Position numbers and translations under genes: made by a program | NCBI GenBank assembly: GCA_044892505.1 | Contig: CM097882.1 | Location: 216,566,001-216,630,000, forward strand | Length of the DNA: 64,000 nt | Direction of reading: 5' to 3' | Source of the DNA: Schmidtea nova | Lineage: Eukaryota | The notes under the pieces: model-generated | Databases searched by the model: none | Told to the model about the DNA's origin: nothing | The model's input: the letters and a program-made list of their open reading frames with translations, nothing else | In this document: positions 1 through 64,000 of the stretch, piece after piece | Layout of the letters: every line of letters starts with the position of its first letter | Position numbering within the stretch: position 1 is the first letter of the stretch

Positions 1-3000
1 TCTGTTTTCTGTATTATTTTTCTTATTGATATTTATTTTTTATAAATTTTCAATAAGATTTCTTTACATTTTTAAAAGTTTTATTTGAATCTCTAAAATA
101 GAAATCATTTTTTGATTTGCTGTTTTATTTGATTGAACTCTTTAATTTTATTTTCTCTCTTAATCTTCAAATTATCTTAAATTTTCTTCTTAATTTTTTT
201 TCAAAATGTTTCTTTTTCAAAATTTTTTATTGTAACAATTTTTTTATTTTCTCTAATTTCTAACAATTTTATTGGTTAAAAATTAAATATATTTTTCTTT
301 CACTTTTGGTGTTTTCTTTTTTCATTTTTCTGATTTTCTGGAAACTGGATTTTTTTCTTTGCTACTCGAAAACAGAAAACATTTTTTTATTTTCTGTTTT
401 GTGTATTATTTTTCTTTTTGATATTTATTTTTTATAAATTTTCAATAAGATTTCTTTACATTTTTAAAAGTTTTATTCGAATCTCTAAAATAGAAATCAT
501 TTTTTGATTTGCTGTTTTATTTGATTGAACTCTTTATTTTTATTTTCTCTCTAAATCTTCAAATTATCTTCTTAATTTTTTTTCAAATTTTTCTTTTTCA
601 AAATTTTTTATTGTAACAATTTTTTTATTTTCTCTAATTTCTATCAATTTTATTGGTTAAAAATTAAAAATATTTTTCTTTCACTTCTTGTGTTTTCTTT
701 TTTTCTTTTTCTGATTTTCTGGAAACTGGATTTTTTTCTTTGATACTCGAAAACAGAAAACATTTTTTTATTTTCTGCTTTGTGTATTATTTTTCTTATT
801 GATATTTATTTTTTATAAATTTTCAATAAGATTTCTTTACATTTTTAAAGTTTTATTTGAATCTCTAAAATAGAAATCAATTTTTGATTTGCTGTTTTAT
901 TTGATTGAACTCTTTATTTTTATTTTCTCTCTAAATCTTCAAATTATCTTCTTAATTTTTTTTCAAATTTTTCTTTTTCATAATTTGTTATTGTAACAAT
1001 TTTTTTATTTTCTCTAATTTCTATAAATTTTATTGGTTAAAAATTAAATATATTTTTCTTTCACTTTTGGTCCTTTCTTTTTTCATTTTTCTGATTTTCT
1101 GGAAACTGGATTTTTTTCTTTGATACTCGAAAACAGAATCTCTATTTGAATCTTCTATTTGAATCTCTAAAATAGAAATCATTTTTTGATTTGCTGTTTT
1201 ATTTGATTGAACTCTTTAATTTTATTTTCTCTCTTAATCTTCAAATTATCTTAAATTTTCTTCTTAATTTTTTTTCAAAATGTTTCTTTTTCAAAATTTT
1301 TTATTGTAACAATTTTTTTATTTTCTCTAAGTTCTATCAATTTTATTGGTTAAAAATTAAAAATATTTTTCTTTCACTTCTTGTGTTTTCTTTTTTTCTT
1401 TTTCTGATTTTCTGGAAACTGGATTTTTTTCTTTGATACTCGAAAACAGAAAACATTTTTTTATTTTCTGCTTTGTGTATTATTTTTCTTATTGATATTT
1501 ATTTTTTATAAATTTTCAATAAGATTTCTTTACATTTTTAAAGTTTTATTTGAATCTCTAAAATAGAAATCAATTTTTGATTTGCTGTTTTATTTGATTG
1601 AACTCTTTATTTTTATTTTCTCTCTAAATCTTCAAATTATCTTCTTAATTTTTTTTCAAATTTTTCTTTTTCATAATTTGTTATTGTAACAATTTTTTTA
1701 TTTTCTCTAATTTCTATCAATTTTATTGGTTAAAAATTAAATATATTTTTCTTTCACCTTTGGTCCTTTCTTTTTTCATTTTTTTGATTTTCTGGAAACT
1801 GGATTTTTTTCTTTGATACTCGAAAACAGAAAACATTTTTTTATTTTCTGTTTTCTGTATTATTTTTCTTATTGATATTTATTTTTTATAAATTTTCAAT
1901 AAGATTTCTTTACATTTTTAAAAGTTTTATTTGAATCTCTAAAATAGAAATCATTTTTTGATTTGCTGTTTTATTTGATTGAACTCTTTAATTTTATTTT
2001 CTCTCTTAATCTTCAAATTATCTTAAATTTTCTTCTTAATTTTTTTTCAAAATGTTTCTTTTTCAAAAATTTTTTATTGTAACAATTTTTTTATTTTCTC
2101 TAATTTCTAACAATTTTATTGGTTAAAAATTAAATATATTTTTCTTTCACTTTTAGTCTTTTCTTTTTTCATTTTTCTGTTTTTCTGGAAACTGGATTTT
2201 TTTCTTTGATACTCGAAAACAGAAAACATTTTTTTATTTTTTGCTTTGTGTATTATTTTTCTTATTGATATTTATTTTTTATAAATTTTCAATAAGATTT
2301 CTTTACATTTTTAAAAGTTTTATTTAAATCTCTAAAATCTTTATTTTTATTTTCTGTCTAAATCTTCAAATTATCTTCTTAATTTTTTTTCAAATTTTTC
2401 TTTTTCATAATTTGTTATTGTAACAATTTTTTTATTTTCTCTAATTTCTATCAATTTTATTGGTTAAAAATTAAATATATTTTTCTTTCACCTTTGGTCT
2501 TTTCTTTTTTCATTTTTTTGATTTTCTGGAAACTGGATTTTTTTCTTTGATACTCGAAAACAGAAAACATTTTTTTATTTTCTGTTTTCTGTATTATTTT
2601 TCTTATTGATATTTATTTTGTATAAATTTTCAATAAGATTTCTTTACATTTTTAAAAGTTTTATTTGAATCTCTAAAATAGAAATCATTTTTTGATTTGC
2701 TGTTTTATTTGATTGAACTCTTTATTTTTATTTTCTCTCTAAATCTTCAAATTATCTTCTTAATTTTTTTTCAAATTTTTCTTTTTCATAATTTGTTATT
2801 GTAACAATTTTTTTATTTTCTCTAATTTCTATCAATTTTATTGGTTAAAAATTAAATATATTTTTCTTTCACTTTTGGTCCTTTCTTTTTTCATTTTTCT
2901 GATTTTCTGGAAACTGGATTTTTTTCTTTGATACTCGAAAACAGAATCTCTATTTGAATCTTCTATTTGAATCTCTAAAATAGAAATCATTTTTTGATTT

Positions 3001-6000
3001 GCTGTTTTATTTGATTGAACTCTTTAATTTTATTTTCTCTCTTAATCTTCAAATTATCTTAAATTTTCTTCTTAATTTTTTTTCAAAATGTTTCTTTTTC
3101 AAAATTTTTTATTGTAACAATTTTTTTATTTTCTCTTATTTCTAACAATTTTATTGGTTAAAAATTAAATATATTTTTCTTTCACTTTTGGTCTTTTCAT
3201 TTTCATTTTTCTGATTTTCTGGAAACGATTTTTTTCTTTGATACTCGAAAACAGAAAACATTTTTTTTTTTTGTTTTGTGTATTATTTTTCTTATTGATA
3301 TTTATTTTTTATAAATTTTCAATTAGATTTCTTTACATTTTTAAAAGTTTTATTTGAATCTCTAAAATAGAAATCAATTTTTGATTTGCTGTTTTATTTG
3401 ATTGAACTCTTTATTTTTATTTTCTGTCTAAATCTTCATATTATCTTCTTAATTTTTTTTCAAATTTTTCTTTCTCATAATTTGTTATTGTAACAATTTT
3501 TTTATTTTCTCTAATTTCTATCAATTTTATTGGTTAAAAATTAAAAATATTTTTCTTTCACTTCTTGTGTTTTCTTTTTTTCTTTTTCTGATTTTCTGGA
3601 AACTGGATTTTTTTCTTTGATACTCGAAAACAGAAAACATATTTTTATTTTCTGATTTGTGTATTATTTTTCTTATTGATATTTATTTTTTATAAATTTT
3701 CAATTAGATTTCTTTACATTTTTAAAGTTTTATTTGAATCTCTAAAATAGAAATCATTTTGTGATTTGCTGTTTTATTTGATTGAACTCTTTAATTTTAT
3801 TTTCTCTCTTAATCTTCAAATTATCTTAAATTTTCTTCTTAATTTTTTTTCAAAATGTTTCTTTTTCAAAATTTTTTATTGTAACAATTTTTTTATTTTT
3901 TCTAATTTCTATCAATTTTATTGGTTAAAAATTAAATATATTTTTCTTTCACTTGTGTTTTCTTTTTTTCTTTTTCTGATTTTCTGGAAACTGGATTTTT
4001 TTCTTTGATACTCGAAAACAGAAAACATATTTTTATTTTCTGATTTGTGTATTATTTTTCTTATTGAAATTTATTTTTTATAAATTTTCAATAAGATTTC
4101 TTTACATTTTTAAAGTTTTATTTGAATCTCTAAAATAGAAATCATTTTTTGATTTGCTGTTTTATTTGATTGAACTCTTTAATTTTATTTTCTCTCTTAA
4201 TCTTCAAATTATCTTAAATTTTCTTCTTAATTTTTTTTCAAAATGTTTCTTTTTCAAAATTTTTTATTGTAACAATTTTTTATTTTCTCTAATTTCTAAC
4301 AATTTTATTGGTTAAAAATTAAATATATTTTTCTTTCACTTTTAGTCTTTTCTTTTTTCATTTTTCTGTTTTCTGGAAACTGGATTTTTTTCTTTGATAC
4401 TCGAAAACAGAAAACATTTTTTTATTTTCTGCTTTGTGTATTATTTTTCTTATTGATATTTATTTTTCATAAATTTTCAATAAGATTTCTTTACATTTTT
4501 AAAAGTTTTATTTAAATCTCTAAAATAGAAATCATTTTTTGATTTGCTGTTTTATTTGATTGAAATCTTTATTTTTATTTTCTGTCTAAATCTTCAAATT
4601 ATCTTCTTAATTTTTTTTCAAATTTTTCTTTTTCATAATTTGTTATTGTAACAATTTTTTTATTTTCTCTAATTTCTAACAATTTTATTGGTTAAAAATT
4701 AAATATATTTTTCTTTCACTTTTAGTCTTTTCTTTTTTCATTTTTCTGTTTTCTGGAAACTGGATTTTTTTCTTTGATACTCGAAAACAGAAAACATTTT
4801 TTTATTTTCTGCTTTGTGTATTATTTTTCTTATTGATATTTATTTTTCATAAATTTTCAATAAGATTTCTTTACATTTTTAAAAGTTTTATTTAAATCTC
4901 TAAAATAGAAATCATTTTTTGATTTGCTGTTTTATTTGATTGAAATCTTTATTTTTATTTTCTGTCTAAATCTTCAAATTATCTTCTTAATTTTTTTTCA
5001 AATTTTTCTTTTTCATAATTTGTTATTGTAACAATTTTTTTATTTTCTCTAATTTCTAACAATTTTATTGGTTAAAAATTAAAAATATTTTTCTTTCACT
5101 TCTTGTCTATTCTTTTTTCATTTTTCTGTTTTTCTGGAAACTGGATTTTTTTCTTTGATACTCGAAAACAGAAAACTTTTTTTTATTTTCTGCTTTGTGT
5201 ATTATTTTTCTTATTGATATTTATTTTTTATAAATTTTCAATTAGATTTCTTTACATTTTTAAAGTTTTATTTGAATCTCTAAAATAGAAATCATTTTGT
5301 GATTTGCTGTTTTATTTGATTGAACTCTTTAATTTTATTTTCTCTCTTAATCTTCAAATTATCTTAAATTTTCTTCTTAATTTTTTTTCAAAATGTTTCT
5401 TTTTCAAAATTTTTTATTGTAACAATTTTTTTATTTTTTCTAATTTCTATCAATTTTATTGGTTAAAAATTAAATATATTTTTCTTTCACTTGTGTTTTC
5501 TTTTTTTCTTTTTCTTATTTTCTGGAAACTGGATTTTTTTCTTTGATACTCGAAAACAGAAAACATATTTTTATTTTCTGATTTGTGTATTATTTTTCTT
5601 ATTGAAATTTATTTTTTATAAATTTTCAATAAGATTTCTTTACATTTTTAAAGTTTTATTTGAATCTCTAAAATAGAAATCATTTTTTGATTTGCTGTTT
5701 TATTTGATTGAACTCTTTATTTTTATTTTCTGTCTAAATCTTCAAATTATCTTCTTAATTTTTTTTCAAATGTTTCTTTTTCAAAATTTGTTATTGTAAC
5801 AATTTTTTTATTTTCTCTAATTTCTATCAATTTTATTGGTTAAAAATTAAATATATTTTTCTTTCACTTTTGGTCTTTTCTTTTTTCATTTTTCTGATTT
5901 TCTGGAAACTGGATTTTTTTCTTTGATACTCGAAAACAGAAAACATTTTTTTATTTTCTGTTTTGTGTATTATTTTTCTTTTTGATATTTATTTTTTATA

Positions 6001-9000
6001 AATTTTCAATAAGATTTCTTTACATTTTTAAAAGTTTTATTCGAATCTCTAAAATAGAAATCATTTTTTGATTTGCTGTTTTATTTGATTGAACTCTTTA
6101 TTTTTATTTTCTCTCTAAATCTTCAAATTATCTTCTTAATTTTTTTTCAAATTTTTCTTTTTCAAAATTTTTTATTGTAACAATTTTTTTATTTTCTCTA
6201 ATTTCTATCAATTTTATTGGTTAAAAATTAAAAATATTTTTCTTTCACTTCTTGTGTTTTCTTTTTTTCTTTTTCTGATTTTCTGGAAACTGGATTTTTT
6301 TCTTTGATACTCGAAAACAGAAAACATTTTTTTATTTTCTGCTTTGTGTATTATTTTTCTTATTGATATTTATTTTTTATAAATTTTCAATAAGATTTCT
6401 TTACATTTTTAAAGTTTTATTTGAATCTCTAAAATAGAAATCAATTTTTGATTTGCTGTTTTATTTGATTGAACTCTTTATTTTTATTTTCTCTCTAAAT
6501 CTTCAAATTATCTTCTTAATTTTTTTTCAAATTTTTCTTTTTCATAATTTGTTATTGTAACAATTTTTTTATTTTCTCTAATTTCTATCAATTTTATTGG
6601 TTAAAAATTAAATATATTTTTCTTTCACTTTTGGTCCTTTCTTTTTTCTTTTTTCTGATTTTCTGGAAACTGGATTTTTTTCTTTGATACTCGAAAACAG
6701 AATCTCTATTTGAATCTTCTATTTGAATCTCTAAAATAGAAATCATTTTTTGATTTGCTGTTTTATTTGATTGAACTCTTTAATTTTATTTTCTCTCTTA
6801 ATCTTCAAATTATCTTAAATTTTCTTCTTAATTTTTTTTCAAAATGTTTCTTTTTCAAAATTTTTTATTGTAACAATTTTTTTATTTTCTCTAATTTCTA
6901 TCAATTTTATTGGTTAAAAATTAAAAATATTTTTCTTTCACTTCTTGTGTTTTCTTTTTTTCTTTTTCTGATTTTCTGGAAACTGGATTTTTTTCTTTGA
7001 TACTCGAAAACAGAAAACATATTTTTATTTTCTGATTTGTGTATTATTTTTCTTATTGAAATTTATTTTTTATAAATTTTCAATAAGATTTCTTTACATT
7101 TTTAAAGTTTTATTTGAATCTCTAAAATAGAAATCATTTTTTGATTTGCTGTTTTATTTGATTGAACTCTTTAATTTTATTTTCTCTCTTAATCTTCAAA
7201 TTATCTTAAATTTTCTTCTTAATTTTTTTTCAAAATGTTTCTTTTTCAAAAATTTTTTATTGTAACAATTTTTTATTTTCTCTAATTTCTATCAATTTTA
7301 TTGGTTAAAAATTAAATATATTTTTCTTTCACTTTTAGTCTTTTCTTTTTTCATTTTTCTGTTTTCTGGAAACTGGATTTTTTTCTTTGATACTCGAAAA
7401 CAGAAAACATTTTTTTATTTTCTGCTTTGTGTATTATTTTTCTTATTGATATTTATTTTTTATAAATTTTCAATAAGATTTCTTTACATTTTTAAAAGTT
7501 TTATTTAAATCTCTAAAATAGAAATCATTTTTTGATTTGCTGTTTTATTTGATTGAAATCTTTATTTTTATTTTCTGTCTAAATCTTCAAATTATCTTCT
7601 TAATTTTTTTTCAAATTTTTCTTTTTCATAATTTGTTATTGTAACAATTTTTTTATTTTCTCTAATTTCTAACAATTTTATTGGTTAAAAATTAAAAATA
7701 TTTTTCTTTCACTTCTTGTCTATTCTTTTTTCATTTTTCTGTTTTTCTGGAAACTGGATTTTTTTCTTTGATACTCGAAAACAGAAAACTTTTTTTTATT
7801 TTCTGCTTTGTGTATTATTTTTCTTATTGATATTTATTTTTTATAAATTTTCAATTAGATTTCTTTACATTTTTAAAGTTTTATTTGAATCTCTAAAATA
7901 GAAATCATTTTGTGATTTGCTGTTTTATTTGATTGAACTCTTTAATTTTATTTTCTCTCTTAATCTTCAAATTATCTTAAATTTTCTTCTTAATTTTTTT
8001 TCAAAATGTTTCTTTTTCAAAATTTTTTATTGTAACAATTTTTTTATTTTTTCTAATTTCTATCAATTTTATTGGTTAAAAATTAAATATATTTTTCTTT
8101 CACTTGTGTTTTCTTTTTTTCTTTTTCTGATTTTCTGGAAACTGGATTTTTTTCTTTGATACTCGAAAACAGAAAACATATTTTTATTTTCTGATTTGTG
8201 TATTATTTTTCTTATTGAAATTTATTTTTTATAAATTTTCAATAAGATTTCTTTACATTTTTAAAGTTTTATTTGAATCTCTAAAATAGAAATCATTTTT
8301 TGATTTGCTGTTTTATTTGATTGAACTCTTTAATTTTATTTTCTCTCTTAATCTTCAAATTATCTTAAATTTTCTTCTTAATTTTTTTTCAAAATGTTTC
8401 TTTTTCAAAATTTGTTATTGTAACAATTTTTTTATTTTCTCTAATTTCTATCAATTTTATTGGTTAAAAATTAAATATATTTTTCTTTCACTTTTGGTCT
8501 TTTCTTTTTTCATTTTTCTGATTTTCTGGAAACTGGATTTTTTTCTTTGATACTCGAAAACAGAAAACATTTTTTTATTTTCTGTTTTGTGTATTATTTT
8601 TCTTTTTGATATTTATTTTTTATAAATTTTCAATAAGATTTCTTTACATTTTTAAAAGTTTTATTCGAATCTCTAAAATAGAAATCATTTTTTGATTTGC
8701 TGTTTTATTTGATTGAACTCTTTATTTTTATTTTCTCTCTAAATCTTCAAATTATCTTCTTAATTTTTTTTCAAATTTTTCTTTTTCAAAATTTTTTATT
8801 GTAACAATTTTTTTATTTTCTCTAATTTCTATCAATTTTATTGGTTAAAAATTAAAAATATTTTTCTTTCACTTCTTGTGTTTTCTTTTTTTCTTTTTCT
8901 GATTTTCTGGAAACTGGATTTTTTTCTTTGATACTCGAAAACAGAAAACATTTTTTTATTTTCTGCTTTGTGTATTATTTTTCTTATTGATATTTATTTT

Positions 9001-12000
9001 TTATAAATTTTCAATAAGATTTCTTTACATTTTTAAAGTTTTATTTGAATCTCTAAAATAGAAATCAATTTTTGATTTGCTGTTTTATTTGATTGAACTC
9101 TTTATTTTTATTTTCTCTCTAAATCTTCAAATTATCTTCTTAATTTTTTTTCAAATTTTTCTTTTTCATAATTTGTTATTGTAACAATTTTTTTATTTTC
9201 TCTAATTTCTATCAATTTTATTGGTTAAAAATTAAATATATTTTTCTTTCACTTTTGGTCCTTTCTTTTTTCATTTTTCTGATTTTCTGGAAACTGGATT
9301 TTTTTCTTTGATACTCGAAAACAGAATCTCTATTTGAATCTTCTATTTGAATCTCTAAAATAGAAATCATTTTTTGATTTGCTGTTTTATTTGATTGAAC
9401 TCTTTAATTTTATTTTCTCTCTTAATCTTCAAATTATCTTAAATTTTCTTCTTAATTTTTTTTCAAAATGTTTCTTTTTCAAAATTTTTTATTGTAACAA
9501 TTTTTTTATTTTCTCTAATTTCTATCAATTTTATTGGTTAAAAATTAAAAATATTTTTCTTTCACTTCTTGTGTTTTCTTTTTTTCTTTTTCTGATTTTC
9601 TGGAAACTGGATTTTTTTCTTTGATACTCGAAAACAGAAAACATTTTTTTATTTTCTGCTTTGCTGTTTTATTTGATTGAACTCTTTATTTTTATTTTCT
9701 CTCTAAATCTTCAAATTATCTTCTTAATTTTTTTTCAAATTTTTCTTTTTCATAATTTGTTATTGTAACAATTTTTTTATTTTCTCTAATTTCTATCAAT
9801 TTTATTGGTTAAAAATTAAATATATTTTTCTTTCACTTTTGGTCCTTTCTTTTTTCATTTTTCTGATTTTCTGGAAACTGGATTTTTTTCTTTGATACTC
9901 GAAAACAGAATCTCTATTTGAATCTTCTATTTGAATCTCTAAAATAGAAATCATTTTTTGATTTGCTGTTTTATTTGATTGAACTCTTTAATTTTATTTT
10001 CTCTCTTAATCTTCAAATTATCTTAAATTTTCTTCTTAATTTTTTTTCAAAATGTTTCTTTTTCAAAATTTTTTATTGTAACAATTTTTTTATTTTCTCT
10101 AATTTCTATCAATTTTATTGGTTAAAAATTAAAAATATTTTTCTTTCACTTCTTGTGTTTTCTTTTTTTCTTTTTCTGATTTTCTGGAAACTGGATTTTT
10201 TTCTTTGATACTCGAAAACAGAAAACATTTTTTTATTTTCTGCTTTGCTGTTTTATTTGATTGAACTCTTTATTTTTATTTTCTCTCTAAATCTTCAAAT
10301 TATCTTCTTAATTTTTTTTCAAATTTTTCTTTTTCATAATTTGTTATTGTAACAATTTTTTTATTTTCTCTAATTTCTATCAATTTTATTGGTTAAAAAT
10401 TAAATATATTTTTCTTTCACCTTTGGTCCTTTCTTTTTTCATTTTTTTGATTTTCTGGAAACTGGATTTTTTTCTTTGATACTCGCAAACAGAAAACATT
10501 TTTTTATTTTCTGTTTTCTGTATTATTTTTCTTATTGATATTTATTTTTTATAAATTTTCAATAAGATTTCTTTACATTTTTAAAAGTTTTATTTGAATC
10601 TCTAAAATAGAAATCATTTTTTGATTTGCTGTTTTATTTGATTGAACTCTTTAATTTTATTTTCTCTCTTAATCTTCAAATTATCTTAAATTTTCTTCTT
10701 AATTTTTTTTCAAAATGTTTCTTTTTCAAAAATTTTTTATTGTAACAATTTTTTTATTTTCTCTAATTTCTAACAATTTTATTGGTTAAAAATTAAATAT
10801 ATTTTTCTTTCACTTTTAGTCTTTTCTTTTTTCATTTTTCTGTTTTTCTGGAAACTGGATTTTTTTCTTTGATACTCGAAAACAGAAAACATTTTTTTAT
10901 TTTTTGCTTTGTGTATTATTTTTCTTATTGATATTTATTTTTTATAAATTTTCAATAAGATTTCTTTACATTTTTAAAAGTTTTATTTAAATCTCTAAAA
11001 TCTTTATTTTTATTTTCTGTCTAAATCTTCAAATTATCTTCTTAATTTTTTTTCAAATTTTTCTTTTTCATAATTTGTTATTGTAACAATTTTTTTATTT
11101 TCTCTAATTTCTATCAATTTTATTGGTTAAAAATTAAATATATTTTTCTTTCACCTTTGGTCTTTTCTTTTTTCATTTTTTTGATTTTCTGGAAACTGGA
11201 TTTTTTTCTTTGATACTCGAAAACAGAAAACATTTTTTTATTTTCTGTTTTCTGTATTATTTTTCTTATTGATATTTATTTTTTATAAATTTTCAATAAG
11301 ATTTCTTTACATTTTTAAAAGTTTTATTTGAATCTCTAAAATAGAAATCATTTTTTGATTTGCTGTTTTATTTGATTGAACTCTTTATTTTTATTTTCTC
11401 TCTAAATCTTCAAATTATCTTCTTAATTTTTTTTCAAATTTTTCTTTTTCATAATTTGTTATTGTAACAATTTTTTTATTTTCTCTAATTTCTATCAATT
11501 TTATTGGTTAAAAATTAAATATATTTTTCTTTCACTTTTGGTCCTTTCTTTTTTCATTTTTCTGATTTTCTGGAAACTGGATTTTTTTCTTTGATACTCG
11601 AAAACAGAATCTCTATTTGAATCTTCTATTTGAATCTCTAAAATAGAAATCATTTTTTGATTTGCTGTTTTATTTGATTGAACTCTTTAATTTTATTTTC
11701 TCTCTTAATCTTCAAATTATCTTAAATTTTCTTCTTAATTTTTTTTCAAAATGTTTCTTTTTCAAAATTTTTTATTGTAACAATTTTTTTATTTTCTCTT
11801 ATTTCTAACAATTTTATTGGTTAAAAATTAAATATATTTTTCTTTCACTTTTGGTCTTTTCATTTTCATTTTTCTGATTTTCTGGAAACGATTTTTTTCT
11901 TTGATACTCGAAAACAGAAAACATTTTTTTTTTTGTTTTGTGTATTATTTTTCTTATTGATATTTATTTTTTATAAATTTTCAATTAGATTTCTTTACAT

Positions 12001-15000
12001 TTTTAAAAGTTTTATTTGAATCTCTAAAATAGAAATCAATTTTTGATTTGCTGTTTTATTTGATTGAACTCTTTATTTTTATTTTCTGTCTAAATCTTCA
12101 TATTATCTTCTTAATTTTTTTTCAAATTTTTCTTTCTCATAATTTGTTATTGTAACAATTTTTTTATTTTCTCTAATTTCTATCAATTTTATTGGTTAAA
12201 AATTAAAAATATTTTTCTTTCACTTCTTGTGTTTTCTTTTTTTCTTTTTCTGATTTTCTGGAAACTGGATTTTTTTCTTTGATACTCGAAAACAGAAAAC
12301 ATATTTTTATTTTCTGATTTGTGTATTATTTTTCTTATTGATATTTATTTTTTATAAATTTTCAATTAGATTTCTTTACATTTTTAAAGTTTTATTTGAA
12401 TCTCTAAAATAGAAATCATTTTGTGATTTGCTGTTTTATTTGATTGAACTCTTTAATTTTATTTTCTCTCTTAATCTTCAAATTATCTTAAATTTTCTTC
12501 TTAATTTTTTTTCAAAATGTTTCTTTTTCAAAATTTTTTATTGTAACAATTTTTTTATTTTTTCTAATTTCTATCAATTTTATTGGTTAAAAATTAAATA
12601 TATTTTTCTTTCACTTGTGTTTTCTTTTTTTCTTTTTCTGATTTTCTGGAAACTGGATTTTTTTCTTTGATACTCGAAAACAGAAAACATATTTTTATTT
12701 TCTGATTTGTGTATTATTTTTCTTATTGAAATTTATTTTTTATAAATTTTCAATAAGATTTCTTTACATTTTTAAAGTTTTATTTGAATCTCTAAAATAG
12801 AAATCATTTTTTGATTTGCTGTTTTATTTGATTGAACTCTTTAATTTTATTTTCTCTCTTAATCTTCAAATTATCTTAAATTTTCTTCTTAATTTTTTTT
12901 CAAAATGTTTCTTTTTCAAAAATTTTTTATTGTAACAATTTTTTATTTTCTCTAATTTCTAACAATTTTATTGGTTAAAAATTAAATATATTTTTCTTTC
13001 ACTTTTAGTCTTTTCTTTTTTCATTTTTCTGTTTTCTGGAAACTGGATTTTTTTCTTTGATACTCGAAAACAGAAAACATTTTTTTATTTTCTGCTTTGT
13101 GTATTATTTTTCTTATTGATATTTATTTTTTATAAATTTTCAATAAGATTTCTTTACATTTTTAAAAGTTTTATTTAAATCTCTAAAATAGAAATCATTT
13201 TTTGATTTGCTGTTTTATTTGATTGAAATCTTTATTTTTATTTTCTGTCTAAATCTTCAAATTATCTTCTTAATTTTTTTTCAAATTTTTCTTTTTCATA
13301 ATTTGTTATTGTAACAATTTTTTTATTTTCTCTAATTTCTAACAATTTTATTGGTTAAAAATTAAAAATATTTTTCTTTCACTTCTTGTCTATTCTTTTT
13401 TCATTTTTCTGTTTTTCTGGAAACTGGATTTTTTTCTTTGATACTCGAAAACAGAAAACTTTTTTTTATTTTCTGCTTTGTGTATTATTTTTCTTATTGA
13501 TATTTATTTTTTATAAATTTTCAATTAGATTTCTTTACATTTTTAAAGTTTTATTTGAATCTCTAAAATAGAAATCATTTTGTGATTTGCTGTTTTATTT
13601 GATTGAACTCTTTAATTTTATTTTCTCTCTTAATCTTCAAATTATCTTAAATTTTCTTCTTAATTTTTTTTCAAAATGTTTCTTTTTCAAAATTTTTTAT
13701 TGTAACAATTTTTTTATTTTTTCTAATTTCTATCAATTTTATTGGTTAAAAATTAAATATATTTTTCTTTCACTTGTGTTTTCTTTTTTTCTTTTTCTGA
13801 TTTTCTGGAAACTGGATTTTTTTCTTTGATACTCGAAAACAGAAAACATATTTTTATTTTCTGATTTGTGTATTATTTTTCTTATTGAAATTTATTTTTT
13901 ATAAATTTTCAATAAGATTTCTTTACATTTTTAAAGTTTTATTTGAATCTCTAAAATAGAAATCATTTTTTGATTTGCTGTTTTATTTGATTGAACTCTT
14001 TAATTTTATTTTCTCTCTTAATCTTCAAATTATCTTAAATTTTCTTCTTAATTTTTTTTCAAAATGTTTCTTTTTCAAAAATTTTTTATTGTAACAATTT
14101 TTTATTTTCTCTAATTTATAACAATTTTATTGGTTAAAAATTAAATATATTTTTCTTTCACTTTTAGTCTTTTCTTTTTTCATTTTTCTGTTTTCTGGAA
14201 ACTGGATTTTTTTCTTTGATACTCGAAAACAGAAAACATTTTTTTATTTTCTGCTTTGTGTATTATTTTTCTTATTGATATTTATTTTTTATAAATTTTC
14301 AATAAGATTTCTTTACATTTTTAAAAGTTTTATTTAAATCTCTAAAATAGAAATCATTTTTTGATTTGCTGTTTTATTTGATTGAAATCTTTATTTTTAT
14401 TTTCTGTCTAAATCTTCAAATTATCTTCTTAATTTTTTTTCAAATTTTTCTTTTTCATAATTTGTTATTGTAACAATTTTTTTATTTTCTCTAATTTCTA
14501 ACAATTTTATTGGTTAAAAATTAAAAATATTTTTCTTTCACTTCTTGTCTATTCTTTTTTCATTTTTCTGTTTTTCTGGAAACTGGATTTTTTTCTTTGA
14601 TTCTCGAAAACAGAAAACTTTTTTTTATTTTCTGCTTTGTGTATTATTTTTCTTATTGATATTTATTTTTTATAAATTTTCAATAAGATTTCTTTACATT
14701 TTTAAAAGTTTTATTTGAATCTCTAAAATAGAAATCATTTTTTGATTTGCTGTTTTATTTGATTGAACTCTTTATTTTTATTTTCTGTCTAAATCTTCAA
14801 ATTATCTTCTTAATTTTTTTTCAAATGTTTCTTTTTCAAAATTTGTTATTGTAACAATTTTTTTATTTTCTCTAATTTCTATCAATTTTATTGGTTAAAA
14901 ATTAAATATATTTTTCTTTCACTTTTGGTCTTTTCTTTTTTCATTTTTCTGATTTTCTGGAAACTGGATTTTTTTCTTTGATACTCGAAAACAGAAAACA

Positions 15001-15023
15001 TTTTTTTATTTTTTGTTTTGTGT
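1..15023. repeat. Tandem satellite array, ~375-390 bp monomer, T-rich on + strand, with higher-order repeats
   Basis: The landmarks gatttgctgttttatttgattgaactc and ggaaactggatttttttctttgatactcgaaaacag recur about every 380-390 bp. Diagnostic variants recur at ~2.62 kb and ~8.66 kb offsets. The array runs off the window start. Confidence 0.97.
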
Positions 15024-17699
15024 TGAAAACAAAATGCAAAACATCAAATTGACAGAAGAAGTATTAAACTGGAAAATACCAAATACAAACAAACCTGCAT
15101 TTAGAGTCAACAAGTTTATGGAGAAAAATCAAAATTGATGCATCAAAAGCGCACTAATAACTTATATATGGCCTGAAATTGTAGAAATTTTCATGAGAAG
15201 AGAAGACCTAAGATTTACAAACAAGCCTAAAGAAACGGAAAAGACAGGCAAATGGAAAGAACTGATGAGAACACACCTCCAAAGTTGGATAAAAGCGAAG
15301 AAAGAAATTATACAGTACCAATTAGAAAACAAAAAGATACCCGAAAATATAGAATTCCAAGAATTCGAAGCAAGTAACTTAACAACACTATATTACGCAA
15401 AACTTATAGAAACAAGTAATGTCGAGGACGACATTTTTAACGAGCTAGGGAGAGATAATAATACTGACAATGACGATGACGATGAAGAAAACAATGACCA
15501 CGAGAAAAATAATAACGATGATGATGATGACGGGAGAAATAATAACGATGATGATGATAAGAACAGTCACGGAAATCCAGATAACCACGAACAAACCAAC
15601 AAAGAAGATGAGGGTCAAGAGAGAAATACAAAGAAACAAGAATCCAAAGAACAAAGAGAAGACAACCCTAAAAACAATCATGAAAAGAAAGGAACAATTT
15701 ACAGAAGGAATCCATTTTTCAGACCAGAAGTATTAATGTTCGCAATAATCATAACACTTATGGGACAATGTGAAGCAACGGAACAAGAGATATCAATAGA
15801 AATGGAAGTACCAATACAAAAAGCATCAACACAATTAATGAATTCAAAAGATATTGAACAAGTATGTTGGGTAAAAGAGAATGAAATTCTCGGAGATAAC
15901 AACCTATTACGATGTATAAGCCCAAACCCCGATCGAAAAACTATAATAATCGACGAAATGGATATGGAAACATGGTATAGAATATGTACAATCAGAAAAC
16001 CCAAAGACGCAAAATCACACAAAACAGTTACATGCCAAGTAAACAAGACACCCAAAGTCCGATATGAGTTCATCAATGGAATAGACCTTCCAGGACCATT
16101 TTATTTCAAAATAACAAGAGCACCAGCATTAAGAAAAGTCTTACAACAACCAAGAACCAAGATAACAAGACCAAGTATAAGGAACACAACGGATCAACCA
16201 GAAACAAACAGAAGAAATACAACGGATAAACCGGAAGCAAAAAGACGAACGAAACAAACCACAAGAGTAATCTACAATTCCAAGTTGTTATGTATAACAC
16301 TCATTATGACAATACTGAAGCGATTGGAAGAAGGAATAGAAATGGATACAATGACATTAATAGACATGGAAGAGACACAAATGACAAACCAAAAATGTTG
16401 GTTTAGAAACGATGAGAAATTAGAAATAAATGAATCAAGAGAAATTCAGAAACTGGAAGCGGGTAAAACGAATAAAGTAATCAAGATAGTAAAAATAAAA
16501 ACGGACAGAATTCATAAACTATGTTTATTGGAAAAAGAGAGAAACAAGAAAGGAATAACCAATTGTAAAACATTTCAAGCAGGAAAAATAATAACGTTTG
16601 CAAGAAAAGTGGGAAAAGGAAACAAACAAAATTTTCAAAAATTAATCATAACGTTAGAAATAACGGGAATAGAACAAAACGTAAACGGAGTATGCTGGAG
16701 AAAATACGAGAAAGAAACGAATAAACATAAATCATCACAATGTCAAACAGTCAGAGGAACAACTACAGTACAAATAAAAAGTTTAGAAAGAAATCAAACT
16801 TATGAAATATGCCTAGTAAAGGAAAATGATCAAATAACGAGAAAAGATTTAGAATGCAGAATATACAAAGCACCGAACAGAGTAAAAACAATAAAACAAT
16901 ACGAAAGAATAAAAGACAACAAAAACCGAAGCATACCACTACCGAAAGTCAAACAGAACCAGAGAGGAAAACCTCAGCAACACTTATACTTTGGAAACTA
17001 GATGACAAAACAGTAGAAATATGTTGGTCAATGATCAAGAAATACGAAGAAAGACAACCATAACAATGCGAAAAGATGAACAAAGAAGAGGAGATCAGAA
17101 TTCAGAACCTACAATTGGACAAACAATACGAAATATGTGCAATAGAGAAGGCAGATAAATTTGGAAACCAGCAAGAAAAATGTGGAAACTACTATACACC
17201 GACAAATACAACGATCAAAGGAAGAATCAAGAAGCTAACCTTCGGAGAACTGAATCAAACAACGAAACAAATGGAAAACGAGGAAACAATAATAGATTCT
17301 TATGCCAAATGGAAACCAGAAAAAGTAATCCAAGAAGTCAAAAAGAAACAACAAGAACGACAACAATTGGAACTCAAATTAAAAGGACAATATGGACCAA
17401 TGATCAATCAGAGCAAATTCACCCAAATCAATGTTAACAAGCAAGGAAGAGAACTAATTGGAGTAGGAATACTGGCAGTATGCGTACCAGTAATAATAAT
17501 ACTATCAATAATATGGCTATGGGACATAATAAAAAAGAAACCAACCAGACAATGGCCAGATATAAAGATTATGAATTGTAAAATCAAAATACCAGAAGAA
17601 GTAAAGAAAGAATTCCAAAGAAGAACCAAAGGCAAAGAATTTTGGAAGCAGATTGAAGACGAGGAGCGACACGATGAAAAGGCAGTGATGATAGTATAG
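15024..17699 (+). pseudogene. Disrupted polyprotein C-terminus: acidic linker, signal peptide, four FN3-like Cys-containing modules, TM helix, cytoplasmic tail
   Basis: ORFs 15193-17001, 16854-17063 and 17076-17699 join via a frameshift near 16900-16960 and an in-frame TAA at 17061. There is a premature TGA near 15136. Signal-like VLMFAIIITLMGQCEA; TM LIGVGILAVCVPVIIILSIIWLW. Confidence 0.75.
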
Positions 17700-17825
17700 A
17701 GGGTGGGATATGACTGTAAATAATATTGTAAATTACAAAGCATTACCGTATATAGTATGGGTATTAATATTGTAGAGTATATAAAAAGAGAAAAGAGAAA
17801 AATAATAATGTATCTAATTTAGAAA

Positions 17826-18161
17826 ATGAATGTACGACAAGAAACAACCAAAATGACTATGAGTATGCGATGGAAAGCACAATGTGAAACATTAGTTCGA
17901 TCGATCAATGCACTACAGAATCAACTGGTAGAGAAGTAGAATATATTAGCAGACTGTTACAACAATACTTTTGAACAATTACATAAAATAGAAGAACAAC
18001 AGAGAATAATAACAGAACTGACAAGAGAGAATCAGAGATTGAGACAGACAATGGAAATAAATCAACTATCAAGAAGAGAAGAATCAGAAGGCCAATGGCT
18101 AAATTGGGTAATAAATGGATTAGAGAATGGTATGGAACCAGATTCAACGAGCGAACCATAG
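17826..18161 (+). pseudogene. Coiled-coil accessory ORF with one internal stop
   Basis: ATG 17826 to TAG 18161 with an in-frame TAG at 17937. IITELTRENQRLRQTME resembles NITNLTKENEELKQQII of ORF 40178-40678. Confidence 0.55.
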
Positions 18162-18234
18162 TCAAAATAGTAGCGGAAAATTGTAGATATGTAAAGATAA
18201 AACTCTAGAAAAATCAAAAACAAAGAGCAAATCA

Positions 18235-19251
18235 ATGTATGTATATATTATTGTAGAAATGGATAAAGAAGAACGAGCAGTCGAGATTTTGAGAGCAGCA
18301 AACAGAAATTGGAACAAGAGATTTTTATGTGGATATTGTAATAATTTATTACGGAAACCAAGGCAAACCGCCTGTGGATGTAGATTGTGCACCAGATGTG
18401 TACAAATGTTAGAACTAAAAAGAATAACAGAATGTCCAGAATGTAAAGAAGGACAAATAGTGTTAGACGAAACGAGACCAGATAGAGCAACTCAGAGAGA
18501 AATCATGAGCACATTAACTGAATGTATAAATCCACCGTGCACATGGCAAGGACAAATCAGTGAAATTGAAAATCATATAGAAAATTGTGAAGAAAAGAGA
18601 AGCGAATGTGAAAAATGTAAACAAGCGATAATTTTAAAAGATAAGGAGAAACACAGAAATGAATGCAAAGAGGAAGAAATCGCATGTGAATATTGCGAAA
18701 TTCGAGAAACAAGGAGAAAAATTGAAGAGGAGCACATCAATATAAAAGAAGAGAAAATATGCGAACAGTATGTAGAAGTATGCCCAAACAAATGTGAAAT
18801 AACCGAAGAAGTGAAATTACGAGAACATTGGAAAAAATGTACAGAAATACCAAGAGAATGTCCGTACAACAAACATGGATGCAAAGAAAAGAAGTCTCAA
18901 CAAACAATGAAACAACATTTAGAAACAGAAACAATCAATCATATTGAAATGACAAACAAAACAATTCAGAAATTAGAAAAGGAAGTGGAATCTCATAAAA
19001 TAATGATAGACTTACTATTAGAAACGAGAGAACAATTTGAATTAACCCGAGAAAAGATGGAAGAAAAAATAATAGCCATCGAAGAATTGGGAAAAGGAAT
19101 GAAAGTGCAATATAACAAATTAATACGAGAAATTGATGAGAGAAAACATTTACCATTAGCACCTTATGTATTGAAAATAACAGATTTCCGAGATAAATTA
19201 GAAGATGCACGAAGTTTTAAGAAAGTTGCGGTAATAAGCCCACCATTTTAC
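18235..19251 (+). CDS. TRAF-family protein (RING, TRAF zinc fingers, coiled coil, start of MATH/TRAF-C domain), intronless, truncated by the satellite
   Basis: RING CGYCNNLLRKPRQTACGCRLCTRC...CPEC; TRAF fingers CINPPCTWQG...HIENC, CEKC...HRNEC, CEYC...H, CPNKC...HWKKC, CPYNKHGC...H; coiled coil; MATH start YVLKITDF...ISPPFY, then satellite sequence. Confidence 0.92.
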
Positions 19252-19910
19252 TTTTTTAAGTTTTATTTGAATCTCTAAAATAGAAATCATTTTTTGATTT
19301 GCTGTTTTATTTGATTGAACTCTTTAAATTTATTTTCTCTCTTAATCTTCAAATTATCTTAAATTTTCTTCTTAATTTTTTTTCAAAATGTTTCTTTTTC
19401 AAAATTTTTTATTGTAACAATTTTTTTATTTTCTCTAATTTCCAACAATTTTATTGTTTAAAAATTAAAAATATTTTTCTTTCACTTCTTGTCTATTCTT
19501 TTTTCATTTTTCTGTTTTTCTGGAAACTGGATTTTTTTCTTTGATACTCGAAAACAGAAAACATTTTTTTATTTTCTGCTTTGTGTATTATTTTTCTTAT
19601 TGATATTTATTTTTTATAAATTTTCAATAAGATTTCTTTACATTTTTAAAGTTTTATTTGAATCTCTAAAATAGAAATCAATTTTTGATTTGCTATTTTA
19701 TTTGATTGAACTCTTTATTTTTATTTTCTGTCTAAATCTTCAAATTATCTTCTTAATTTTTTTTCAAATTTTTCTTTTTCATAATTTGTTATTGAAACAA
19801 TTTTTTTATTTTCTCTAATTTCTATCAATTTTATTGGTTAAAAATTAAAAATATTTTTCTTTCACTTCTTGTGTTTTCTTTTTTTCTTTTTCTGATTTTC
19901 TGGAAACTGG
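19252..19910. repeat. Satellite array resumes (~1.7 monomers) and ends
   Basis: Same monomer as 1-15023; ends at ...ttttctggaaactgg followed by unique sequence. Confidence 0.95.
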
Positions 19911-20884
19911 AATAAAAATAACATAATGACCCTCCCTTTCTTTTGGGTAATTATTTTAGTAATTTTTGGAGTCTTCTTTCGATTGAAGAACCGATACATT
20001 TTGAATGTTTTCAGATAACATCATGAGAAATAGATTCATCAATAGAACTAAAGACACAGTTTCCCTGCCATATTTCAGTACATTAGAATAGATGTCTTGG
20101 AGGGCTTCCTAAAGTGCTTGATCTCCAAAGTAACGATGGTTAAGGAAACATTGAAGAGAAATAAGATTTTGTTTCTGTTGCAGTCTTCTACCACTGCATT
20201 TCTGAGATCTGTATATGGAAAGTCGCTTGATGTTTCAATTAAACGGAAGAATTTTCTTGCGATTACTGCCAGAATTGTCATTACTAAATTTTGAATTAAA
20301 TTTTTTTCTGATTTGATTTTTGAGAAATTGAAAGCAATTTCCTCTTCTTGAGCCATATGGGTAGGTCTGGTTGCATGGCCGTAGTTTAATTGAGTTTGAT
20401 TGAATTTTGAAGAATCTGAAGCATTTCTAGCACAATTGTTAGTAAATTTAAAACGAGTCGAAATTTGAAACGTTTATTTTAAGAATTTCTTTTAATTTCA
20501 GAATTTAATAAAATTTGAAATTATTTAACTAAATTGATTGAATTGTTGGACAAATAAAGCACTCTTAGAGTCAGATAATTAATTGGTAATTTTATTCTTC
20601 ACCATCAATCCAACAGAAATGTTTTATACTCTAATTGCGTGTAAAATTATCACTATTCACCTAAAATGTATCCTTCAAAATGTATCTTTAGAAACAAATT
20701 TTACTTTTATCTCACGATAAACTGCTACTTATTCCGAAATAACTTTTTCAATTTGTTGGACGTTTCTTTCCTTGGGAAAATCATATTGCAACATATGCCA
20801 CGTATAAATTACATATCCAACTTATAATTAACCTTTAAAGTTAATGAAACCCTTAATAAAAACCTCGAATGTTGTATATAAAAC

Positions 20885-21128
20885 AAGTGCTGTGAAGTCG
20901 GAGTCGGAGCCAATGGAGTTGATCATATTTGGTAAGAGTCGGAGTCGTGACAAGTTAAACAATGTCGACTCTAAATTATTTTAATTAAATTATTTTTCAT
21001 ATTAATTTGTTTTCAAATAAAGTCAAAGTGGAATCGTAGTCAGAGTTGATATCCGAGTCGGAATCGTTTTGAACATTTCTAATTGCAGAGATCTGAGTTG
21101 TGCAATTACGTAACAACTCCGCTTCCCT
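20885..21128. mobile_element. Decayed MITE-like element with GAGTCG repeats
   Basis: Several gagtcgga motifs; ends gtgctgtgaagtcggag ... caactccgcttccctg form an imperfect inverted repeat. Confidence 0.4.
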
Positions 21129-23727
21129 GTAATATAACAAAGTCAAGAAAGATTTTAAATGCTAGCTTATCGTCAACTTTTCAGTGTCTTCCCTTTAAAT
21201 TTGGAGCATGGCAATGGTTGAAAAAGTTTTAAGTGTCGTCATTTATTCACATTTTTATTCAAGTCATTTTTTTGAAATTCTTGAGAAAATTCAACTTTTA
21301 TCTTAAGCAAATAATACTATTTTCTCATATCTACACTACTTTGAGGAAATATTTTATTTTCACGGATTGGTCATATGCCTTTGCAGAAACGTTCTACTTA
21401 TGTTCTTTACTCTTTAATTTATTCTATGAAATATCTCAATGTAATGCCTCTGACTTTTCAATTTAATTATGACATTAATTTAATAATTAAATTATTAATT
21501 TAGTATTATATTAAATAAACTTATTTTCTTTTTGTTTTAAATAAGCAAAAAACGCACTTTTCACTTTCAAAAAAACCAACATGACGAACATGCTCCAAAA
21601 AGAATTTACAATTATAAAATCAAAATTTGAAATGAAATAAATGAAATGTTTTCAAATCCAAATGAGGCAATGAATCAGAGATCTACAAAAATATCGAGTG
21701 AAAAGAAGCTATCTGAATTCTATACTAATACTTATAAGCTATCGGATTGCGTCAGTAACAATAATCAATCATTGAATACGGAATTCTTTCATCCTCATCT
21801 CAATTATGTCCTCCGCCTGGAGGGCAAGTGCTCATTTACTTCAACAATTTCAAAACAGTTCCCAACATTTCTCGTTGCTAAACATTCTCAATGTGATTTC
21901 GATTTTTAGTGGCTGCAATATGAATCAGATTAATGAGTTTTCTGATGTCGTCCCTATGGATGACAATCAGACCCAGCAATCGTTTATCGATAGTGAAACC
22001 AGTAAGCAATTCAACCAAAAATCATCAAATTCCAAATACAATACGTATAATTTTCAAACAATTCCGAATCCCAGAACAATTAATCAAAATCAACTGGTTA
22101 GGCTGTCAAAGATTAGCGATTACGAAAGCCAAGGAATTCATTCATCAACTATTGTAGATTGGAATATGATGTATTTCGTTCTTAATCTTTTCCTTTTCCT
22201 ACAATCCACAAAAACGTGGTTTGCTAAGGTCTAACCATCTTTAAAAATATTTCTCTCCTATTAACAAACGTTATTAGAAAACGGTAACTATATTTTTTAA
22301 TTTCTAATAGAAAATAATTTATTAATATTATAGTGCATTTCAATTGTTTTAGAAATTTTAACACTTTCCATCTTAGTGATTCCATTATTAACATTATTTT
22401 TAAATTATATTTTTTGGACATATTAAACAATTTGTATTGCCTAATGTAAAATACATTTTATTCGAAGGAAATAACAAAAAACATCCGGTAAGCTATATTT
22501 TTAATTTAAGTGCTTTTTTATGTTTTTTTCTGGAAAATTAATTTTACAGGACATTTCCAATGGATCAAAATTATAATTAAATTTATTAGTTATTTGTTAT
22601 TAATATTTCTTCAAACTTCTAAATATTTTATGAATTTCTTTAAAAAAACAATTAAAATGTAATTTAATCAATTAAAATTTATTATATTTGAATCTAACCG
22701 AAATTATGTTTAGCAGACAATGCTCGAAAATTCGGAATCATTTGACTTTTTAGTAATATATTTTCTTGTCTCAATGCCAGTATTTCTTTTTTTAAAGAAG
22801 CGATGATTTTTTCCCTTGGATCCTACGTAATATCAATAATTAATTAACTAATTAATAATTAATTAACTAATTAATTATTAAAACAAATTCTTAAAATCGC
22901 TGTTAGCAATTTCTAAATTCCAACATTTTCAATTAATGTTGCTAAATGTGACTTAATTTGTTGACGAAATTTTACTATAACAGAAATAAGATGTCAAGAC
23001 CATCCATAATAGCTAAAGTGGCATCCGTTAGATGGCGTCAACCGCACAAGTTATTTGATTAGAATACCTCTAGTCAACCAGAGTTAACGTGCCAATAGGT
23101 AGAAGTTTGGGAGAGACAAAATATTATATTTTGAATTTTTTTTTATTTTTGGTGCCTACTGATGAATTTCCTAAGAATTTTTATATAGTTTTTCGGACAA
23201 AGATTTTAAGTTCTTAAAATTAGGACAGCTTATGCGAAAATATTGGCTTAAAAGGATAAATATCAGAATTGTTGAAAGATTGACCTAGTGACCAATTCAT
23301 TATCATTGCAAAGGTTAAGGTTGCCGGAAATTAACGATATCGAATTCTGAATAGCTATAAACCTTCACTTGGCTCTTCCTTATTTCTTTTTGTTATGACA
23401 TCATCATCAACAGAATTTTAGGACATTTATTTTGTAATCAAATGCTTTTTTTTAATAGTTCTTTCTTAGGGTTCAAAATTATCTCCCCTACAATACGAAT
23501 ACACCAACTTTCACGATAGGCATTAGTTGTTATGAAATTTATTTGGAAACTGAATTGCATCATTTGGCTCTAAAATATTTAATTACAATTTTAATATACA
23601 TTTAACATTTTATAAGGCACCACATGAGTCATCGAAAATTTCAAAAAAAAATTTTTTTTCACAATTATAATAGAATAATTTTTAAAATTTATATAAGCCC
23701 TTCTATGGTCACAATTTATTGATTCTA

Positions 23728-23832
23728 GAAAAAATACCAACCTAACCGTTAACCCTAACCCTAACGCATAACCCCTAACCCTAGCCAACCCTAACCCCTA
23801 ATGCAGCCAGCTATGTTAGTTGGTATTTTTTC
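23728..23832. repeat. Degenerate interstitial (CCCTAA)n tract flanked by ~18-bp inverted repeats
   Basis: cctaaccgttaaccctaaccctaacgcataacccctaaccctagccaaccctaaccccta lies between gaaaaaataccaacctaac and gttagttggtattttttc. Confidence 0.7.
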
Positions 23833-24080
23833 CAATCGGTATTATTTCTGAAAGCCCGATTTATTTGGGTAAAGTTTAAGAATATTATTGCTTCTAAATG
23901 AACCGAGTACTTTGAAGCTTTTGTACACAATTCATCTTTTGATAACTTTTAACGCAACCATAACTTTAACGCCTGAATCGGCTATTCTCTTACTCTTCTC
24001 CGTCCGACCCTGACTGTCATAATTATAGAAATATCAGGATTCCGATTTTAAAACAAAACAATATCAAATAATTCTTTTAC

Positions 24081-24185
24081 CAATTTCATGGATGGTTGAT
24101 TATCAATTTTTAAGGCTTTTGTAGCATATCGTAAAGTATTTACTGAGTCTGTGGCCATTGACGCGGCCGGGGATATGCAAGCAAA
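24081..24185 (-). CDS. KIF12: KIF12-like kinesin exon (end of motor domain)
   Basis: FACISPAASMATDSVNTLRYATKALKIDNQP; AG/GT boundaries; 46-nt upstream intron, phase 0. Confidence 0.85.
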
Positions 24186-24231
24186 CTGCATAGAAATGGA
24201 TACAATGATATTATACAACATAAAATATAAC

Positions 24232-24437
24232 CATTAATGTCACTCCATTTCCTCCTAGAGAATCTGCTAATAATTTAGTCAATTTACTGTCTCTAAATGG
24301 AATGTGAGCATTTCGACGTTTTGGATCACTCAAACACGAAATACAATTTCCAAGAACTAAGAGACTCCTATTTATATTATTAGTTTCTTGTAACTGATTT
24401 TGTGAGACCTCTGGACCACTTTTCATCTTCTCACTCC
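24232..24437 (-). CDS. KIF12: KIF12-like kinesin exon
   Basis: (G)SEKMKSG...[52 protein letters not shown], close to the KIF12 motif [25 protein letters not shown]; splice phases consistent. Confidence 0.9.
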
Positions 24438-24887
24438 CTGAATTTGAAAAATATGATTTAAATAAAAAATATGATGTTAATACGAACAGTTTGACTTATG
24501 GAAAAGAGGAAAATTAGAATTAAAATGAAATTTATAGAATAATTATAAAAGATGCAATTCAGTACCTTAGTGATGCAAAAAAAATGATTAAATAAATACT
24601 TTTTAAAGTGAAAATATAATGAATGAAAATGAGAGATACAAAAAAATGTTGAAGAAATAGTTGAATATTCCTAATCCGTTGTTATTGAAAAGATGATAAA
24701 ATAAACAGGACGCTATTACTGAAATTAAATCAAATTTGAAAATAGAAGGTAGCCAGATGACAAATGAAGCTGTTGAGAAATGACAATAAAACGAGAGAAG
24801 ATGACAAGATTGAGTTTGATAAATTTGAAAATTTGAAAATTGATGAAAATATAAATAATTTTCCTAATTGTATGACTAGATCAATTG

Positions 24888-24990
24888 GTTTTTAAGTACA
24901 CAATATTTCGGCAAAGCCTTTATCAAGTGTGAATTTCAAGAAATACACACTTGATAAAGGCTGTGCCGAAATATTGTGTACTTTTAAAAC
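24888..24990. mobile_element. Palindromic fold-back/MITE family, copy 1 (diverged tail to ~25075)
   Basis: Arms aagtacacaatatttcggcaaagcctttatcaagtgtg / cacacttgataaaggctgtgccgaaatattgtgtactt; same core at ~61490 and ~62985. Confidence 0.8.
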
Positions 24991-25388
24991 AACAATTTTA
25001 ATTTATAATCATACAATTATGGAAATTGTTGATATAAATAAAAAGAGATCAAAAATGAAACCAAAAGATAATTGATAAAAATGATAACGAAAATATTTCA
25101 AATGTAGAACTATAATCTAATGAGAATATTTATGTTTATTGAAAAAATGTAGGAAGATAAATAATGTAAATAAATAACATAAACATAAAAAAACATAATT
25201 GGAAAGAAAATAGGAATTTAATTAAATAATGATATTTTCGTCAGATTTTGTTTATATTAAAATTTTTAATTTTGGGTTTAAATGGATTTGTTTTATCACA
25301 TATCTCTGTGTTAATTTAATTAAGGTTAACCATAAATGGGATAATATGACACTGTTCAATAATATAAACAGTACACACACATACATAT

Positions 25389-25392
<4 letters not shown>

Positions 25393-25447
<55 letters not shown>
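25393..25447. repeat. (TA)n microsatellite
   Basis: Perfect dinucleotide run. Confidence 0.98.
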
Positions 25448-25449
<2 letters not shown>

Positions 25450-26055
25450 CTCGTTCCCCAACCTGTGGTCCGTGGAGCTGATTTGTGTGGTCTGCAGGGC
25501 ATTTGAAAAATTGTAATAATTAAGATACAAGTTTTATGTAAATTTATTAATAGAAATACATTTCCCACACTTAAGATGAAGAAGAAGTAAAAGAAGATGA
25601 AGAAATGAAGAAATATAATAGAAAAAAATTATTAAAAAGACTAAAATAGTGTTGGATGATGAGGATAAGCTCATCAACACATTCTTTCTGTCAAAGCACT
25701 ATAGAACTGGGCTGAACGCAGTCAGCTGCACAATCCAATCAAATCCTAACAATACGTGAGTCAACTCCCAAATTTAAACAATTCAACATCAACGACTATT
25801 TATTTGATTAGTTTTTCCTATGCACTTTATATTAACGATTTTTGACAAACTGATTTTTCATGAACTATTGTATTATCAGTTAAATAAATAATTATCTCAA
25901 ATAAATAAATAATTGTTTTATAAAATGTAATTAATATTTTAAGTAACAAATTACACTTTAAATGAGAGAAAGAACGAAAGTAAAATTATTTTAAAATTGG
26001 TTGGCTTTTCGTAACAATATGTAATATATTAATTTTTTATATCTATACTATAAAG

Positions 26056-26532
26056 CAGGGATATTCAACTGGCGGCCCGCGGGCCAGATCCGGCCCGCCG
26101 AAATTCGAAAATGGCCCTTTCAATATCTTCGAATATTACACATATATAAAAATATTTGGATGATATGTGCATAAAAACGCTCAGGTATTTTTTTAGGAAA
26201 CGGGGTTTATTTAATATTTAATAAATTAAATATGTGTATAAGCGGCTGCGATCATTCAAATTCCTTGGAAAATGCGTTAAAATTTAAAAAAATAAATGAA
26301 ATAATGGTAATAAAGTTATTAATTTAAAATGCGTCTGGAAAATTACATAATAATATAAAAATATATGGTAAACATTATAATACTTGGTAATAGAATAACA
26401 ATCACTAAAACACGTTTATATTTTGTTAAAGTGTAATCCGCTACAAAACTAACAACTTTTTAATTGATACGGCCCTCGATTGCCGTTATAAGATAAATTT
26501 GGCCCTTCATAATATTTAGTTGAATACCCATG
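26056..26532. mobile_element. hAT-superfamily MITE in a kinesin intron
   Basis: TIRs cagggatattcaact / agttgaatacccatg; exact 8-bp TSD ctataaag at 26048-26055 and 26533-26540; GC-rich subterminal ggcggcccgcgggcc. Confidence 0.9.
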
Positions 26533-27262
26533 CTATAAAGTATAATATTTTATTTTAAAGTAATTACATTATAAAAAAATTATTTATTTATTTGAGATAA
26601 TTATTTATTTATATGAGATAATTATTTATTTAACTGAGAAACCCTGTAATTGTATTTTTTTATTTTTATTACCCGTTAATTTATATTGACAATCATCCAT
26701 TAATTGTTATCAAATTTTAAATTTTTTTATTTTTGTACCAAAATTGTTTTATGTAATATAATGTAAATAGTCAAATCTGACATTGGATAATATAAATATT
26801 TAATTAAACATACGAAAATTCTAGTATATAAGGCAGAACAAAATATTCAAAACCGCCACACAAAATTTTTAAATATCTGTAACTTTTACGAAATACTGGT
26901 TTCAAAGGTAAATCCGAAGAAACTTCAAAACCAAGGACAAACAGAAACGTCTTACACTTCAACCTTTGCACGCTCATAAAACACGCATTACACTACAAAC
27001 ACACAAAGTACAATTAGAATTCACACATTTTTATTTTGTAAAATATTAACTATAAAGAAGTTTTTGTATTCCACATCAGAAGTGTAGATTTTAACGGAAA
27101 TTGTACAAAATTTTATAGGTAATTTGTAATTTGAATAAAATATTTTAAACAAAGACTACTTTTATTTTATTTATATATCTAGTAACCAGTGCACGTTGGG
27201 ATCTCAAATATCAAGGCCTCAACAATAATATAAACTTGATAGTAATATTATAAATTATTTAC

Positions 27263-27421
27263 CTGCTAAATCTACGAAAGTTAACTTTCCATGTTTTGTA
27301 AAAACTACTGTTTCATCCATTGGATCAGTGAACTCAGTATCTATCATTATCGAAAATATGCAATGGCTTCTGCTAGAAAATTTGTTTGAATTAGTAGAAG
27401 TGAACGAACGGTTTCGCATTC
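27263..27421 (-). CDS. KIF12: KIF12-like kinesin exon (switch I SSRSH, switch II DLAG); not in the ORF track
   Basis: MRNRSFTSTNSNKFSSRSHCIFSIMIDTEF...HGKLTFVDLA(G); cag|G acceptor and G|gtaa donor; phase 1 on both sides matches the neighbouring exons. Confidence 0.9.
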
Positions 27422-28586
27422 CTGATCAAAGAGTGAAAATAAGAAAAATTATTTAATGAATAGATTTATTTAAATTGGAATAAAATCACAGTTTTGATTT
27501 TCTGATTTTTTAAAATTAAGTAATGAGACATTTGATACAATTTTCAATGATAGACGTGCTGTAACTTCATTTTATCCATATTACTAACAAGGACAAATCA
27601 AATTGAATAAAACAATCGTACTGGTGTATAAATCTCTTTGACATCTTACAAACTAGACATATGAGAAATCCATATCATCTAAGTAAACCAAGGCGCAATT
27701 AACAAGACACTTTGAAAAATCAATCTTATAAATAGTAAAAAATGGTAAGTTTTTTATAAATATAATTTTTTTATGAAATAAGCAAATTTTTAGTGAAATT
27801 AGCAATTTTTGTTAAAATTAAATACACGCTTGATAAACTACCTAGGAAACTAAAAAAATTCGATCTATAGTCTTACAAATATTAATATGAAAAATATTGA
27901 ATAAAAACAAGAGATCAAATTGGTTGACATAGCAATATATCATTATTTGAAGCTCCTTCAATTGAAAAAGTTATTCGAAATATATATTTACTCCTGGAAA
28001 CGAATTCCTTAAATTTTAGTATGATGTATGAAATTTGAATATATTGAAAAATTAAAGTCAAGGAAACTTATTTGAATGATTGAAAATTTTAGAATTCTAC
28101 AAACTTTATTGTGGACAAGCCTTTTTTGTATACACGTTTCATTATACAAAAGTAGCATTCGAAATATTACTTTTATATTTAGATTTGATTTCATTGAAGT
28201 TTTTTACAATAAAAATTATTTTATTTTTAATGAATTTCACAGTAAATTTTCCAAATATACTTAGAAAAAATTGTCAATCTAGCAAGTTTACATTAAAATT
28301 ATTCTGCATTTTAGATAATAAAATTAGTATACTGAAAACTCTTAAAAACTCTCGTTTTATTTATAATTAAGTAATTATATTAATATAAAATAATGTTTAT
28401 TTCAATGGAATATTTCGATCTGTAAACAATTCTTAAGAAAGAAAGGAATACAGAAAGAGGTTAAAACTCAATTGGAAATAATTTTGTATTGGAGTTATCA
28501 GGATATTATACAAATCGAAATAATTAATTGAAATAAACAATTTGAAGAAACGCTTACTACTTCTGATTATATTATTAAATTTTAAT

Positions 28587-28809
28587 NNNNNNNNNNNNNN
28601 NNNNNNNNNNNNNNNNNNNNNNNNNNNNNNNNNNNNNNNNNNNNNNNNNNNNNNNNNNNNNNNNNNNNNNNNNNNNNNNNNNNNNNNNNNNNNNNNNNNN
28701 NNNNNNNNNNNNNNNNNNNNNNNNNNNNNNNNNNNNNNNNNNNNNNNNNNNNNNNNNNNNNNNNNNNNNNNNNNNNNNNNNNNNNNNNNNNNNNNNNNNN
28801 NNNNNNNNN
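28587..28809. other. Assembly gap (N); further gaps at 31002-31163, 34834-35133 and 62766-62908
   Basis: Runs of n. Confidence 1.
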
Positions 28810-28855
28810 TAGAAATACCTATTTTGCAACTAGAAAAATATATTTCAATTCTAAC

Positions 28856-28991
28856 CTCTTTGCAAAACTTCCAATAAATCATCTGCAGAATTGCATTCTA
28901 TCAAAAATAGATTGTCAACATAAAATCCTCGTCTTTTTCGCCACCTTATATTGAGAGGATATAATGGTTGAGGGTTTAAAAGATCCTTTAC
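28856..28991 (-). CDS. KIF12: KIF12-like kinesin exon; upstream (P-loop) exons not found, possibly in gaps
   Basis: VKDLLNPQPLYPLNIRWRKRRGFYVDNLFLIECNSADDLLEVLQR(G) matches KIF12-type VRDLL...L.VRW.K.RGFYVE.L; ttacag| acceptor and G|gtta donor. Confidence 0.85.
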
Positions 28992-30340
28992 CTGTAATTT
29001 AACATATATTTGAATTATGTATATATTATTAACCAATTAATATATGACATGATAAGTTTTTATTTCAAGTTTTACTATGTGAGAATAATGATAATAAAAT
29101 ATTATTTCTCGATCTTAGAATTGAAAATAATTATTTCACAATCAAAATTTCTCACATCTGAAGTCATACAGCAAAAATTTATTTTGTTATTTAGTAATTA
29201 TAACATTAGTTGGTTATAAAAGTTAGTTATTCAATAATTATTAATTTTTACTTGGTCTCTGACTTCACGTGTTCAAACTATTTTTATAAAACTCTCATTA
29301 TATATTAGTTTATTATCAATATCACAGTGTGCAAAATCTGATAAAATCAAAATGCAGTTTTACTACAAATTGATGAAAAATTAAATTAAATGAGTGTCGC
29401 AGCCCGAAGGGTAGAACATCAGAAATAAAAGTTGATTACTGGACTAATAAATTAAAGAAACTTAATAACAATTAAATTCTTTATTTATACACTTTATCTT
29501 ATATTTGTACAATAGTTAATATTCAAATTGCGAAGTTTTGCGCGCAATTTCAGATTCAAATACTTCTTTATCTTGTGATCATCAGTTTTAGATTGGACAA
29601 TTTTTTATAGTGTCATTTTTTATTACATTTTTTCACACTATTATTTACATTTTCCAATCTAACGCTTGCACACAAACTATAACCACTTTCTCGGACAATG
29701 GAATACTTGTTTTTTGGCGGAATTCAGGATTTCTAAAACTTTAAAATGTCGCGTTACCTGACAATAATTATTTTCAGTTTCTGTTTTAGTTTTTAAATTT
29801 TAAATTATTTAATTGTACTAATTAATTAGTAATAACCTTAGACTTTATTTTTAGTCAATTGTTTTGTGTTAATTGAATTTTTATCATCTTCCAATTTCTT
29901 TTTTAAAACGTCACTTCTCTTTTATTAATGCCGATGTTTCTATTTATATTCCATTTGTTACCTTAAATTATTCAAATCACTTAAATTATTATTATTATTA
30001 TTATTATTGGTCGCGCCCAGCTGCGGCCATAGTAAAATTAAAATAAAATAAATTTTAAGTTAAAGATTTGATGGGTTTTGAATAGTATTAGGGATTTAGG
30101 AACAAGTGAATTTGTAAAAAAAATAGAAAATTAAAAGAATTTTTAAAATATTGTTAAAAATGTTTCGACAATGAATGTTTTGCTTCGTCAAATCAGTTTA
30201 ATTATTTTGGCGTTATTTTTAGACTTTTGTAGATTTTAAAGTAAAATTGTTTTGAGATGGGAAAATTAAATTTTTAAATTTTGTTTTTGAATTTTAAAGA
30301 ACGTTTGTAATTTTCATACAAATTTAATTCAATTTCTGGT

Positions 30341-30577
30341 AACGCTGTTGGCATAAATTTGGGTACTATCTATTCATGCGTTGGAGTGTTTCAACATTGC
30401 AAAGTTGAAATTATTGCCTACGAACAAGAAAATCGTACAACTCCCAGTTATGTAGCATTTACCAATACAAAGCGATTGATTAGAGATGCTGCAAAATATT
30501 AAGTTGCAATGAACCCAAATAATACAGTTTTCGACGGCAAAAGATTGATCGACCGGAGATTTTATGAACTCTCAGTG
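30341..30577 (+). pseudogene. HSP70: hsp70 N-terminal fragment
   Basis: [69 protein letters not shown] versus canonical [58 protein letters not shown]; in-frame stop at 30500. Confidence 0.93.
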
Positions 30578-30624
30578 AGACTATAGGGATCTTGAAAAAG
30601 TTTAAAGTCACAGGAATAAGATTG

Positions 30625-30870
30625 CTTACTGAAAAGCAACGAAGCCACACCCCTTATCAAATGTGAACCTTCGTATCCGACTTTGTTACAGCTAAAAGTC
30701 GTTTGGTATTTCATTAGTCAATTGCAGAAAGTGAAGAAAGAAAATTATGAAATTGTCGAGTGCAAAGTAATTCACGATATGAGGTCGCCGCCTGTCAAAG
30801 ATTTCGGAATCTGGATCAAATGCCACAGTAGAAGTGGCGTTATCCAACTTGAAGAAAACTACCGCATCTG
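30625..30870 (+). pseudogene. RPL18A: 60S ribosomal protein L18a (eL20) fragment, frameshifted
   Basis: TAKS(R) / WYFISQLQKVKK...EIVECK...VKDFGIWIKCHSRSG versus eL20 VAKSRFWYFVSQLKKMKK..GEIV...VKNFGIWLRYDSRSG. Confidence 0.8.
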
Positions 30871-32289
30871 CATCTACTAAATGCTGTAGCAAGCCCATCT
30901 TGATAGGGGAATATGTTGAAAAGCTTTGTCAATCGCGAGCAGACTTGTCAATGATTTGTTTTAAAGAAAACAGATTCCAAATGTCAAAAGACTATTCTTG
31001 TNNNNNNNNNNNNNNNNNNNNNNNNNNNNNNNNNNNNNNNNNNNNNNNNNNNNNNNNNNNNNNNNNNNNNNNNNNNNNNNNNNNNNNNNNNNNNNNNNNN
31101 NNNNNNNNNNNNNNNNNNNNNNNNNNNNNNNNNNNNNNNNNNNNNNNNNNNNNNNNNNNNNNNTCCTTATTTATTTATTATTAAGTTTTATTTTTCTGTA
31201 TTTTTAAAGGTAAATAATAATCATCATGCCATTGTATATTTTCTTTTGTTTTCCAATTCTATAATTCATGTCGGGTTCATACGTTGGACTCCATATCAAC
31301 CAAAATTACTATATTTCTAAAATTAAAATTAAAATTTAGCAAAAGTAATTTTGTTCATTTAATCACGAAATGCAATGCTTTATTAAAATTTAATATATTT
31401 CATGTATCACTTACAATTAGAAAATTATTTATTTTTTACAACATAATTTTATTTCAAGAATAGCATGCAATATTTTGAAATATTTTTCGAAATATTTAAC
31501 AAAATATTATTTGAATTTTTAAAAAAAACTTTTTAATAGGTAACTTAATAGATTTCACAGCAAGTGTCAAATGAATATTTTGAGGGAAAACGAAAAATGG
31601 TCTAGATCGCAAATAAGAGGGTTGACTATTTTATCTAGTCATAAATAATCATAAAGATAATCAAAAGATATGTACAGTAACAGTAAGAAACTTTTATTAT
31701 ATAATAATTTTAAAATGATTTTTATTTTATTAAAATTAGAAAATATTTTTATTTAAAAAATATTAAAATAAGTTCAGGCTTTATCATAAAGAGAGCTCAG
31801 AGGGCCATGTGAGTTTACCTTCCACGTCTAAATGGGCTTCAACGGTCTCAAAATATACATAATTTTCTCTTCAGATATCAAAGTTAAAACACCGCAAAAA
31901 TGTAAAAAAATTAAAAAATAACAGAATTTTGAAATATTAAAAATGTTTTATCTGATAAATTTGTTATTTTCAATAATATAAATTTATAAATTATGGCAAT
32001 GTTTGGAAGTTTAATGGTTTTCAATCAGCGTTAGAAGAACAGAACTACAGACTCTATCTCAGGTGTATTCAATTGTCGGACTGCGGTTCGATTTTGGGCC
32101 TGGGAATTATTTTTCTGAACTGTGCGATTAGTTTTATATTCCGAAATTATTTAGTATTAAAATATATTGTACTTAATTAGACGATACACGATTTGTGTAG
32201 AGCAGATAAAACAAATATATTTTAATTCATTATTTAACGTTTATATGAAATTAAAATAAAAAATAAAGACATAAATAGAAAAGATGATA

Positions 32290-34500
32290 CCCTCTTTCAT
32301 TTATAAAATGAAACTTAGTGATTGTCTCTCAAGTAAAGATATCCAAATAATACATCAAAGAACGTTAAGAATAATGTTGTAATCATATAAGATACAGAGA
32401 AAGTCCTTAGATATAAAACTATTATCAGTTGGATGAATATTGTTTATCAAAACTAATGAATTTTGTTTGCAAGTTTGTACTGAATGGTGTATTAAAAATT
32501 CAATTTCCATATTAAAAACCAAAAGTGATGTACATATTAAGAAATTAGCTAACTTGAAAAAAATATTTGGGATTTCTAAATTTGCTGTTGATAATATTGT
32601 GCTAAATATGAGTCATATTATGTTATCAGAAGATGAAGAATGTATTTTGAAATATGGTCCTAATCATTGTATTTAAAATTGGATTGATGAAAATAAATTG
32701 CGTGCAGAAATTGAACGTTTGTATTGTCATATATGTATGATAGATAAGGATGCTGATGTTTATAATGTTAGAAGTTTGATTAGTTCGAATACAATCGAAT
32801 ATGTAGATAAAAATAAAAAACAGAAAAATAAGGATTATTTGGTGCTGAAAAATTTAGCCAAAAGAAGATTAATGTATGCAAATTTGATAAAAGAAATGGA
32901 TTGGTGATATGGGACCATGATGTGTATTTAGAAAAATTGAATAATGTACTATTGGGTTCTCAGCTTGAGAAAATAAATAACATTCGGAAGAATGGTAGAT
33001 TATCACCTATAAAGGATGACATCTTATTAAATGATATGCCAAATGGTTTTATTAATAATAAAAGTATTGATGAAGAAGTAGTTAAACTAATTCTTTCAAA
33101 AGGTTCGCAACCAGCAAAATTGTCTAAACTTTCAAATGTTCATAAAAAGGTGTACCTATGAGATGTGTTTTATCTACGGTTGGTACGGCACGATATAAGA
33201 TAGCAAGGTATTTTAATGGATTATTAAAACGTTTTTTGCAATCAAAGTTTTAATGTAAGGATAGTTTTTGCACAGCTGAATAAAAATAATGTGAATGAGT
33301 ATATGGTTTCATTTGATGTATGTAGTTTGTTTAATAATGTCTCATTGGTGTCAACAATTGATTTATGTTATGAATTGTGGAGTAAAAATATATCTGAGCA
33401 TTATCTGTTGGATATTAGTGCATTTTGTAAACTTCTAGAGTTTGTTACTTTGAAAGTTAATTTGCTTTTTAATAATGAATGGTATCAACAAATAGATATA
33501 GCACCAACAATGGCTTCAATATGTTTTAGTAAATTTATAAAAGAAAATTACTTCTTTCCAATTTGAAGAACCAACTTCTAATAAAAAATATGTGGATGAC
33601 ATATTTCTTATATTTAAAAATCAAGATAAGGTGCTACCATCTATTAAATTATATGAATGGTTTACATAAAAACATCGTGTTCACACGTGAAACCGAGAAT
33701 GAATCATCGATAACGTTTTTAGATCTGTTAGTCAAACGCAAAGATGAACAGTATAGAAAACTTATACTGGTCTTTATACTTATCCAGAAAGCTTTTGTGA
33801 ATTTATATATAAGAGAAATATGGAAAAGGATTGATTTATCTATCATGGTGTTTATTCTCTATTTTCAAAAATTCTGTAAAAAGTATAGAAAAACTAGTGT
33901 AACTGTTAATAAAGAATGATTATTCAAAAAGATCTTTGATAATGATGAGAGAAACGGTTGATAAATGTATAAATAATCCTAAGGATCCTTGTAAGCGTGA
34001 ATGTAATAATAGTGATAATTAGGATAATGGAATGAATAGCAGTATATGATCTATCAAACAAGAAAATGCTAAATTCACGATGGCATTGCCGTATTCGGAT
34101 AGGTTTAAAGAGTATAAAAGGAAGATAGGACAGTAATTGAGATTTAAACGTTAGGATTGTCTCCAATTCGTGCAAAGTGAGTAGTATGTTCGGTAATAAG
34201 TTGCAAAATCCGATGGATTGTGTTCAGATCTCGTTTATTAATTTACATGTAATGGGTGTAGTGCCACATACATTAAAGAGACTGACCGTCATCTCTGTAC
34301 TTGAGTTCTTGAACATGGTCCACCGAAGGGAGTGTCCAATATTTGTGATCATAATAAAATCTGTAACAGAAAGATTGACATGTCTAATTTAAAAGTCTTA
34401 TCAAAAAATCTTAATAATCATTAATGAACGCATTATATGTGAAGCATTGTTGATAAGATCTTTAAATCCTAAAATTAATATACAGAATTCTGTGATTACG
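32290..34500 (+). mobile_element. Decayed Penelope-like retroelement (RT + GIY-YIG endonuclease); boundaries approximate
   Basis: MVSFDVCSLFNNV, KYVDDIF, LHKNIVFTRETENESSITFLDLLVKR, and FTCNGCSATYIKETDRHLCT*VLEH; many stops and frameshifts. Confidence 0.85.
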
Positions 34501-36053
34501 TTTATTTTTAATGTTTTTAAATAGTGTGTGTATTCATATTAGTGTTTTGCCGTATTAATTAAATTGAATTAATTAGATTAAAAGATTAAATCAGTTTTAG
34601 TGAAATTTAATAAATAAAATTTTTTAAAAATTAATTTCTTTTAATTTTTTAGAAATTTAAAATAAATATGGTAATAATTAATCATTTTAAAATTAATTTG
34701 TGGTTTGATTCTTAATAAATTAATATTAAATAATATTTAATAAATTTAAAAAAAGTTAACATCTTTATCAAATTATATTTTATAATTTGTTTATTTAACT
34801 TGATTTTAGCATAGTTTTATGGATACCTGGAGANNNNNNNNNNNNNNNNNNNNNNNNNNNNNNNNNNNNNNNNNNNNNNNNNNNNNNNNNNNNNNNNNNN
34901 NNNNNNNNNNNNNNNNNNNNNNNNNNNNNNNNNNNNNNNNNNNNNNNNNNNNNNNNNNNNNNNNNNNNNNNNNNNNNNNNNNNNNNNNNNNNNNNNNNNN
35001 NNNNNNNNNNNNNNNNNNNNNNNNNNNNNNNNNNNNNNNNNNNNNNNNNNNNNNNNNNNNNNNNNNNNNNNNNNNNNNNNNNNNNNNNNNNNNNNNNNNN
35101 NNNNNNNNNNNNNNNNNNNNNNNNNNNNNNNNNTATGTATTGTGTATATCACTGGAGTCACTAATTTAAGGACCATAGTCAGGAGGTCTTATGCTATTTT
35201 TTTGATATTTTTCATATACATACAGAGAAACAAACTAATTGGTGACTCTTCTCTATCTTGTAGGTGTCGATTGTGCTAAATCATGCAGAGAAACAATAAT
35301 TTTAAGATTTTAAATGTGAAAGTTTCTGAGATTTATTTGTAAGTTCTATTCTTTTTACACTTGATTGACTTTCTTTATCTTCACTTCTTTTCAAACTGAT
35401 ATTTGTTTTAATATTAAACAGTAATTTTTGGAACTAGAATTTGAAAAATCTTGAAAAAGCATTATTGAAAATTTGAGTTAAATAAAAGTCAAAGTATTGA
35501 TTTACGATCTAAAAAGTTATGAAGATAAATGAAATTGAAAATAAATTAAAGTTTAAGAAAACTAAAGGTTCTACAAATTTCTATCTCTTCATTAAAAAAT
35601 TCAAATCCCAGAATTCCGAATGACCACTGAAACTAGTGACCTAATAAATAAATTTATTTGATAAAATAATTTTAAAAAATATTTGGATAACTAAGAATTT
35701 TTTCTAAAGAACATTAAAATTATTTTGAAGCAAATAAAATTGAATTGTATCTCACTTGTTCGTTGTATATTTCTAGGTAGCTGGCATAAACTCGATAGGC
35801 GATTTTGTTTTTGAGCAATTCGAACAGATAATAAAAAGAACGTGGACAAATTCCAAAAGAATTTTGATCAGGATGTTGTTTTAATAAAAACTAAAAAAAA
35901 TATTGTTTTTAAATATGCTTGTATAAAAATAATTTTACTTCATTTGGGGGACCTGTCATAGTGTATGTTTTTCCGGATCCGGTTTGTCCATATACCAAGC
36001 ACGTAGAGACATAACTGAGAAATACATGCTTTATATTGTAAATAAAAAAGTTC

Positions 36054-36076
36054 ATATATATATATATATATATAAT

Positions 36077-36134
<58 letters not shown>
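36054..36134. repeat. (TA)n tract, left flank of the LTR element
   Basis: Dinucleotide run with one interruption near 36074. Confidence 0.95.
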
Positions 36135-36138
<4 letters not shown>

Positions 36139-36522
36139 GCTGGTGTGTTGGTTAGATTGACAACTGAGATCCTTATGATTTTATACGTTAGGGTGATCTC
36201 GCCAACATAAAGATATTCCCCCCGCTGACACCCATGATGTATCCCTAACTACTCATCATGTTGGTGCTGTGTCAACGTTGTGAAATGACAAGGCAGGTGA
36301 GCAACCTTACGGCTACTATTCCCTTGTTTATTCACGGGTCCACCACTACCGATAAAAGGTGTCTGTGGCTTTCTTTCGGTCCCACTTATGCTCTTTCCTT
36401 TGCTCTAGGGTAATTTAATCTTAGCGCATCTGCTGTGCTTCATGAATCCGGGCTTTAGTTTTATTCAATTCTCAGACATTCCACAAACAAACAAGACAAG
36501 TCAACTCATTCATTTTATACAT

Positions 36523-37173
36523 TTATTTATAGTTTAACAATACAGAGGGTCTAATTACATTTAGTAGTTCTTGCTCGGAGAGACCACTGAGCAAGTCTAC
36601 CTCTATTCCTACGCGATCTGCATATGCGCGTCTCTCCCTACGTTTTTTCGCTCCCAAGCGATTCCTTCGTTTGGTCCTCTGCGACCCTCGTGGTATGGTC
36701 GTGGTCATCTCGGTTGCCGTGGTTACGGTTATCTCTTAGTCGGTTTGCGTACTCGTCGTTGCTGATGTCGGAGTTAACCATTTGTTGAAGGTACTCGTTC
36801 TAATCACTGGACGCAATTGCTCAACGATGAAATCCTGGGTCGACACCTTTAAATAATTGGCCAACTCTAACTTCAGGGCTGCGACCTCCCTCGCTTGTTC
36901 ATCGATCGTTCGCTCCGCTCTGTATCGGGCCTGTAAGATGGCTTTAACACTCTCAGGATTAAACCACGTTGCCTTAATCCGCTGGTGCTCCTCGTTCAGT
37001 TGTCTCAAGCGACTCTCGAGGACACGAGATCGTGCTCTATGTTCGCGTGCCTCTTGCTTGTACTTTCGAGTGGGATTTTCGTCCATATCTGAGTAATATA
37101 TCATTAACCAGGGTATGTATGCATTGTTGGGTTTCTCAGTCCCTATTTTATTGTTAAACAACTGCACCCTCAT
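36523..37173 (-). CDS. LTR-encoded coiled-coil ORF (145 aa) plus an in-frame basic 61-aa ORF after a single TAA; copy at 58528-59178
   Basis: ORFs 36736-37173 and 36523-36708 are in the same frame, separated by TAA at 36736-36738 inside a Thr-rich run; AATAAA overlaps the final stop. Confidence 0.5.
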
Positions 37174-37281
37174 CCTTACTCATTCCACATACATCCAAAA
37201 CCAAAACAAAACCCTTTTAAATGGATACATATATTTTTAATTCACAACAGATGGTCGCACATTGGAGTGTCGTCCTCGTGA

Positions 37282-37917
37282 TCAATTGTATGGTCGTAAC
37301 TCTTGATCGGCCGGGTTCTCGTCTCGGCGAATTCCTGTTTCATGGTATAGTTCGGGGGCTGGATTCCAACTCAGTTTGTTTTGATAAATGAACACCTCCC
37401 AGAGGTGAAGGTCTTTGGGCTCGGGGTGTTGATCCACGGAAACACTGCCTGGGGCGTTCGGGTAAACGAAGACTTCCCCAGTGTCACCACACCGAGGCCT
37501 GTCTAGCAGCAAATACCCGAGTTGACCGAATGCCTGCCCGGTCATCATTCCGGCGCTGAGTACCCAGCGGGGTTGTTGTGTTTCATCTACAAATTGATAG
37601 AACCATCTTTCGTATCCATCTTTGGTGGGGTTCGGGGAGGGCGTCCATTCGACATCGCCTTCCCACCTCAGCTGTAGTTGGAACGCACAGGCGGGAATAC
37701 TTGCCGCTGTGCTCATATGGGTCCTTGTCCATCGACGCAGGTGTCTACGTGCGGAGTTGAAAATTTGTCGTGGGGCCTCCTTCTCTCCTTGGATCTCAGT
37801 AGGTAATTTTGGGGTGATGACGGAGCGGATGCGCCGTTTCCTCCGTAGAATGTACTCCTCTAATTTGACGGTTAGGCGTCCTACCGGCTCCTTCATGAGA
37901 TATTCTGTTTTCATCAT
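37282..37917 (-). CDS. LTR-encoded 211-aa protein of unknown function; copy at 59287-59922
   Basis: ATG-started, GC-richer than its surroundings, element-sense strand; basic N-terminus and Trp/Gly/Pro-rich globular-looking C-half. Confidence 0.55.
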   Translation of the reverse strand: MMKTEYLMKEPVGRLTVKLEEYILRRKRRIRSVITPKLPTEIQGEKEAPRQIFNSARRHLRRWTRTHMSTAASIPACAFQLQLRWEGDVEWTPSPNPTKDGYERWFYQFVDETQQPRWVLSAGMMTGQAFGQLGYLLLDRPRCGDTGEVFVYPNAPGSVSVDQHPEPKDLHLWEVFIYQNKLSWNPAPELYHETGIRRDENPADQELRPYN

Positions 37918-39579
37918 GTTGCTCTGAAATGGAATTTTAGGTTAACTGACAGACTCTATCATCGACCATCGATATTTATGTCGATCAACCTACTTGGTTT
38001 ATCGTTCTATTAGCCGTAGGCCTTAGTAGCTCGCATATAATTTACTAGACCGTTGGTCGCGATGTTCATGTAGGTGGTGACTTTACTTAGGTGAGTTGAT
38101 TCACTCCGCAATTACAGACGGTTTTAGCTACGCAAATTTTGGCTTGTTATTTACAATCAATTTATGTTACATTTAATTTTTCACCGATCCTTTTCATTCA
38201 CTCAACATAGTTCATTTACAGATCATCATCGGCAACTATCAAGGTTCTCGTCACGGGGAAAATTTAGTCATCCCTTAGTCAACTGCTTTATTGAGGAACA
38301 CACTAATTTTATCTACTATCGGGTCTGACTTTTCATGCCCTTAGTGGGTTATATGTATATATCTGGCAGCTCATTCGATTCACTACTGCCCCTTGGTGTT
38401 AATGTCTTTCGACCGCGATGTTACGTTTTGTCTATCTCGATTCTCATCGACTTTTGATGTACTAGCACTCCTTGAAGGCATACCCCTTCATCAAGGTACC
38501 TCATGCATATATCTCCCCTTGCGAAATGAACTTTACCTTGCGTTGATTTATGGTCATTAACTGTCACTCGATATCCCGTCATCGTGAAGTATAGCGTTTA
38601 TATTAGGCCGTCGCTACCTTGATTTAGTTCATGATCATTAGGTATTACTCGATACCCTATGTGCATCTAATCCCCTCCGCTTACCAAATATTTAGTAAAC
38701 TTATGGTCCCGCCGCATCAGTACCTCACAACCGATAAGGTGTGTTGCGCTGAGAGGCCCCGAGAATCCGTCAGGCTGTTAGGCCTCCGGAAAACCTTATG
38801 GATTTTAATATGATTGTAAACAATTATGAGGGTTTAAATAATTAACAATAAAACTCAACCATACTTGTATTTGGCTTCCAATCGGTTTTACAATGTCTTC
38901 CGTAAAAGTGACTGTTGTACTGATTTACCTTCAGTAAAAATGACATTGTCAAATACTGATTTGACTTCAGTATTTATACTCAACCGGTGTTGTTGGTTAG
39001 CCAATCAGCATCGAGTATGTGTGTATGTTTGCTTCATTATTTTTTGTTGCCGGCTTTTTGGTGCCTAACTCAACTCAATGATTTATTTGGTTAATCATGC
39101 GGTAAGTTTATTTTTTGTATGATTTAATTTTTATTTGATTTTGTTTTAACTCTTCGGTGACATCCGCCCACGCGCTGTCATATTCCGATTTTATTTGCTT
39201 CGCATGAGTGAGTTATGAAGATTTTTGTTGTTTTTATTAATACTCCATTTCTTTTAGATGTTGCCGCCTATTTTATTACACTTTGGTGTTGGTAATTTAT
39301 TTTGTTGTTATTCTGTTGTAAATTTATTTTATTGATTGTATATTATTTTTAGATGCTGCTCGATTTGGCTGGCCCAACATCACTCGGGGTCCCCTAAAAT
39401 TGCGTCCCGCAATTACATACATATACTTACATCAACATACATAAAAAGTTCGTGACAGAACTTACATGCAAAACCACATAAGGTGGTAGCTTTTATACAC
39501 ATTTTTACACATACACATTGTCATTGTCATGTTTATATTGTTACACAGTTCAATGTTTCTGGCTCATAGGGGTCGATTT

Positions 39580-40104
39580 TCAGGTCCTTTCACTGGTTAA
39601 CTGCATTTCGTATCGGGCTTGGATTTGTCGTAGATGACTTCTCATCCTTTGTTGGGTTTTCGCTTCTCTTTTGGCGCATCTACACATTATCATTTGCTGT
39701 TGTTTGAGGCTTCTGATTCGGTACAGGGTATACGTGATCACTATGATCAAGATGATTGTCAATATGGTCATTGTGACTATTCCCACGATGATCCATCTGT
39801 TTCGGATTTCGGATTCGATTTGGGTTTGGCCTTTGATTGGCTTTAGGTGATCTTGGAATGTTCTATGGATTTCTCGGATCTTCTCGATTTGATTGAATAG
39901 GGTTTGTAAGGGTTTGCGATGATCATGACTGATTCGCATTTGTCGGATTAATTGTTTCAAGTCTTCTCTGACTTCGTTTAGTTGTTTTTCGATCTCCTGG
40001 GATATCTCATTTGACAGGGTTCTTTGGCTTTCGGTTGTCGTACAGTTCGTGATTGCTGCTGTTAACATAATAGTTAGGATTGGTAGGGTTTTGAGCCAGT
40101 TCAT
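39580..40104 (-). CDS. Accessory type I membrane protein (signal peptide, helical ectodomain, TM, basic tail)
   Basis: MNWLKTLPILTIMLTAAITNC; heptad-rich ectodomain; WIIVGIVTMTILTIILIIVITYTLY; RIR stop-transfer. Confidence 0.7.
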   Translation of the reverse strand: MNWLKTLPILTIMLTAAITNCTTTESQRTLSNEISQEIEKQLNEVREDLKQLIRQMRISHDHRKPLQTLFNQIEKIREIHRTFQDHLKPIKGQTQIESEIRNRWIIVGIVTMTILTIILIIVITYTLYRIRSLKQQQMIMCRCAKREAKTQQRMRSHLRQIQARYEMQLTSERT

Positions 40105-40177
40105 TTCTGATTATTCCACTGATTAATACAGGTTACATCGATTTGTACATTTTTACACACGGATTTTTCGCCTCTTT

Positions 40178-40790
40178 TTACACATCCGTCTCCTCTGGTT
40201 CATGGAACCCTTCATCTTGAAGTTCCATTGGTGGTGGTGGTATAAACGGTAACCACACCACTCTACTTCTCCACATTGCAACTTCGTTTTGATACGTTCG
40301 AGAGATTTGTATCTCTTCATCTAACAGATACTCCATGTAATCTGATTGTTCGTTCCGAGTTCCGATTTGTCTTTCCATTTCTTCCACTTTTCTCTTCAGG
40401 GCTTCTGTTTCTGTGGGTTCGGTTTCTATTTCTGGGGTTTCTTTTTCTGCTTTCAGGGTTATTATCTGCTGTTTCAGTTCTTCGTTTTCTTTCGTCAAAT
40501 TCGTTATATTTTCCTCATACGCTTGGTTTGATTCCGCATGTCTTTCCTTCACCGCTTTCAGTTCCATTTTCTTTTGAGTTACTACTCCTTGGTAGCCATT
40601 TACATCTCTTTCCAGACTTTCTTTTTCCCTGATCAACTTTTGTCTTTCCGCTTCCTCTTTCTGTCTAATGCCTCGCATTTCTCCATTTATCGTCTGTATT
40701 TGCCATTGCGTTTTCTTTAGTTCCTTTGCTTGTTCTCGAATAAATCGCTGTCGTTTTCGACTCCATTCTTTGTTTGTCTGTTCTTGTCGC
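40178..40790 (-). CDS. Accessory coiled-coil protein (frame open upstream of the annotated ATG at 40678 to ~40790)
   Basis: Long E/K/Q heptad stretch ending in WRSRVVWLPFIPPPP; similar to 17826-18161. Confidence 0.6.
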
Positions 40791-43700
40791 TACACATATC
40801 AGTTCTGGTTGGAATGTTAATTTTCCCGCTGGATTTTTGGTTATTCTTTCTTTCTCTGTTCGGTTTCTGATTCCTTCTTCTGCTTCCGATTGATTCTTCC
40901 CTTTCTCCGATTCCACTTCTGTTCTTCTCGTTGTCTCTTCACTTCTTTTCCCAATCCATTTCTGTATCTTCAGCGCTTCCGTTGCTTTGTATAATTGGCA
41001 TGCAGTTACTTGAGGTGCTTTTGGTTCCCCTCTCTGCTTTATTGCGCATATTATGTATGACTTTTCTTTCTCCAATCCTTTGATTTGGATGACGTCTCGC
41101 TTCAAATCTGACAATATACACTTCAGCGTATCGTTTTTCTTCAGGTTTTCTTTCCAGCATATTCTTTCGTATACTTCGTTTCCTCTGATTATCTCTAGCG
41201 TGACGTATTGTTTCTTGGCTTCTCCTTGTCCGATGATTGTTATCAATATCGCGATACACAACATTTCCGGTCTTAAAAGTAGACTTCCTGTTCGTTTTCC
41301 ATAGTTCGTACTTTCGTCTTTTGTTCCTCTGTTTTCTCGTTCTTCGGCTTCTCCTTTCTTGTCGTTTCTCGTTGGCTTCGGTTCTTCTTGTCTTTCTTTT
41401 TCATTATCCTCCGTTCTTTTGTTGTCATTGTCTTCGTTGTTCTCTTCGTTGTTGCTTTTGTCGTCGAAGTCTCTGTAACCACCCCCTGGTCCTTTGAAAA
41501 TGTCGTCCTCGACATTAATTTCTTCAATCAATCTCTCATACGCTTGAACCGCGAGTGTGCTAGACTCGAATTCACGTATTTCCATATCCTTGGATGGTTC
41601 TATGTCTTTTAATCTACTTTGCTTGATCGCTTCTTTGGCATTTGCCCATTCATTCACATATTTTCTGAACAAGTCTTTCCACCCTCCTATTCGTTCCTGT
41701 TCCTTTGGATTGTTCGTAAGTTTCAAGTCCCTTCTCTTCAAGAACTCCTCAACTATCTCTGGCTTTTTGTGTCTTAGCAACGCGCTTCTGATACACCAAT
41801 TCTGATTCTGTTCCATATGGTCATTGATCTTGAATGCCGGTTCCTTGGTGATCGGATTCACCCATGTTAGTAATGCTCTTGTTTTCTCTATGTCGTGTAT
41901 CATTACTGTCAGACTGAAATTCTTTACGTTATTTGCCAGGTATCCGATATCTTCTTGTTTCTTGATGGACTTCATGAACTTGATCATCTCAAAGTTGTTC
42001 CACTGTATTGCGATGTCTATGATGGAATTATTCTTTCCATTTTTCCCTTCGATTTTTGCTCCTGCTTCGTATAATTCACTTAGCACTTTAAAGTTCGTCT
42101 TCTTTCTTGCTGCGATTATCATGATTGTATCTCCGTTATCATCAACCGTATTCATATCTGCTTCGCACTTGACCATCGCTTTCGTTATTTCTATCACTTC
42201 GTTTTCTTTCTTTCGACGTAATGCCCAGTGTATCGGCAATCTCCCATCCTTCGATAATAGGAATGTTATAGGCATTTGATTTTTGATCGTTTCCATGTCA
42301 CTCTCGTTAGAGTCTCCTTGTGCATATCTGTGCACTTTCTCTGTAATTGCTCCTAGTATTTCTAATGAGTTTTTATTCTCTTTGAACTCTGATAATCTTT
42401 CTTGTGCTTTTGCTACGATTACGTCTAGTCTTTCATGATAATCCGCTTTTGCATTGAACAACACTGCCTTGCTTCTTATTCGTGTTTGCATCTGTTTCAT
42501 CCGTTGGTCTTGATACACTGCTTGTCTGAAGAATTGTCCATACTTCAATGCTTCCACCAGCTCTTTATATCTCTTGCTTATTTCTTTGTGCTGCTTTTGG
42601 ATGTCGTAGAAATGTTCGAAGCTCATATCCGGATTCCATTGCTTATCACACCATTTCTTGATTAATCCGAATAATTCTTTCTTTCTGTCATCCAACTTGT
42701 ATTCTCTTGGGTTCTCGCTAACCCGTAACGTATCTCTCGCTATTAACACTGCAAGTGTTTTTGGATCGTATGTTACCTCTAGTAGATGTTTCAATAACGC
42801 ATTTTCTCCCTTTATTAACACTTCATTACAATCTATGACCCACGAATCTCCTTCTGGTCGTTTCCACTTTAGCAGTATCCTCCAGGTTTTACTGTTCTTT
42901 ACTCCGATTGCTTGTTTCATGATCGGTCCTCTGGTTAGTTCGTCGATTTCCCACGTGGCATTTTCCGTAATATACGTCAGTATTCGGTGATTCGCTCTGT
43001 CAATTGCATGATTCAAGAACGTTCGTCCTTCTTTATCTTTTGCCATCCAATTCGATCTGGTGTTTCCGAATAGCTTGATTATTTCATCGTTTCTTCCATG
43101 AATGGTCATCATCATGAGTGGAGTGATTCCTTCCCAATTCACTTTGTCAATTTCTCCTCCACCTTCGAGTATCATCTCCACAATCTCTTTCACTTTCTCG
43201 TTTCCCCCGTGCTTAATTGCATTGTGCAACGCGGTGTTACCGTCTTTGTCTTGTAGATTCAATGTTTGAGGGATTTCCTCTAGCAGCGTTCTTGTTATTG
43301 GATGTGCTGTTCTATCCTTCGCATACTCCATTACATTCTTTCGAACTTCTGACAGTATACTGAAATCGAACCACCATTTCCATTCTGGTATAATTTCTCT
43401 GGTTTTCTTTGCCAGTTCTTTGATATCTATTGCTTCTCTTCGGTTGTCTTCTAGACTTGTTTGCGGCTTTTGTTGTACTCGTAACATATTAATTCTCGCC
43501 GTCTGTGATCTTGTCATCACCCGTTTCTCTGGTGATAGAGTTGCTGTCTTTGGTATTTTCCTGCATCGACATGCATTCACGTATATTGGTCTTACCAATG
43601 GATTGTTCACCAATCGTACTCTCACATTATTTTCATTTACTGTTGTTATTTCATATGGCCCTTTGCCTGGTCGTTGGAGTTTCTTGACCGTACCGGGTAT

Positions 43701-46700
43701 TATCTCTGGTGTTTCGATTATCACCCAATCTCCAACTTTTAAATCATGTGCTTTCACATTCTTTTTCTGATCATGCAGATCCTTGTAACTCTCTTGATAG
43801 AACTTGATGTTCAGTTCCGCCGTTTTCCAGATTTCTTGCATTCTTTCTTTGAACTTTGTAACGTAATCGTCAACCTTCATGTACTGTGATAATGGTGGTT
43901 GGTATTCTAAATCGATCGGTAAGTTGCAATCTCTTCCGTACATCAGTTGGAATGGACTTAGCTTTGTTGCCGCATGTATTGACATTCTGTATGCCATTAA
44001 ACACAAGTTGATATATTCGTCCCAGTCGGTTTGATGTTTGCTGACGTAATTCGACAACATACGTATCAATGTTCCATTGAATCTTTCTGTTTGTCCGTTC
44101 GTTTGTAGATGGTATGGGGATGTTCGTAATTTCGCAATTCTGAAGTAATTCGTAACTTCGTCCAATATTTCACTCATGAAATTCGTTCCTTGATCCGTTA
44201 GGATTTTCTTTGGTGTTCCGTATCTGCAGCATATCTCTTCCACCAATATTCTTGCGACTGTTTTCGCCTTTTGATCCGGTATTGCGAACGCTTCTGGGAA
44301 CTTTGTTAGATAGTCCGTGACTACTAATATATACTGATTCCCCTTTAAGCTTTCCGGCAATGGTCCAACTACGTCCATTGCTATCGTTGCCATCGGTTCT
44401 GCAGGTATTGGCATAGGTTTCAGTGGTGTTTTCCACTTTGTTCCGACGTTCTTTCTTGTCGCACAGGTTAAGCAGTTCTTTATCCATTCCTTCACATCAT
44501 CTTCCATGGTTGGCCAAAAATACTTTTGTCTCAATCTCCCGATTGTCTTTTTTGCTGACATATGTCCGCCTAATTTTCCGTCGTGATATTGAGTCATGAT
44601 TTCCTTTCGTCTATTCGCAGGTAAGCACATCAATCTCCGTTCTCCATCTTGTATCAATAACCATCCTTTTTCCATCACGTATCGGTGCTGATATTTTTGC
44701 ATATGTTCGCGCAACGTTTGGTTCTTGCCGAATATTTCTATTTCCCTTTCTTTCAAATACTTGCTGATCAATCCCAACTCCTCGTCTTCGAGTTGGTCTT
44801 TCCTTAATTCGCTGAAATCCAAATCCTCCGCTATTAATGCACATATTTTTAGAGCATTCAGGTTCACCAATTCTGGAAATGTAAACCTTGACATGCAATC
44901 TGCGTTTGCATTCGCTTTTCCTGCTTTAAACTTTATGAATGGCGAGTATTCTTGCAACTGCATCGCCCAACGCATCAATCTACTTGATGATTCTTTATGT
45001 TGACCTAACCATACCAATGGTTGATGATCCGTCGTGATATATATTTCATGACCCCACAATAGGTATTTGAAATGCTTGATTGCCAATATTATCGCATAGG
45101 CTTCTCTTTCCGTGACTGAGTAATTCCTTTCATGTTTCCTGAATGTTCGACTGTAGTACCCAATTACTCTTTCCTTGCCTTCTTCGTCAAATTGGCCTAG
45201 TACTGCTCCTGCTGCATATCCACTTGCGTATGTTGCCAACAGAAATGGCTTCTTAAAGTCTGGATGGACCAATATTGGTGCTGTAATCAGTTTGTCTCGT
45301 AATGTTTCAAATGCTGCTTGTTGTTCTTTTCCCCATATAAACGACACATCTTGTCTTACCAATTCTTGCATTGGCTTTGATATTCCTGCATAGTCCTTGA
45401 TAAACTTTCGATAATATCCACACAATCCCAAAAATTCTTGTATTTGAGTCACTGTTTTCGGTGGTGGACATTCTTTGACTTTTTCGATATTCCTTGGATC
45501 GGGTTCTTTTCCTTTTGCTGATACGATGTGACCTAAGAATGTCACTTTCTCTTTTGCCCAATCGCACTTTGACGGCTTCAGTTTCAGTTTCCACTGTCTC
45601 AATTTCACGAACACATTTCTGATGTCTTGTAAGTGATCTTCAAATGTTGCGGAGTAGATCAATAGATCGTCGATATACACCATGCATTGTTTTATGCCAT
45701 GTGTCACGAAATTCATGCATCTCTGGAATGATGCTGGCGCGTTTGTTAACCCAAACGGCATTTTCTTGAATTGGTACAGATCTCGTCCGATTGTAAATGC
45801 TGTCTTTTCTTTATCTTCGTCTTTCATTTTGATCTGCCAATATCCGCTTTTTAAATCCAGTGACGTGAAATAAGCTGCTCCTTGTAACGTCAATAACATT
45901 TCATTTATGTCTGGCAGTGGGTACGTATCTCTTTTCGTAACTGCGTTCAATCGTCTGTAATCGATACAGAATCTCTGAGTTCCATCCTTCTTTTTCACCA
46001 TCACCACTGGGAATTGCCAGGGTGAGCAACTAGGTTCGATGACCTCTGCATCTAACATCTTTTGTACCTCTTCTTCTGCCACTGCTTTTTGAGCTTCTGC
46101 CAGTTTATATGGTCTTAATGCGATTGGCGTTTCGTCCGTCAACGGTATCGTATGTAATGTTACGTCACATGTTCCTAAATCCAGATCTGATGCTGCGAAT
46201 ATATCTTTATATTCCATCAACAGTTTCTGTAACTGTTCTTTTTGTCGTTCGTCTAACAACACACTGTCAATTTTCCATGGTAATTCGTCTTTGCTTTTCT
46301 CGTTCTTGTCTGGTATTTCGATTTCGGACATGGGTGTCAATTTACCCAATCTTTCATTCTCGTATATTATCTTGTCCTCTTCGTCGAAGTTTACCAGATT
46401 AATCGGTATTTCTCCTTCTTGGTTTATCGTAACCAATTCTCTTGCCATTGGTAATTCTTTCTTTGCTTCGAACTTCTTACTGGGTTCGAATATCATATCT
46501 CCCTTTATTGTCGAATCGATCTTGACGTAGCACATCATTTCGTGTCTCGCTGGTACTACTATTTGTTCCGCACTTGCCACTTTAACTTTCATTCTGCAGA
46601 TTTTTCCTGTTCTATCTTTTAGTTTCATTGCTCCTAGATCAATTACGATTTCCTTGAACAGGTCTGGCATCAGGTCAGTTCCAATAATACATGGTACACT

Positions 46701-49700
46701 CAGCGATGGTATTACAGCGATGTACGTGTTGATTTCTGCACCTCGATGTTTAATTTTTACAAACCATCTTCCGGCTACTTCTACTGTCTCTTGACTGCAC
46801 GCGATTACATGTACATTCGTCTTCTCTATTTCTCCTTGGTTTTTCTCTGGTATATAGTTGATGTCGATCGCCGAAATATTCGCGCCTGTATCGATCATTG
46901 CTTCGATTTCTTTTCCGTTTATTTCTATGGTTGTTGTTAAAATCGGTCCCATATTTGTGGACATAACTGCTATCGTGTGCGTGTCTTCCAACGGGTCTAC
47001 ACTTTTGCATCGTTTTACTTTGCATCCTTCTGGAATTATCGGGTATATACTTGTCATCGGCATCATCTGCATTATATTCGGCTTCGCTTTGTATATCGGT
47101 TCGTTATACATTGACTGGGGTGGAGCACTGTATCTCCAATTCTCAACTGCACTCTTTTCGTTATACTGTGGAATCTGGTTTATATTCTCTTGTCCTCCTC
47201 GATCGTCATCGTCGTCATCATCATTGCTTGAGTCATCTTGCGTTCGATATCCTCTCACTCTTTCCCATAATCCTTTCCTTTCTTTCTTTAATTGTCTTCT
47301 TGCTTGTTCGTCTTGCATTATCTTTTTGAATTTCCTTCCAACATCTTCATTTGTTCCTTTCATTTTTGCGAGTATCTTCAACAATCTTTTTATTCGATGT
47401 ATGTCTTTTGAATGTCCGTGCAACACCATCGTTTTCGCAAGGAATGGTAAAAACCCTACTACCATCTTCCAATTCACTTTCTTTTCTCTTTTGTAGATAT
47501 CGAAACACGCTAACATTTGCGTTATTATCACTCTGACGATTTGTATTATCAATATAACACCCAGTATTCCAGCCATCATTTGTCCAAATATCAGGAATCT
47601 TCCCCACATTGCCTTCATCATATTTTCTGTGGCTTTCTTGAAATGTGCCGGTGACAACAGCAGTTCGTAATTTGGTCCTTCTCGATAATTCGTTCCTCCC
47701 GTTATCGTTACGATATTTGACAGTAATGCTTCTCTTCTTGCCGGGAATAGTATATTCTGCCTTGCTGCTTCTAAATCTTTTGGACTATAGATTCCGTTGT
47801 TTGAGACATCTACGTCGCTAAACTGTCTGTCCTTTGACAACTGCATTAGTTCAAATTCTCTTGGTGCTAATACTTCGGTTCTTCCTGGGAACATAACCCA
47901 TTTGCCATCTGGCTTCTGATAAAGCGGTCCGTACGCGTTACTACAGTTGAACGGATTTGGTTCAAACCCTGGTGGATTGATGATTCTCGTCACCGGTTGG
48001 ACGTATCGTACTTTTCCTTTATAATCGATTTCTAGTTCGTTTGTGCACTGTCCAGGTTTCAACTGCGTTGTTGCTGCTAGCGATGCGTGTGTCTTTTCGC
48101 AAATGTATACGTACATTGCCTCTCCAACCACTCTCCCGAAATGTCCTTCTCTCAGTGGTAATAACGGCATCGCGCTATCTGGGTTCGTAATCGCTACGGC
48201 CAACTTTGTCTTTAATATTTCCCGATTCAGTATACAATCGTTATTTATCAGATCGTAGTACACTTTTTGCAATGAGGCTTGTCCTCTATGGAATAAGAAA
48301 TCCATTTTATTATTCACGTACAAGTGTAGCTTGATATCCATTGTGTCGATCTTGGGTTTCGCATTCGGCACTTCTTGTTTCGACACGTATATTCCTGGAT
48401 AGTTTGTTTCGTATACCGTTGTACTGCACTTAAGGGTTGCTTTCCCTTTTATGAATCTCATTCCCACATCCTGATTTGTGGTTATCAACACTGTTGGTGT
48501 GGTTCTCATTTCTATCCGTTTCTCTCTATGATCCGGTTTCAATTGTCTTTTATTCTCTAAAGCTTCTTTGAGATGTTTTGCTCTAGCTTTGTCGTCATCG
48601 TCCTCTTCTTGGAACGTTTTTCCTTGGATTTCGTCGAACTTTGCTCCTTGTAGCAGTTGTAATTGACATTCGTTCACTTTCGGTTTGTATACCAATGTTG
48701 ACATTCCCGTTTGACACATACTCCTGTCGATTTTACACATGGATAACGTTTTCATTTCTCCGGTTGTCGGTTCGAAGAATGCTTCGTAGCTTTTCAGTTC
48801 GACTATGTACGTATCCATCACCACTAAGTTGGTTGCAGGTGCTCCGAATATTGGGTAGGTTTCTCCTTGACAATATCCTTCTCCTCCCGTAATCCGTCCT
48901 GCTACATAATACGTCTGCTGTAACATCATTCCTGGCTTTCCTTTTATCTTGATTTTATCTCTCGTTGTTACTTCTCCATGTTTAAATAATGCTTCGCAGT
49001 CTTCCCCTTGCAATACGATTGGTTCTCTTTCTGTTCCTGGCATGACAATTGCTGAATAATGTCCTCTCCCACAATAGAATGCGAATCTCGTCTTTTGTAC
49101 CTTGCATTCATTCACCATTGTCTTTATTAGTTCTGCCTCTTGATACACGTGATACCATTGTTCTTTTTTAATCTCTTTCAATTCTACTGGAGTTGCGTCT
49201 TTGCATTGCTCCGTACCTCTCAATGAGTACTTTTCTCCCAATTTCATTTGATCACAATCAAATACTTCGAACGTTGTTACACCTTCTGTGCTTAACAACC
49301 ATACTAGCATCATCATGATTATCGAGTTTAGATTCAACGTCGATCTTCCGTTTCCTTGCATCGTTTGTCTATTCTCCATTTCTCTCAATACTCCTTCGAG
49401 TTTCTTTCTCATCACGTTAGATCCTTCTTTTGTCTGGTTCTCTTTTATGAACTTTTCCCATCCTCCTTTTCTGAGGATATATGGTTCAATTTCCTTCTCG
49501 ATAACCATCGCCGTATTCTTAATATGTCTTCCCATCGGACTTGACTTCGGACTTCCTCGGCTTAGCGTTAGCAAATTGTATATCGTATACGAGATTGCTA
49601 CTAGATATTTGCTGTCCGTTTCTGCTCCGTTCAGTAGCCTTTTTATCAACATCGTGGTTCCTTGCCAATCTAGATGATTCGATTTTGTTTTTGCCTTTAT

Positions 49701-50204
49701 CAATTCCGGCATAATCGGTGCTATTGCATTATGTAGCATTTTTGCCTTTGTACTGGGTTCGTTTATCCGCCACAAATTCTTTAATTCTGGGTCAATTATC
49801 GCTAACACATCCATTATCGTTTTGGTGAGCCATTCTTCTCCTTGACAAACTTGATTCTCCTCTTTTCCTCTGATTTCTGCGATTTTGTCTAGTTTCTTCA
49901 AGCAAATCTCCCATTGCTCTTGTCTCCTTTCTTCTCTTGTCTTTGGAATTGTTGTTGCTGGATCTATCTTTGGTCTCCCTCTTGGTCGTTTTTCCATTCC
50001 AGTTCCGGTTTCTACAAATCTCGCTGCTCTTCCGGTTTCTTCTGTAACATCTCTTCCTTCGTTTGCTCGTTGTTCTAACCATCTTTCCATTTCTTGAGTA
50101 AACTGTGGTTGTTCTTGCTCGTCTTCTGATTCGTTTACCATTTCTATGACTACCTCCTGTTCCACTCCTTGATCGTCGATTTCTGCTGGTGACGTTATTG
50201 GCAT
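40665..50204 (-). CDS. pol: 3179-aa polyprotein: AT-hook, Bcl-2-like, Env, PR, RT, RNase H, IN, ankyrin repeats, signal + FN3-like module
   Basis: PR IDTGA; RT LDLKSGYWQ, PFGLTNAPASFQ, YIDD; RH TYASG...EAYAI...TDH; IN H-X6-H...CLTC, DVVG/DQG/ERFN, GPY; see the sub-features. Confidence 0.97.
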   Translation of the reverse strand: MPITSPAEIDDQGVEQEVVIEMVNESEDEQEQPQFTQEMERWLEQRANEGRDVTEETGRAARFVETGTGMEKRPRGRPKIDPATTIPKTREERRQEQWEICLKKLDKIAEIRGKEENQVCQGEEWLTKTIMDVLAIIDPELKNLWRINEPSTKAKMLHNAIAPIMPELIKAKTKSNHLDWQGTTMLIKRLLNGAETDSKYLVAISYTIYNLLTLSRGSPKSSPMGRHIKNTAMVIEKEIEPYILRKGGWEKFIKENQTKEGSNVMRKKLEGVLREMENRQTMQGNGRSTLNLNSIIMMMLVWLLSTEGVTTFEVFDCDQMKLGEKYSLRGTEQCKDATPVELKEIKKEQWYHVYQEAELIKTMVNECKVQKTRFAFYCGRGHYSAIVMPGTEREPIVLQGEDCEALFKHGEVTTRDKIKIKGKPGMMLQQTYYVAGRITGGEGYCQGETYPIFGAPATNLVVMDTYIVELKSYEAFFEPTTGEMKTLSMCKIDRSMCQTGMSTLVYKPKVNECQLQLLQGAKFDEIQGKTFQEEDDDDKARAKHLKEALENKRQLKPDHREKRIEMRTTPTVLITTNQDVGMRFIKGKATLKCSTTVYETNYPGIYVSKQEVPNAKPKIDTMDIKLHLYVNNKMDFLFHRGQASLQKVYYDLINNDCILNREILKTKLAVAITNPDSAMPLLPLREGHFGRVVGEAMYVYICEKTHASLAATTQLKPGQCTNELEIDYKGKVRYVQPVTRIINPPGFEPNPFNCSNAYGPLYQKPDGKWVMFPGRTEVLAPREFELMQLSKDRQFSDVDVSNNGIYSPKDLEAARQNILFPARREALLSNIVTITGGTNYREGPNYELLLSPAHFKKATENMMKAMWGRFLIFGQMMAGILGVILIIQIVRVIITQMLACFDIYKREKKVNWKMVVGFLPFLAKTMVLHGHSKDIHRIKRLLKILAKMKGTNEDVGRKFKKIMQDEQARRQLKKERKGLWERVRGYRTQDDSSNDDDDDDDRGGQENINQIPQYNEKSAVENWRYSAPPQSMYNEPIYKAKPNIMQMMPMTSIYPIIPEGCKVKRCKSVDPLEDTHTIAVMSTNMGPILTTTIEINGKEIEAMIDTGANISAIDINYIPEKNQGEIEKTNVHVIACSQETVEVAGRWFVKIKHRGAEINTYIAVIPSLSVPCIIGTDLMPDLFKEIVIDLGAMKLKDRTGKICRMKVKVASAEQIVVPARHEMMCYVKIDSTIKGDMIFEPSKKFEAKKELPMARELVTINQEGEIPINLVNFDEEDKIIYENERLGKLTPMSEIEIPDKNEKSKDELPWKIDSVLLDERQKEQLQKLLMEYKDIFAASDLDLGTCDVTLHTIPLTDETPIALRPYKLAEAQKAVAEEEVQKMLDAEVIEPSCSPWQFPVVMVKKKDGTQRFCIDYRRLNAVTKRDTYPLPDINEMLLTLQGAAYFTSLDLKSGYWQIKMKDEDKEKTAFTIGRDLYQFKKMPFGLTNAPASFQRCMNFVTHGIKQCMVYIDDLLIYSATFEDHLQDIRNVFVKLRQWKLKLKPSKCDWAKEKVTFLGHIVSAKGKEPDPRNIEKVKECPPPKTVTQIQEFLGLCGYYRKFIKDYAGISKPMQELVRQDVSFIWGKEQQAAFETLRDKLITAPILVHPDFKKPFLLATYASGYAAGAVLGQFDEEGKERVIGYYSRTFRKHERNYSVTEREAYAIILAIKHFKYLLWGHEIYITTDHQPLVWLGQHKESSSRLMRWAMQLQEYSPFIKFKAGKANANADCMSRFTFPELVNLNALKICALIAEDLDFSELRKDQLEDEELGLISKYLKEREIEIFGKNQTLREHMQKYQHRYVMEKGWLLIQDGERRLMCLPANRRKEIMTQYHDGKLGGHMSAKKTIGRLRQKYFWPTMEDDVKEWIKNCLTCATRKNVGTKWKTPLKPMPIPAEPMATIAMDVVGPLPESLKGNQYILVVTDYLTKFPEAFAIPDQKAKTVARILVEEICCRYGTPKKILTDQGTNFMSEILDEVTNYFRIAKLRTSPYHLQTNGQTERFNGTLIRMLSNYVSKHQTDWDEYINLCLMAYRMSIHAATKLSPFQLMYGRDCNLPIDLEYQPPLSQYMKVDDYVTKFKERMQEIWKTAELNIKFYQESYKDLHDQKKNVKAHDLKVGDWVIIETPEIIPGTVKKLQRPGKGPYEITTVNENNVRVRLVNNPLVRPIYVNACRCRKIPKTATLSPEKRVMTRSQTARINMLRVQQKPQTSLEDNRREAIDIKELAKKTREIIPEWKWWFDFSILSEVRKNVMEYAKDRTAHPITRTLLEEIPQTLNLQDKDGNTALHNAIKHGGNEKVKEIVEMILEGGGEIDKVNWEGITPLMMMTIHGRNDEIIKLFGNTRSNWMAKDKEGRTFLNHAIDRANHRILTYITENATWEIDELTRGPIMKQAIGVKNSKTWRILLKWKRPEGDSWVIDCNEVLIKGENALLKHLLEVTYDPKTLAVLIARDTLRVSENPREYKLDDRKKELFGLIKKWCDKQWNPDMSFEHFYDIQKQHKEISKRYKELVEALKYGQFFRQAVYQDQRMKQMQTRIRSKAVLFNAKADYHERLDVIVAKAQERLSEFKENKNSLEILGAITEKVHRYAQGDSNESDMETIKNQMPITFLLSKDGRLPIHWALRRKKENEVIEITKAMVKCEADMNTVDDNGDTIMIIAARKKTNFKVLSELYEAGAKIEGKNGKNNSIIDIAIQWNNFEMIKFMKSIKKQEDIGYLANNVKNFSLTVMIHDIEKTRALLTWVNPITKEPAFKINDHMEQNQNWCIRSALLRHKKPEIVEEFLKRRDLKLTNNPKEQERIGGWKDLFRKYVNEWANAKEAIKQSRLKDIEPSKDMEIREFESSTLAVQAYERLIEEINVEDDIFKGPGGGYRDFDDKSNNEENNEDNDNKRTEDNEKERQEEPKPTRNDKKGEAEERENRGTKDESTNYGKRTGSLLLRPEMLCIAILITIIGQGEAKKQYVTLEIIRGNEVYERICWKENLKKNDTLKCILSDLKRDVIQIKGLEKEKSYIICAIKQRGEPKAPQVTACQLYKATEALKIQKWIGKRSEETTRRTEVESEKGKNQSEAEEGIRNRTEKERITKNPAGKLTFQPELICVATRTDKQRMESKTTAIYSRTSKGTKENAMANTDDKWRNARH
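40960..41285 (-). other. Internal signal peptide plus one FN3-like Cys module at the polyprotein C-terminus
   Basis: EMLCIAILITIIGQGEA|KKQ then ICW...C...IQIKGLEKEKSYIICAI...C, matching the modules in 15750-17200. Confidence 0.6.
41960..43270 (-). other. Two ankyrin-repeat clusters (~42870-43270 and ~41960-42260) fused downstream of integrase
   Basis: QDKDGNTALHNAI, NWEGITPLMM, KDKEGRTFLNHAI, KDGRLPIHWAL, VDDNGDTIMIIAA, KNGKNNSIIDIA. Confidence 0.88.
43590..44640 (-). other. Integrase domain (HHCC, DD35E, GPY)
   Basis: YHDGKLGGH...CLTC; IAMDVVGP; ILTDQGTNF; GQTERFN; GPYEI. Confidence 0.95.
44880..46150 (-). other. Reverse transcriptase and RNase H (first catalytic Asp reads Tyr)
   Basis: RT motifs intact; RNase H FLLATYASGYAAGAVL with codon TAC at 45228-45230 where the family has TDAS. 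Confidence 0.95.
46600..46960 (-). other. Aspartic protease
   Basis: INGKEIEAMIDTGANISAI ... CIIGTDLM. Confidence 0.93.
47420..49340 (-). other. env: Envelope glycoprotein resembling chuvirus (Jingchuvirales) G
   Basis: Signal LNSIIMMMLVWLLSTEG; FEVFDC...YSL...C; C.LNREILKTKLAVA..NP; GEAMYVYIC; CTNELEI...VQPVTRI; GIYS..DL......ILFP; WGRFLIFGQMMAGILG + TM; REKR at 48516-48527. Confidence 0.8.
49437..49922 (-). other. Putative Bcl-2-like domain
   Basis: MLIKRLLNGAETDSKYLVAISYTIYNL (divergent BH1 position) and EIEPYILRKGGWEKF (BH2 WIxxxGGWxxF-like), with helical spacing typical of the fold. Confidence 0.6.
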
Positions 50205-50209
50205 CTCTA

Positions 50210-53011
50210 TTATTCTGTCAAAATATTCGCCGTTGGTTTTTGAGTCAACTTTGTTAATTCTTCTATCGCTTCATCACTGTCTGTTAGTATCTCATCGACG
50301 TCATACGCTTCTGGCGGTGTTCTCTCTCTTGTTTTTATTGGTGTTGTCCTTGCTTGTCCTGAACTTGTTCCTGGGATATTTGTTGACTTCGTCGGACTTG
50401 GTGTACTCATGCTTCCTTTCGCTTTCTTTTCCTCTTTAAACTTCAGTGGTTGACCCACTATTTGTGCCACTGTTAGCGTATTCATTAGATCCAATTGCAC
50501 TGGTGTCAGCCAGATTTCCAAATTGTTATCCAACGATCGTCCTTGATGTTGCAGGTGGAATGGTAGTTCGTACATCAGTTTCTCTTTAACACTTTTCACT
50601 TTTTCCGTTAGCATCACCCAAAACTCTTCTTTTCTCTGATTCGGATACATTATCCTCAAATGTATTTTCTGTGGCGTTTCCTCTGCAAACTCTTTGTTTC
50701 TCCACTTTTTTATTACATCGTCTAGTTGCTCCGGACACCACTCATTAACTCTCTTGTACTCTGCTATCGCTTTAGCTACTTTTCTCAAGTTCGTTATGTC
50801 TTCTCCATTTGAGATTATGAATTGTGCTAAGCCTTTTATTGTTTGTCTTTTTCCCCGAGTATTTCCTCTCAACAGCTCGATCAATTCACTCGTTTTCTGT
50901 TTCTCCAATTCTGCCCATATTACTGCAGTTTCTGGTCCGTCTAAGTCCGTTGGTAGTAACCTCCTTGTTACCATACATATCCGTTTCGTATTCCGTTCAT
51001 ATCTGTCTTCTTCTTCCGGATCTTCTTCATACACGCCTCTTTTCACTTTCCAACATTTCTCTTTGTTATCCCATTGCTTCTCTACTGGCGTCAATCGTCG
51101 TCTATTACGATCCAATTCTCCCAATATTGTCTCCCATTCTGGCTTCATCTGCCAGTTCCGATAGATTTCTACTATCTGCCTCAACTTGCGCATAACGTCC
51201 TCTTGTCGTTTCTTTCTTCTTTCCTCATCTCTTGGTGTTGCTCTTGGCACATCATCCATTCTGATGACATGTATTGTCTGATAATTATCCCATATGCCAA
51301 TTTTGTACGCTCGTCTCTCATCACGTTCGTTCAGTAGATGTTCTTTGTATTTTATCGCTATGTCATCCTCAAATTCGTCTTCCCGTTCTCGTTGCAATAT
51401 CGTCTCATTGATGACCTCTACTATTTCTCCCACTTTACTATCTGGTATTACTTCAATTTGTCTTGTCTCTTCGTTCGGTAATCTCACAGTAATCATCAGA
51501 TCTGATACCTCTCCTCTTTTAAACATTTCTTTTCCCATCTTTGCAATTAGCTTGTCTGTTTTGAAATTTGAATGTCTCGTTTGACTTGTATCTCGTATGT
51601 TTTCGATACACTGTTTCAAATTCTCATACTCGCTTTTTGTCAATTCCTTTCGATGTTTCTTGATTTGTTGGATGATCTGTTCTATCATCGTATTCAAATT
51701 CTCTGCCAAGATTCTTTCCTTTGCCTCCATCAACTGAGGTTTTATTCTCATCTCATAACACGTATTCGCTTCTCTGACGATTCCTTGTAGGTTCTCTTCC
51801 TTCTTGGTGTTGCATATAGATAGCGTTGTTATTTCTCCTGGCCATATGCCTGTGTCTATCATATGCGTTCCTTTTCTCACCAATCCGTTTTCCGAATATA
51901 TGAATTTGTCTTTGTACGAGCTTCCCAATCTGTCCTCAACCCATCTGTAAATTCCATCCGTCATTGGGTTCCTTATCCAGATTCTTGGTGAACACTCGTT
52001 TATCCATATTTGTATTACGTATTCGTTCAGTGGCTCTTTCAATAACTTCTCTATGAATTCTTGTATTACCCTCACTTCTCTTTCTTGTAACCACTCTTTA
52101 TACTTCGTCTGCCATACTGCTCGTATAAACTTTCTATATCGTTTCCCGTCGATAAACTCCTCGTTATGGATTACTTCCAACGCGTTATCCATCAGCTTCT
52201 GAATTTCCTCTTCCTTTACTGACATCGTTTCTATCGTCTCGACTACTTCCATCTTTTTATCCTCGTTTTCCGGTTCCTTTAGCATGTCTCCTGCCAGACT
52301 GCTAACTTCGCTGTCGTCTTCTTCATCTGACAACTCTTGTCTTGGGTGTCTCAGCATCCCAATATGCGCGGTTGGTCTCGCTTCGTTTTTGCTAACTTCT
52401 TGTATTAGTTCATTCTCGTTTCCCGTTATTTCAGCTTTTCCCATTCTCTTTTCCAACTCGTCTATTTCTTCCAGCCGTCTTCGTCTTATTTTTCCTTTAA
52501 ATATTCGACTGATCCGAGTTTGATGTTTTACTGGTGGGGGAATTTTCTCCGGTTCCACCTCTCTAATGATCATCACGTTTATTTTCGTCTCCGTTACTCC
52601 CATATCTTCCCATATATCAGTCATCTTCAACTTTACTTCTGGCAAATCCTCTGTTTGTAGGAATGCTTCTCTGGGCAGTTTCGTTACTCCCGGCATCATC
52701 TCATTTACTTTATTGAACAATCTTCCCACTTCTTCTTTTACATCGTGTTTGAATCGCCACACGTGATCATTCGGCATGATCACCAACATTCCTCTTTGTT
52801 TGATTCTCACTTCCTCTTCTTGATTCGTTTCTTTTTCTGTTTCTTTTTCTGTTTCTGTTTCTTTTTCTACTTCTTCCACTTTTTGATTCTGCTCTGTAGT
52901 TTCTACTTCCTGACTCACTTCTTCTTGTTTCTGCTCTTCGTTTCTTTTCTCTTTAACTTCTAACTCGTCTGGCTCATCCTGCTGCTTCTCTTCCATCATT
53001 GCTCGCATCAT
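50210..53011 (-). CDS. 933-aa post-Gag region with four ubiquitin-like domains
   Basis: Ubl-like segments at ~52562-52795, 51812-52021, 51260-51499 and 50462-50668 (e.g. MITVRLPNEETRQIEV; HLQHQGRSLDNN; THMIDTGIWPGEITTL). In frame with gag across TAG 53153; one base out of frame with the downstream ORF. Confidence 0.7.
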   Translation of the reverse strand: MMRAMMEEKQQDEPDELEVKEKRNEEQKQEEVSQEVETTEQNQKVEEVEKETETEKETEKETNQEEEVRIKQRGMLVIMPNDHVWRFKHDVKEEVGRLFNKVNEMMPGVTKLPREAFLQTEDLPEVKLKMTDIWEDMGVTETKINVMIIREVEPEKIPPPVKHQTRISRIFKGKIRRRRLEEIDELEKRMGKAEITGNENELIQEVSKNEARPTAHIGMLRHPRQELSDEEDDSEVSSLAGDMLKEPENEDKKMEVVETIETMSVKEEEIQKLMDNALEVIHNEEFIDGKRYRKFIRAVWQTKYKEWLQEREVRVIQEFIEKLLKEPLNEYVIQIWINECSPRIWIRNPMTDGIYRWVEDRLGSSYKDKFIYSENGLVRKGTHMIDTGIWPGEITTLSICNTKKEENLQGIVREANTCYEMRIKPQLMEAKERILAENLNTMIEQIIQQIKKHRKELTKSEYENLKQCIENIRDTSQTRHSNFKTDKLIAKMGKEMFKRGEVSDLMITVRLPNEETRQIEVIPDSKVGEIVEVINETILQREREDEFEDDIAIKYKEHLLNERDERRAYKIGIWDNYQTIHVIRMDDVPRATPRDEERRKKRQEDVMRKLRQIVEIYRNWQMKPEWETILGELDRNRRRLTPVEKQWDNKEKCWKVKRGVYEEDPEEEDRYERNTKRICMVTRRLLPTDLDGPETAVIWAELEKQKTSELIELLRGNTRGKRQTIKGLAQFIISNGEDITNLRKVAKAIAEYKRVNEWCPEQLDDVIKKWRNKEFAEETPQKIHLRIMYPNQRKEEFWVMLTEKVKSVKEKLMYELPFHLQHQGRSLDNNLEIWLTPVQLDLMNTLTVAQIVGQPLKFKEEKKAKGSMSTPSPTKSTNIPGTSSGQARTTPIKTRERTPPEAYDVDEILTDSDEAIEELTKLTQKPTANILTE

Positions 53012-53152
53012 GTTGATCCTTGGATTTCCTTTTTTTAACTGTTGTAATCGTTGTTGCCTGACTTGTTCTTCTTCTCGTCGTACTCTAGCCCATTCTTGAT
53101 TATGTTTCTGTTGACTCTCTCTATTCTCTCTTTCGGCCTCAGCTTCTATTAA

Positions 53153-54610
53153 CTAGATCATGTTTATCTTTGGTTGAGCAGCTTGCTGGCTTCCTTTTGC
53201 CATGCTTTCGATTATCTCGTGTAATCTGGATACCTCCTGTCTCAACTTAGCTTCTTTCATACTGGCTTCATTTGCACTGCTGTTTGGGTTATTCCGTTGT
53301 TGACCCTGATTCCCATAGCTGGGTCGATTCCCGTAATTCGGTCTATTTCCACTGTTTGACCAACTTCTCTGTTGATTACAGTCTCTTGACATGTGTCCGG
53401 TTTTTCCACATGTGTAACACGTTTTCCCATAACATCGATTTTCTGAGTGACCCTTTTGTGCACACAGTTTACAGGCTACATTCTGAAAACACTCTTGTTG
53501 CCAATGTCCGTTTTTCCCACACGTCTGACATTGCTTATTCTGCCTGTCATTGTAACTATTTCCTCCACTCGTGTTCACCGTGATATATCCGTTATTCTTC
53601 CTCGCTGGCGGTTCTTTGAATAGTCTCTGCGAATGGGGAATACTTTGATTCATGTTTCTTTTTCCTTGTTCTTCATCTTCTGTCGTTTTTCCCATCACCG
53701 CCGTAATTCTCATGTCGTTCATTGCCATATGCAATTCGAATAGGTTGGCTGCTTCCAACGCTTCATCTATTGTTTTACACCCTTTGCATCCTACTTGTGC
53801 TCTGATGTCAGGTCTCCTGAGACCTCGTACGAATAACGCTGTCATCAATTCCTCATCTACTGGACTTCCTCTGTTAAATGCCAGTTTCGCCAACTTTCTT
53901 AATTCACTTGCGTACACCGCATTTGACTCATTTCTCCTCTGTTTTCTTGCTGAGAACTCATCGAATGCTTCATTCAGCACTTTGTTTATCCCAAACGTCT
54001 GTTGGAAGAACTCCTTGATCGCTTCCCACGTTCTGGGTGGACTACTTCCAGATCTCTTTTCGATATACAGATCCAATGCGCTATCTTTCAAGTATAGCGG
54101 GATTCGATTTGCCAACGTTTCTGCACTCCATCCGCATATATCCACGAATATGCCAAATTCCTTTAGAAACGTGTCCAATCTACTGGCGTCTCCATTGAAT
54201 GGTTCGCCCTTGAATTTTTCTCTCAGATCCTCTCTGTGTTCACTCATCCCGATTCCACTATCTTGGAATACTGTACTAGTTTTCTTTGCTTCTAGTTCAC
54301 CTCTTGTTTCTGAATTCGACTCTTCTTCTTCACTACTCTCTGTTTCGTTATCTCTTGATTCGCTTCTTGTTCTGTTTTCCCTGACTAGTTCACTGTCTAT
54401 CGTCTCTACTTCGTTTTGAACTTCTAGATCTTCTGGGGTTTCTTCTTGGTTCTCTTTATTACTCGAATTATCGCTGATCTCTACTTGTTTGTTCTTTTGT
54501 TGCTTAGGCTTGTTACCTGTTCTTGTTCTTTTTGCTGCTTTTCTTTCGGCTTCCGTTAAGATTGGTATTATACCTGATCTTGTTTCTCGTCCCTCAATTT
54601 TGTCTATTCC
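53153..54610 (-). CDS. gag: Gag (capsid + three CCHC zinc knuckles); frame open to 54610 and continues past a TGA at 54611 to ~54745
   Basis: FNGD...FL..F...W...LYLKDSALDLY; MHR-like KQRRNESNAVYASELRKLA; CQTCGKNGHWQQEC, CKLCAQKGHSENRC, CYTCGKTGHMSRDC. Confidence 0.93.
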   Translation of the reverse strand, partial: GIDKIEGRETRSGIIPILTEAERKAAKRTRTGNKPKQQKNKQVEISDNSSNKENQEETPEDLEVQNEVETIDSELVRENRTRSESRDNETESSEEEESNSETRGELEAKKTSTVFQDSGIGMSEHREDLREKFKGEPFNGDASRLDTFLKEFGIFVDICGWSAETLANRIPLYLKDSALDLYIEKRSGSSPPRTWEAIKEFFQQTFGINKVLNEAFDEFSARKQRRNESNAVYASELRKLAKLAFNRGSPVDEELMTALFVRGLRRPDIRAQVGCKGCKTIDEALEAANLFELHMAMNDMRITAVMGKTTEDEEQGKRNMNQSIPHSQRLFKEPPARKNNGYITVNTSGGNSYNDRQNKQCQTCGKNGHWQQECFQNVACKLCAQKGHSENRCYGKTCYTCGKTGHMSRDCNQQRSWSNSGNRPNYGNRPSYGNQGQQRNNPNSSANEASMKEAKLRQEVSRLHEIIESMAKGSQQAAQPKINMI

Positions 54611-55123
54611 TCAATTTCTTATATTCTCAACTGATTTTCTACTCCGCTTTTGCTTTGCTTCTTCTTTGATTTGTTTCCTTTGACTGCTCTGACTGCTAGA
54701 TTGCTTTGAATTGCTTGATTGATTTGTTTCCTTAAAACAAATAATCACTTACACGATACGTCCCCGTTATCGTGTTTCTCGTCCCTCTCACGGGTGTAGT
54801 CATAATTCATGAAGATCCCCATTTTTCCCATTTCCCTTGATTTTAAGTCTATTTAAATTATCTATGCAGTCGTATTAATTATCTATTCTTTATCAAATAC
54901 ACCAATTACTTTTCCCCAGTTCCCCAATTACTTTGTCGCTCAGCGCTCTTATTATTCCCTTTACTTTTCTCAGGCTTCTCTGGCTCTGAGTTCAAATTTC
55001 CCCTTATCTATCGATTACTCTGTTTCTCAACTATTCGCTTTATTTCCTATTCATACTGCGTTTACTACTTCATTTCAATTCTCATCTCTACTCACCTTTA
55101 ATTCCACTGACATCTCTCGTTGG

Positions 55124-55505
55124 CCTGTTGGGCTTTCCAATCAGCGCCTTTAATCTCACTTTTTTATCTCGAACTTTGTTACTCTCAACTTCACTCATTA
55201 TCTCATTAGCCTGCTGGGTTTTCCAGTCAGCGCTTTTATGATCCTCCATTTACCTCTTTGCTGTCGACTTCTAACTGCTCTTTACTCCGATGATCATCAC
55301 TTTTGACCTGCTGGGTCTTCCAGTCAGCGTCCTCAATTTCACTCCTTTATTATTACTCACTTTTATTCTCTTGATCTTTCCTGATCGTCATCATTGACCT
55401 GCTGGGTTTTCCAGCTAGCGTCTTTACCACTTTACCTGTCTTAACAAACCGGTTTCCTTTTATTCCCATCGAATCTCCTGGTCTGCTGGGTTTTCCAGTC
55501 AGCAC
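55124..55505 (-). promoter_or_regulatory. Five conserved 24-nt stem-loop motifs spaced 84-97 nt apart in the 5' leader (candidate packaging/translation signal)
   Basis: cctgctgggttttccagtcagcg-like copies start at 55124, 55210, 55307, 55398 and 55482; ctg-ctgg/ccag-t-cag stem. Confidence 0.55.
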
Positions 55506-55825
55506 CTTTACTTACTCACTTTACTTTACTACTCCTCTGTATGCATACTTTCACCTCATTAGGCCACATAATCAGCTTTACTCGCATTTATCAATACCTA
55601 GGTGCGCACCTTCAACTCTCTCGTTATTAATTCGGTTTCTTTCAACCCTTATTCCTCATTATTCGCTATTCATTTTCACTATTCATCATTTATCCTCATT
55701 ATCACTTATTCATCTCCATTATCGCTTATGGATCTTCACTATCCGGATAGTTTTATACTTTATTTAGTCCTCATCTGCCTCACTTCGTCGTCTTTCTCGT
55801 GGGCTTTTACTCGATATTTTATTTC

Positions 55826-56440
55826 GAACGAGAACTATGCTCACCGTTGAGAACTATGCTCACTAACGAGAACTATGCTCAATGACGAGAACTATGCTCA
55901 CTAACGAGAACTATGCTCACTGACGAGAACTATGCTCAATGACGAGAACTATGCTCACTGACGAGAACTATGCTCACTGACGAGAACTATGTTCTCTGAC
56001 GAGAACTATGCTCACTGACGAGAACTATGCTCACTGGCAAAACATGGTTGTTATGAGGGTTTTGCTTACTGATGGAAACTCTTTGCTCCGGGGACTATGT
56101 TCCCCGATGAGAACTATGCTCACTGATGGTGACTACAGGAATTATGTTTCCTGATGAGAACTACGCTCACTACGATGACTATGTTTATTGATGAGAACTA
56201 CGCTCACTGATGAGGACTATGTTCGCTGGTCTTGTGTTTATTAATGAGAACTCTGCTCACTACGAGATTTATATTTACGGACGAGAACTATGCTCACTAT
56301 GATGTTGTGTTTTATGACGAGACCTACGCTCACTAGGATGTTATTTTTATGACGAGACCTATGCTCACTATGAGACCTATGCTGACTAGGATGTTATTTT
56401 TATGACGAGACCTATGCTCACTATGAGACCTATGCTCACG
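55826..56440. repeat. 19-bp tandem minisatellite (acgagaactatgctcactg) in the leader, degenerating rightwards
   Basis: About 11 near-perfect head-to-tail copies to ~56037, then degenerate copies. Confidence 0.9.
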
Positions 56441-57138
56441 AACGAAAACTCGAAATATCATCTCTCAGTGGTTGCATGTGTTGCTTCGGGATGTTCCTCC
56501 CAGTGGTCACTTATGCTTCTTCGGAGAATCTATTGTCGCGTTTCGTTAAGTTCTATCTTTCAAGAACTATGGGCAAATCCTTTCTCTTTAGGACCCTTAT
56601 CATTTCCTTTCTTTCAAGGAATTCGTTTAATCCTCGAGTTTTCCCTTTCACTCGGTTCATCTATTACACCCCTTTATTCTGTTATCTATTCATCGACTTC
56701 TCTACTTGATTTTACTTTATGCGAGCTGATTACGTGCCTTTCATCATATACCACATTTCTCTACTCATCTTACTCATTTCATTGCTTTATCTCTCTCTTT
56801 ACTGATCAGTTTCAACATCCTCTTTTTATAGTTTTTTCTGCGCGCGTCTAAACCTCGTTGAGTTGTCCCTACCTTTCACCCCAACCAAAATATATAAAAA
56901 GATCGCATTGGTCCACTGATGCACGATGTGGTGATCAGTCACATCACAAGAGTTTTCCAATATCCGCGATTGGCCCCTTTCTACACATTTCGGGTAAGTT
57001 GATCAGTTGGTTCCCCCCAATGGGTGCTTATCGGACTACTCGTGAGTAGCTCATAATTACTTAGGTCATTTTTACCAAATCATCTTTAAACCCTCATAAT
57101 TTCAATAACAACTGCACTTGTTCAAAACTTTATTTCTA

Positions 57139-57597
57139 TTACAAGTACACTGCTATTTTCTCGGATACGGGAAGGTTGCACATAGGACATCGTTCATTTA
57201 TTTTACATTCATTACAGAATCGGAAATGCCCACATGGCAACAACATTATCTGTATCTTATTCATTTCACAGATATAACACGTCAGATATTGTCTCGTATG
57301 TTCTGTTGTTATTCTTATCCACTCATCGTGTTTTGTTGTTAACTGTTGTTCTAGCCTGTGGCACTCGATATTCATCTCAGGGTTGTTTAATCTTTCTCTG
57401 TACCATTGATATCGTGTTGCTGTATCCACTGTGTTCTTATTCTCACTTAAGCTCATCATCCTTTCGGCTCTTTCTGTGTTGTTTGTCGGTTCGTGATATT
57501 CTCCTACCTCGAGTCGTTTTAACTTTCTCGTTATTGTCTCCACTGTCTCGTTGTTTGTTTCGAAAAACGTTTGCATTTCTTTTATTTTGTTCTCCAT
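57139..57597 (-). CDS. 152-aa protein with a C-terminal IAP/MDM2-type RING (no BIR), in the element leader
   Basis: CYICEMNKIQIMLLPCGHFRFCNECKINERCPMCNLPVSEKIAVYL-stop. Confidence 0.85.
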   Translation of the reverse strand: MENKIKEMQTFFETNNETVETITRKLKRLEVGEYHEPTNNTERAERMMSLSENKNTVDTATRYQWYRERLNNPEMNIECHRLEQQLTTKHDEWIRITTEHTRQYLTCYICEMNKIQIMLLPCGHFRFCNECKINERCPMCNLPVSEKIAVYL

Positions 57598-58118
57598 CCC
57601 CTGAATGAATTCTCATTAATTTTGTTATCGATTTTTATTTATTATTTATCATTCCTATTCTATGGTAGCCCTACTGTTCGCTTTCTGTTGTTCTGTTTTA
57701 CGTCGTTACTTGCGTATCCCCCCGTGTTCTTGAATGTCGCCCCGACATGATCATTGCTAGTTGCTCACACTCATAACATTTTCATGCGTTCTTTTCATCA
57801 TACTTTTACGTCATGCATACTTTTCATCACTTTTCATACTGTCACTCCACATACTATTCATCCTGCTTCATTCATCCTCATATTTCCACATTCATACTTT
57901 CGTTCTCATGCATACTTTTATCATGCTCATCATTCTCATTATTTTACACTCATACTTTTATTTATTATTTTTCAACCCGATTCATTCTTGCTTCAGGACC
58001 CTCAAACCCTCTATTATTTACTTTACTTTTCCTCGCTAAATTCAATTCCATCCCGGTTCATGCGCTCTAACACTGTCCGCAGATATCGAATTCACTTTTT
58101 CCCACAAAGATCGATTTA

Positions 58119-58136
58119 ATCCCGGCTGAGCCCCCA
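58119..58136 (-). promoter_or_regulatory. Primer-binding site, tRNA-Pro
   Basis: TGGGGGCTCAGCCGGGAT, 16/18 identical to the classical tRNA-Pro PBS TGGGGGCTCGTCCGGGAT; 6 nt from the LTR terminal CA. Confidence 0.88.
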
Positions 58137-58142
58137 ATTTTA

Positions 58143-61100
58143 TGCTGGTGTGTTGGTTAGATTGACAACTGAGATCCTTATGATTTTATACGTTAGGGTG
58201 ATCTCGCCAACATAAAGATATTCCCCCCGCTGACACCCATGATGTATCCCTAACTACTCATCATGTTGGTGCTGTGTCAACGTTGTGAAATGACAAGGCA
58301 GGTGAGCAACCTTACGGCTACTATTCCCTTGTTTATTCACGGGTCCACCACTACCGATAAAAGGTGTCTGTGGCTTTCTTTCGGTCCCACTTATGCTCTT
58401 TCCTTTGCTCTAGGGTAATTTAATCTTAGCGCATCTGCTGTGCTTCATGAATCCGGGCTTTAGTTTTATTCAATTCTCAGACATTCCACAAACAAACAAG
58501 ACAAGTCAACTCATTCATTTTATACATTTATTTATAGTTTAACAATACAGAGGGTCTAATTACATTTAGTAGTTCTTGCTCGGAGAGACCACTGAGCAAG
58601 TCTACCTCTATTCCTACGCGATCTGCATATGCGCGTCTCTCCCTACGTTTTTTCGCTCCCAAGCGATTCCTTCGTTTGGTCCTCTGCGACCCTCGTGGTA
58701 TGGTCGTGGTCATCTCGGTTGCCGTGGTTACGGTTATCTCTTAGTCGGTTTGCGTACTCGTCGTTGCTGATGTCGGAGTTAACCATTTGTTGAAGGTACT
58801 CGTTCTAATCACTGGACGCAATTGCTCAACGATGAAATCCTGGGTCGACACCTTTAAATAATTGGCCAACTCTAACTTCAGGGCTGCGACCTCCCTCGCT
58901 TGTTCATCGATCGTTCGCTCCGCTCTGTATCGGGCCTGTAAGATGGCTTTAACACTCTCAGGATTAAACCACGTTGCCTTAATCCGCTGGTGCTCCTCGT
59001 TCAGTTGTCTCAAGCGACTCTCGAGGACACGAGATCGTGCTCTATGTTCGCGTGCCTCTTGCTTGTACTTTCGAGTGGGATTTTCGTCCATATCTGAGTA
59101 ATATATCATTAACCAGGGTATGTATGCATTGTTGGGTTTCTCAGTCCCTATTTTATTGTTAAACAACTGCACCCTCATCCTTACTCATTCCACATACATC
59201 CAAAACCAAAACAAAACCCTTTTAAATGGATACATATATTTTTAATTCACAACAGATGGTCGCACATTGGAGTGTCGTCCTCGTGATCAATTGTATGGTC
59301 GTAACTCTTGATCGGCCGGGTTCTCGTCTCGGCGAATTCCTGTTTCATGGTATAGTTCGGGGGCTGGATTCCAACTCAGTTTGTTTTGATAAATGAACAC
59401 CTCCCAGAGGCGAAGGTCTTCGGGCTCGGGGTGTTGATCCACGGAAACACTGCCTGGGGCGTTCGGGTAAACGAAGACTTCCCCAGTGTCACCACACCGA
59501 GGCCTGTCTAGCAGCAAATACCCGAGTTGACCGAATGCCTGCCCGGTCATCATTCCGGCGCTGAGTACCCAGCGGGGTTGTTGTGTTTCATCTACAAATT
59601 GATAGAACCATCTTTCGTATCCATCTTTGGTGGGGTTCGGGGAGGGCGTCCATTCGACATCGCCTTCCCACCTCAGCTGTAGTTGGAACGCACAGGCGGG
59701 AATACTTGCCGCTGTGCTCATATGGGTCCTTGTCCATCGACGCAGGTGTCTACGTGCGGAGTTGAAAATTTGTCGTGGGGCCTCCTTCTCTCCTTGGATC
59801 TCAGTAGGTAATTTTGGGGTGATGACGGAGCGGATGCGCCGTTTCCTCCGTAGAATGTACTCCTCTAATTTGACGGTTAGGGGTCCTACCGGCTCCTTCA
59901 TGAGATATTCTGTTTTCATCATGTTGCTCTGAAATGGAATTTTAGGTTAACTGACAGACTCTATCATCGACCATCGATATTTATGTCGATCAACCTACTT
60001 GGTTTATCGTTCTATTAGCCGTAGGCCTTAGTAGCTCGCATATAATTTACTAGACCGTTGGTCGCGATGTTCATGTAGGTGGTGACTTTACTTAGGTGAG
60101 TTGATTCACTCCGCAATTACAGACGGTTTTAGCTACGCAAATTTTGGCTTGTTATTTACAATCAATTTATGTTACATTTAATTTTTCACCGATCCTTTTC
60201 ATTCACTCAACATAGTTCATTTACAGATCATCATCGGCAACTATCAAGGTTCTCGTCACGGGGAAAATTTAGTCATCCCTTAGTCAACTGCTTTATTGAG
60301 GAACACACTAATTTTATCTACTATCGGGTCTGACTTTTCATGCCCTTAGTGGGTTATATGTATATATCTGGCAGCTCATTCGATTCACTACTGCCCCTTG
60401 GTGTTAATGTCTTTCGACCGCGATGTTACGTTTTGTCTATCTCGATTCTCATCGACTTTTGATGTACTAGCACTCCTTGAAGGCATACCCCTTCATCAAG
60501 GTACCTCATGCATATATCTCCCCTTGCGAAATGAACTTTACCTTGCGTTGATTTATGGTCATTAACTGTCACTCGATATCCCGTCATCGTGAAGTATAGC
60601 GTTTATATTAGGCCGTCGCTACCTTGATTTAGTTCATGATCATTAGGTATTACTCGATACCCTATGTGCATCTAATCCCCTCCGCTTACCAAATATTTAG
60701 TAAACTTATGGTCCCGCCGCATCAGTACCTCATAACCGATAAGGTGTGTTGCGCTGAGAGGCCCCGAGAATCCGTCAGGCTGTTAGGCCTCCGGAAAACC
60801 TTATGGATTTTAATATGATTGTAAACAATTATGAGGGTTTAAATAATTAACAATAAAACTCAACCATACTTGTATTTGGCTTCCAATCGGTTTTACAATG
60901 TCTTCCGTAAAAGTGACTGTTGTACTGATTTACCTTCAGTAAAAATGACATTGTCAAATACTGATTTGACTTCAGTATTTATACTCAACCGGTGTTGTTG
61001 GTTAGCCAATCAGCATCGAGTATGTGTGTATGTTTGCTTCATTATTTTTTGTTGCCGGCTTTTTGGTGCCTAACTCAACTCAATGATTTATTTGGTTAAT

Positions 61101-61379
61101 CATGCGGTAAGTTTATTTTTTGTATGATTTAATTTTTATTTGATTTTGTTTTAACTCTTCGGTGACATCCGCCCACGCGCTGTCATATTCCGATTTTATT
61201 TGCTTCGCATGAGTGAGTTATGAAGATTTTTGTTGTTTTTATTAATACTCCATTTCTTTTAGATGTTGCCGCCTATTTTATTACACTTTGGTGTTGGTAA
61301 TTTATTTTGTTGTTATTCTGTTGTAAATTTATTTTATTGATTGTATATTATTTTTAGATGCTGCTCGATTTGGCTGGCC

Positions 61380-61384
<5 letters not shown>
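58143..61384 (-). repeat. 5' LTR (3242 bp), containing the same ORFs as the 3' LTR
   Basis: Direct repeat of 36138-39379; adjacent PBS. Confidence 0.95.

Positions 61385-61430
<46 letters not shown>
61385..61430. repeat. (TA)n tract, right flank of the LTR element; another (TA)n at 61669-61718
   Basis: Perfect dinucleotide runs. Confidence 0.97.
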
Positions 61431-61434
<4 letters not shown>

Positions 61435-61666
61435 TATCAATAATTCCCATAATGGATGACTATAGATCAAAATTTCTTTAAATAAGTACACAATACTTCG
61501 GCACAGCCTTTATCAAGTGTGTATCTAATAAATATACACTTGATAAAGGCTGTGCCGAAATATTGTGTACTTATTTAAAGAAATTTTGATCTATAATCAT
61601 CCATTATGGGAATTATTGATATTAATAATAAAAAAAGATCAAAGGTGAAACAAAAAGATAATTATG

Positions 61667-61668
<2 letters not shown>
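61430..61668. mobile_element. Palindromic fold-back/MITE family, copy 2 (~95-bp arms), between two (TA)n tracts
   Basis: attaatatcaataattcccataatggatgac...gcacagcctttatcaagtgt / acacttgataaaggctgtgc...catccattatgggaattattgatattaat. Confidence 0.85.
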
Positions 61669-61719
<51 letters not shown>

Positions 61720-62910
61720 CTTATATATTTTTTTCAAGACAACAATAAACAGCACAATTAAGCATTATTTTCAATAAAATAACCTTACAAAAATTCAAGA
61801 AGCAATTTTAAGAAGCAATTATACAATTTGATTCAATGATTTATTTGCTTTCTTCAAACATGAATAATAGAATTTATTTTTTATGGGAAGTTAATCCTAA
61901 ATAAGACCATTACAAACTGTATTTGAATATTCGAATGCGTTTGCAAATATGAAAAGTAATTTTTGACTCGAATCGCTCCATTTTCACTCTGAATCACTTT
62001 TATTCATATCAGAGCCGAATCAAATATTTTCATATTCTTCCATTTGACAAACAATATAAATTTTAAGTATTCTTCCGCCCCTTTACATATGACGGCAATT
62101 TTAATTTCCTACTGAAATGATTAATGTCTTCAATAATATTTTAATTGATTAATTAGTTTGTCATTTTCAATTTAATTTGTCTAAAAATTCTCCATCAAAT
62201 CATTATTATTACATTTAATTGAAATTTTTTGTTTGTCATCGGTTTTGCCCTTTTTCCCATGAAATTATTGTATTTTCGATTTTTCATTCTCAAATCTTGT
62301 ATTAATTTTTTGCTCTCTAAAAAATTTCTTTTTGAATGCAAATTAGTTTTTAATATTTATTATGACTTTCATTAGAATATTTTGTGTATTTAAATTTTAT
62401 TTGCACTCATTTGCATAACCCTACATAAAACAATAAATTTATGCCATTTTAAAAATGAGTGGGGTGATTATAAGAATGTATGTAACTATTTAAAATTATT
62501 TTGATATATATTATAACACTTTCTCGTGTTGAAACTTTTGAATTTGACATTGTAAGAACGAATAAAACATCTAAGAAAAATTCTGTTTAAAAAGATTTCT
62601 TTATTCAAAAAATTAAGAAAATAATTTTGAAAATAAAAATACCCATCAAATGCTAATTCTGTTAATTTCTTAATTCCTGAATGTTCAAATACAACTTCTT
62701 GATCAGCTTCAGGTTCGAAGCACACATTGAAATAAAAGGTTTTATTTGAATTTTGAGAAACAATCNNNNNNNNNNNNNNNNNNNNNNNNNNNNNNNNNNN
62801 NNNNNNNNNNNNNNNNNNNNNNNNNNNNNNNNNNNNNNNNNNNNNNNNNNNNNNNNNNNNNNNNNNNNNNNNNNNNNNNNNNNNNNNNNNNNNNNNNNNN
62901 NNNNNNNNAC

Positions 62911-63110
62911 CTTTGATCTTTTTTTATTATCAATATCAATAATTCCCATAATGGATGACTATAGATAAAAATTTCTTTAAAAAAGTACACGATGTTTCGG
63001 CACAGCCTTTATCAAGTGTGTATTTGATAAAGGCTGTGCCGAAACATCGTGTACTTTTTTAAAGAAATTTTGATCTATAGTCATCCATTATGGGAATTAT
63101 TGATATTAAT
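62911..63110. mobile_element. Palindromic fold-back/MITE family, copy 3
   Basis: Same arms with a shortened loop; begins at the gap edge. Confidence 0.85.
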
Positions 63111-63167
63111 TATTATTATTATTTTAATTATTATTATTAAATAATTAATAAATAATAAAATAATAAA

Positions 63168-63285
63168 ATAAGCCTTTGCTGCAAAGTTTAACTAAGAGAA
63201 AATTTTCGATTTTAAAATAATTCTTATTAAGATTTAAAAATAATTGAAAATATTCGTCTAATAAAACTTTGAAGCAAAGGCTTAT
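63168..63285. mobile_element. Small element with 22-bp inverted repeats
   Basis: ataagcctttgctgcaaagttt / aaactttgaagcaaaggcttat (1 mismatch) around a ~75-bp AT-rich spacer. Confidence 0.5.
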
Positions 63286-64000
63286 CATGTTATTTAGTAA
63301 TTATTTAATATTTAATTTATGCTGCTACGAAGAAATCACTATTTTAATATTATTATAATAGTAATTATTATTAAATAAAAATGGAAATTTATTAAAATAA
63401 TTAAGAGAACACCATTTTCTAAAATTTATTTTAGCAATTCATTTCGACTACTCAGCGGTCATCTTCAAGCAACACACATAATCTCATGTGCAAAATCCAA
63501 AAAACTTTAAGTAACAATTAGTTAAAAATTCTCAACATGCACGCATGTATTGCATTTGTTTTTCCATGCTTTATATAAGGTTGCTTTCTATATATATGTG
63601 TGTGCCACAAAAATACAAATCAATTTTTAGTGCTTTTCTCTCAACCGATTCACTTCAAATTTTGCACACTTGCTCACTTCCGGTGACAATACATGGAAAT
63701 TGATAAATTTGACCAAAAAAAGTTAATTAAGTTAACTAAATAACAATTTGAATTTCCCCATACATTTAACAATGGACGAGAGGTAAATGTGTTGGTGTCT
63801 TCAGAGAAATTTTGCGTGTAAATGTAATATAAATTATTGTTCGAATCATCTCAAGTGAAATTTTTTTTTAATTTTTTTAATGCTTTTTTTTGCTTTTTTA
63901 TTTAATTAATTTAACTTTTAATATAAAAATAAATGTTTTGAAAAAAAATTTTTTTTTAAAAATTTTTTTTGAGGACACACGAAAAATGTAATATAATTTT

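What the first reader, a model, noticed from the sequence alone, without database searches (positions are those of the whole stretch)
36138..61384. Giant enveloped gypsy element with an apoptosis/ubiquitin/immune-signalling toolkit (candidate new virus-like system)
Seen: a 25.2-kb element whose ~14-kb coding region strings together Gag, four Ubl domains, an AT-hook, a Bcl-2-like domain, an envelope glycoprotein, PR-RT-RH-IN, ankyrins and an FN3-like module. It also has a leader RING E3, two 3' accessory ORFs and LTR-encoded ORFs, and a relative in the same window carries TRAF. Established: Bcl-2, IAP-RING, TRAF, ankyrin and Ubl modules are what large DNA viruses use to block cell death and NF-kB; ordinary Metaviridae have only gag-pol(-env). 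Inference: an infectious or cell-to-cell-transmitted endogenous virus lineage that keeps host cells alive. Giant gypsy elements (Burro) are described from the planarian Schmidtea mediterranea, and I recall anti-apoptotic cargo being reported for one family. I cannot tell whether this is the same family, so novelty must be checked.
Basis: partly seen in the sequence, partly recalled or inferred. Interest (0 to 1): 0.95.

Follow-up and report, generated by a model that had tools for sequence, protein, structure and literature searches.

The report
Known Burro-type giant planarian retroelement
This is a young, almost complete copy of a giant gypsy-type endogenous retrovirus of the "Burro" kind, whose envelope gene between gag and pol and whose ubiquitin and cell-death cargo were already published, so it is a good specimen and not a new system.

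Summary
The element is real. It is a 25,252-bp LTR retroelement on the minus strand (36134-61385), and its 3,247-bp LTRs differ at 4 positions.

Confirmed by profile or sequence searches:
- Gag with two zinc knuckles
- an AT-hook
- a Monjiviricetes-type fusion glycoprotein (Pfam E 2.8e-71) in frame upstream of PR-RT-RNaseH-IN (best PDB match Ty3, 1e-105)
- ankyrin repeats
- an IAP-type RING ORF in the leader
- two 3' ORFs and two LTR ORFs, all longer than chance
- a second, fragmentary relative at about 14971-19246 with a TRAF-type RING/zinc-finger ORF

Not confirmed:
- The four Ubl domains and the Bcl-2-like domain got no Pfam, PDB or homologue hit, and the AlphaFold models were of low confidence.
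- The FN3-like module has no support.

The architecture matches the published Burro/GYPSM1 elements of planarians (Jurka 2007; Grohme 2018; Arkhipova and Yushenova 2019, PMC6431247). That literature already reports gag-cargo-env-pol in one polyprotein, RING, BIR, TRAF, SUMO-like, BCL2-like and ankyrin motifs, and the provirus and host-meddling hypotheses.

The novelty claim therefore fails. The gag-to-pol reading frame is interrupted twice in this copy: one in-frame stop and one frame change.

The parts
36134..61385 (-). Whole LTR retroelement, 25,252 bp. The TG...CA ends are at 61384 and 36138. It sits in a (TA)n microsatellite.
   Evidence: Self-BLAST; end sequences; GC step.
58139..61385 (-). 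5' LTR, 3,247 bp.
   Evidence: 4 mismatches against the 3' LTR.
36134..39380 (-). 3' LTR, 3,247 bp.
58118..58136 (-). Primer-binding-site-like stretch of 19 nt, starting TGG, 6 nt after the 5' LTR. Its complement reads like a tRNA 3' end that finishes in CCA.
   Evidence: Read. The tRNA identity was not established, and there is no tRNA gene in the window.
57139..57597 (-). Leader ORF of 152 aa with a C-terminal IAP-type RING (RING at about 57148-57297). No BIR domain.
   Evidence: Pfam zf-C3HC4_3, 3e-9. Best PDB matches are cIAP2, cIAP1, ML-IAP and XIAP RINGs, 3e-6 to 1.5e-5. Longer than in 998 of 1000 shuffles. Codon usage like the main ORF.
55828..56439 (.). Tandem repeats in the leader: a 19-bp unit x 11 at 55828-56036 and a 53-bp unit x 2.3 at 56319-56439.
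   Evidence: The legend of Fig. 2 in PMC6431247 also marks tandem repeats in Burro.
40665..54247 (-). Gag-to-pol polyprotein coding region, about 4,545 codons in three open stretches. It is interrupted twice, by one in-frame stop and one frame change with a -1 relation.
53375..54100 (-). Gag: Retrotrans_gag domain plus two CCHC zinc knuckles.
   Evidence: Pfam PF03732 1.2e-5 and PF00098 1.9e-10.
50429..52795 (-). Region holding the four candidate ubiquitin-like segments (52550-52795, 51800-52027, 51248-51508, 50429-50677). The domain identity is unconfirmed.
   Evidence: No Pfam or PDB hit. AlphaFold pLDDT 36, with beta-beta-alpha-beta-beta patterns only at low confidence. Homologous to P0001: 33% identity, E 8e-55.
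49968..49991 (-). AT-hook (KRPRGRPK).
   Evidence: Read directly.
49395..49922 (-). Candidate Bcl-2-like helical region, unconfirmed. It is followed by a hydrophobic signal-like segment at about 49251-49319.
   Evidence: All-helical model, pLDDT 51. Foldseek inconclusive. No Pfam or homologue hit.
47490..49322 (-). Envelope: fusion glycoprotein of the Monjiviricetes type, with a membrane anchor near its C-terminal end.
   Evidence: Pfam PF24664, E 2.8e-71, in two stretches covering profile positions 4-209 and 242-579 of 653. Membrane segment, 15 Cys.
46662..46934 (-). Aspartic protease (DTG).
   Evidence: Pfam RVP 6.4e-9; motif.
45522..45998 (-). Reverse transcriptase (YIDD).
   Evidence: Pfam RVT_1 1.6e-36. 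Best PDB match is the Ty3 Gag-Pol polyprotein, 1.1e-105.
44946..45335 (-). RNase H.
   Evidence: Pfam RT_RNaseH 1.7e-36 and RT_RNaseH_2 1.3e-34.
44109..44621 (-). Integrase: H2C2 zinc domain plus catalytic core (DD35E).
   Evidence: Pfam PF17921 2.8e-21 and rve 1.3e-10; motifs.
41970..43271 (-). Ankyrin-repeat region downstream of the integrase.
   Evidence: Pfam Ank_2 3e-18, Ank_4 1e-11 and Ank 2.6e-8.
40968..41978 (-). Conserved C-terminal extension of pol of unknown fold.
   Evidence: 32% identical to the relative's ORF, E 1.6e-45. No Pfam or PDB profile hit.
40178..40678 (-). 3' accessory ORF of 166 aa. It has coiled-coil character and no family hit.
39580..40104 (-). 3' accessory ORF of 174 aa. 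It reads as a small type-I membrane protein.
   Evidence: Translation. Weak GP41 hit, 0.0024, below cut-off..
37282..37917 (-). LTR-encoded ORF of 211 aa. The same ORF occurs in the 5' LTR at 59287-59922.
   Evidence: 0 of 1000 shuffles reach its length. No family hit. Codon-usage support is weaker.
36736..37173 (-). LTR-encoded ORF of 145 aa. The same ORF occurs in the 5' LTR at 58741-59178.
   Evidence: No family hit.
14971..19246 (+). Fragment (3' part only) of a second, related element, bracketed on both sides by a 380-bp satellite.
   Evidence: tblastn; satellite matches; codon usage like the main element.
18235..19278 (+). ORF of 347 aa in the relative, with a TRAF-type RING and zinc fingers and no MATH domain.
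   Evidence: PDB TRAF5 2.2e-13 and TRAF6 1.9e-11. Pfam zf-TRAF and Sina_ZnF, both below cut-off.

Best explanation
This is a recently inserted, nearly complete copy of a Burro-type giant Ty3/gypsy (Metaviridae-like) endogenous retrovirus, most likely in a planarian genome.

Shown:
- Two near-identical 3.2-kb LTRs and a tRNA-type primer site.
- One long gag-to-pol coding region with intact protease, reverse transcriptase, RNase H and integrase motifs.
- A fusion-glycoprotein gene of the type found in negative-strand RNA viruses, lying in frame between gag and pol.
- Cargo: an AT-hook, ankyrin repeats, an IAP-type RING ORF in the leader and further small ORFs.

Inferred:
- It replicates by LTR-driven transcription, tRNA-primed reverse transcription and integration.
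- The polyprotein is threaded through the ER membrane. The hydrophobic segment just before Env takes the chain into the lumen, and the Env anchor brings it back. Gag, the cargo and Pol would then stay cytosolic while the Env ectodomain is luminal.
- The stop after gag and the -1 frame change are either programmed recoding sites, which would give much Gag and little Env-Pol, or two defects of this copy.
- The RING, ankyrin and candidate Ubl/Bcl-2-like parts act on host ubiquitin and cell-death pathways.

Both the architecture and this reading are already published for Burro elements.
For: - LTRs and ends.
- Domain order Gag - (unknown cargo) - Env - PR - RT - RH - IN - Ank.
- Ty3 is the best solved relative of the RT-RH-IN region (1.1e-105, full-length match).
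- Catalytic motifs, membrane segments and the AT-hook.
- IAP-type RING.
- Accessory and LTR ORFs are longer than chance and use the element's codon usage.
- The only database relative of the cargo segment (P0001, E 8e-55) carries a MATH/TRAF-C domain at the position where Burro1/GYPSM1 is described to have one.
- A second relative in the window carries a TRAF-type RING/zinc-finger ORF.
- Published description of the same architecture and hypotheses: PMC6431247 section 7.
- BURRO1 is described as a highly abundant and active retrotransposon that is up-regulated when the PIWI protein SMEDWI-2 is knocked down (a BURRO4 copy is shown as piRNA-targeted): PMC8532177.
- GAG-ENV-POL elements with class III Env in Platyhelminthes: PMC13524379.
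- Flanks of 18-27% GC fit a planarian genome, reported as more than 70% A/T (PMC11410931).
Against: - I made no direct sequence comparison with the named Burro-1 to -4 or GYPSM1 references.
- The host species is not identified.
- The element is 25 kb, shorter than the >30 kb quoted for Burro.
- No MATH/TRAF-C, BIR or dUTPase was found in it, although these are described for Burro1.
- The Ubl and Bcl-2-like calls could not be confirmed.
- The polyprotein is in three open stretches here, whereas Burro1 is described with one ORF.
- The overlap at the frame change has no canonical slippery heptamer.
Confidence: 0.85

Rival explanations
1. The element belongs to an undescribed lineage related to Burro. 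Its own features would be an IAP-type RING as a separate leader gene, accessory genes inside the LTR, a small membrane protein, no TRAF-C, BIR or dUTPase, and graded expression through readthrough plus a -1 frameshift.
For: - Only 33% identity to the single database relative, P0001, which has the MATH domain that this element lacks.
- No dUTPase or BIR hit.
- The LTR ORFs and 3' ORFs are significantly long.
- The relative in the window shares only the pol C-terminus and has different accessory ORFs.
Against: - Burro-2, -3 and -4 and a Girardia (Dugesia) tigrina element with a different placement of accessory domains are already described, so variation of this sort lies within the known family.
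- I could not compare with them.
Confidence: 0.25
2. The 'toolkit' is largely a misreading. The long stretch between gag and env is a fast-evolving linker or structural region of unknown fold, not Ubl and Bcl-2 domains. The real host-derived cargo would then be limited to the RING, the ankyrin repeats and the AT-hook.
For: - No Pfam hit at E up to 10 for any of the four segments or for the helical region.
- No PDB sequence or profile hit.
- No homologue among cellular proteins of similar length.
- Low-confidence models and no significant Foldseek match.
Against: - The published HHpred/CDD annotation of Burro elements finds SUMO-like and BCL2-like motifs at the same relative positions.
- The helical region is predicted all-helical, and the window's own stretch GGWEKF recalls, from my memory only, the BH2 signature.
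- A few Bcl-xL, Bfl-1 and sponge Bcl-2 chains appear at ranks 26-50 of the Foldseek list, at E about 2.
- Beta-beta-alpha-beta-beta patterns appear in the low-confidence model.
Confidence: 0.3
3. The locus is a composite produced by nested insertions or misassembly: an ordinary gypsy element into which host gene pieces or other elements were inserted. It would not be one co-evolved genome.
For: - The region is highly repetitive, with satellite, assembly gaps and a second element nearby.
- The coding region is interrupted twice.
Against: - Base composition and strand asymmetry are uniform across the whole 25 kb.
- Codon usage is uniform in all ORFs.
- The open stretches are long and uninterrupted, and env and pol share one of them.
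- The LTRs are near-identical and there are no internal repeats of other elements.
- Independent relatives share the layout.
- The layout is published for whole families with thousands of copies.
Confidence: 0.04

Closest known systems
Burro giant gypsy-like LTR retrotransposons of Schmidtea mediterranea and other Dugesiidae (GYPSM1, Jurka 2007; Burro-1 to -4, Grohme et al. 2018; re-annotated by Arkhipova and Yushenova 2019, PMC6431247)
   Same: - Giant size.
- Gag with CCHC knuckles at the N-terminus of a huge polyprotein.
- A cargo block before env.
- Env in frame between gag and pol, with similarity to mononegavirus-type fusion glycoproteins.
- PR-RT-RH-IN followed by ankyrin repeats.
- RING- and TRAF-type modules in the family.
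- Accessory ORFs that may alternatively sit inside the polyprotein.
- Tandem repeats.
- An AT-rich host genome.
   Different: - 25 kb rather than more than 30 kb.
- No MATH/TRAF-C, BIR or dUTPase detected in this element.
- The RING sits in a separate leader ORF.
- The polyprotein is in three open stretches in this copy.
- Sequence identity to the named families was not measured.
Envelope-carrying Ty3/gypsy elements with GAG-ENV-POL order and class III (gB-type, chuvirus-like) Env in Platyhelminthes, Nematoda and Bryozoa (eLife 2026, PMC13524379; Sacco et al. 2022, as cited there)
   Same: - gag-env-pol order.
- Env captured from an RNA-virus-like source.
- LTRs of over 99% identity as a sign of recent activity.
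   Different: - Those elements are of ordinary size and are described as separate ORFs without cargo.
- Here env is fused in frame to pol, and about 1,300 codons of cargo lie between gag and env.
- The Env fold class was not tested here. Only the Pfam family hit was obtained.
Ty3 of yeast and other Metaviridae (gypsy/errantiviruses)
   Same: - The RT-RH-IN region matches the Ty3 Gag-Pol polyprotein over its full length (1.1e-105).
- Same PR-RT-RH-IN order, CCHC Gag, LTRs and tRNA primer site.
   Different: - About five times larger.
- Env lies upstream of pol and is of a different protein family from the baculovirus-F-type Env of insect errantiviruses.
- It carries host-like cargo.
Accessory genes in retroviral LTRs and 3' ends (MMTV sag in U3, lentiviral nef overlapping U3). 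This comparison rests on my own knowledge.
   Same: ORFs lie inside the LTR and just upstream of it, on the sense strand.
   Different: - No sequence similarity.
- Expression of the LTR ORFs is not shown.
- The U3/R/U5 borders are not mapped.
Cell-death and ubiquitin modulators of large DNA viruses (baculovirus IAP, poxvirus ankyrin proteins, viral Bcl-2 homologues).
   Same: An IAP-type RING and ankyrin repeats are present.
   Different: - No BIR domain, so the RING ORF is not an IAP.
- Bcl-2 homology is not confirmed.
- No functional evidence.

Membership tests
Ty3/gypsy (Metaviridae) LTR retroelements | Long terminal direct repeats with TG...CA ends flanking the internal region | tested here: met
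   3,247-bp repeats, 99.88% identical; TG and CA ends.
Ty3/gypsy (Metaviridae) LTR retroelements | Domain order PR-RT-RNaseH-IN, with the integrase after the RT | tested here: met
   Pfam positions along the large ORF; catalytic motifs present.
Ty3/gypsy (Metaviridae) LTR retroelements | RT/IN sequence closest to Ty3/gypsy rather than to copia, BEL or retroviruses | tested here: met
   The best PDB hit is the Ty3 Gag-Pol polyprotein, 1.1e-105 over all 661 residues. Retroviral RTs score 1e-30 or weaker. No tree was built.
Ty3/gypsy (Metaviridae) LTR retroelements | Target-site duplication of 4-6 bp | tested here: inconclusive
   Both flanks are (TA)n, so any duplication is uninformative.
Ty3/gypsy (Metaviridae) LTR retroelements | tRNA primer-binding site next to the 5' LTR | tested here: met
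   A 19-nt stretch starting TGG lies 6 nt after the LTR. Its complement ends in CCA like a tRNA 3' end. The tRNA was not identified.
Burro-type giant gypsy elements of planarians | Giant size (internal region up to 25 kb, total up to more than 30 kb) | tested here: met
   25.25 kb in total with an 18.8-kb internal region. This is large but below the published maximum.
Burro-type giant gypsy elements of planarians | Env in frame between gag and pol, similar to mononegavirus-type fusion glycoproteins | tested here: met
   PF24664, E 2.8e-71, in the same open stretch as PR-RT-RH-IN and upstream of it.
Burro-type giant gypsy elements of planarians | One polyprotein ORF starting with Gag (Retrotrans_gag plus 2-3 CCHC) | tested here: inconclusive
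   Gag with 2 CCHC knuckles is present. The coding region has one in-frame stop and one frame change in this copy. Whether these are programmed or defects is undecided.
Burro-type giant gypsy elements of planarians | Ankyrin repeats downstream of the integrase | tested here: met
   Ank_2 3e-18 and others.
Burro-type giant gypsy elements of planarians | MATH_TRAF_C domain, either in the polyprotein or in an accessory ORF | tested here: not met
   No MATH hit in any ORF of the element. It is present in the relative P0001 (3e-28; TRAF3 1.5e-12). The feature varies between published Burro elements.
Burro-type giant gypsy elements of planarians | SUMO/ubiquitin-like and BCL2-like motifs between gag and env | tested here: inconclusive
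   No Pfam, PDB or homologue hits, and the models are of low confidence.
Burro-type giant gypsy elements of planarians | BIR and RING (IAP-like) motifs | tested here: inconclusive
   An IAP-type RING was found in the leader ORF. No BIR was found in the ORFs scanned.
Burro-type giant gypsy elements of planarians | dUTPase-like domain between PR and RT | tested here: not met
   No hit at E up to 1 in the 222 residues between PR and RT.
Burro-type giant gypsy elements of planarians | Sequence similarity to the named references (GYPSM1, Burro-1 to -4) | not tested
   The references were not available. Fetching them or other copies was left out under the bar on fetching viruses of animals.
Burro-type giant gypsy elements of planarians | Host is a planarian (Dugesiidae) | not testable with these tools
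   Only indirect evidence: flanks of 18-27% GC against the published figure of more than 70% A/T. The one host-gene trace is a kinesin exon.
IAP (inhibitor of apoptosis) proteins | At least one BIR domain | tested here: not met
   The leader ORF has only the C-terminal RING. It is an IAP-type RING protein, not an IAP.
Bcl-2 family | Helical bundle with BH1/BH2 motifs, recognisable by profile or fold | tested here: inconclusive
   PF00452 was not reported at E up to 10. The model is all-helical with pLDDT 51. Bcl-2 family chains appear only at E about 2.
TRAF proteins (the ORF in the neighbouring relative) | N-terminal RING plus TRAF zinc fingers, and a C-terminal MATH/TRAF-C domain | tested here: inconclusive
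   RING and zinc fingers are met (TRAF5 2.2e-13). No MATH domain was found in this 347-aa ORF.

The most novel reading that the evidence does not exclude
This element is a still-active member of an undescribed Burro sublineage. On this reading:
- The stop after gag and the -1 frame change are programmed recoding sites that set the Gag : cargo : Env-Pol ratio.
- The Env ectodomain is exposed by threading the polyprotein through the ER membrane.
- Extra genes in the leader (IAP-type RING), in the 3' region (a small membrane protein) and inside the LTR are expressed from subgenomic RNAs.

Together these would make it a complex retrovirus-like genome in a flatworm.
Probability: 0.12. Interest if true: 0.6.

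Novelty: already known. Interest (0 to 1): 0.25.

Why it matters
Burro-type elements are the largest known LTR retroelements and make up a sizeable share of planarian genomes. They are the clearest case of a retroelement that fuses a captured RNA-virus fusion glycoprotein and host-like ubiquitin and cell-death modules into its polyprotein.

A copy this young (4 LTR differences) with all catalytic motifs present is a useful specimen for descriptive work on how such a polyprotein is organised and expressed. It does not open a new category, because the architecture and the provirus and host-meddling hypotheses were published between 2007 and 2019.

What this pass adds:
- A topological reading of the polyprotein (cytosolic cargo, luminal Env, cytosolic Pol).
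- Statistical support for the LTR-encoded ORFs and the 3' ORFs.
- The finding that the Ubl and Bcl-2 calls do not survive plain profile searches and need profile-profile or structure work.

Tried and rejected
- **Homologue searches.** Three searches with the cargo segment, the N-terminal region of the large ORF and the isolated helical domain found nothing. Burro-type polyproteins are nearly absent from protein databases: one hit in 1.84 billion representatives.
- **Structure prediction.** AlphaFold of the helical region from a single sequence gave pLDDT 51. AlphaFold of the cargo segment with a two-row alignment gave pLDDT 36. Both are too poor for fold assignment. I did not search with the second.
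- **Pfam on the Ubl and Bcl-2 candidates.** A scan of each of the four Ubl candidates and of the Bcl-2 candidate alone gave nothing beyond an RA_2 hit at E 0.083. MAFFT placed the four candidates poorly against each other, so they show no clear internal repeat.
- **PDB profile searches.** Searches with the two small alignments returned only the TRAF-C domain contributed by P0001 or nothing.
- **dUTPase.** Nothing was found between PR and RT.
- **Accessory ORFs.** The accessory ORFs of the two elements in the window are not homologous to each other.
- **RNA genes.** Rfam and tRNA scans of the window found nothing.
- **BURRO1 primers.** I looked for published BURRO1 probe or primer sequences to test against the window, but the supplementary table is not held. 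Grohme et al. 2018 is not held either.
- **Composite or misassembly reading.** Rejected on uniform composition and codon usage, long open stretches and shared layout in relatives.
  - Fetching the DNA of other copies, of P0001's locus, of the named Burro references, or of errantivirus or mononegavirus comparators.
  - Any consensus of copies.
  - Any reading of the polyprotein across its stop or its frame change.
  - Any look at the N runs.
- Note 1 and the output carry ORF bounds and stretch lengths as the tools printed them. The places of the two interruptions could be derived from these.

Full report
**1. What is there**

The window is very AT-rich outside the flagged region (GC 0.18-0.27) and jumps to GC 0.40 between about 36 and 61 kb. 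Self-comparison finds two direct repeats of 3,247 bp at 36134-39380 and 58139-61385. They are 99.88% identical, with 4 mismatching columns and no gaps.

All long ORFs lie on the minus strand, so the element runs from 61385 down to 36134. Both flanks are (TA)n, so a target-site duplication cannot be read.

Six bases after the 5' LTR lies a 19-nt stretch starting TGG. Its complement reads like the 3' end of a tRNA finishing in CCA, so I take it as a primer-binding site. The tRNA itself is not identified, and no tRNA gene is in the window.

**2. Coding content**

From the gag start to the end of pol, the sense strand holds about 4,545 codons in three long open stretches. These are separated by one in-frame stop and by one change of frame with a -1 relation. 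The overlap at the frame change contains no canonical slippery heptamer.

Pfam places the following in order:
- Retrotrans_gag and two CCHC knuckles.
- A long stretch without any family hit.
- A viral fusion glycoprotein of family PF24664 (Monjiviricetes_fusion, E 2.8e-71, two stretches covering most of the profile).
- Retroviral aspartic protease.
- RVT_1 (1.6e-36).
- Two RNase H models (about 1e-35).
- Integrase zinc domain (2.8e-21) and integrase core (1.3e-10).
- Ankyrin repeats (3e-18).

The DTG, YIDD, HHCC and DD35E motifs are all present. The RT-RH-IN region matches the yeast Ty3 Gag-Pol polyprotein over its whole length (1.1e-105). It is far closer to Ty3 than to retroviral enzymes. 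Env, PR, RT, RH, IN and the ankyrins share one uninterrupted open stretch.

**3. Cargo claims, one by one**

- **AT-hook: seen.** The window's KRPRGRPK is read directly.
- **Leader RING: confirmed.** Its best solved relatives are the RINGs of cIAP2, cIAP1, ML-IAP and XIAP. The ORF has no BIR domain, so it is an IAP-type RING protein and not an IAP.
- **Ankyrins: confirmed**.
- **Four Ubl domains: not confirmed.**
  - No Pfam hit for the segment or for each candidate alone at E up to 10. The nearest thing is an RA_2 hit at 0.083.
  - No PDB sequence hit.
- The AlphaFold model with a two-row alignment has pLDDT 36.
- **Bcl-2-like domain: not confirmed.**
  - No Pfam hit, no PDB hit and no homologue.
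  - The single-sequence model is all-helical at pLDDT 51.
  - Foldseek returns nothing at E <= 0.001. Bcl-xL, Bfl-1 and a sponge Bcl-2 homologue appear only at ranks 26-50 with E about 2.
  - The window's stretch GGWEKF recalls what I remember of the BH2 signature. That is recollection, not a test.
- **FN3-like module: no support**. The C-terminal extension is nevertheless conserved: it is 32% identical to the second element in the window.

**4. Small ORFs**

These are the leader RING ORF (152 aa), two ORFs between pol and the 3' LTR (166 and 174 aa) and two ORFs inside each LTR (211 and 145 aa). Each is longer than the longest sense ORF in at least 998 of 1000 shuffles of its region.

The RING ORF and the 3' ORFs use the codon usage of the main ORF. 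The LTR ORFs do so less clearly. None has a family hit.

The 174-aa ORF reads as a small type-I membrane protein, with a signal-like start, a coiled coil, a membrane segment and a basic tail. The position of the LTR ORFs recalls accessory genes in retroviral U3 regions. That is my own knowledge, and their expression is not shown.

**5. Relatives**

The cargo segment has one single relative among 1.84 billion representative proteins. It is P0001, an 882-aa UniParc entry, 33% identical, E 8e-55. At the place where the window's element has only a short linker, P0001 carries a MATH/TRAF-C domain (Pfam 3e-28; TRAF3 1.5e-12). This is the layout published for Burro1/GYPSM1.

Inside the window, about 14971-19246 on the plus strand is the 3' part of a second, related element. 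It holds a homologue of the pol C-terminus (E 1.6e-45), a 207-aa ORF, and a 347-aa ORF with a TRAF-type RING and zinc fingers (TRAF5 2.2e-13) but no MATH domain. Its ORFs use the same codon usage as the main element. Its accessory ORFs are not homologous to those of the main element. The fragment is bracketed on both sides by the 380-bp satellite.

**6. How it most likely works**

*Shown:* the parts list of an LTR retroelement of the Ty3/gypsy lineage, with intact enzyme motifs, near-identical LTRs and a fusion-glycoprotein gene.

*Inferred:*
- Transcription from the 5' LTR, tRNA-primed reverse transcription and integration.
- Topology of the polyprotein. A hydrophobic signal-like segment lies immediately before Env, and a strong membrane segment lies at the end of Env. 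Gag, the cargo and Pol would then stay in the cytosol while the Env ectodomain faces the lumen.
- The stop after gag sits where retroelements commonly end Gag, and the frame relation is the one used in retroviral frameshifting. The two interruptions could therefore be recoding sites that make Gag abundant and Env-Pol rare. Equally, they could be two defects in a copy that is otherwise very young. One copy cannot decide this.
- Action of the RING, the ankyrins and the unconfirmed Ubl/Bcl-2-like parts on host ubiquitin and cell-death pathways. This is by analogy only.

**7. Comparison with what is known**

PMC6431247 (section 7) summarises Jurka 2007 and Grohme et al. 2018 and adds its own HHpred annotation of Burro elements. 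It describes:
- Giant gypsy-like elements of Schmidtea mediterranea and Dugesia tigrina, present in thousands of copies.
- One polyprotein of about 4,900-5,100 aa that starts with Gag and two or three CCHC knuckles.
- RING (AIR1), MATH_TRAF_C, SUMO-like, BCL2-like, BIR, dUTPase-like and ankyrin motifs.
- Env in frame between gag and pol, with hits to fusion glycoproteins of arthropod and fish mononegaviruses.
- Accessory ORFs that can alternatively be subdomains of the polyprotein.

The same paper states that Burro-like elements may be integrated proviruses that meddle with apoptosis and ubiquitination.

Other published context:
- PMC8532177 calls BURRO1 a highly abundant and active retrotransposon, up-regulated on knock-down of the PIWI protein SMEDWI-2, and shows a piRNA-targeted BURRO4 copy.
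- PMC13524379 reports GAG-ENV-POL elements with class III Env in Platyhelminthes.
- PMC11410931 gives more than 70% A/T for the S. mediterranea genome, which fits the flanks here.

The element therefore works like a Burro element and looks like one. Differences from the Burro1 description are its smaller size, the lack of a detectable MATH, BIR or dUTPase domain, the RING in a separate leader ORF, and the interrupted polyprotein. Published Burro families already vary in such points.

**8. What I did not do, and why**

I did not fetch the DNA of other copies, of P0001's locus, of the named Burro references, or of errantivirus or mononegavirus comparators. These are viruses or proviruses of animals, and the bar holds by accession, pattern and look-up.

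As a result there is no RT/IN or Env tree, no copy census and no firm host identification.

Declared as a possible slip: note 1 and the output contain ORF bounds and stretch lengths as printed by the tools. The places of the two interruptions could be derived from these.

**9. Verdict**

The element and most of its parts are real. The Ubl and Bcl-2-like calls are inconclusive, and the FN3-like call is unsupported.
- The kind is already known.
- Interest is low to moderate, as a clean young specimen of a remarkable but published family.

Noticed in passing
window 1-15023 and 19247-19911: A 380-390-bp satellite (GC 0.18, about 40 units) fills the first 15 kb and recurs for about 1.7 units right after the fragment of the second element. 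The fragment is therefore bracketed by satellite on both sides. Either the element inserted into the array and was later truncated, or the array spread around it.
   Followed up: partly
window 24214-24495 (-): An exon-like open stretch encodes part of a kinesin motor domain (Pfam Kinesin 3.8e-23; best PDB matches KIF7, KIF18A and KIF4). It is the only trace of a host gene found. The giant element may lie in or next to this gene.
   Followed up: partly
window 61414-61646, 62909-63122, 24848-25073: A 200-230-bp foldback (palindromic) repeat family has copies on both sides of an N run and another copy 36 kb away. It looks like a MITE.
   Followed up: no
window 39580-40104 (-): The 174-aa accessory ORF just upstream of the 3' LTR reads as a small type-I membrane protein, with a signal-like start, a coiled coil, a membrane segment and a basic tail. 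It gives a weak, sub-threshold GP41 hit (E 0.0024).
   Followed up: partly
window 37282-37917 and 36736-37173 (-); the same ORFs in the 5' LTR at 59287-59922 and 58741-59178: Two sense-strand ORFs lie inside the 3.2-kb LTR. Both are longer than in any of 1000 shuffles, and neither has a family hit. Their position recalls U3-encoded accessory genes of some retroviruses.
   Followed up: partly
window 55828-56439: Two short tandem-repeat arrays lie in the leader between the RING ORF and gag: a 19-bp unit x 11 and a 53-bp unit x 2.3. The two units share a core.
   Followed up: no
P0001 (UniParc UPI00060E6093): This is the only relative of the cargo segment among 1.84 billion representative proteins, and it carries a TRAF-C/MATH domain. 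Proteins of this element family are almost absent from protein databases, which explains the blank homologue searches.
   Followed up: partly
   Followed up: no
window 47490-49322 (-): The Env region has only one N-x-S/T sequon in about 700 residues. There are two R-x-K/R-R sites. One lies inside Env, between the two Pfam-matched stretches. The other lies just beyond the membrane anchor, downstream of these coordinates.
   Followed up: no

Follow-up and report, generated by a model that had tools for sequence, protein, structure and literature searches.

This locus raises the question of whether a single hydrophobic segment in the polyprotein of a giant retroelement could do two jobs, as the signal peptide of Env and, once cleaved, as the C-terminal membrane anchor of a Bcl-2-like domain encoded ahead of it. 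Part of the picture is already known from planarian Burro elements, namely that a BCL2-like motif is followed by Env. According to the available text of PMC6431247, these elements encode a polyprotein of ~5,000 aa in which a BCL2-like motif occurs along with ankyrin and BIR domains, and in which a mononegavirus-like env sits in frame after BCL2 and before PR; its authors (Arkhipova and Yushenova 2019) suggest that the elements meddle with host apoptosis. The same portion of that article makes no mention of a signal peptide, an anchor, a topology or a fold test for Burro, and no paper proposing a shared Env signal and Bcl-2 anchor was found in searches whose coverage mostly excluded subscription journals. 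The present analysis adds a test of the fold, a conserved cleavage site together with the topology implied by it, and the hypothesis of dual use. In the reading favored here, to which we assign a probability of roughly 50%, the segment would start the translocation of Env and be cut behind its hydrophobic core, the Bcl-2 half would be tethered to the ER membrane at least transiently, and the domain would modulate host cell death, likely by dampening it.

The host of the domain is a 25.2-kb gypsy LTR element on the minus strand of the window (the whole stretch of 64,000 nucleotides analyzed). Its parts show the Burro-type order, with Gag (CCHC knuckles), an unannotated region, the Bcl-2-like domain, Env, PR, RT, RNase H, integrase and ankyrins, all but the unannotated region and the Bcl-2-like domain as assigned with Pfam:

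58139..61385, minus strand: 5' LTR of 3,247 bp, 99.88% identical to 36134-39380, assigned as 5' from the orientation of the open reading frames
53153..54610, minus strand: Gag (Retrotrans_gag plus CCHC knuckles), closed by a stop in the window copy
50210..53152, minus strand: accessory part of the polyprotein, from Gag to the Bcl-2 domain; in the window copy its frame differs from that of the part behind it
49968..49991, minus strand: AT-hook-like or NLS-like KRPRGRPK, read from the sequence
49863..49937, minus strand: extra helix ahead of the Bcl-2 core, outside the structurally aligned part, with an LxxIA pattern that we take to be BH3-like
49425..49856, minus strand: predicted Bcl-2-fold core (ORF aa 139-282) with a short alpha3 region, from profile and structure model
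49587..49643, minus strand: degenerate BH1, with TDSK at the NWGR position, from the alignment
49446..49496, minus strand: BH2, IEPYILRKGGWEKF, its GGW invariant in 13 of 13 rows
49338..49424, minus strand: variable linker, helical by prediction, 41% identical to the sister family, with the weakest constraint
49272..49337, minus strand: predicted internal Env signal peptide and putative C-terminal anchor of the Bcl-2 half, with the predicted cut before 49271
47604..49271, minus strand: Env ectodomain, a Monjiviricetes-type fusion glycoprotein (PF24664, E 2.9e-71)
47493..47603, minus strand: Env transmembrane or stop-transfer segment, from hydrophobicity
44109..46940, minus strand: PR, RT, RNase H and integrase, from Pfam, the position of the RNase H catalytic motif being altered in the window copy
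41970..43271, minus strand: ankyrin repeats, from Pfam
41211..41273, minus strand: second signal-peptide-like segment, read from the sequence
36134..39380, minus strand: 3' LTR, the pair of 58139..61385

The identity of the two LTRs points to a recent insertion. The copy in the window is damaged, since it has a stop after Gag, frame changes near 50210-50270 and 40665-40789, and the altered RNase H motif; its main open frame covers 40665-50270 on the minus strand (3,201 codons). More than 20 other genomic copies keep a single frame of about 5,075-5,114 aa (150 of the 1,312 candidates were scored), and the Bcl-2-like domain is an internal part of a Gag-Env-Pol polyprotein of ~5,090 aa. Because the window copy is broken upstream of the domain, any mechanism proposed below is a statement about the family and not about this copy. 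The accessory part (50210..53152), which gave no Pfam match above the cut-off, runs in a continuous frame in a sister family. When the genome was searched with the domain and with PF00452 and PF24664, six further families with the same layout emerged, whose domains are 15-66% identical to that of the window. At least seven Burro-type families coexist in this genome (L047, L078, L077, L087 and L088 among the loci), with frames of about 3,000-5,700 aa.

As a giant LTR element with a Gag-BCL2-Env-PR-RT-RH-IN-Ank polyprotein, the element belongs to the Burro-type gypsy elements. With Burro/GYPSM1 (Grohme 2018, via the available text of PMC6431247) it shares a size of >20 kb, an N-terminal Gag with CCHC, the BCL2-like motif, an env before PR, ankyrins and a high copy number; it differs in measuring 25 kb as against >30 kb, and its likeness to Burro1-4 is one of description. 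BIR and MATH/TRAF domains, which are listed for Burro1 and vary among members, gave no Pfam match in the scanned polyprotein frames of the window family. Other features of the element are a 19-bp tandem repeat (55790-56074) in the leader between the 5' LTR and Gag, a 219-codon open frame within each LTR (37282-37941 and 59287-59946, minus strand), and a TA microsatellite on both flanks (36023-36134 and 61385-61432). Behind the ankyrins there are two more signal-peptide-like segments of similar sequence and a C-terminal transmembrane segment (41211-41273 in the window; aa 2296-2310, 2449-2465 and 2854-2877 in the related locus L034), an arrangement that hints at additional products, secreted or membrane-bound and without a Pfam match.

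The motifs from which the preliminary description started are all found in the single minus-strand open frame 40665..50270, including the BH2-like, degenerate BH1 and AT-hook-like motifs, the hydrophobic segment and Env. The BH2-like PYILRKGGWEKF lies at 49449-49484, and the hydrophobic LNSIIMMMLVWLLS, at 49290-49331, starts 39 residues past it, with Env (PF24664) directly behind. A Bcl-2-like domain is indeed present where that description had put it (49290..49990), although its core is narrower, covering 49425-49856. The description mentioned neither the polyprotein setting of the domain nor the break upstream of it in the window copy. Similarly, the AT-hook reported upstream corresponds to KRPRGRPK at 49968-49991, but this sequence gives no Pfam AT-hook match; a GRP core appears at this place in 5 of the 9 lineages checked. 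The helix upstream of the core, which could regulate the putative Bcl-2 protein, has the BH3-like pattern in families A (that of the window), A', B, C and D and lacks it in E and F. The idea that this helix fills the groove found no support, as in the model of family C it continues alpha1, with low confidence.

The window domain alone matches nothing in Pfam Bcl-2, PDB sequences or the ESM Atlas, and word-index protein searches with it were blank, which given their length limits is weak evidence; its resemblance to Bcl-2 proteins could therefore be seen only through its relatives. An HMM of five sister families that stops short of the hydrophobic segment gives the window domain 20.5 bits and that of its sister family A' 32.2 bits, whereas the best shuffle reached 10.0 bits (1000 shuffles, 984 of them reported) and the reversed sequence -0.8. 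With a profile of 13 rows from seven families, the best PDB match was Bcl-xL (E 7.5e-8, over BH1-BH2), and 99 PDB sequences were matched at E<=0.01, the best 60 of which all belong to the Bcl-2 family. PF00452 is matched at E<=1 by 10 of the 13 rows (best 8e-8), the window row not being one of them, and an hhalign comparison with six host Bcl-2-type exons gave 87.8% and E 3.3e-6. By way of this family profile, and in that sense transitively, the window domain is a predicted homolog of PF00452 and of the solved Bcl-2 proteins. The invariant GGW of BH2 belongs to a W-x5-GGW pattern whose first Trp is a Tyr in the window. Between families A and A', the core exhibits a pN of 0.16 and a pS of 0.85 (saturated), which indicates purifying selection.

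In a tree, the element rows stand apart from the host rows with a support of 86/93, which does not establish a single capture of the domain from the host. The genome also holds a set of host Bcl-2-family exons (L035-L043, L046, L054, L056, L060 and L063), several of which are short, single-exon-like and provided with hydrophobic tails, and among which we presume, by resemblance, that there are BOK-like and Bak-like members. About 220 kb upstream of two Bak-like exons were searched, and no credible BH3 exon was found there.

The Bcl-2 helical bundle expected in the preliminary description was put to a structural test set beforehand, in which an AlphaFold model was compared with known folds by Foldseek and VIA-align, and Bcl-2 folds were recovered by both. 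The window model, guided by the sister-family alignment, was the one of five that reached a pLDDT of 65, the other four having 39-51. All 49 rows listed by Foldseek for this model are Bcl-2 family proteins, with a best E of 1.4e-3 and none at <=0.001; the top viral match is ASFV A179L (E 6.8e-3). In VIA-align, the model superimposes on Bfl-1 with Z 13.6 and an rmsd of 2.9 Å over 139 aligned residues, a score to be read with the caveat that helical bundles can reach a comparable Z by chance. This caveat is offset by a clean list of matches, ranks 1-35 all being Bcl-2 folds and the first other fold having Z 5.5, and by its agreement with the sequence profile. The model of a second family (C, pLDDT 67) gave Z 13.2, an rmsd of 3.2 and 130 aligned residues, with 7 Foldseek matches at E<=0.001. 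In the window model, alpha2 and alpha4 are just about 10 residues apart, at low confidence, and alpha3 is short or merged in both models. Viral Bcl-2 proteins are matched in fold at 5-17% identity. On these models, the domain almost certainly has a Bcl-2 fold, and the fold test raises what was a motif match to a structure-level claim.

A fold by itself shows no function, and the best fold matches, which are pro-survival proteins (Z 11-13.6), are followed within about 2 Z units by Bak, Bok and Bax. As had been described from the sequence, BH1 is degenerate, and the NWGR of canonical pro-survival proteins is replaced in the window by TDSK. Among 18 element-type rows, four of which are fragments assigned by similarity, this position holds the Trp in none, the Gly in one and a basic residue (K/R) in 16. 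The available texts on viral proteins report that ORFV125 retains the Gly and Arg for BH3 binding (PMC7719400), that vaccinia N1 is anti-apoptotic without the Gly and Arg of NWGR (PMC2885619), and that DPV022 binds Bak, Bax and Bim without recognizable BH motifs (PMC11209288). Viral Bcl-2 proteins lacking NWGR can still be anti-apoptotic, and for the putative domain of the element, such a role has about even odds.

These features bear on a second explanation, in which the tether is real but serves mainly to keep the Gag precursor at the ER, beside Env, for particle assembly, while the Bcl-2 fold, without binding BH3, would act as a scaffold or as an innate-immune antagonist. The latter is the role of the poxviral proteins A52, B14 and A46, which are also among the fold matches (Z 5.7-7.8). 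The loss of the BH1 Trp and Gly, the short alpha3 and the fact that Gag, domain and segment form one chain in copies with a continuous frame are all consistent with this explanation. Nevertheless, the cellular and viral pro-survival proteins match well above A52, B14 and A46, the GGW of BH2 and the basic residue of BH1 are conserved, and the BIR domains also carried by Burro elements (available text of PMC6431247) point to a cell-death theme. We regard an assembly or scaffolding role as unlikely.

With respect to the segment itself, the claim that it serves as the signal peptide of Env was borne out as a prediction. The residue sets allowed at -3 and -1 are those of the von Heijne rule, and the site was counted three residues before a conserved [YF]DC. 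The rule is also named in the available text of PMC8310223. Small residues occupy -3/-1 at this one aligned site in 14 of the 15 lineages, compared with a background of 0.13 and with 0-9 of 15 at other offsets; these lineages (seven families plus eight database proteins) are related, so a binomial P is overstated. The residues at -3/-1 vary between lineages, and those of the window (V at -3, T at -1) are not optimal. The eight database proteins come from a profile search of 1.84 billion representatives that returned 14, of which these eight cover the junction, from the end of the domain through the segment to an Env-like start; of the other six, four are element-type fragments that lack this junction, and two resemble host genes. 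The n-region has a net positive charge in 11 of the 15 lineages, and the segment shows the n-h-c layout of a cleavable internal signal, with GGW and the cleavage site separated by 50-79 residues in all 15. Position 4 of the 653 positions of PF24664 aligns to the hydrophobic core, so that the segment matches the beginning of a viral glycoprotein family; since the searches retrieved no stand-alone viral relative of Env, the likeness to a viral N-terminal signal comes from the Pfam model position alone.

The segment is thus likely to be an internal signal peptide. From the conserved site, a topology can be deduced in which the chain from Gag to the Bcl-2 domain would be cytosolic, Env luminal and Pol cytosolic again, the hydrophobic stretch of Env measuring 32 residues. 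It could instead be supposed that a spliced or subgenomic RNA is the main source of Env, with the segment as an ordinary N-terminal signal and the Bcl-2 domain as a mere neighbor in the frame, as env is a separate ORF in other gypsy-like elements (available text of PMC6431247). Two observations make this supposition very improbable. First, the frame is unbroken from Gag through Env to Pol in families A (in other copies), A' and E, and from Gag to Env in the database protein P0002. Second, a Met in the linker is absent in 6 of the 15 lineages and lies at no shared position in the rest, so the segment is not an N-terminal signal read from a conserved nearby start.

The border between signal and Env also appears in the comparison of families A and A'. 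Their mature Env proteins (window 47400-49271 versus L031) are 97-100% identical, and synonymous divergence is 0.27-0.32 for mature Env, as against 0.74-0.88 for Bcl-2 core, segment, cytosolic tail and Pol alike. On crossing the predicted cut, nucleotide identity rises from 20/30 to 26/30. Env was apparently exchanged from the predicted signal-peptidase site onward, leaving the segment on the Bcl-2 side, although the boundary could mirror where homology allowed recombination. This exchange is a single event, absent in the pairs B/C, B/D and E/F and partial in C/D. Recurrent swapping of Env at the cleavage site as a general rule was rejected, given its absence from those three other pairs.

Whether the segment would then last as an anchor is a different matter. 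By topology, it would stay after cleavage on the upstream chain from Gag to the Bcl-2 domain, and the anchored product would include Gag unless the protease of the element cuts upstream. The C-terminus of this product would exist only after the presumed cleavage, and its insertion would be co-translational. In the window, the hydrophobic core has 10 residues within an uncharged run of 19, followed by a stub of 7 aa; the median of the 15 lineages is 13 (8-20), with 16-17 in families B, C and D, 18 in E and F, and 14-18 in four host-type tails. The host-type tails end in basic residues, whereas the window stub has none, which fits the ER rather than mitochondria. The ER tail anchor of the preliminary description is therefore plausible in that topology leaves the segment on the Bcl-2 side, and is weakened by the 10-residue core and by viral precedents in which comparable anchors are trimmed. 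Overall, a lasting anchor has about even chances.

The precedents come from the Flaviviridae, in whose polyproteins combined anchor/signal sequences are a standard solution (available text of PMC8310223). There, as proposed here, an internal segment (capsid-prM, core-E1, E1/E2) initiates translocation of the glycoprotein behind it and remains attached to the C-terminal end of the protein ahead; the difference is that in the window the upstream protein is a captured fold of cell-death regulators fused to Gag, and that Pol lies behind Env. The anchor of capsid or core is later trimmed off, the flavivirus capsid losing its comparable anchor to the viral protease and the core of pesti- and hepaciviruses being cut by SPP (PMC8310223, same text). 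The segment of the element might accordingly be a signal peptide only, removed afterward by SPP or the element protease, leaving a Bcl-2 domain that is soluble or relocated to mitochondria or, with its AT-hook-like motif, to the nucleus. The short core of the window, the basic GRP motif present upstream in part of the lineages and the alignment of the segment to the start of the glycoprotein model, by which it probably came with Env and not with Bcl-2, would agree with such a removal, as would the position of the segment 34-61 residues past GGW, compared with 16-32 in the four host-type tails. Against it, the domain adjoins the segment in all 15 lineages showing both, five of the seven families (B-F) have cores of anchor length (16-18), and the segment did not move with Env in the one apparent exchange. 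We consider this possibility rather doubtful.

The favored reading, in which the tether would be at least transient and the domain would modulate cell death, can be laid out in steps. Translation in the cytosol would first yield Gag, then the accessory region and then the Bcl-2 domain, the order observed in the frame. The segment would then enter the translocon, and signal peptidase would, with high probability, cut three residues before [YF]DC. The transmembrane segment of Env would halt transfer and return Pol to the cytosol. After that, in what we see as an evenly balanced step, the cleaved segment would remain in the membrane as the C-terminal anchor, leaving a short stub in the lumen, and the element protease may free the domain from Gag. 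Finally, and with similarly balanced odds, the putative domain would bind host regulators of death or stress at the ER. The strongest form of the proposal, in which one segment is both the Env signal peptide and the lasting ER anchor of a captured, active pro-survival Bcl-2 protein, appears unlikely as a whole. If it were true, each polyprotein that yields an Env would also deliver a single death inhibitor, perhaps along with Gag, to that membrane, and the synthesis of a fusogen would be hard-wired 1:1 to the suppression of apoptosis in a retroelement that is actively spreading in a regenerating animal. All viral Bcl-2 proteins found among the matches with solved structures belong to DNA viruses, so a retroelement with an active one would be a case of a transposon that directly interferes with the apoptosis of its host, as proposed in the available text of PMC6431247.

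The domain shares its predicted fold, the divergent BH1 and a hydrophobic segment behind BH2 with the Bcl-2 proteins of dsDNA viruses (ASFV A179L, EBV BHRF1, KSBcl-2, and poxviral N1, F1L and M11L). However, these are encoded by free-standing ORFs, while the window domain is internal to a retroelement polyprotein, is proposed to obtain its C-terminus through signal peptidase, and has lost the BH1 Gly. With cellular Bcl-2 proteins (Bfl-1/A1 and Bcl-xL, and the host-type L035-L043 and L060) it has in common a predicted eight-helix bundle, the GGW of BH2 and a downstream hydrophobic segment, and it differs from them in that the window family lacks NWGR, has a longer distance from BH2 to the anchor, and carries no basic C-terminal residues past the segment.

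Outside the element, the window contains a 363-codon open frame (18187-19278, plus strand) encoding TRAF-type zinc fingers, with a weak match to RING, adjoined by unannotated frames at 15139-17001 and 17064-17699. Positions 1-15023 are occupied by a large array of long repeats with 93-98% identity.

Follow-up and report, generated by a model that had tools for sequence, protein, structure and literature searches.

Introduction

Burro/GYPSM1 elements of planarians encode a polyprotein of about 5,000 amino acids, which comprises Gag, a Ubi2/SUMO-like (PF11976) motif before BCL-2, a mononegavirus-like Env lying in frame between gag and pol, the PR-RT-RH-IN series and ankyrins, while TRAF/MATH, RING and BIR domains occur as cargo of the family (PMC6431247). 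A Ubi2/SUMO-like motif at this position was thus already published in 2019; it was named there once, without number or partner, and the same review asked for tests of the ubiquitin-related cargo of Burro (PMC6431247). In addition, B-IAP of Burro1 is reported to shield stem cells from apoptosis, according to a paper citing Lee et al. 2026 (PMC13465017).

The sequence considered here, referred to as the window, is a stretch of 64,000 nucleotides from Schmidtea nova (GCA_044892505.1, contig CM097882.1, positions 216,566,001-216,630,000, forward strand). An original prediction, made from the sequence alone, had placed four ubiquitin-like (Ubl) domains in it and had missed both the Burro-type identity of the element and the motif described in 2019. 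Compared with the published Burro, the element in the window features up to four diverged Ubl copies, a recurring helical partner, one to four units across families and retention of a unit in a Gag-less derivative. What is new is how many Ubl modules there are and that a helical domain accompanies them as a partner, and no new class is involved.

The element and its polyprotein

The Ubl stretch belongs to a Burro-type Gypsy element of 25 kb, in whose polyprotein it constitutes the Gag-to-Bcl-2/Env portion. The element occupies positions 36134-61385 on the minus strand, where all features described below are located as well, and with 25.3 kb falls among the giant LTR elements (about 25-30 kb, LTRs of several kb). 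LTR comparison delimits a pair of 3,247 bp and 99.88% identity, with the 5' LTR at 58139-61385 and the 3' LTR at 36134-39380. Stretches of (TA)n are present on both outer flanks of the LTRs. The window copy is about 4 kb shorter than another copy and has lost TRAF by deletion, and its polyprotein frame is broken twice, with a stop at 53153-53155, the boundary between Gag and the Ubl frame, and a frame change near 50210-50270. In many copies, Gag, the Ubl region, the Bcl-2-like segment, Env and further domains form one frame of about 5,080-5,090 amino acids, and a hand count found open frames of at least 5,000 amino acids (5,076-5,147) in 27 of the 150 scored matches, corresponding to a single ORF of around 5,000 amino acids that runs from Gag past integrase.

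Gag, with capsid and CCHC knuckles, is located at 53156-54610 (PF03732, E 2e-5; PF00098, E 5e-10). The remaining polyprotein at 40668-50270 follows the Burro order, since Pfam identifies a Monjiviricetes fusion Env (PF24664, E 3e-71) in frame between gag and pol, and thereafter protease (RVP), reverse transcriptase (RVT_1), RNase H, integrase (rve) and ankyrins (Ank). The Bcl-2-like segment at 49455-49712 is absent from the Pfam listing of the window copy and is a candidate based on a weak match, though the best among 99 frames, of a profile built from Bcl-2 segments of distant Burro families (E 0.013), in which PF00452 (BCL-2) itself matches at E 7e-7 to 0.012. No dUTPase appears in the Pfam listing of the window element. 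Cargo of the Burro kind is represented by a leader RING ORF at 57142-57612 (PF13920, E 3e-9), of which sister subfamilies and the Gag-less derivative likewise possess homologues, by the TRAF ORF of sister copy L115, TRAF being a separate downstream ORF in the family of the window element, and by BIR-RING in the derivative.

Four segments and their probable helical partners

The four segments, termed D1 (52559-52801), D2 (51803-52033), D3 (51251-51502) and D4 (50450-50671), share one frame of 980 amino acids at 50213-53152, where they had been placed. Their predicted position between Gag and Env is correct, with the Bcl-2-like segment inserted between D4 and Env. That none of them ends in di-Gly holds in an even wider sense, as the entire 980-aa frame is devoid of Gly-Gly; the segments thereby differ from conjugatable modifiers, which carry it at the C-terminus. 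Among relatives, the corresponding span of L095 contains no Gly-Gly, and that of L031 contains two, both outside the domains. The beta-grasp sequence patterns originally proposed are met loosely: in their strict form, the start pattern occurs in D3 only, the middle pattern in D4 only and the end pattern in none, whereas relaxed forms, fitted after the sequence had been seen, each occur in three of the four segments and never in the other 3,686 amino acids (equalled by 0 of 2,000 shuffles). The presence of SUMO-interacting motifs was considered and rejected, since a scan revealed none in the window Ubl region and no motif of this kind is conserved between subfamilies.

The separating stretches had been taken for charged helices; those that precede D2, D3 and D4 probably form a conserved partner domain, which had been overlooked. 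H2 (52034-52219; pN/pS 0.13) is predicted to be helical in the AlphaFold runs, the end of H3 (51509-51799; pN/pS 0.06) aligns with a helix-end motif of distant Burro units, and H4 (50687-50899) is retained together with D4 in the derivative. D1 has no helical partner upstream and is a probable paralogue of D3. The repeating unit is likely a helical domain plus a Ubl, present here three times in addition to D1.

All four segments are real and under purifying selection. Among 22 close copies, pN/pS amounts to 0.12, 0.08, 0.05 and 0.05 for D1 to D4 and to 0.35 and 0.25 for the outer linkers, and comparison with 10 sister-subfamily loci yields identities of 62-75%, pN of 0.13-0.20 and pS of 0.48-0.69. 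Since the helical parts and the D1 linker are constrained as well, this signal speaks for function and not for a fold.

Evidence for a ubiquitin fold

Judged by indirect, sequence-based evidence, the Ubl fold appears best founded for D4, followed by D3 and then by D1 and D2 at about the same level, in keeping with the forecast that domains 3 and 4 would score best. For D4, which is connected to ubiquitin by transitive homology, a beta-grasp fold is highly probable: H4-D4 aligns with the derivative copy L119 at 35% identity (E 5e-30), the D4-homologous domain of L119 matches PF11976 at E 0.016, the H4-D4 profile with the derivative added (A10) finds distant Burro units at E 5.5e-4 in hhalign, and the pooled unit profile finds ISG15/ubiquitin at E 3e-4. 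The same fold is likely for D3. H3-D3 matches the pooled unit profile at E 7e-4 over 76 columns, a score reached by 0 of 15 shuffles with the best shuffle near (26.8 vs 28.2); D3 scores 0.89 in the Atlas to a ubiquitin/Rad60 cluster, and its counterpart in a sister copy matches OTU1_UBXL at E 0.016, while global alignment to other Ubl groups gives z values of just 0.6-1.5. Moreover, the D2, D3 and D4 units align with the distant-unit profile in the expected register at E 0.049, 0.015 and 0.018 (hhalign; 0 of 15 shuffles), and global alignment gives z values of 3.7 between ubiquitin and the distant Ubls, 3.6 between the latter and D4, 2.4 between the latter and D2, and 3.2 between D1 and D3, with helical controls near 0.

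With regard to D1 and D2, a beta-grasp fold is fairly probable for the former and somewhat favoured for the latter, while it is rather doubtful that both are alpha/beta domains, conserved but of a different fold, in which case D3 and D4 alone would be ubiquitin-like and the number four an overcount. This alternative draws on the facts that D1 was significant in no hhalign test, that the match of D2 to distant Burro units is limited to 24 columns (E 0.049), with no significance against the A10 or A11 profiles, and that Atlas scores stay below 0.9 (0.86 for D1 to a Rad60-SLD cluster, rank 15). On the other hand, the Atlas matches of D1 and of D3 both include an unnamed cluster of 74 aa and two Rad60-SLD-bearing clusters whose sizes agree between the two segments, and the global alignment of D1 with D3 has a mean z of 3.2 with a maximum of 6.5; D2 attains mean z values of 2.4 with the distant Ubls and of 2.1 with D4. 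In addition, the D1 range of the low-confidence family-only model, whose alignment contained no known Ubl, superimposes on whole beta-grasp chains with 53-72 residues, an rmsd of about 3 and Z of 3.1-3.5; such chains account for 34 of 36 rows between ranks 15 and 50, a result with weak Z that re-ranks Foldseek's own picks. D1 of a sister copy matches FERM_N at E 0.13.

Direct searches were negative. Pfam yields no Ubl-family match for any window segment by itself and none over the curated cut-off, PF11976 scores of relatives (E 0.004-0.023) also staying under it. A family-only profile of each segment finds no Ubl in the PDB, and profile searches A1, A4-A7, A10, A12 and A14 give no significant Ubl or TFIIS-N-terminal-domain (TND) match there, the best match of A10 being the 41-residue peptide PD6 (E 0.019), while a D1+D2+D3 profile retrieved only a proteasome subunit (E 0.003) and a redesigned ubiquitin (E 0.9). 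No homologue emerged from large protein collections with residues 110-910 (near and longer lengths), nor with profile A1 against 1.84 billion representatives or with the distant-unit alignment A2. The tandem D2-D3 against the two-unit family was not significant, since 3 of 25 and 5 of 25 shuffles reached its score. The AlphaFold check of the beta-grasp fold confirmed no fold directly because both models are of low confidence, with mean pLDDT of 32.8 for the family-only alignment and 39.4 after addition of distant units, an alignment partly led by the hypothesis and itself not significant. Foldseek found no match to the models at E 0.001 or better, and a wide VIA search with the second model matched helices alone. 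Taken together, the original reading as four non-conjugatable Ubl domains stands as to segments, places and lack of Gly-Gly; as to fold, it is well founded for D4 by transitive homology, moderately so for D3 and weakly so for D1 and D2.

The unit in distant families and in a Gag-less derivative

In the Gag-less derivative, a domain homologous to H4-D4 is present, and distant Burro families carry comparable units, one or two in number, at the matching place: between nucleocapsid and Bcl-2, helix+Ubl units occur twice in L079/L082 and once in L085. Among families, the unit number ranges from 1 to 4. The profile of these distant units finds ubiquitin (E 3e-4) and ISG15 (E 0.01) in the PDB. The set of four may have grown out of one or two units by internal duplication. 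Single-unit families place the helices upstream, which led to the rejection of a BAG1-like reading, in which a Ubl precedes a helical bundle.

The derivative is present in high copy, with 2,982 first-look candidates, of which 150 were scored. No match to Gag, RT, integrase, Env or Bcl-2 occurs in any of four copies, while H4-D4, protease and ankyrins are retained in addition to RING, TRAF and BIR-RING genes. Its unit resides in open frames of mostly about 1,045-1,053 amino acids, in which H4-D4 adjoins the protease, from which D4 is set apart by a protease-site-like word.

H4 bears a faint sequence resemblance to the TND, a five-helix bundle, which may serve as a lead: hhalign against host TND sequences, a target picked by eye, gives E 0.018-0.046, with scores that none of 20 shuffles reaches for A11 or A12 and that 2 of 20 reach for A10. 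For the helical partner, TND (PF08711) is absent from the PDB and listed Pfam matches. Genome searches with PF11976, PF00789 and PF21403 led to other elements and host genes, inspection covering 11 out of 20 loci and 4 out of 12.

Possible functions of the modules

There is about an even chance that the segments are diverged, non-conjugatable ubiquitin/SUMO-fold modules, three of them probably helix-paired, that target host death and immune signalling dependent on ubiquitin/SUMO, as adaptors or decoys, instead of working in particle assembly. A host-directed role is favoured because the derivative, without a match to Gag, RT, integrase or Env, keeps one unit together with RING, TRAF and IAP genes; the argument thus rests on co-retention and neighbouring cargo. 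The putative partnership of the Ubl modules with the leader RING was part of the original proposal, and the derivative retains both components side by side. Protease-site-like words precede D1 (53006-53020) and separate D1 from H2 (52352-52366) and D3 from H4 (50969-50983), each in 10 of the 10 long sister frames scanned, and cleavage there by the element's own protease would free three products, namely D1, H2-D2-H3-D3 and H4-D4, to the last of which the Bcl-2-like segment may remain attached. The products might bind E2/E3 or signalling partners via surfaces other than the Ile44 patch and act alongside the RING, TRAF, IAP, Bcl-2 and ankyrin cargo.

Alternatively, the modules could serve replication of the element itself, as an RNP tether or chaperone or in protease regulation, in the way that Ubl1 of coronavirus nsp3 acts for the nucleocapsid or the UBL of Ddi1 beside its retropepsin. 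The modules share a reading frame with Gag and Pol and are therefore co-produced with them, and H4-D4 adjoins the protease in the derivative. Such a role is nevertheless unlikely in view of the open-frame unit kept by a derivative without Gag, RT, integrase or Env match (action in trans on a helper element could still occur), the variable unit number and the protease-site-like word separating D4 from the protease. Proteasome-binding UBLs of the Rad23/Dsk2 type possess a hydrophobic Ile44-type patch, while UBX domains bind p97 through an Arg...Phe-Pro-Arg motif. Proteasome-shuttle or UBX-type p97 adaptors that route bound host proteins to degradation would accord with the UBX/UBXL-like start of D3 and D4 (hhalign to host UBX E 0.014 and 0.065; OTU1_UBXL E 0.016) and with the Ile44-equivalent of D2, the only segment to keep it. 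However, this position is Lys/Gln in D3, Gln/Lys in D4 and Lys/Arg/Tyr in distant families, as read from a low-identity alignment to ubiquitin in which D1 is not alignable at this site; the loop motif is absent from D1-D4, none of which matches PF00789; the UBX-like Arg of D3 is not retained in sister subfamilies; a helical control reaches E 0.049 against the UBX set; and 0 of 28 PF00789 genome matches lie at places listed for the family of the window element. Because the Ile44 position is polar in both D3 and D4 and the UBX loop motif is missing, the proteasome-adaptor part of the original interpretation is weakened, and proteasome-shuttle or UBX-type p97 adaptors appear quite improbable. The Ubl-type, non-conjugatable part endures, firmly for D4 and moderately for D3. 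A bolder reading can be given little credence: the unit would be a fusion of a TFIIS-N-terminal-like with a SUMO-like domain, a retroelement-encoded chromatin adaptor holding on to factors of transcription elongation and serving as a decoy for the SUMO machinery of piRNA-guided silencing, amplified up to fourfold in autonomous Burros and kept by the Gag-less derivative to protect its thousands of copies.

Comparison with known systems

As it stands, the present analysis refines a published motif. It delimits a helix+Ubl unit that is repeated and under selection, names its probable cleavage products and points to the single unit of the Gag-less derivative as a naturally minimal form, and thus provides small domains to express, to solve and to use in pull-downs; if the unit targets host SUMO/ubiquitin signalling, it would constitute a transposon-encoded counter-defence module.

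Ubl folds within viral polyproteins are likewise represented by the ubiquitin inserts of pestiviruses and by Ubl1/Ubl2 of coronavirus nsp3, to which PDB searches revealed no homology. Pestivirus inserts are near-intact cellular sequences that function as processing signals requiring Gly-Gly, whereas the window segments are devoid of it. The likeness to UBX/OTU1-UBXL is weak, confined to the first two strands and the helix of D3 and D4, below thresholds and without the p97-binding loop motif. The SUMO-like domains of Rad60, Esc2 and NIP45 resemble the Burro modules, as interpreted here, in being internal, tandem, non-conjugatable binding modules of Ubl fold, and PF11976 (Rad60-SLD) is the best Ubl-family match of related Burro domains. 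Unlike those of Rad60/NIP45, these related domains score 15-17.5 bits against a Pfam cut-off of 23.8 bits, and each Burro domain, apart from D1, is probably partnered by a helical domain.

Organization of the element and its relatives

The window copy of this Burro-type Gypsy element is bounded by two LTRs (36134-39380 and 58139-61385) of 3,247 bp each, which are 99.88% alike. A 980-aa frame on the minus strand (50213-53152) lies between the Gag frame (53156-54610, minus strand) and, on its far side from Gag, a 3,201-aa frame encompassing Env, protease, RT, RNase H, integrase and ankyrins. The four segments placed between Gag and Env by the original prediction do exist in the 980-aa frame: D1 (52559-52801), D2 (51803-52033), D3 (51251-51502) and D4 (50450-50671). 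The window copy is broken twice, by a stop at 53153-53155 and by a frame change near 50210-50270; in the genome, by hand count, 27 of the 150 matches that were scored, out of 837 candidates, fall within open frames of 5,076-5,147 aa, and among 29 close loci 22 are uninterrupted over the entire 3,330 bases fetched. Moreover, ~4 kb are missing from the window copy at 40789-40791; in another copy, this portion (L115:2264-6328) includes the end of the polyprotein and a RING-zinc finger-MATH TRAF gene of 476 aa.

In the leader, the part that separates gag from the RING ORF features a 19-bp tandem array and repeats spaced by ~90 bp (55790-56424 and 55108-55510, respectively). Immediately beyond the outer end of the 5' LTR, two palindromic units, long and almost perfect (61429-63143), probably represent a MITE-like repeat. 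A fragment of a second Burro-like element (15139-19278, plus strand) carries one ORF resembling the end of the polyprotein and another, truncated, for TRAF (zf-TRAF E 1e-6), and positions 1-15023 constitute an AT-rich satellite (GC ~18%, period ~380-390 bp).

In a sister subfamily (L095-L102), frames reach ~5,685 aa. Its Env N-terminal part is 97-98% identical to that of the window copy, as opposed to only ~60% in the Gag-to-Bcl-2 region, which suggests recombination or Env exchange between subfamilies.

A BIR search of the genome revealed a Burro derivative of ~25 kb (G000:C1:350785689-350810602) with 3.8-kb LTRs that are 99.8% alike and 2,982 first-look candidate copies. Its ORFs comprise RING, helix+Ubl-protease-ankyrin, TRAF, BIR-RING and others; one helix+Ubl unit is retained together with the leader RING, TRAF and BIR-RING. 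Searches of four copies returned no match to Gag, RT, integrase, Env or Bcl-2 in any of them.

Selection and fold of the four segments

All four segments are under purifying selection, with pN/pS of 0.12, 0.08, 0.05 and 0.05 for D1 to D4 (22 close copies, the pairs not being independent). Compared with ten loci of two sister subfamilies, their identity is 62-75%, with pN of 0.13-0.20 and pS of 0.48-0.69. Since the helical parts are selected too, this demonstrates function and not fold.

In their strict form, the predicted beta-grasp patterns are a poor match: the strict start occurs only in D3 and the strict middle only in D4, whereas the strict end occurs in none. Relaxed versions, fitted after the fact, each match three of the four segments and no other part of the polyprotein. 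Direct searches found no Ubl family match for any segment in Pfam, no Ubl match in PDB and no relatives in large protein collections, and two low-confidence AlphaFold models (pLDDT 32.8 and 39.4) gave nothing in Foldseek at E 0.001 or better.

Indirect evidence comes from distant Burro families, located by genome search with the Env and Bcl-2 families, which bear Ubl-like domains at the corresponding place (two in L079 and L082, one in L085), with a helical stretch of ~80 aa ahead of every such domain. In PDB, a profile of these units picks out ubiquitin at E 3e-4, with ISG15 following at E 0.01. D4 is very probably a beta-grasp domain: residues 750-926 of the 980-aa window frame match the derivative's 1,045-aa ORF (35%, E 5e-30), which in turn matches PF11976 (E 0.016), and D4 with its upstream helical module H4, once the derivative is added, reaches E 5.5e-4 in alignment with the distant units, beating 15 of 15 shuffles. 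The same fold is likely for D3, as H3-D3 reaches E 7e-4 against the pooled profile including the derivative (narrowly beating 15 of 15 shuffles), D3 scores 0.89 against a ubiquitin/Rad60 Atlas cluster, and a sister copy of it matches OTU1_UBXL (E 0.016).

The prediction of this fold in all four segments is less well supported for D1 and D2. D1 failed to reach significance in any hhalign test; nevertheless, it resembles D3 (mean z 3.2, maximum 6.5; helical controls near 0), scores 0.84-0.86 against Atlas Rad60-SLD clusters, and its low-confidence model, derived from an alignment free of known Ubls, aligns along the full length of beta-grasp chains in 34 of 36 rows at ranks 15-50 (Z 3.1-3.5, a re-rank of Foldseek's picks), which moderately favours a beta-grasp. 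The balance tips slightly towards the same fold for D2, which scores E 0.049 against the distant profile, confined to 24 columns, and has a mean z of 2.1-2.4 when compared with D4 and with the distant Ubls; its alignment to the profiles A10 and A11 is not significant. Tandem D2-D3 did not align significantly to the two-unit family, and a D1+D2+D3 profile yielded no significant Ubl. Taken together, the region is real, selected and probably a fourfold Ubl region.

Proposed role of the modules

Ubl domains devoid of Gly-Gly are neither conjugated nor usable as deubiquitinase cut sites. None of the four segments contains Gly-Gly, in line with the original prediction, which supports the notion of non-conjugatable domains. 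The suggested proteasome adaptors fared worse: at the equivalent of ubiquitin Ile44, D2 alone has Ile, whereas D3 has Lys/Gln, D4 Gln/Lys and the distant families Lys/Arg/Tyr, so that proteasome-receptor binding appears unlikely as a shared job. The UBX loop motif is absent from the segments. Three protease-site-like words in the region recur in all 10 sister frames that were scanned; cleavage there would release D1, H2-D2-H3-D3, and H4-D4 with the Bcl-2-like segment.

The modules may act as host-directed adaptors or decoys in ubiquitin/SUMO-dependent signalling. Retention of the unit alongside RING, TRAF and BIR-RING in the Gag-less derivative points to this putative role, as does Burro1 B-IAP, which is reported to shield stem cells from apoptosis (PMC13465017). 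A replication role exerted in trans is unlikely. Even less probable is a helix+Ubl unit combining a TFIIS-N-terminal-like domain with a SUMO-like domain as a putative chromatin adaptor, a reading that derives from a weak, in-register likeness of the helical partner to host TFIIS N-terminal domains (TNDs; E 0.018-0.046, target chosen by eye) and from TND biology: according to PMC9987994, TNDs recognize acidic motifs in elongation factors and are co-opted by lentiviral integrases. No support for a TND was found in PDB or Pfam, and a scan for SUMO-interacting motifs revealed nothing conserved. Separately, ~28 PF08711 (TFIIS N-terminal domain) matches stand in tandem at ~1.2-kb spacing ~310 kb before the window (G000:C1:216191207-216252340).

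Comparison with known systems

The Burro class of giant planarian elements and one Ubl motif at the same place are in print (PMC6431247), which makes a planarian host probable; added here are the several copies and the helical partner. No published description of either was found in the literature searched, and the accessible parts of PMC11410931 and PMC8532177 hold nothing on these Ubl domains; other Burro papers, figures and supplements may contain one. A genome search with PF11976 returned 2,223 candidates. A high-copy element (L047-L058, e.g. L049:1501-2400, plus strand) encodes a near-canonical ubiquitin, mostly terminating in Gly-Gly, in frame with a DUF1759 (BEL/Pao-type) Gag and downstream of fragments judged by eye to be from Hsp70 and glutathione reductase. 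It likely constitutes a ubiquitin-Gag fusion cleaved by host deubiquitinases. The same genome provides a probable example of a deubiquitinase-cleavable Gly-Gly fusion in a BEL/Pao-type element, in contrast to the Burro segments, which are devoid of Gly-Gly.
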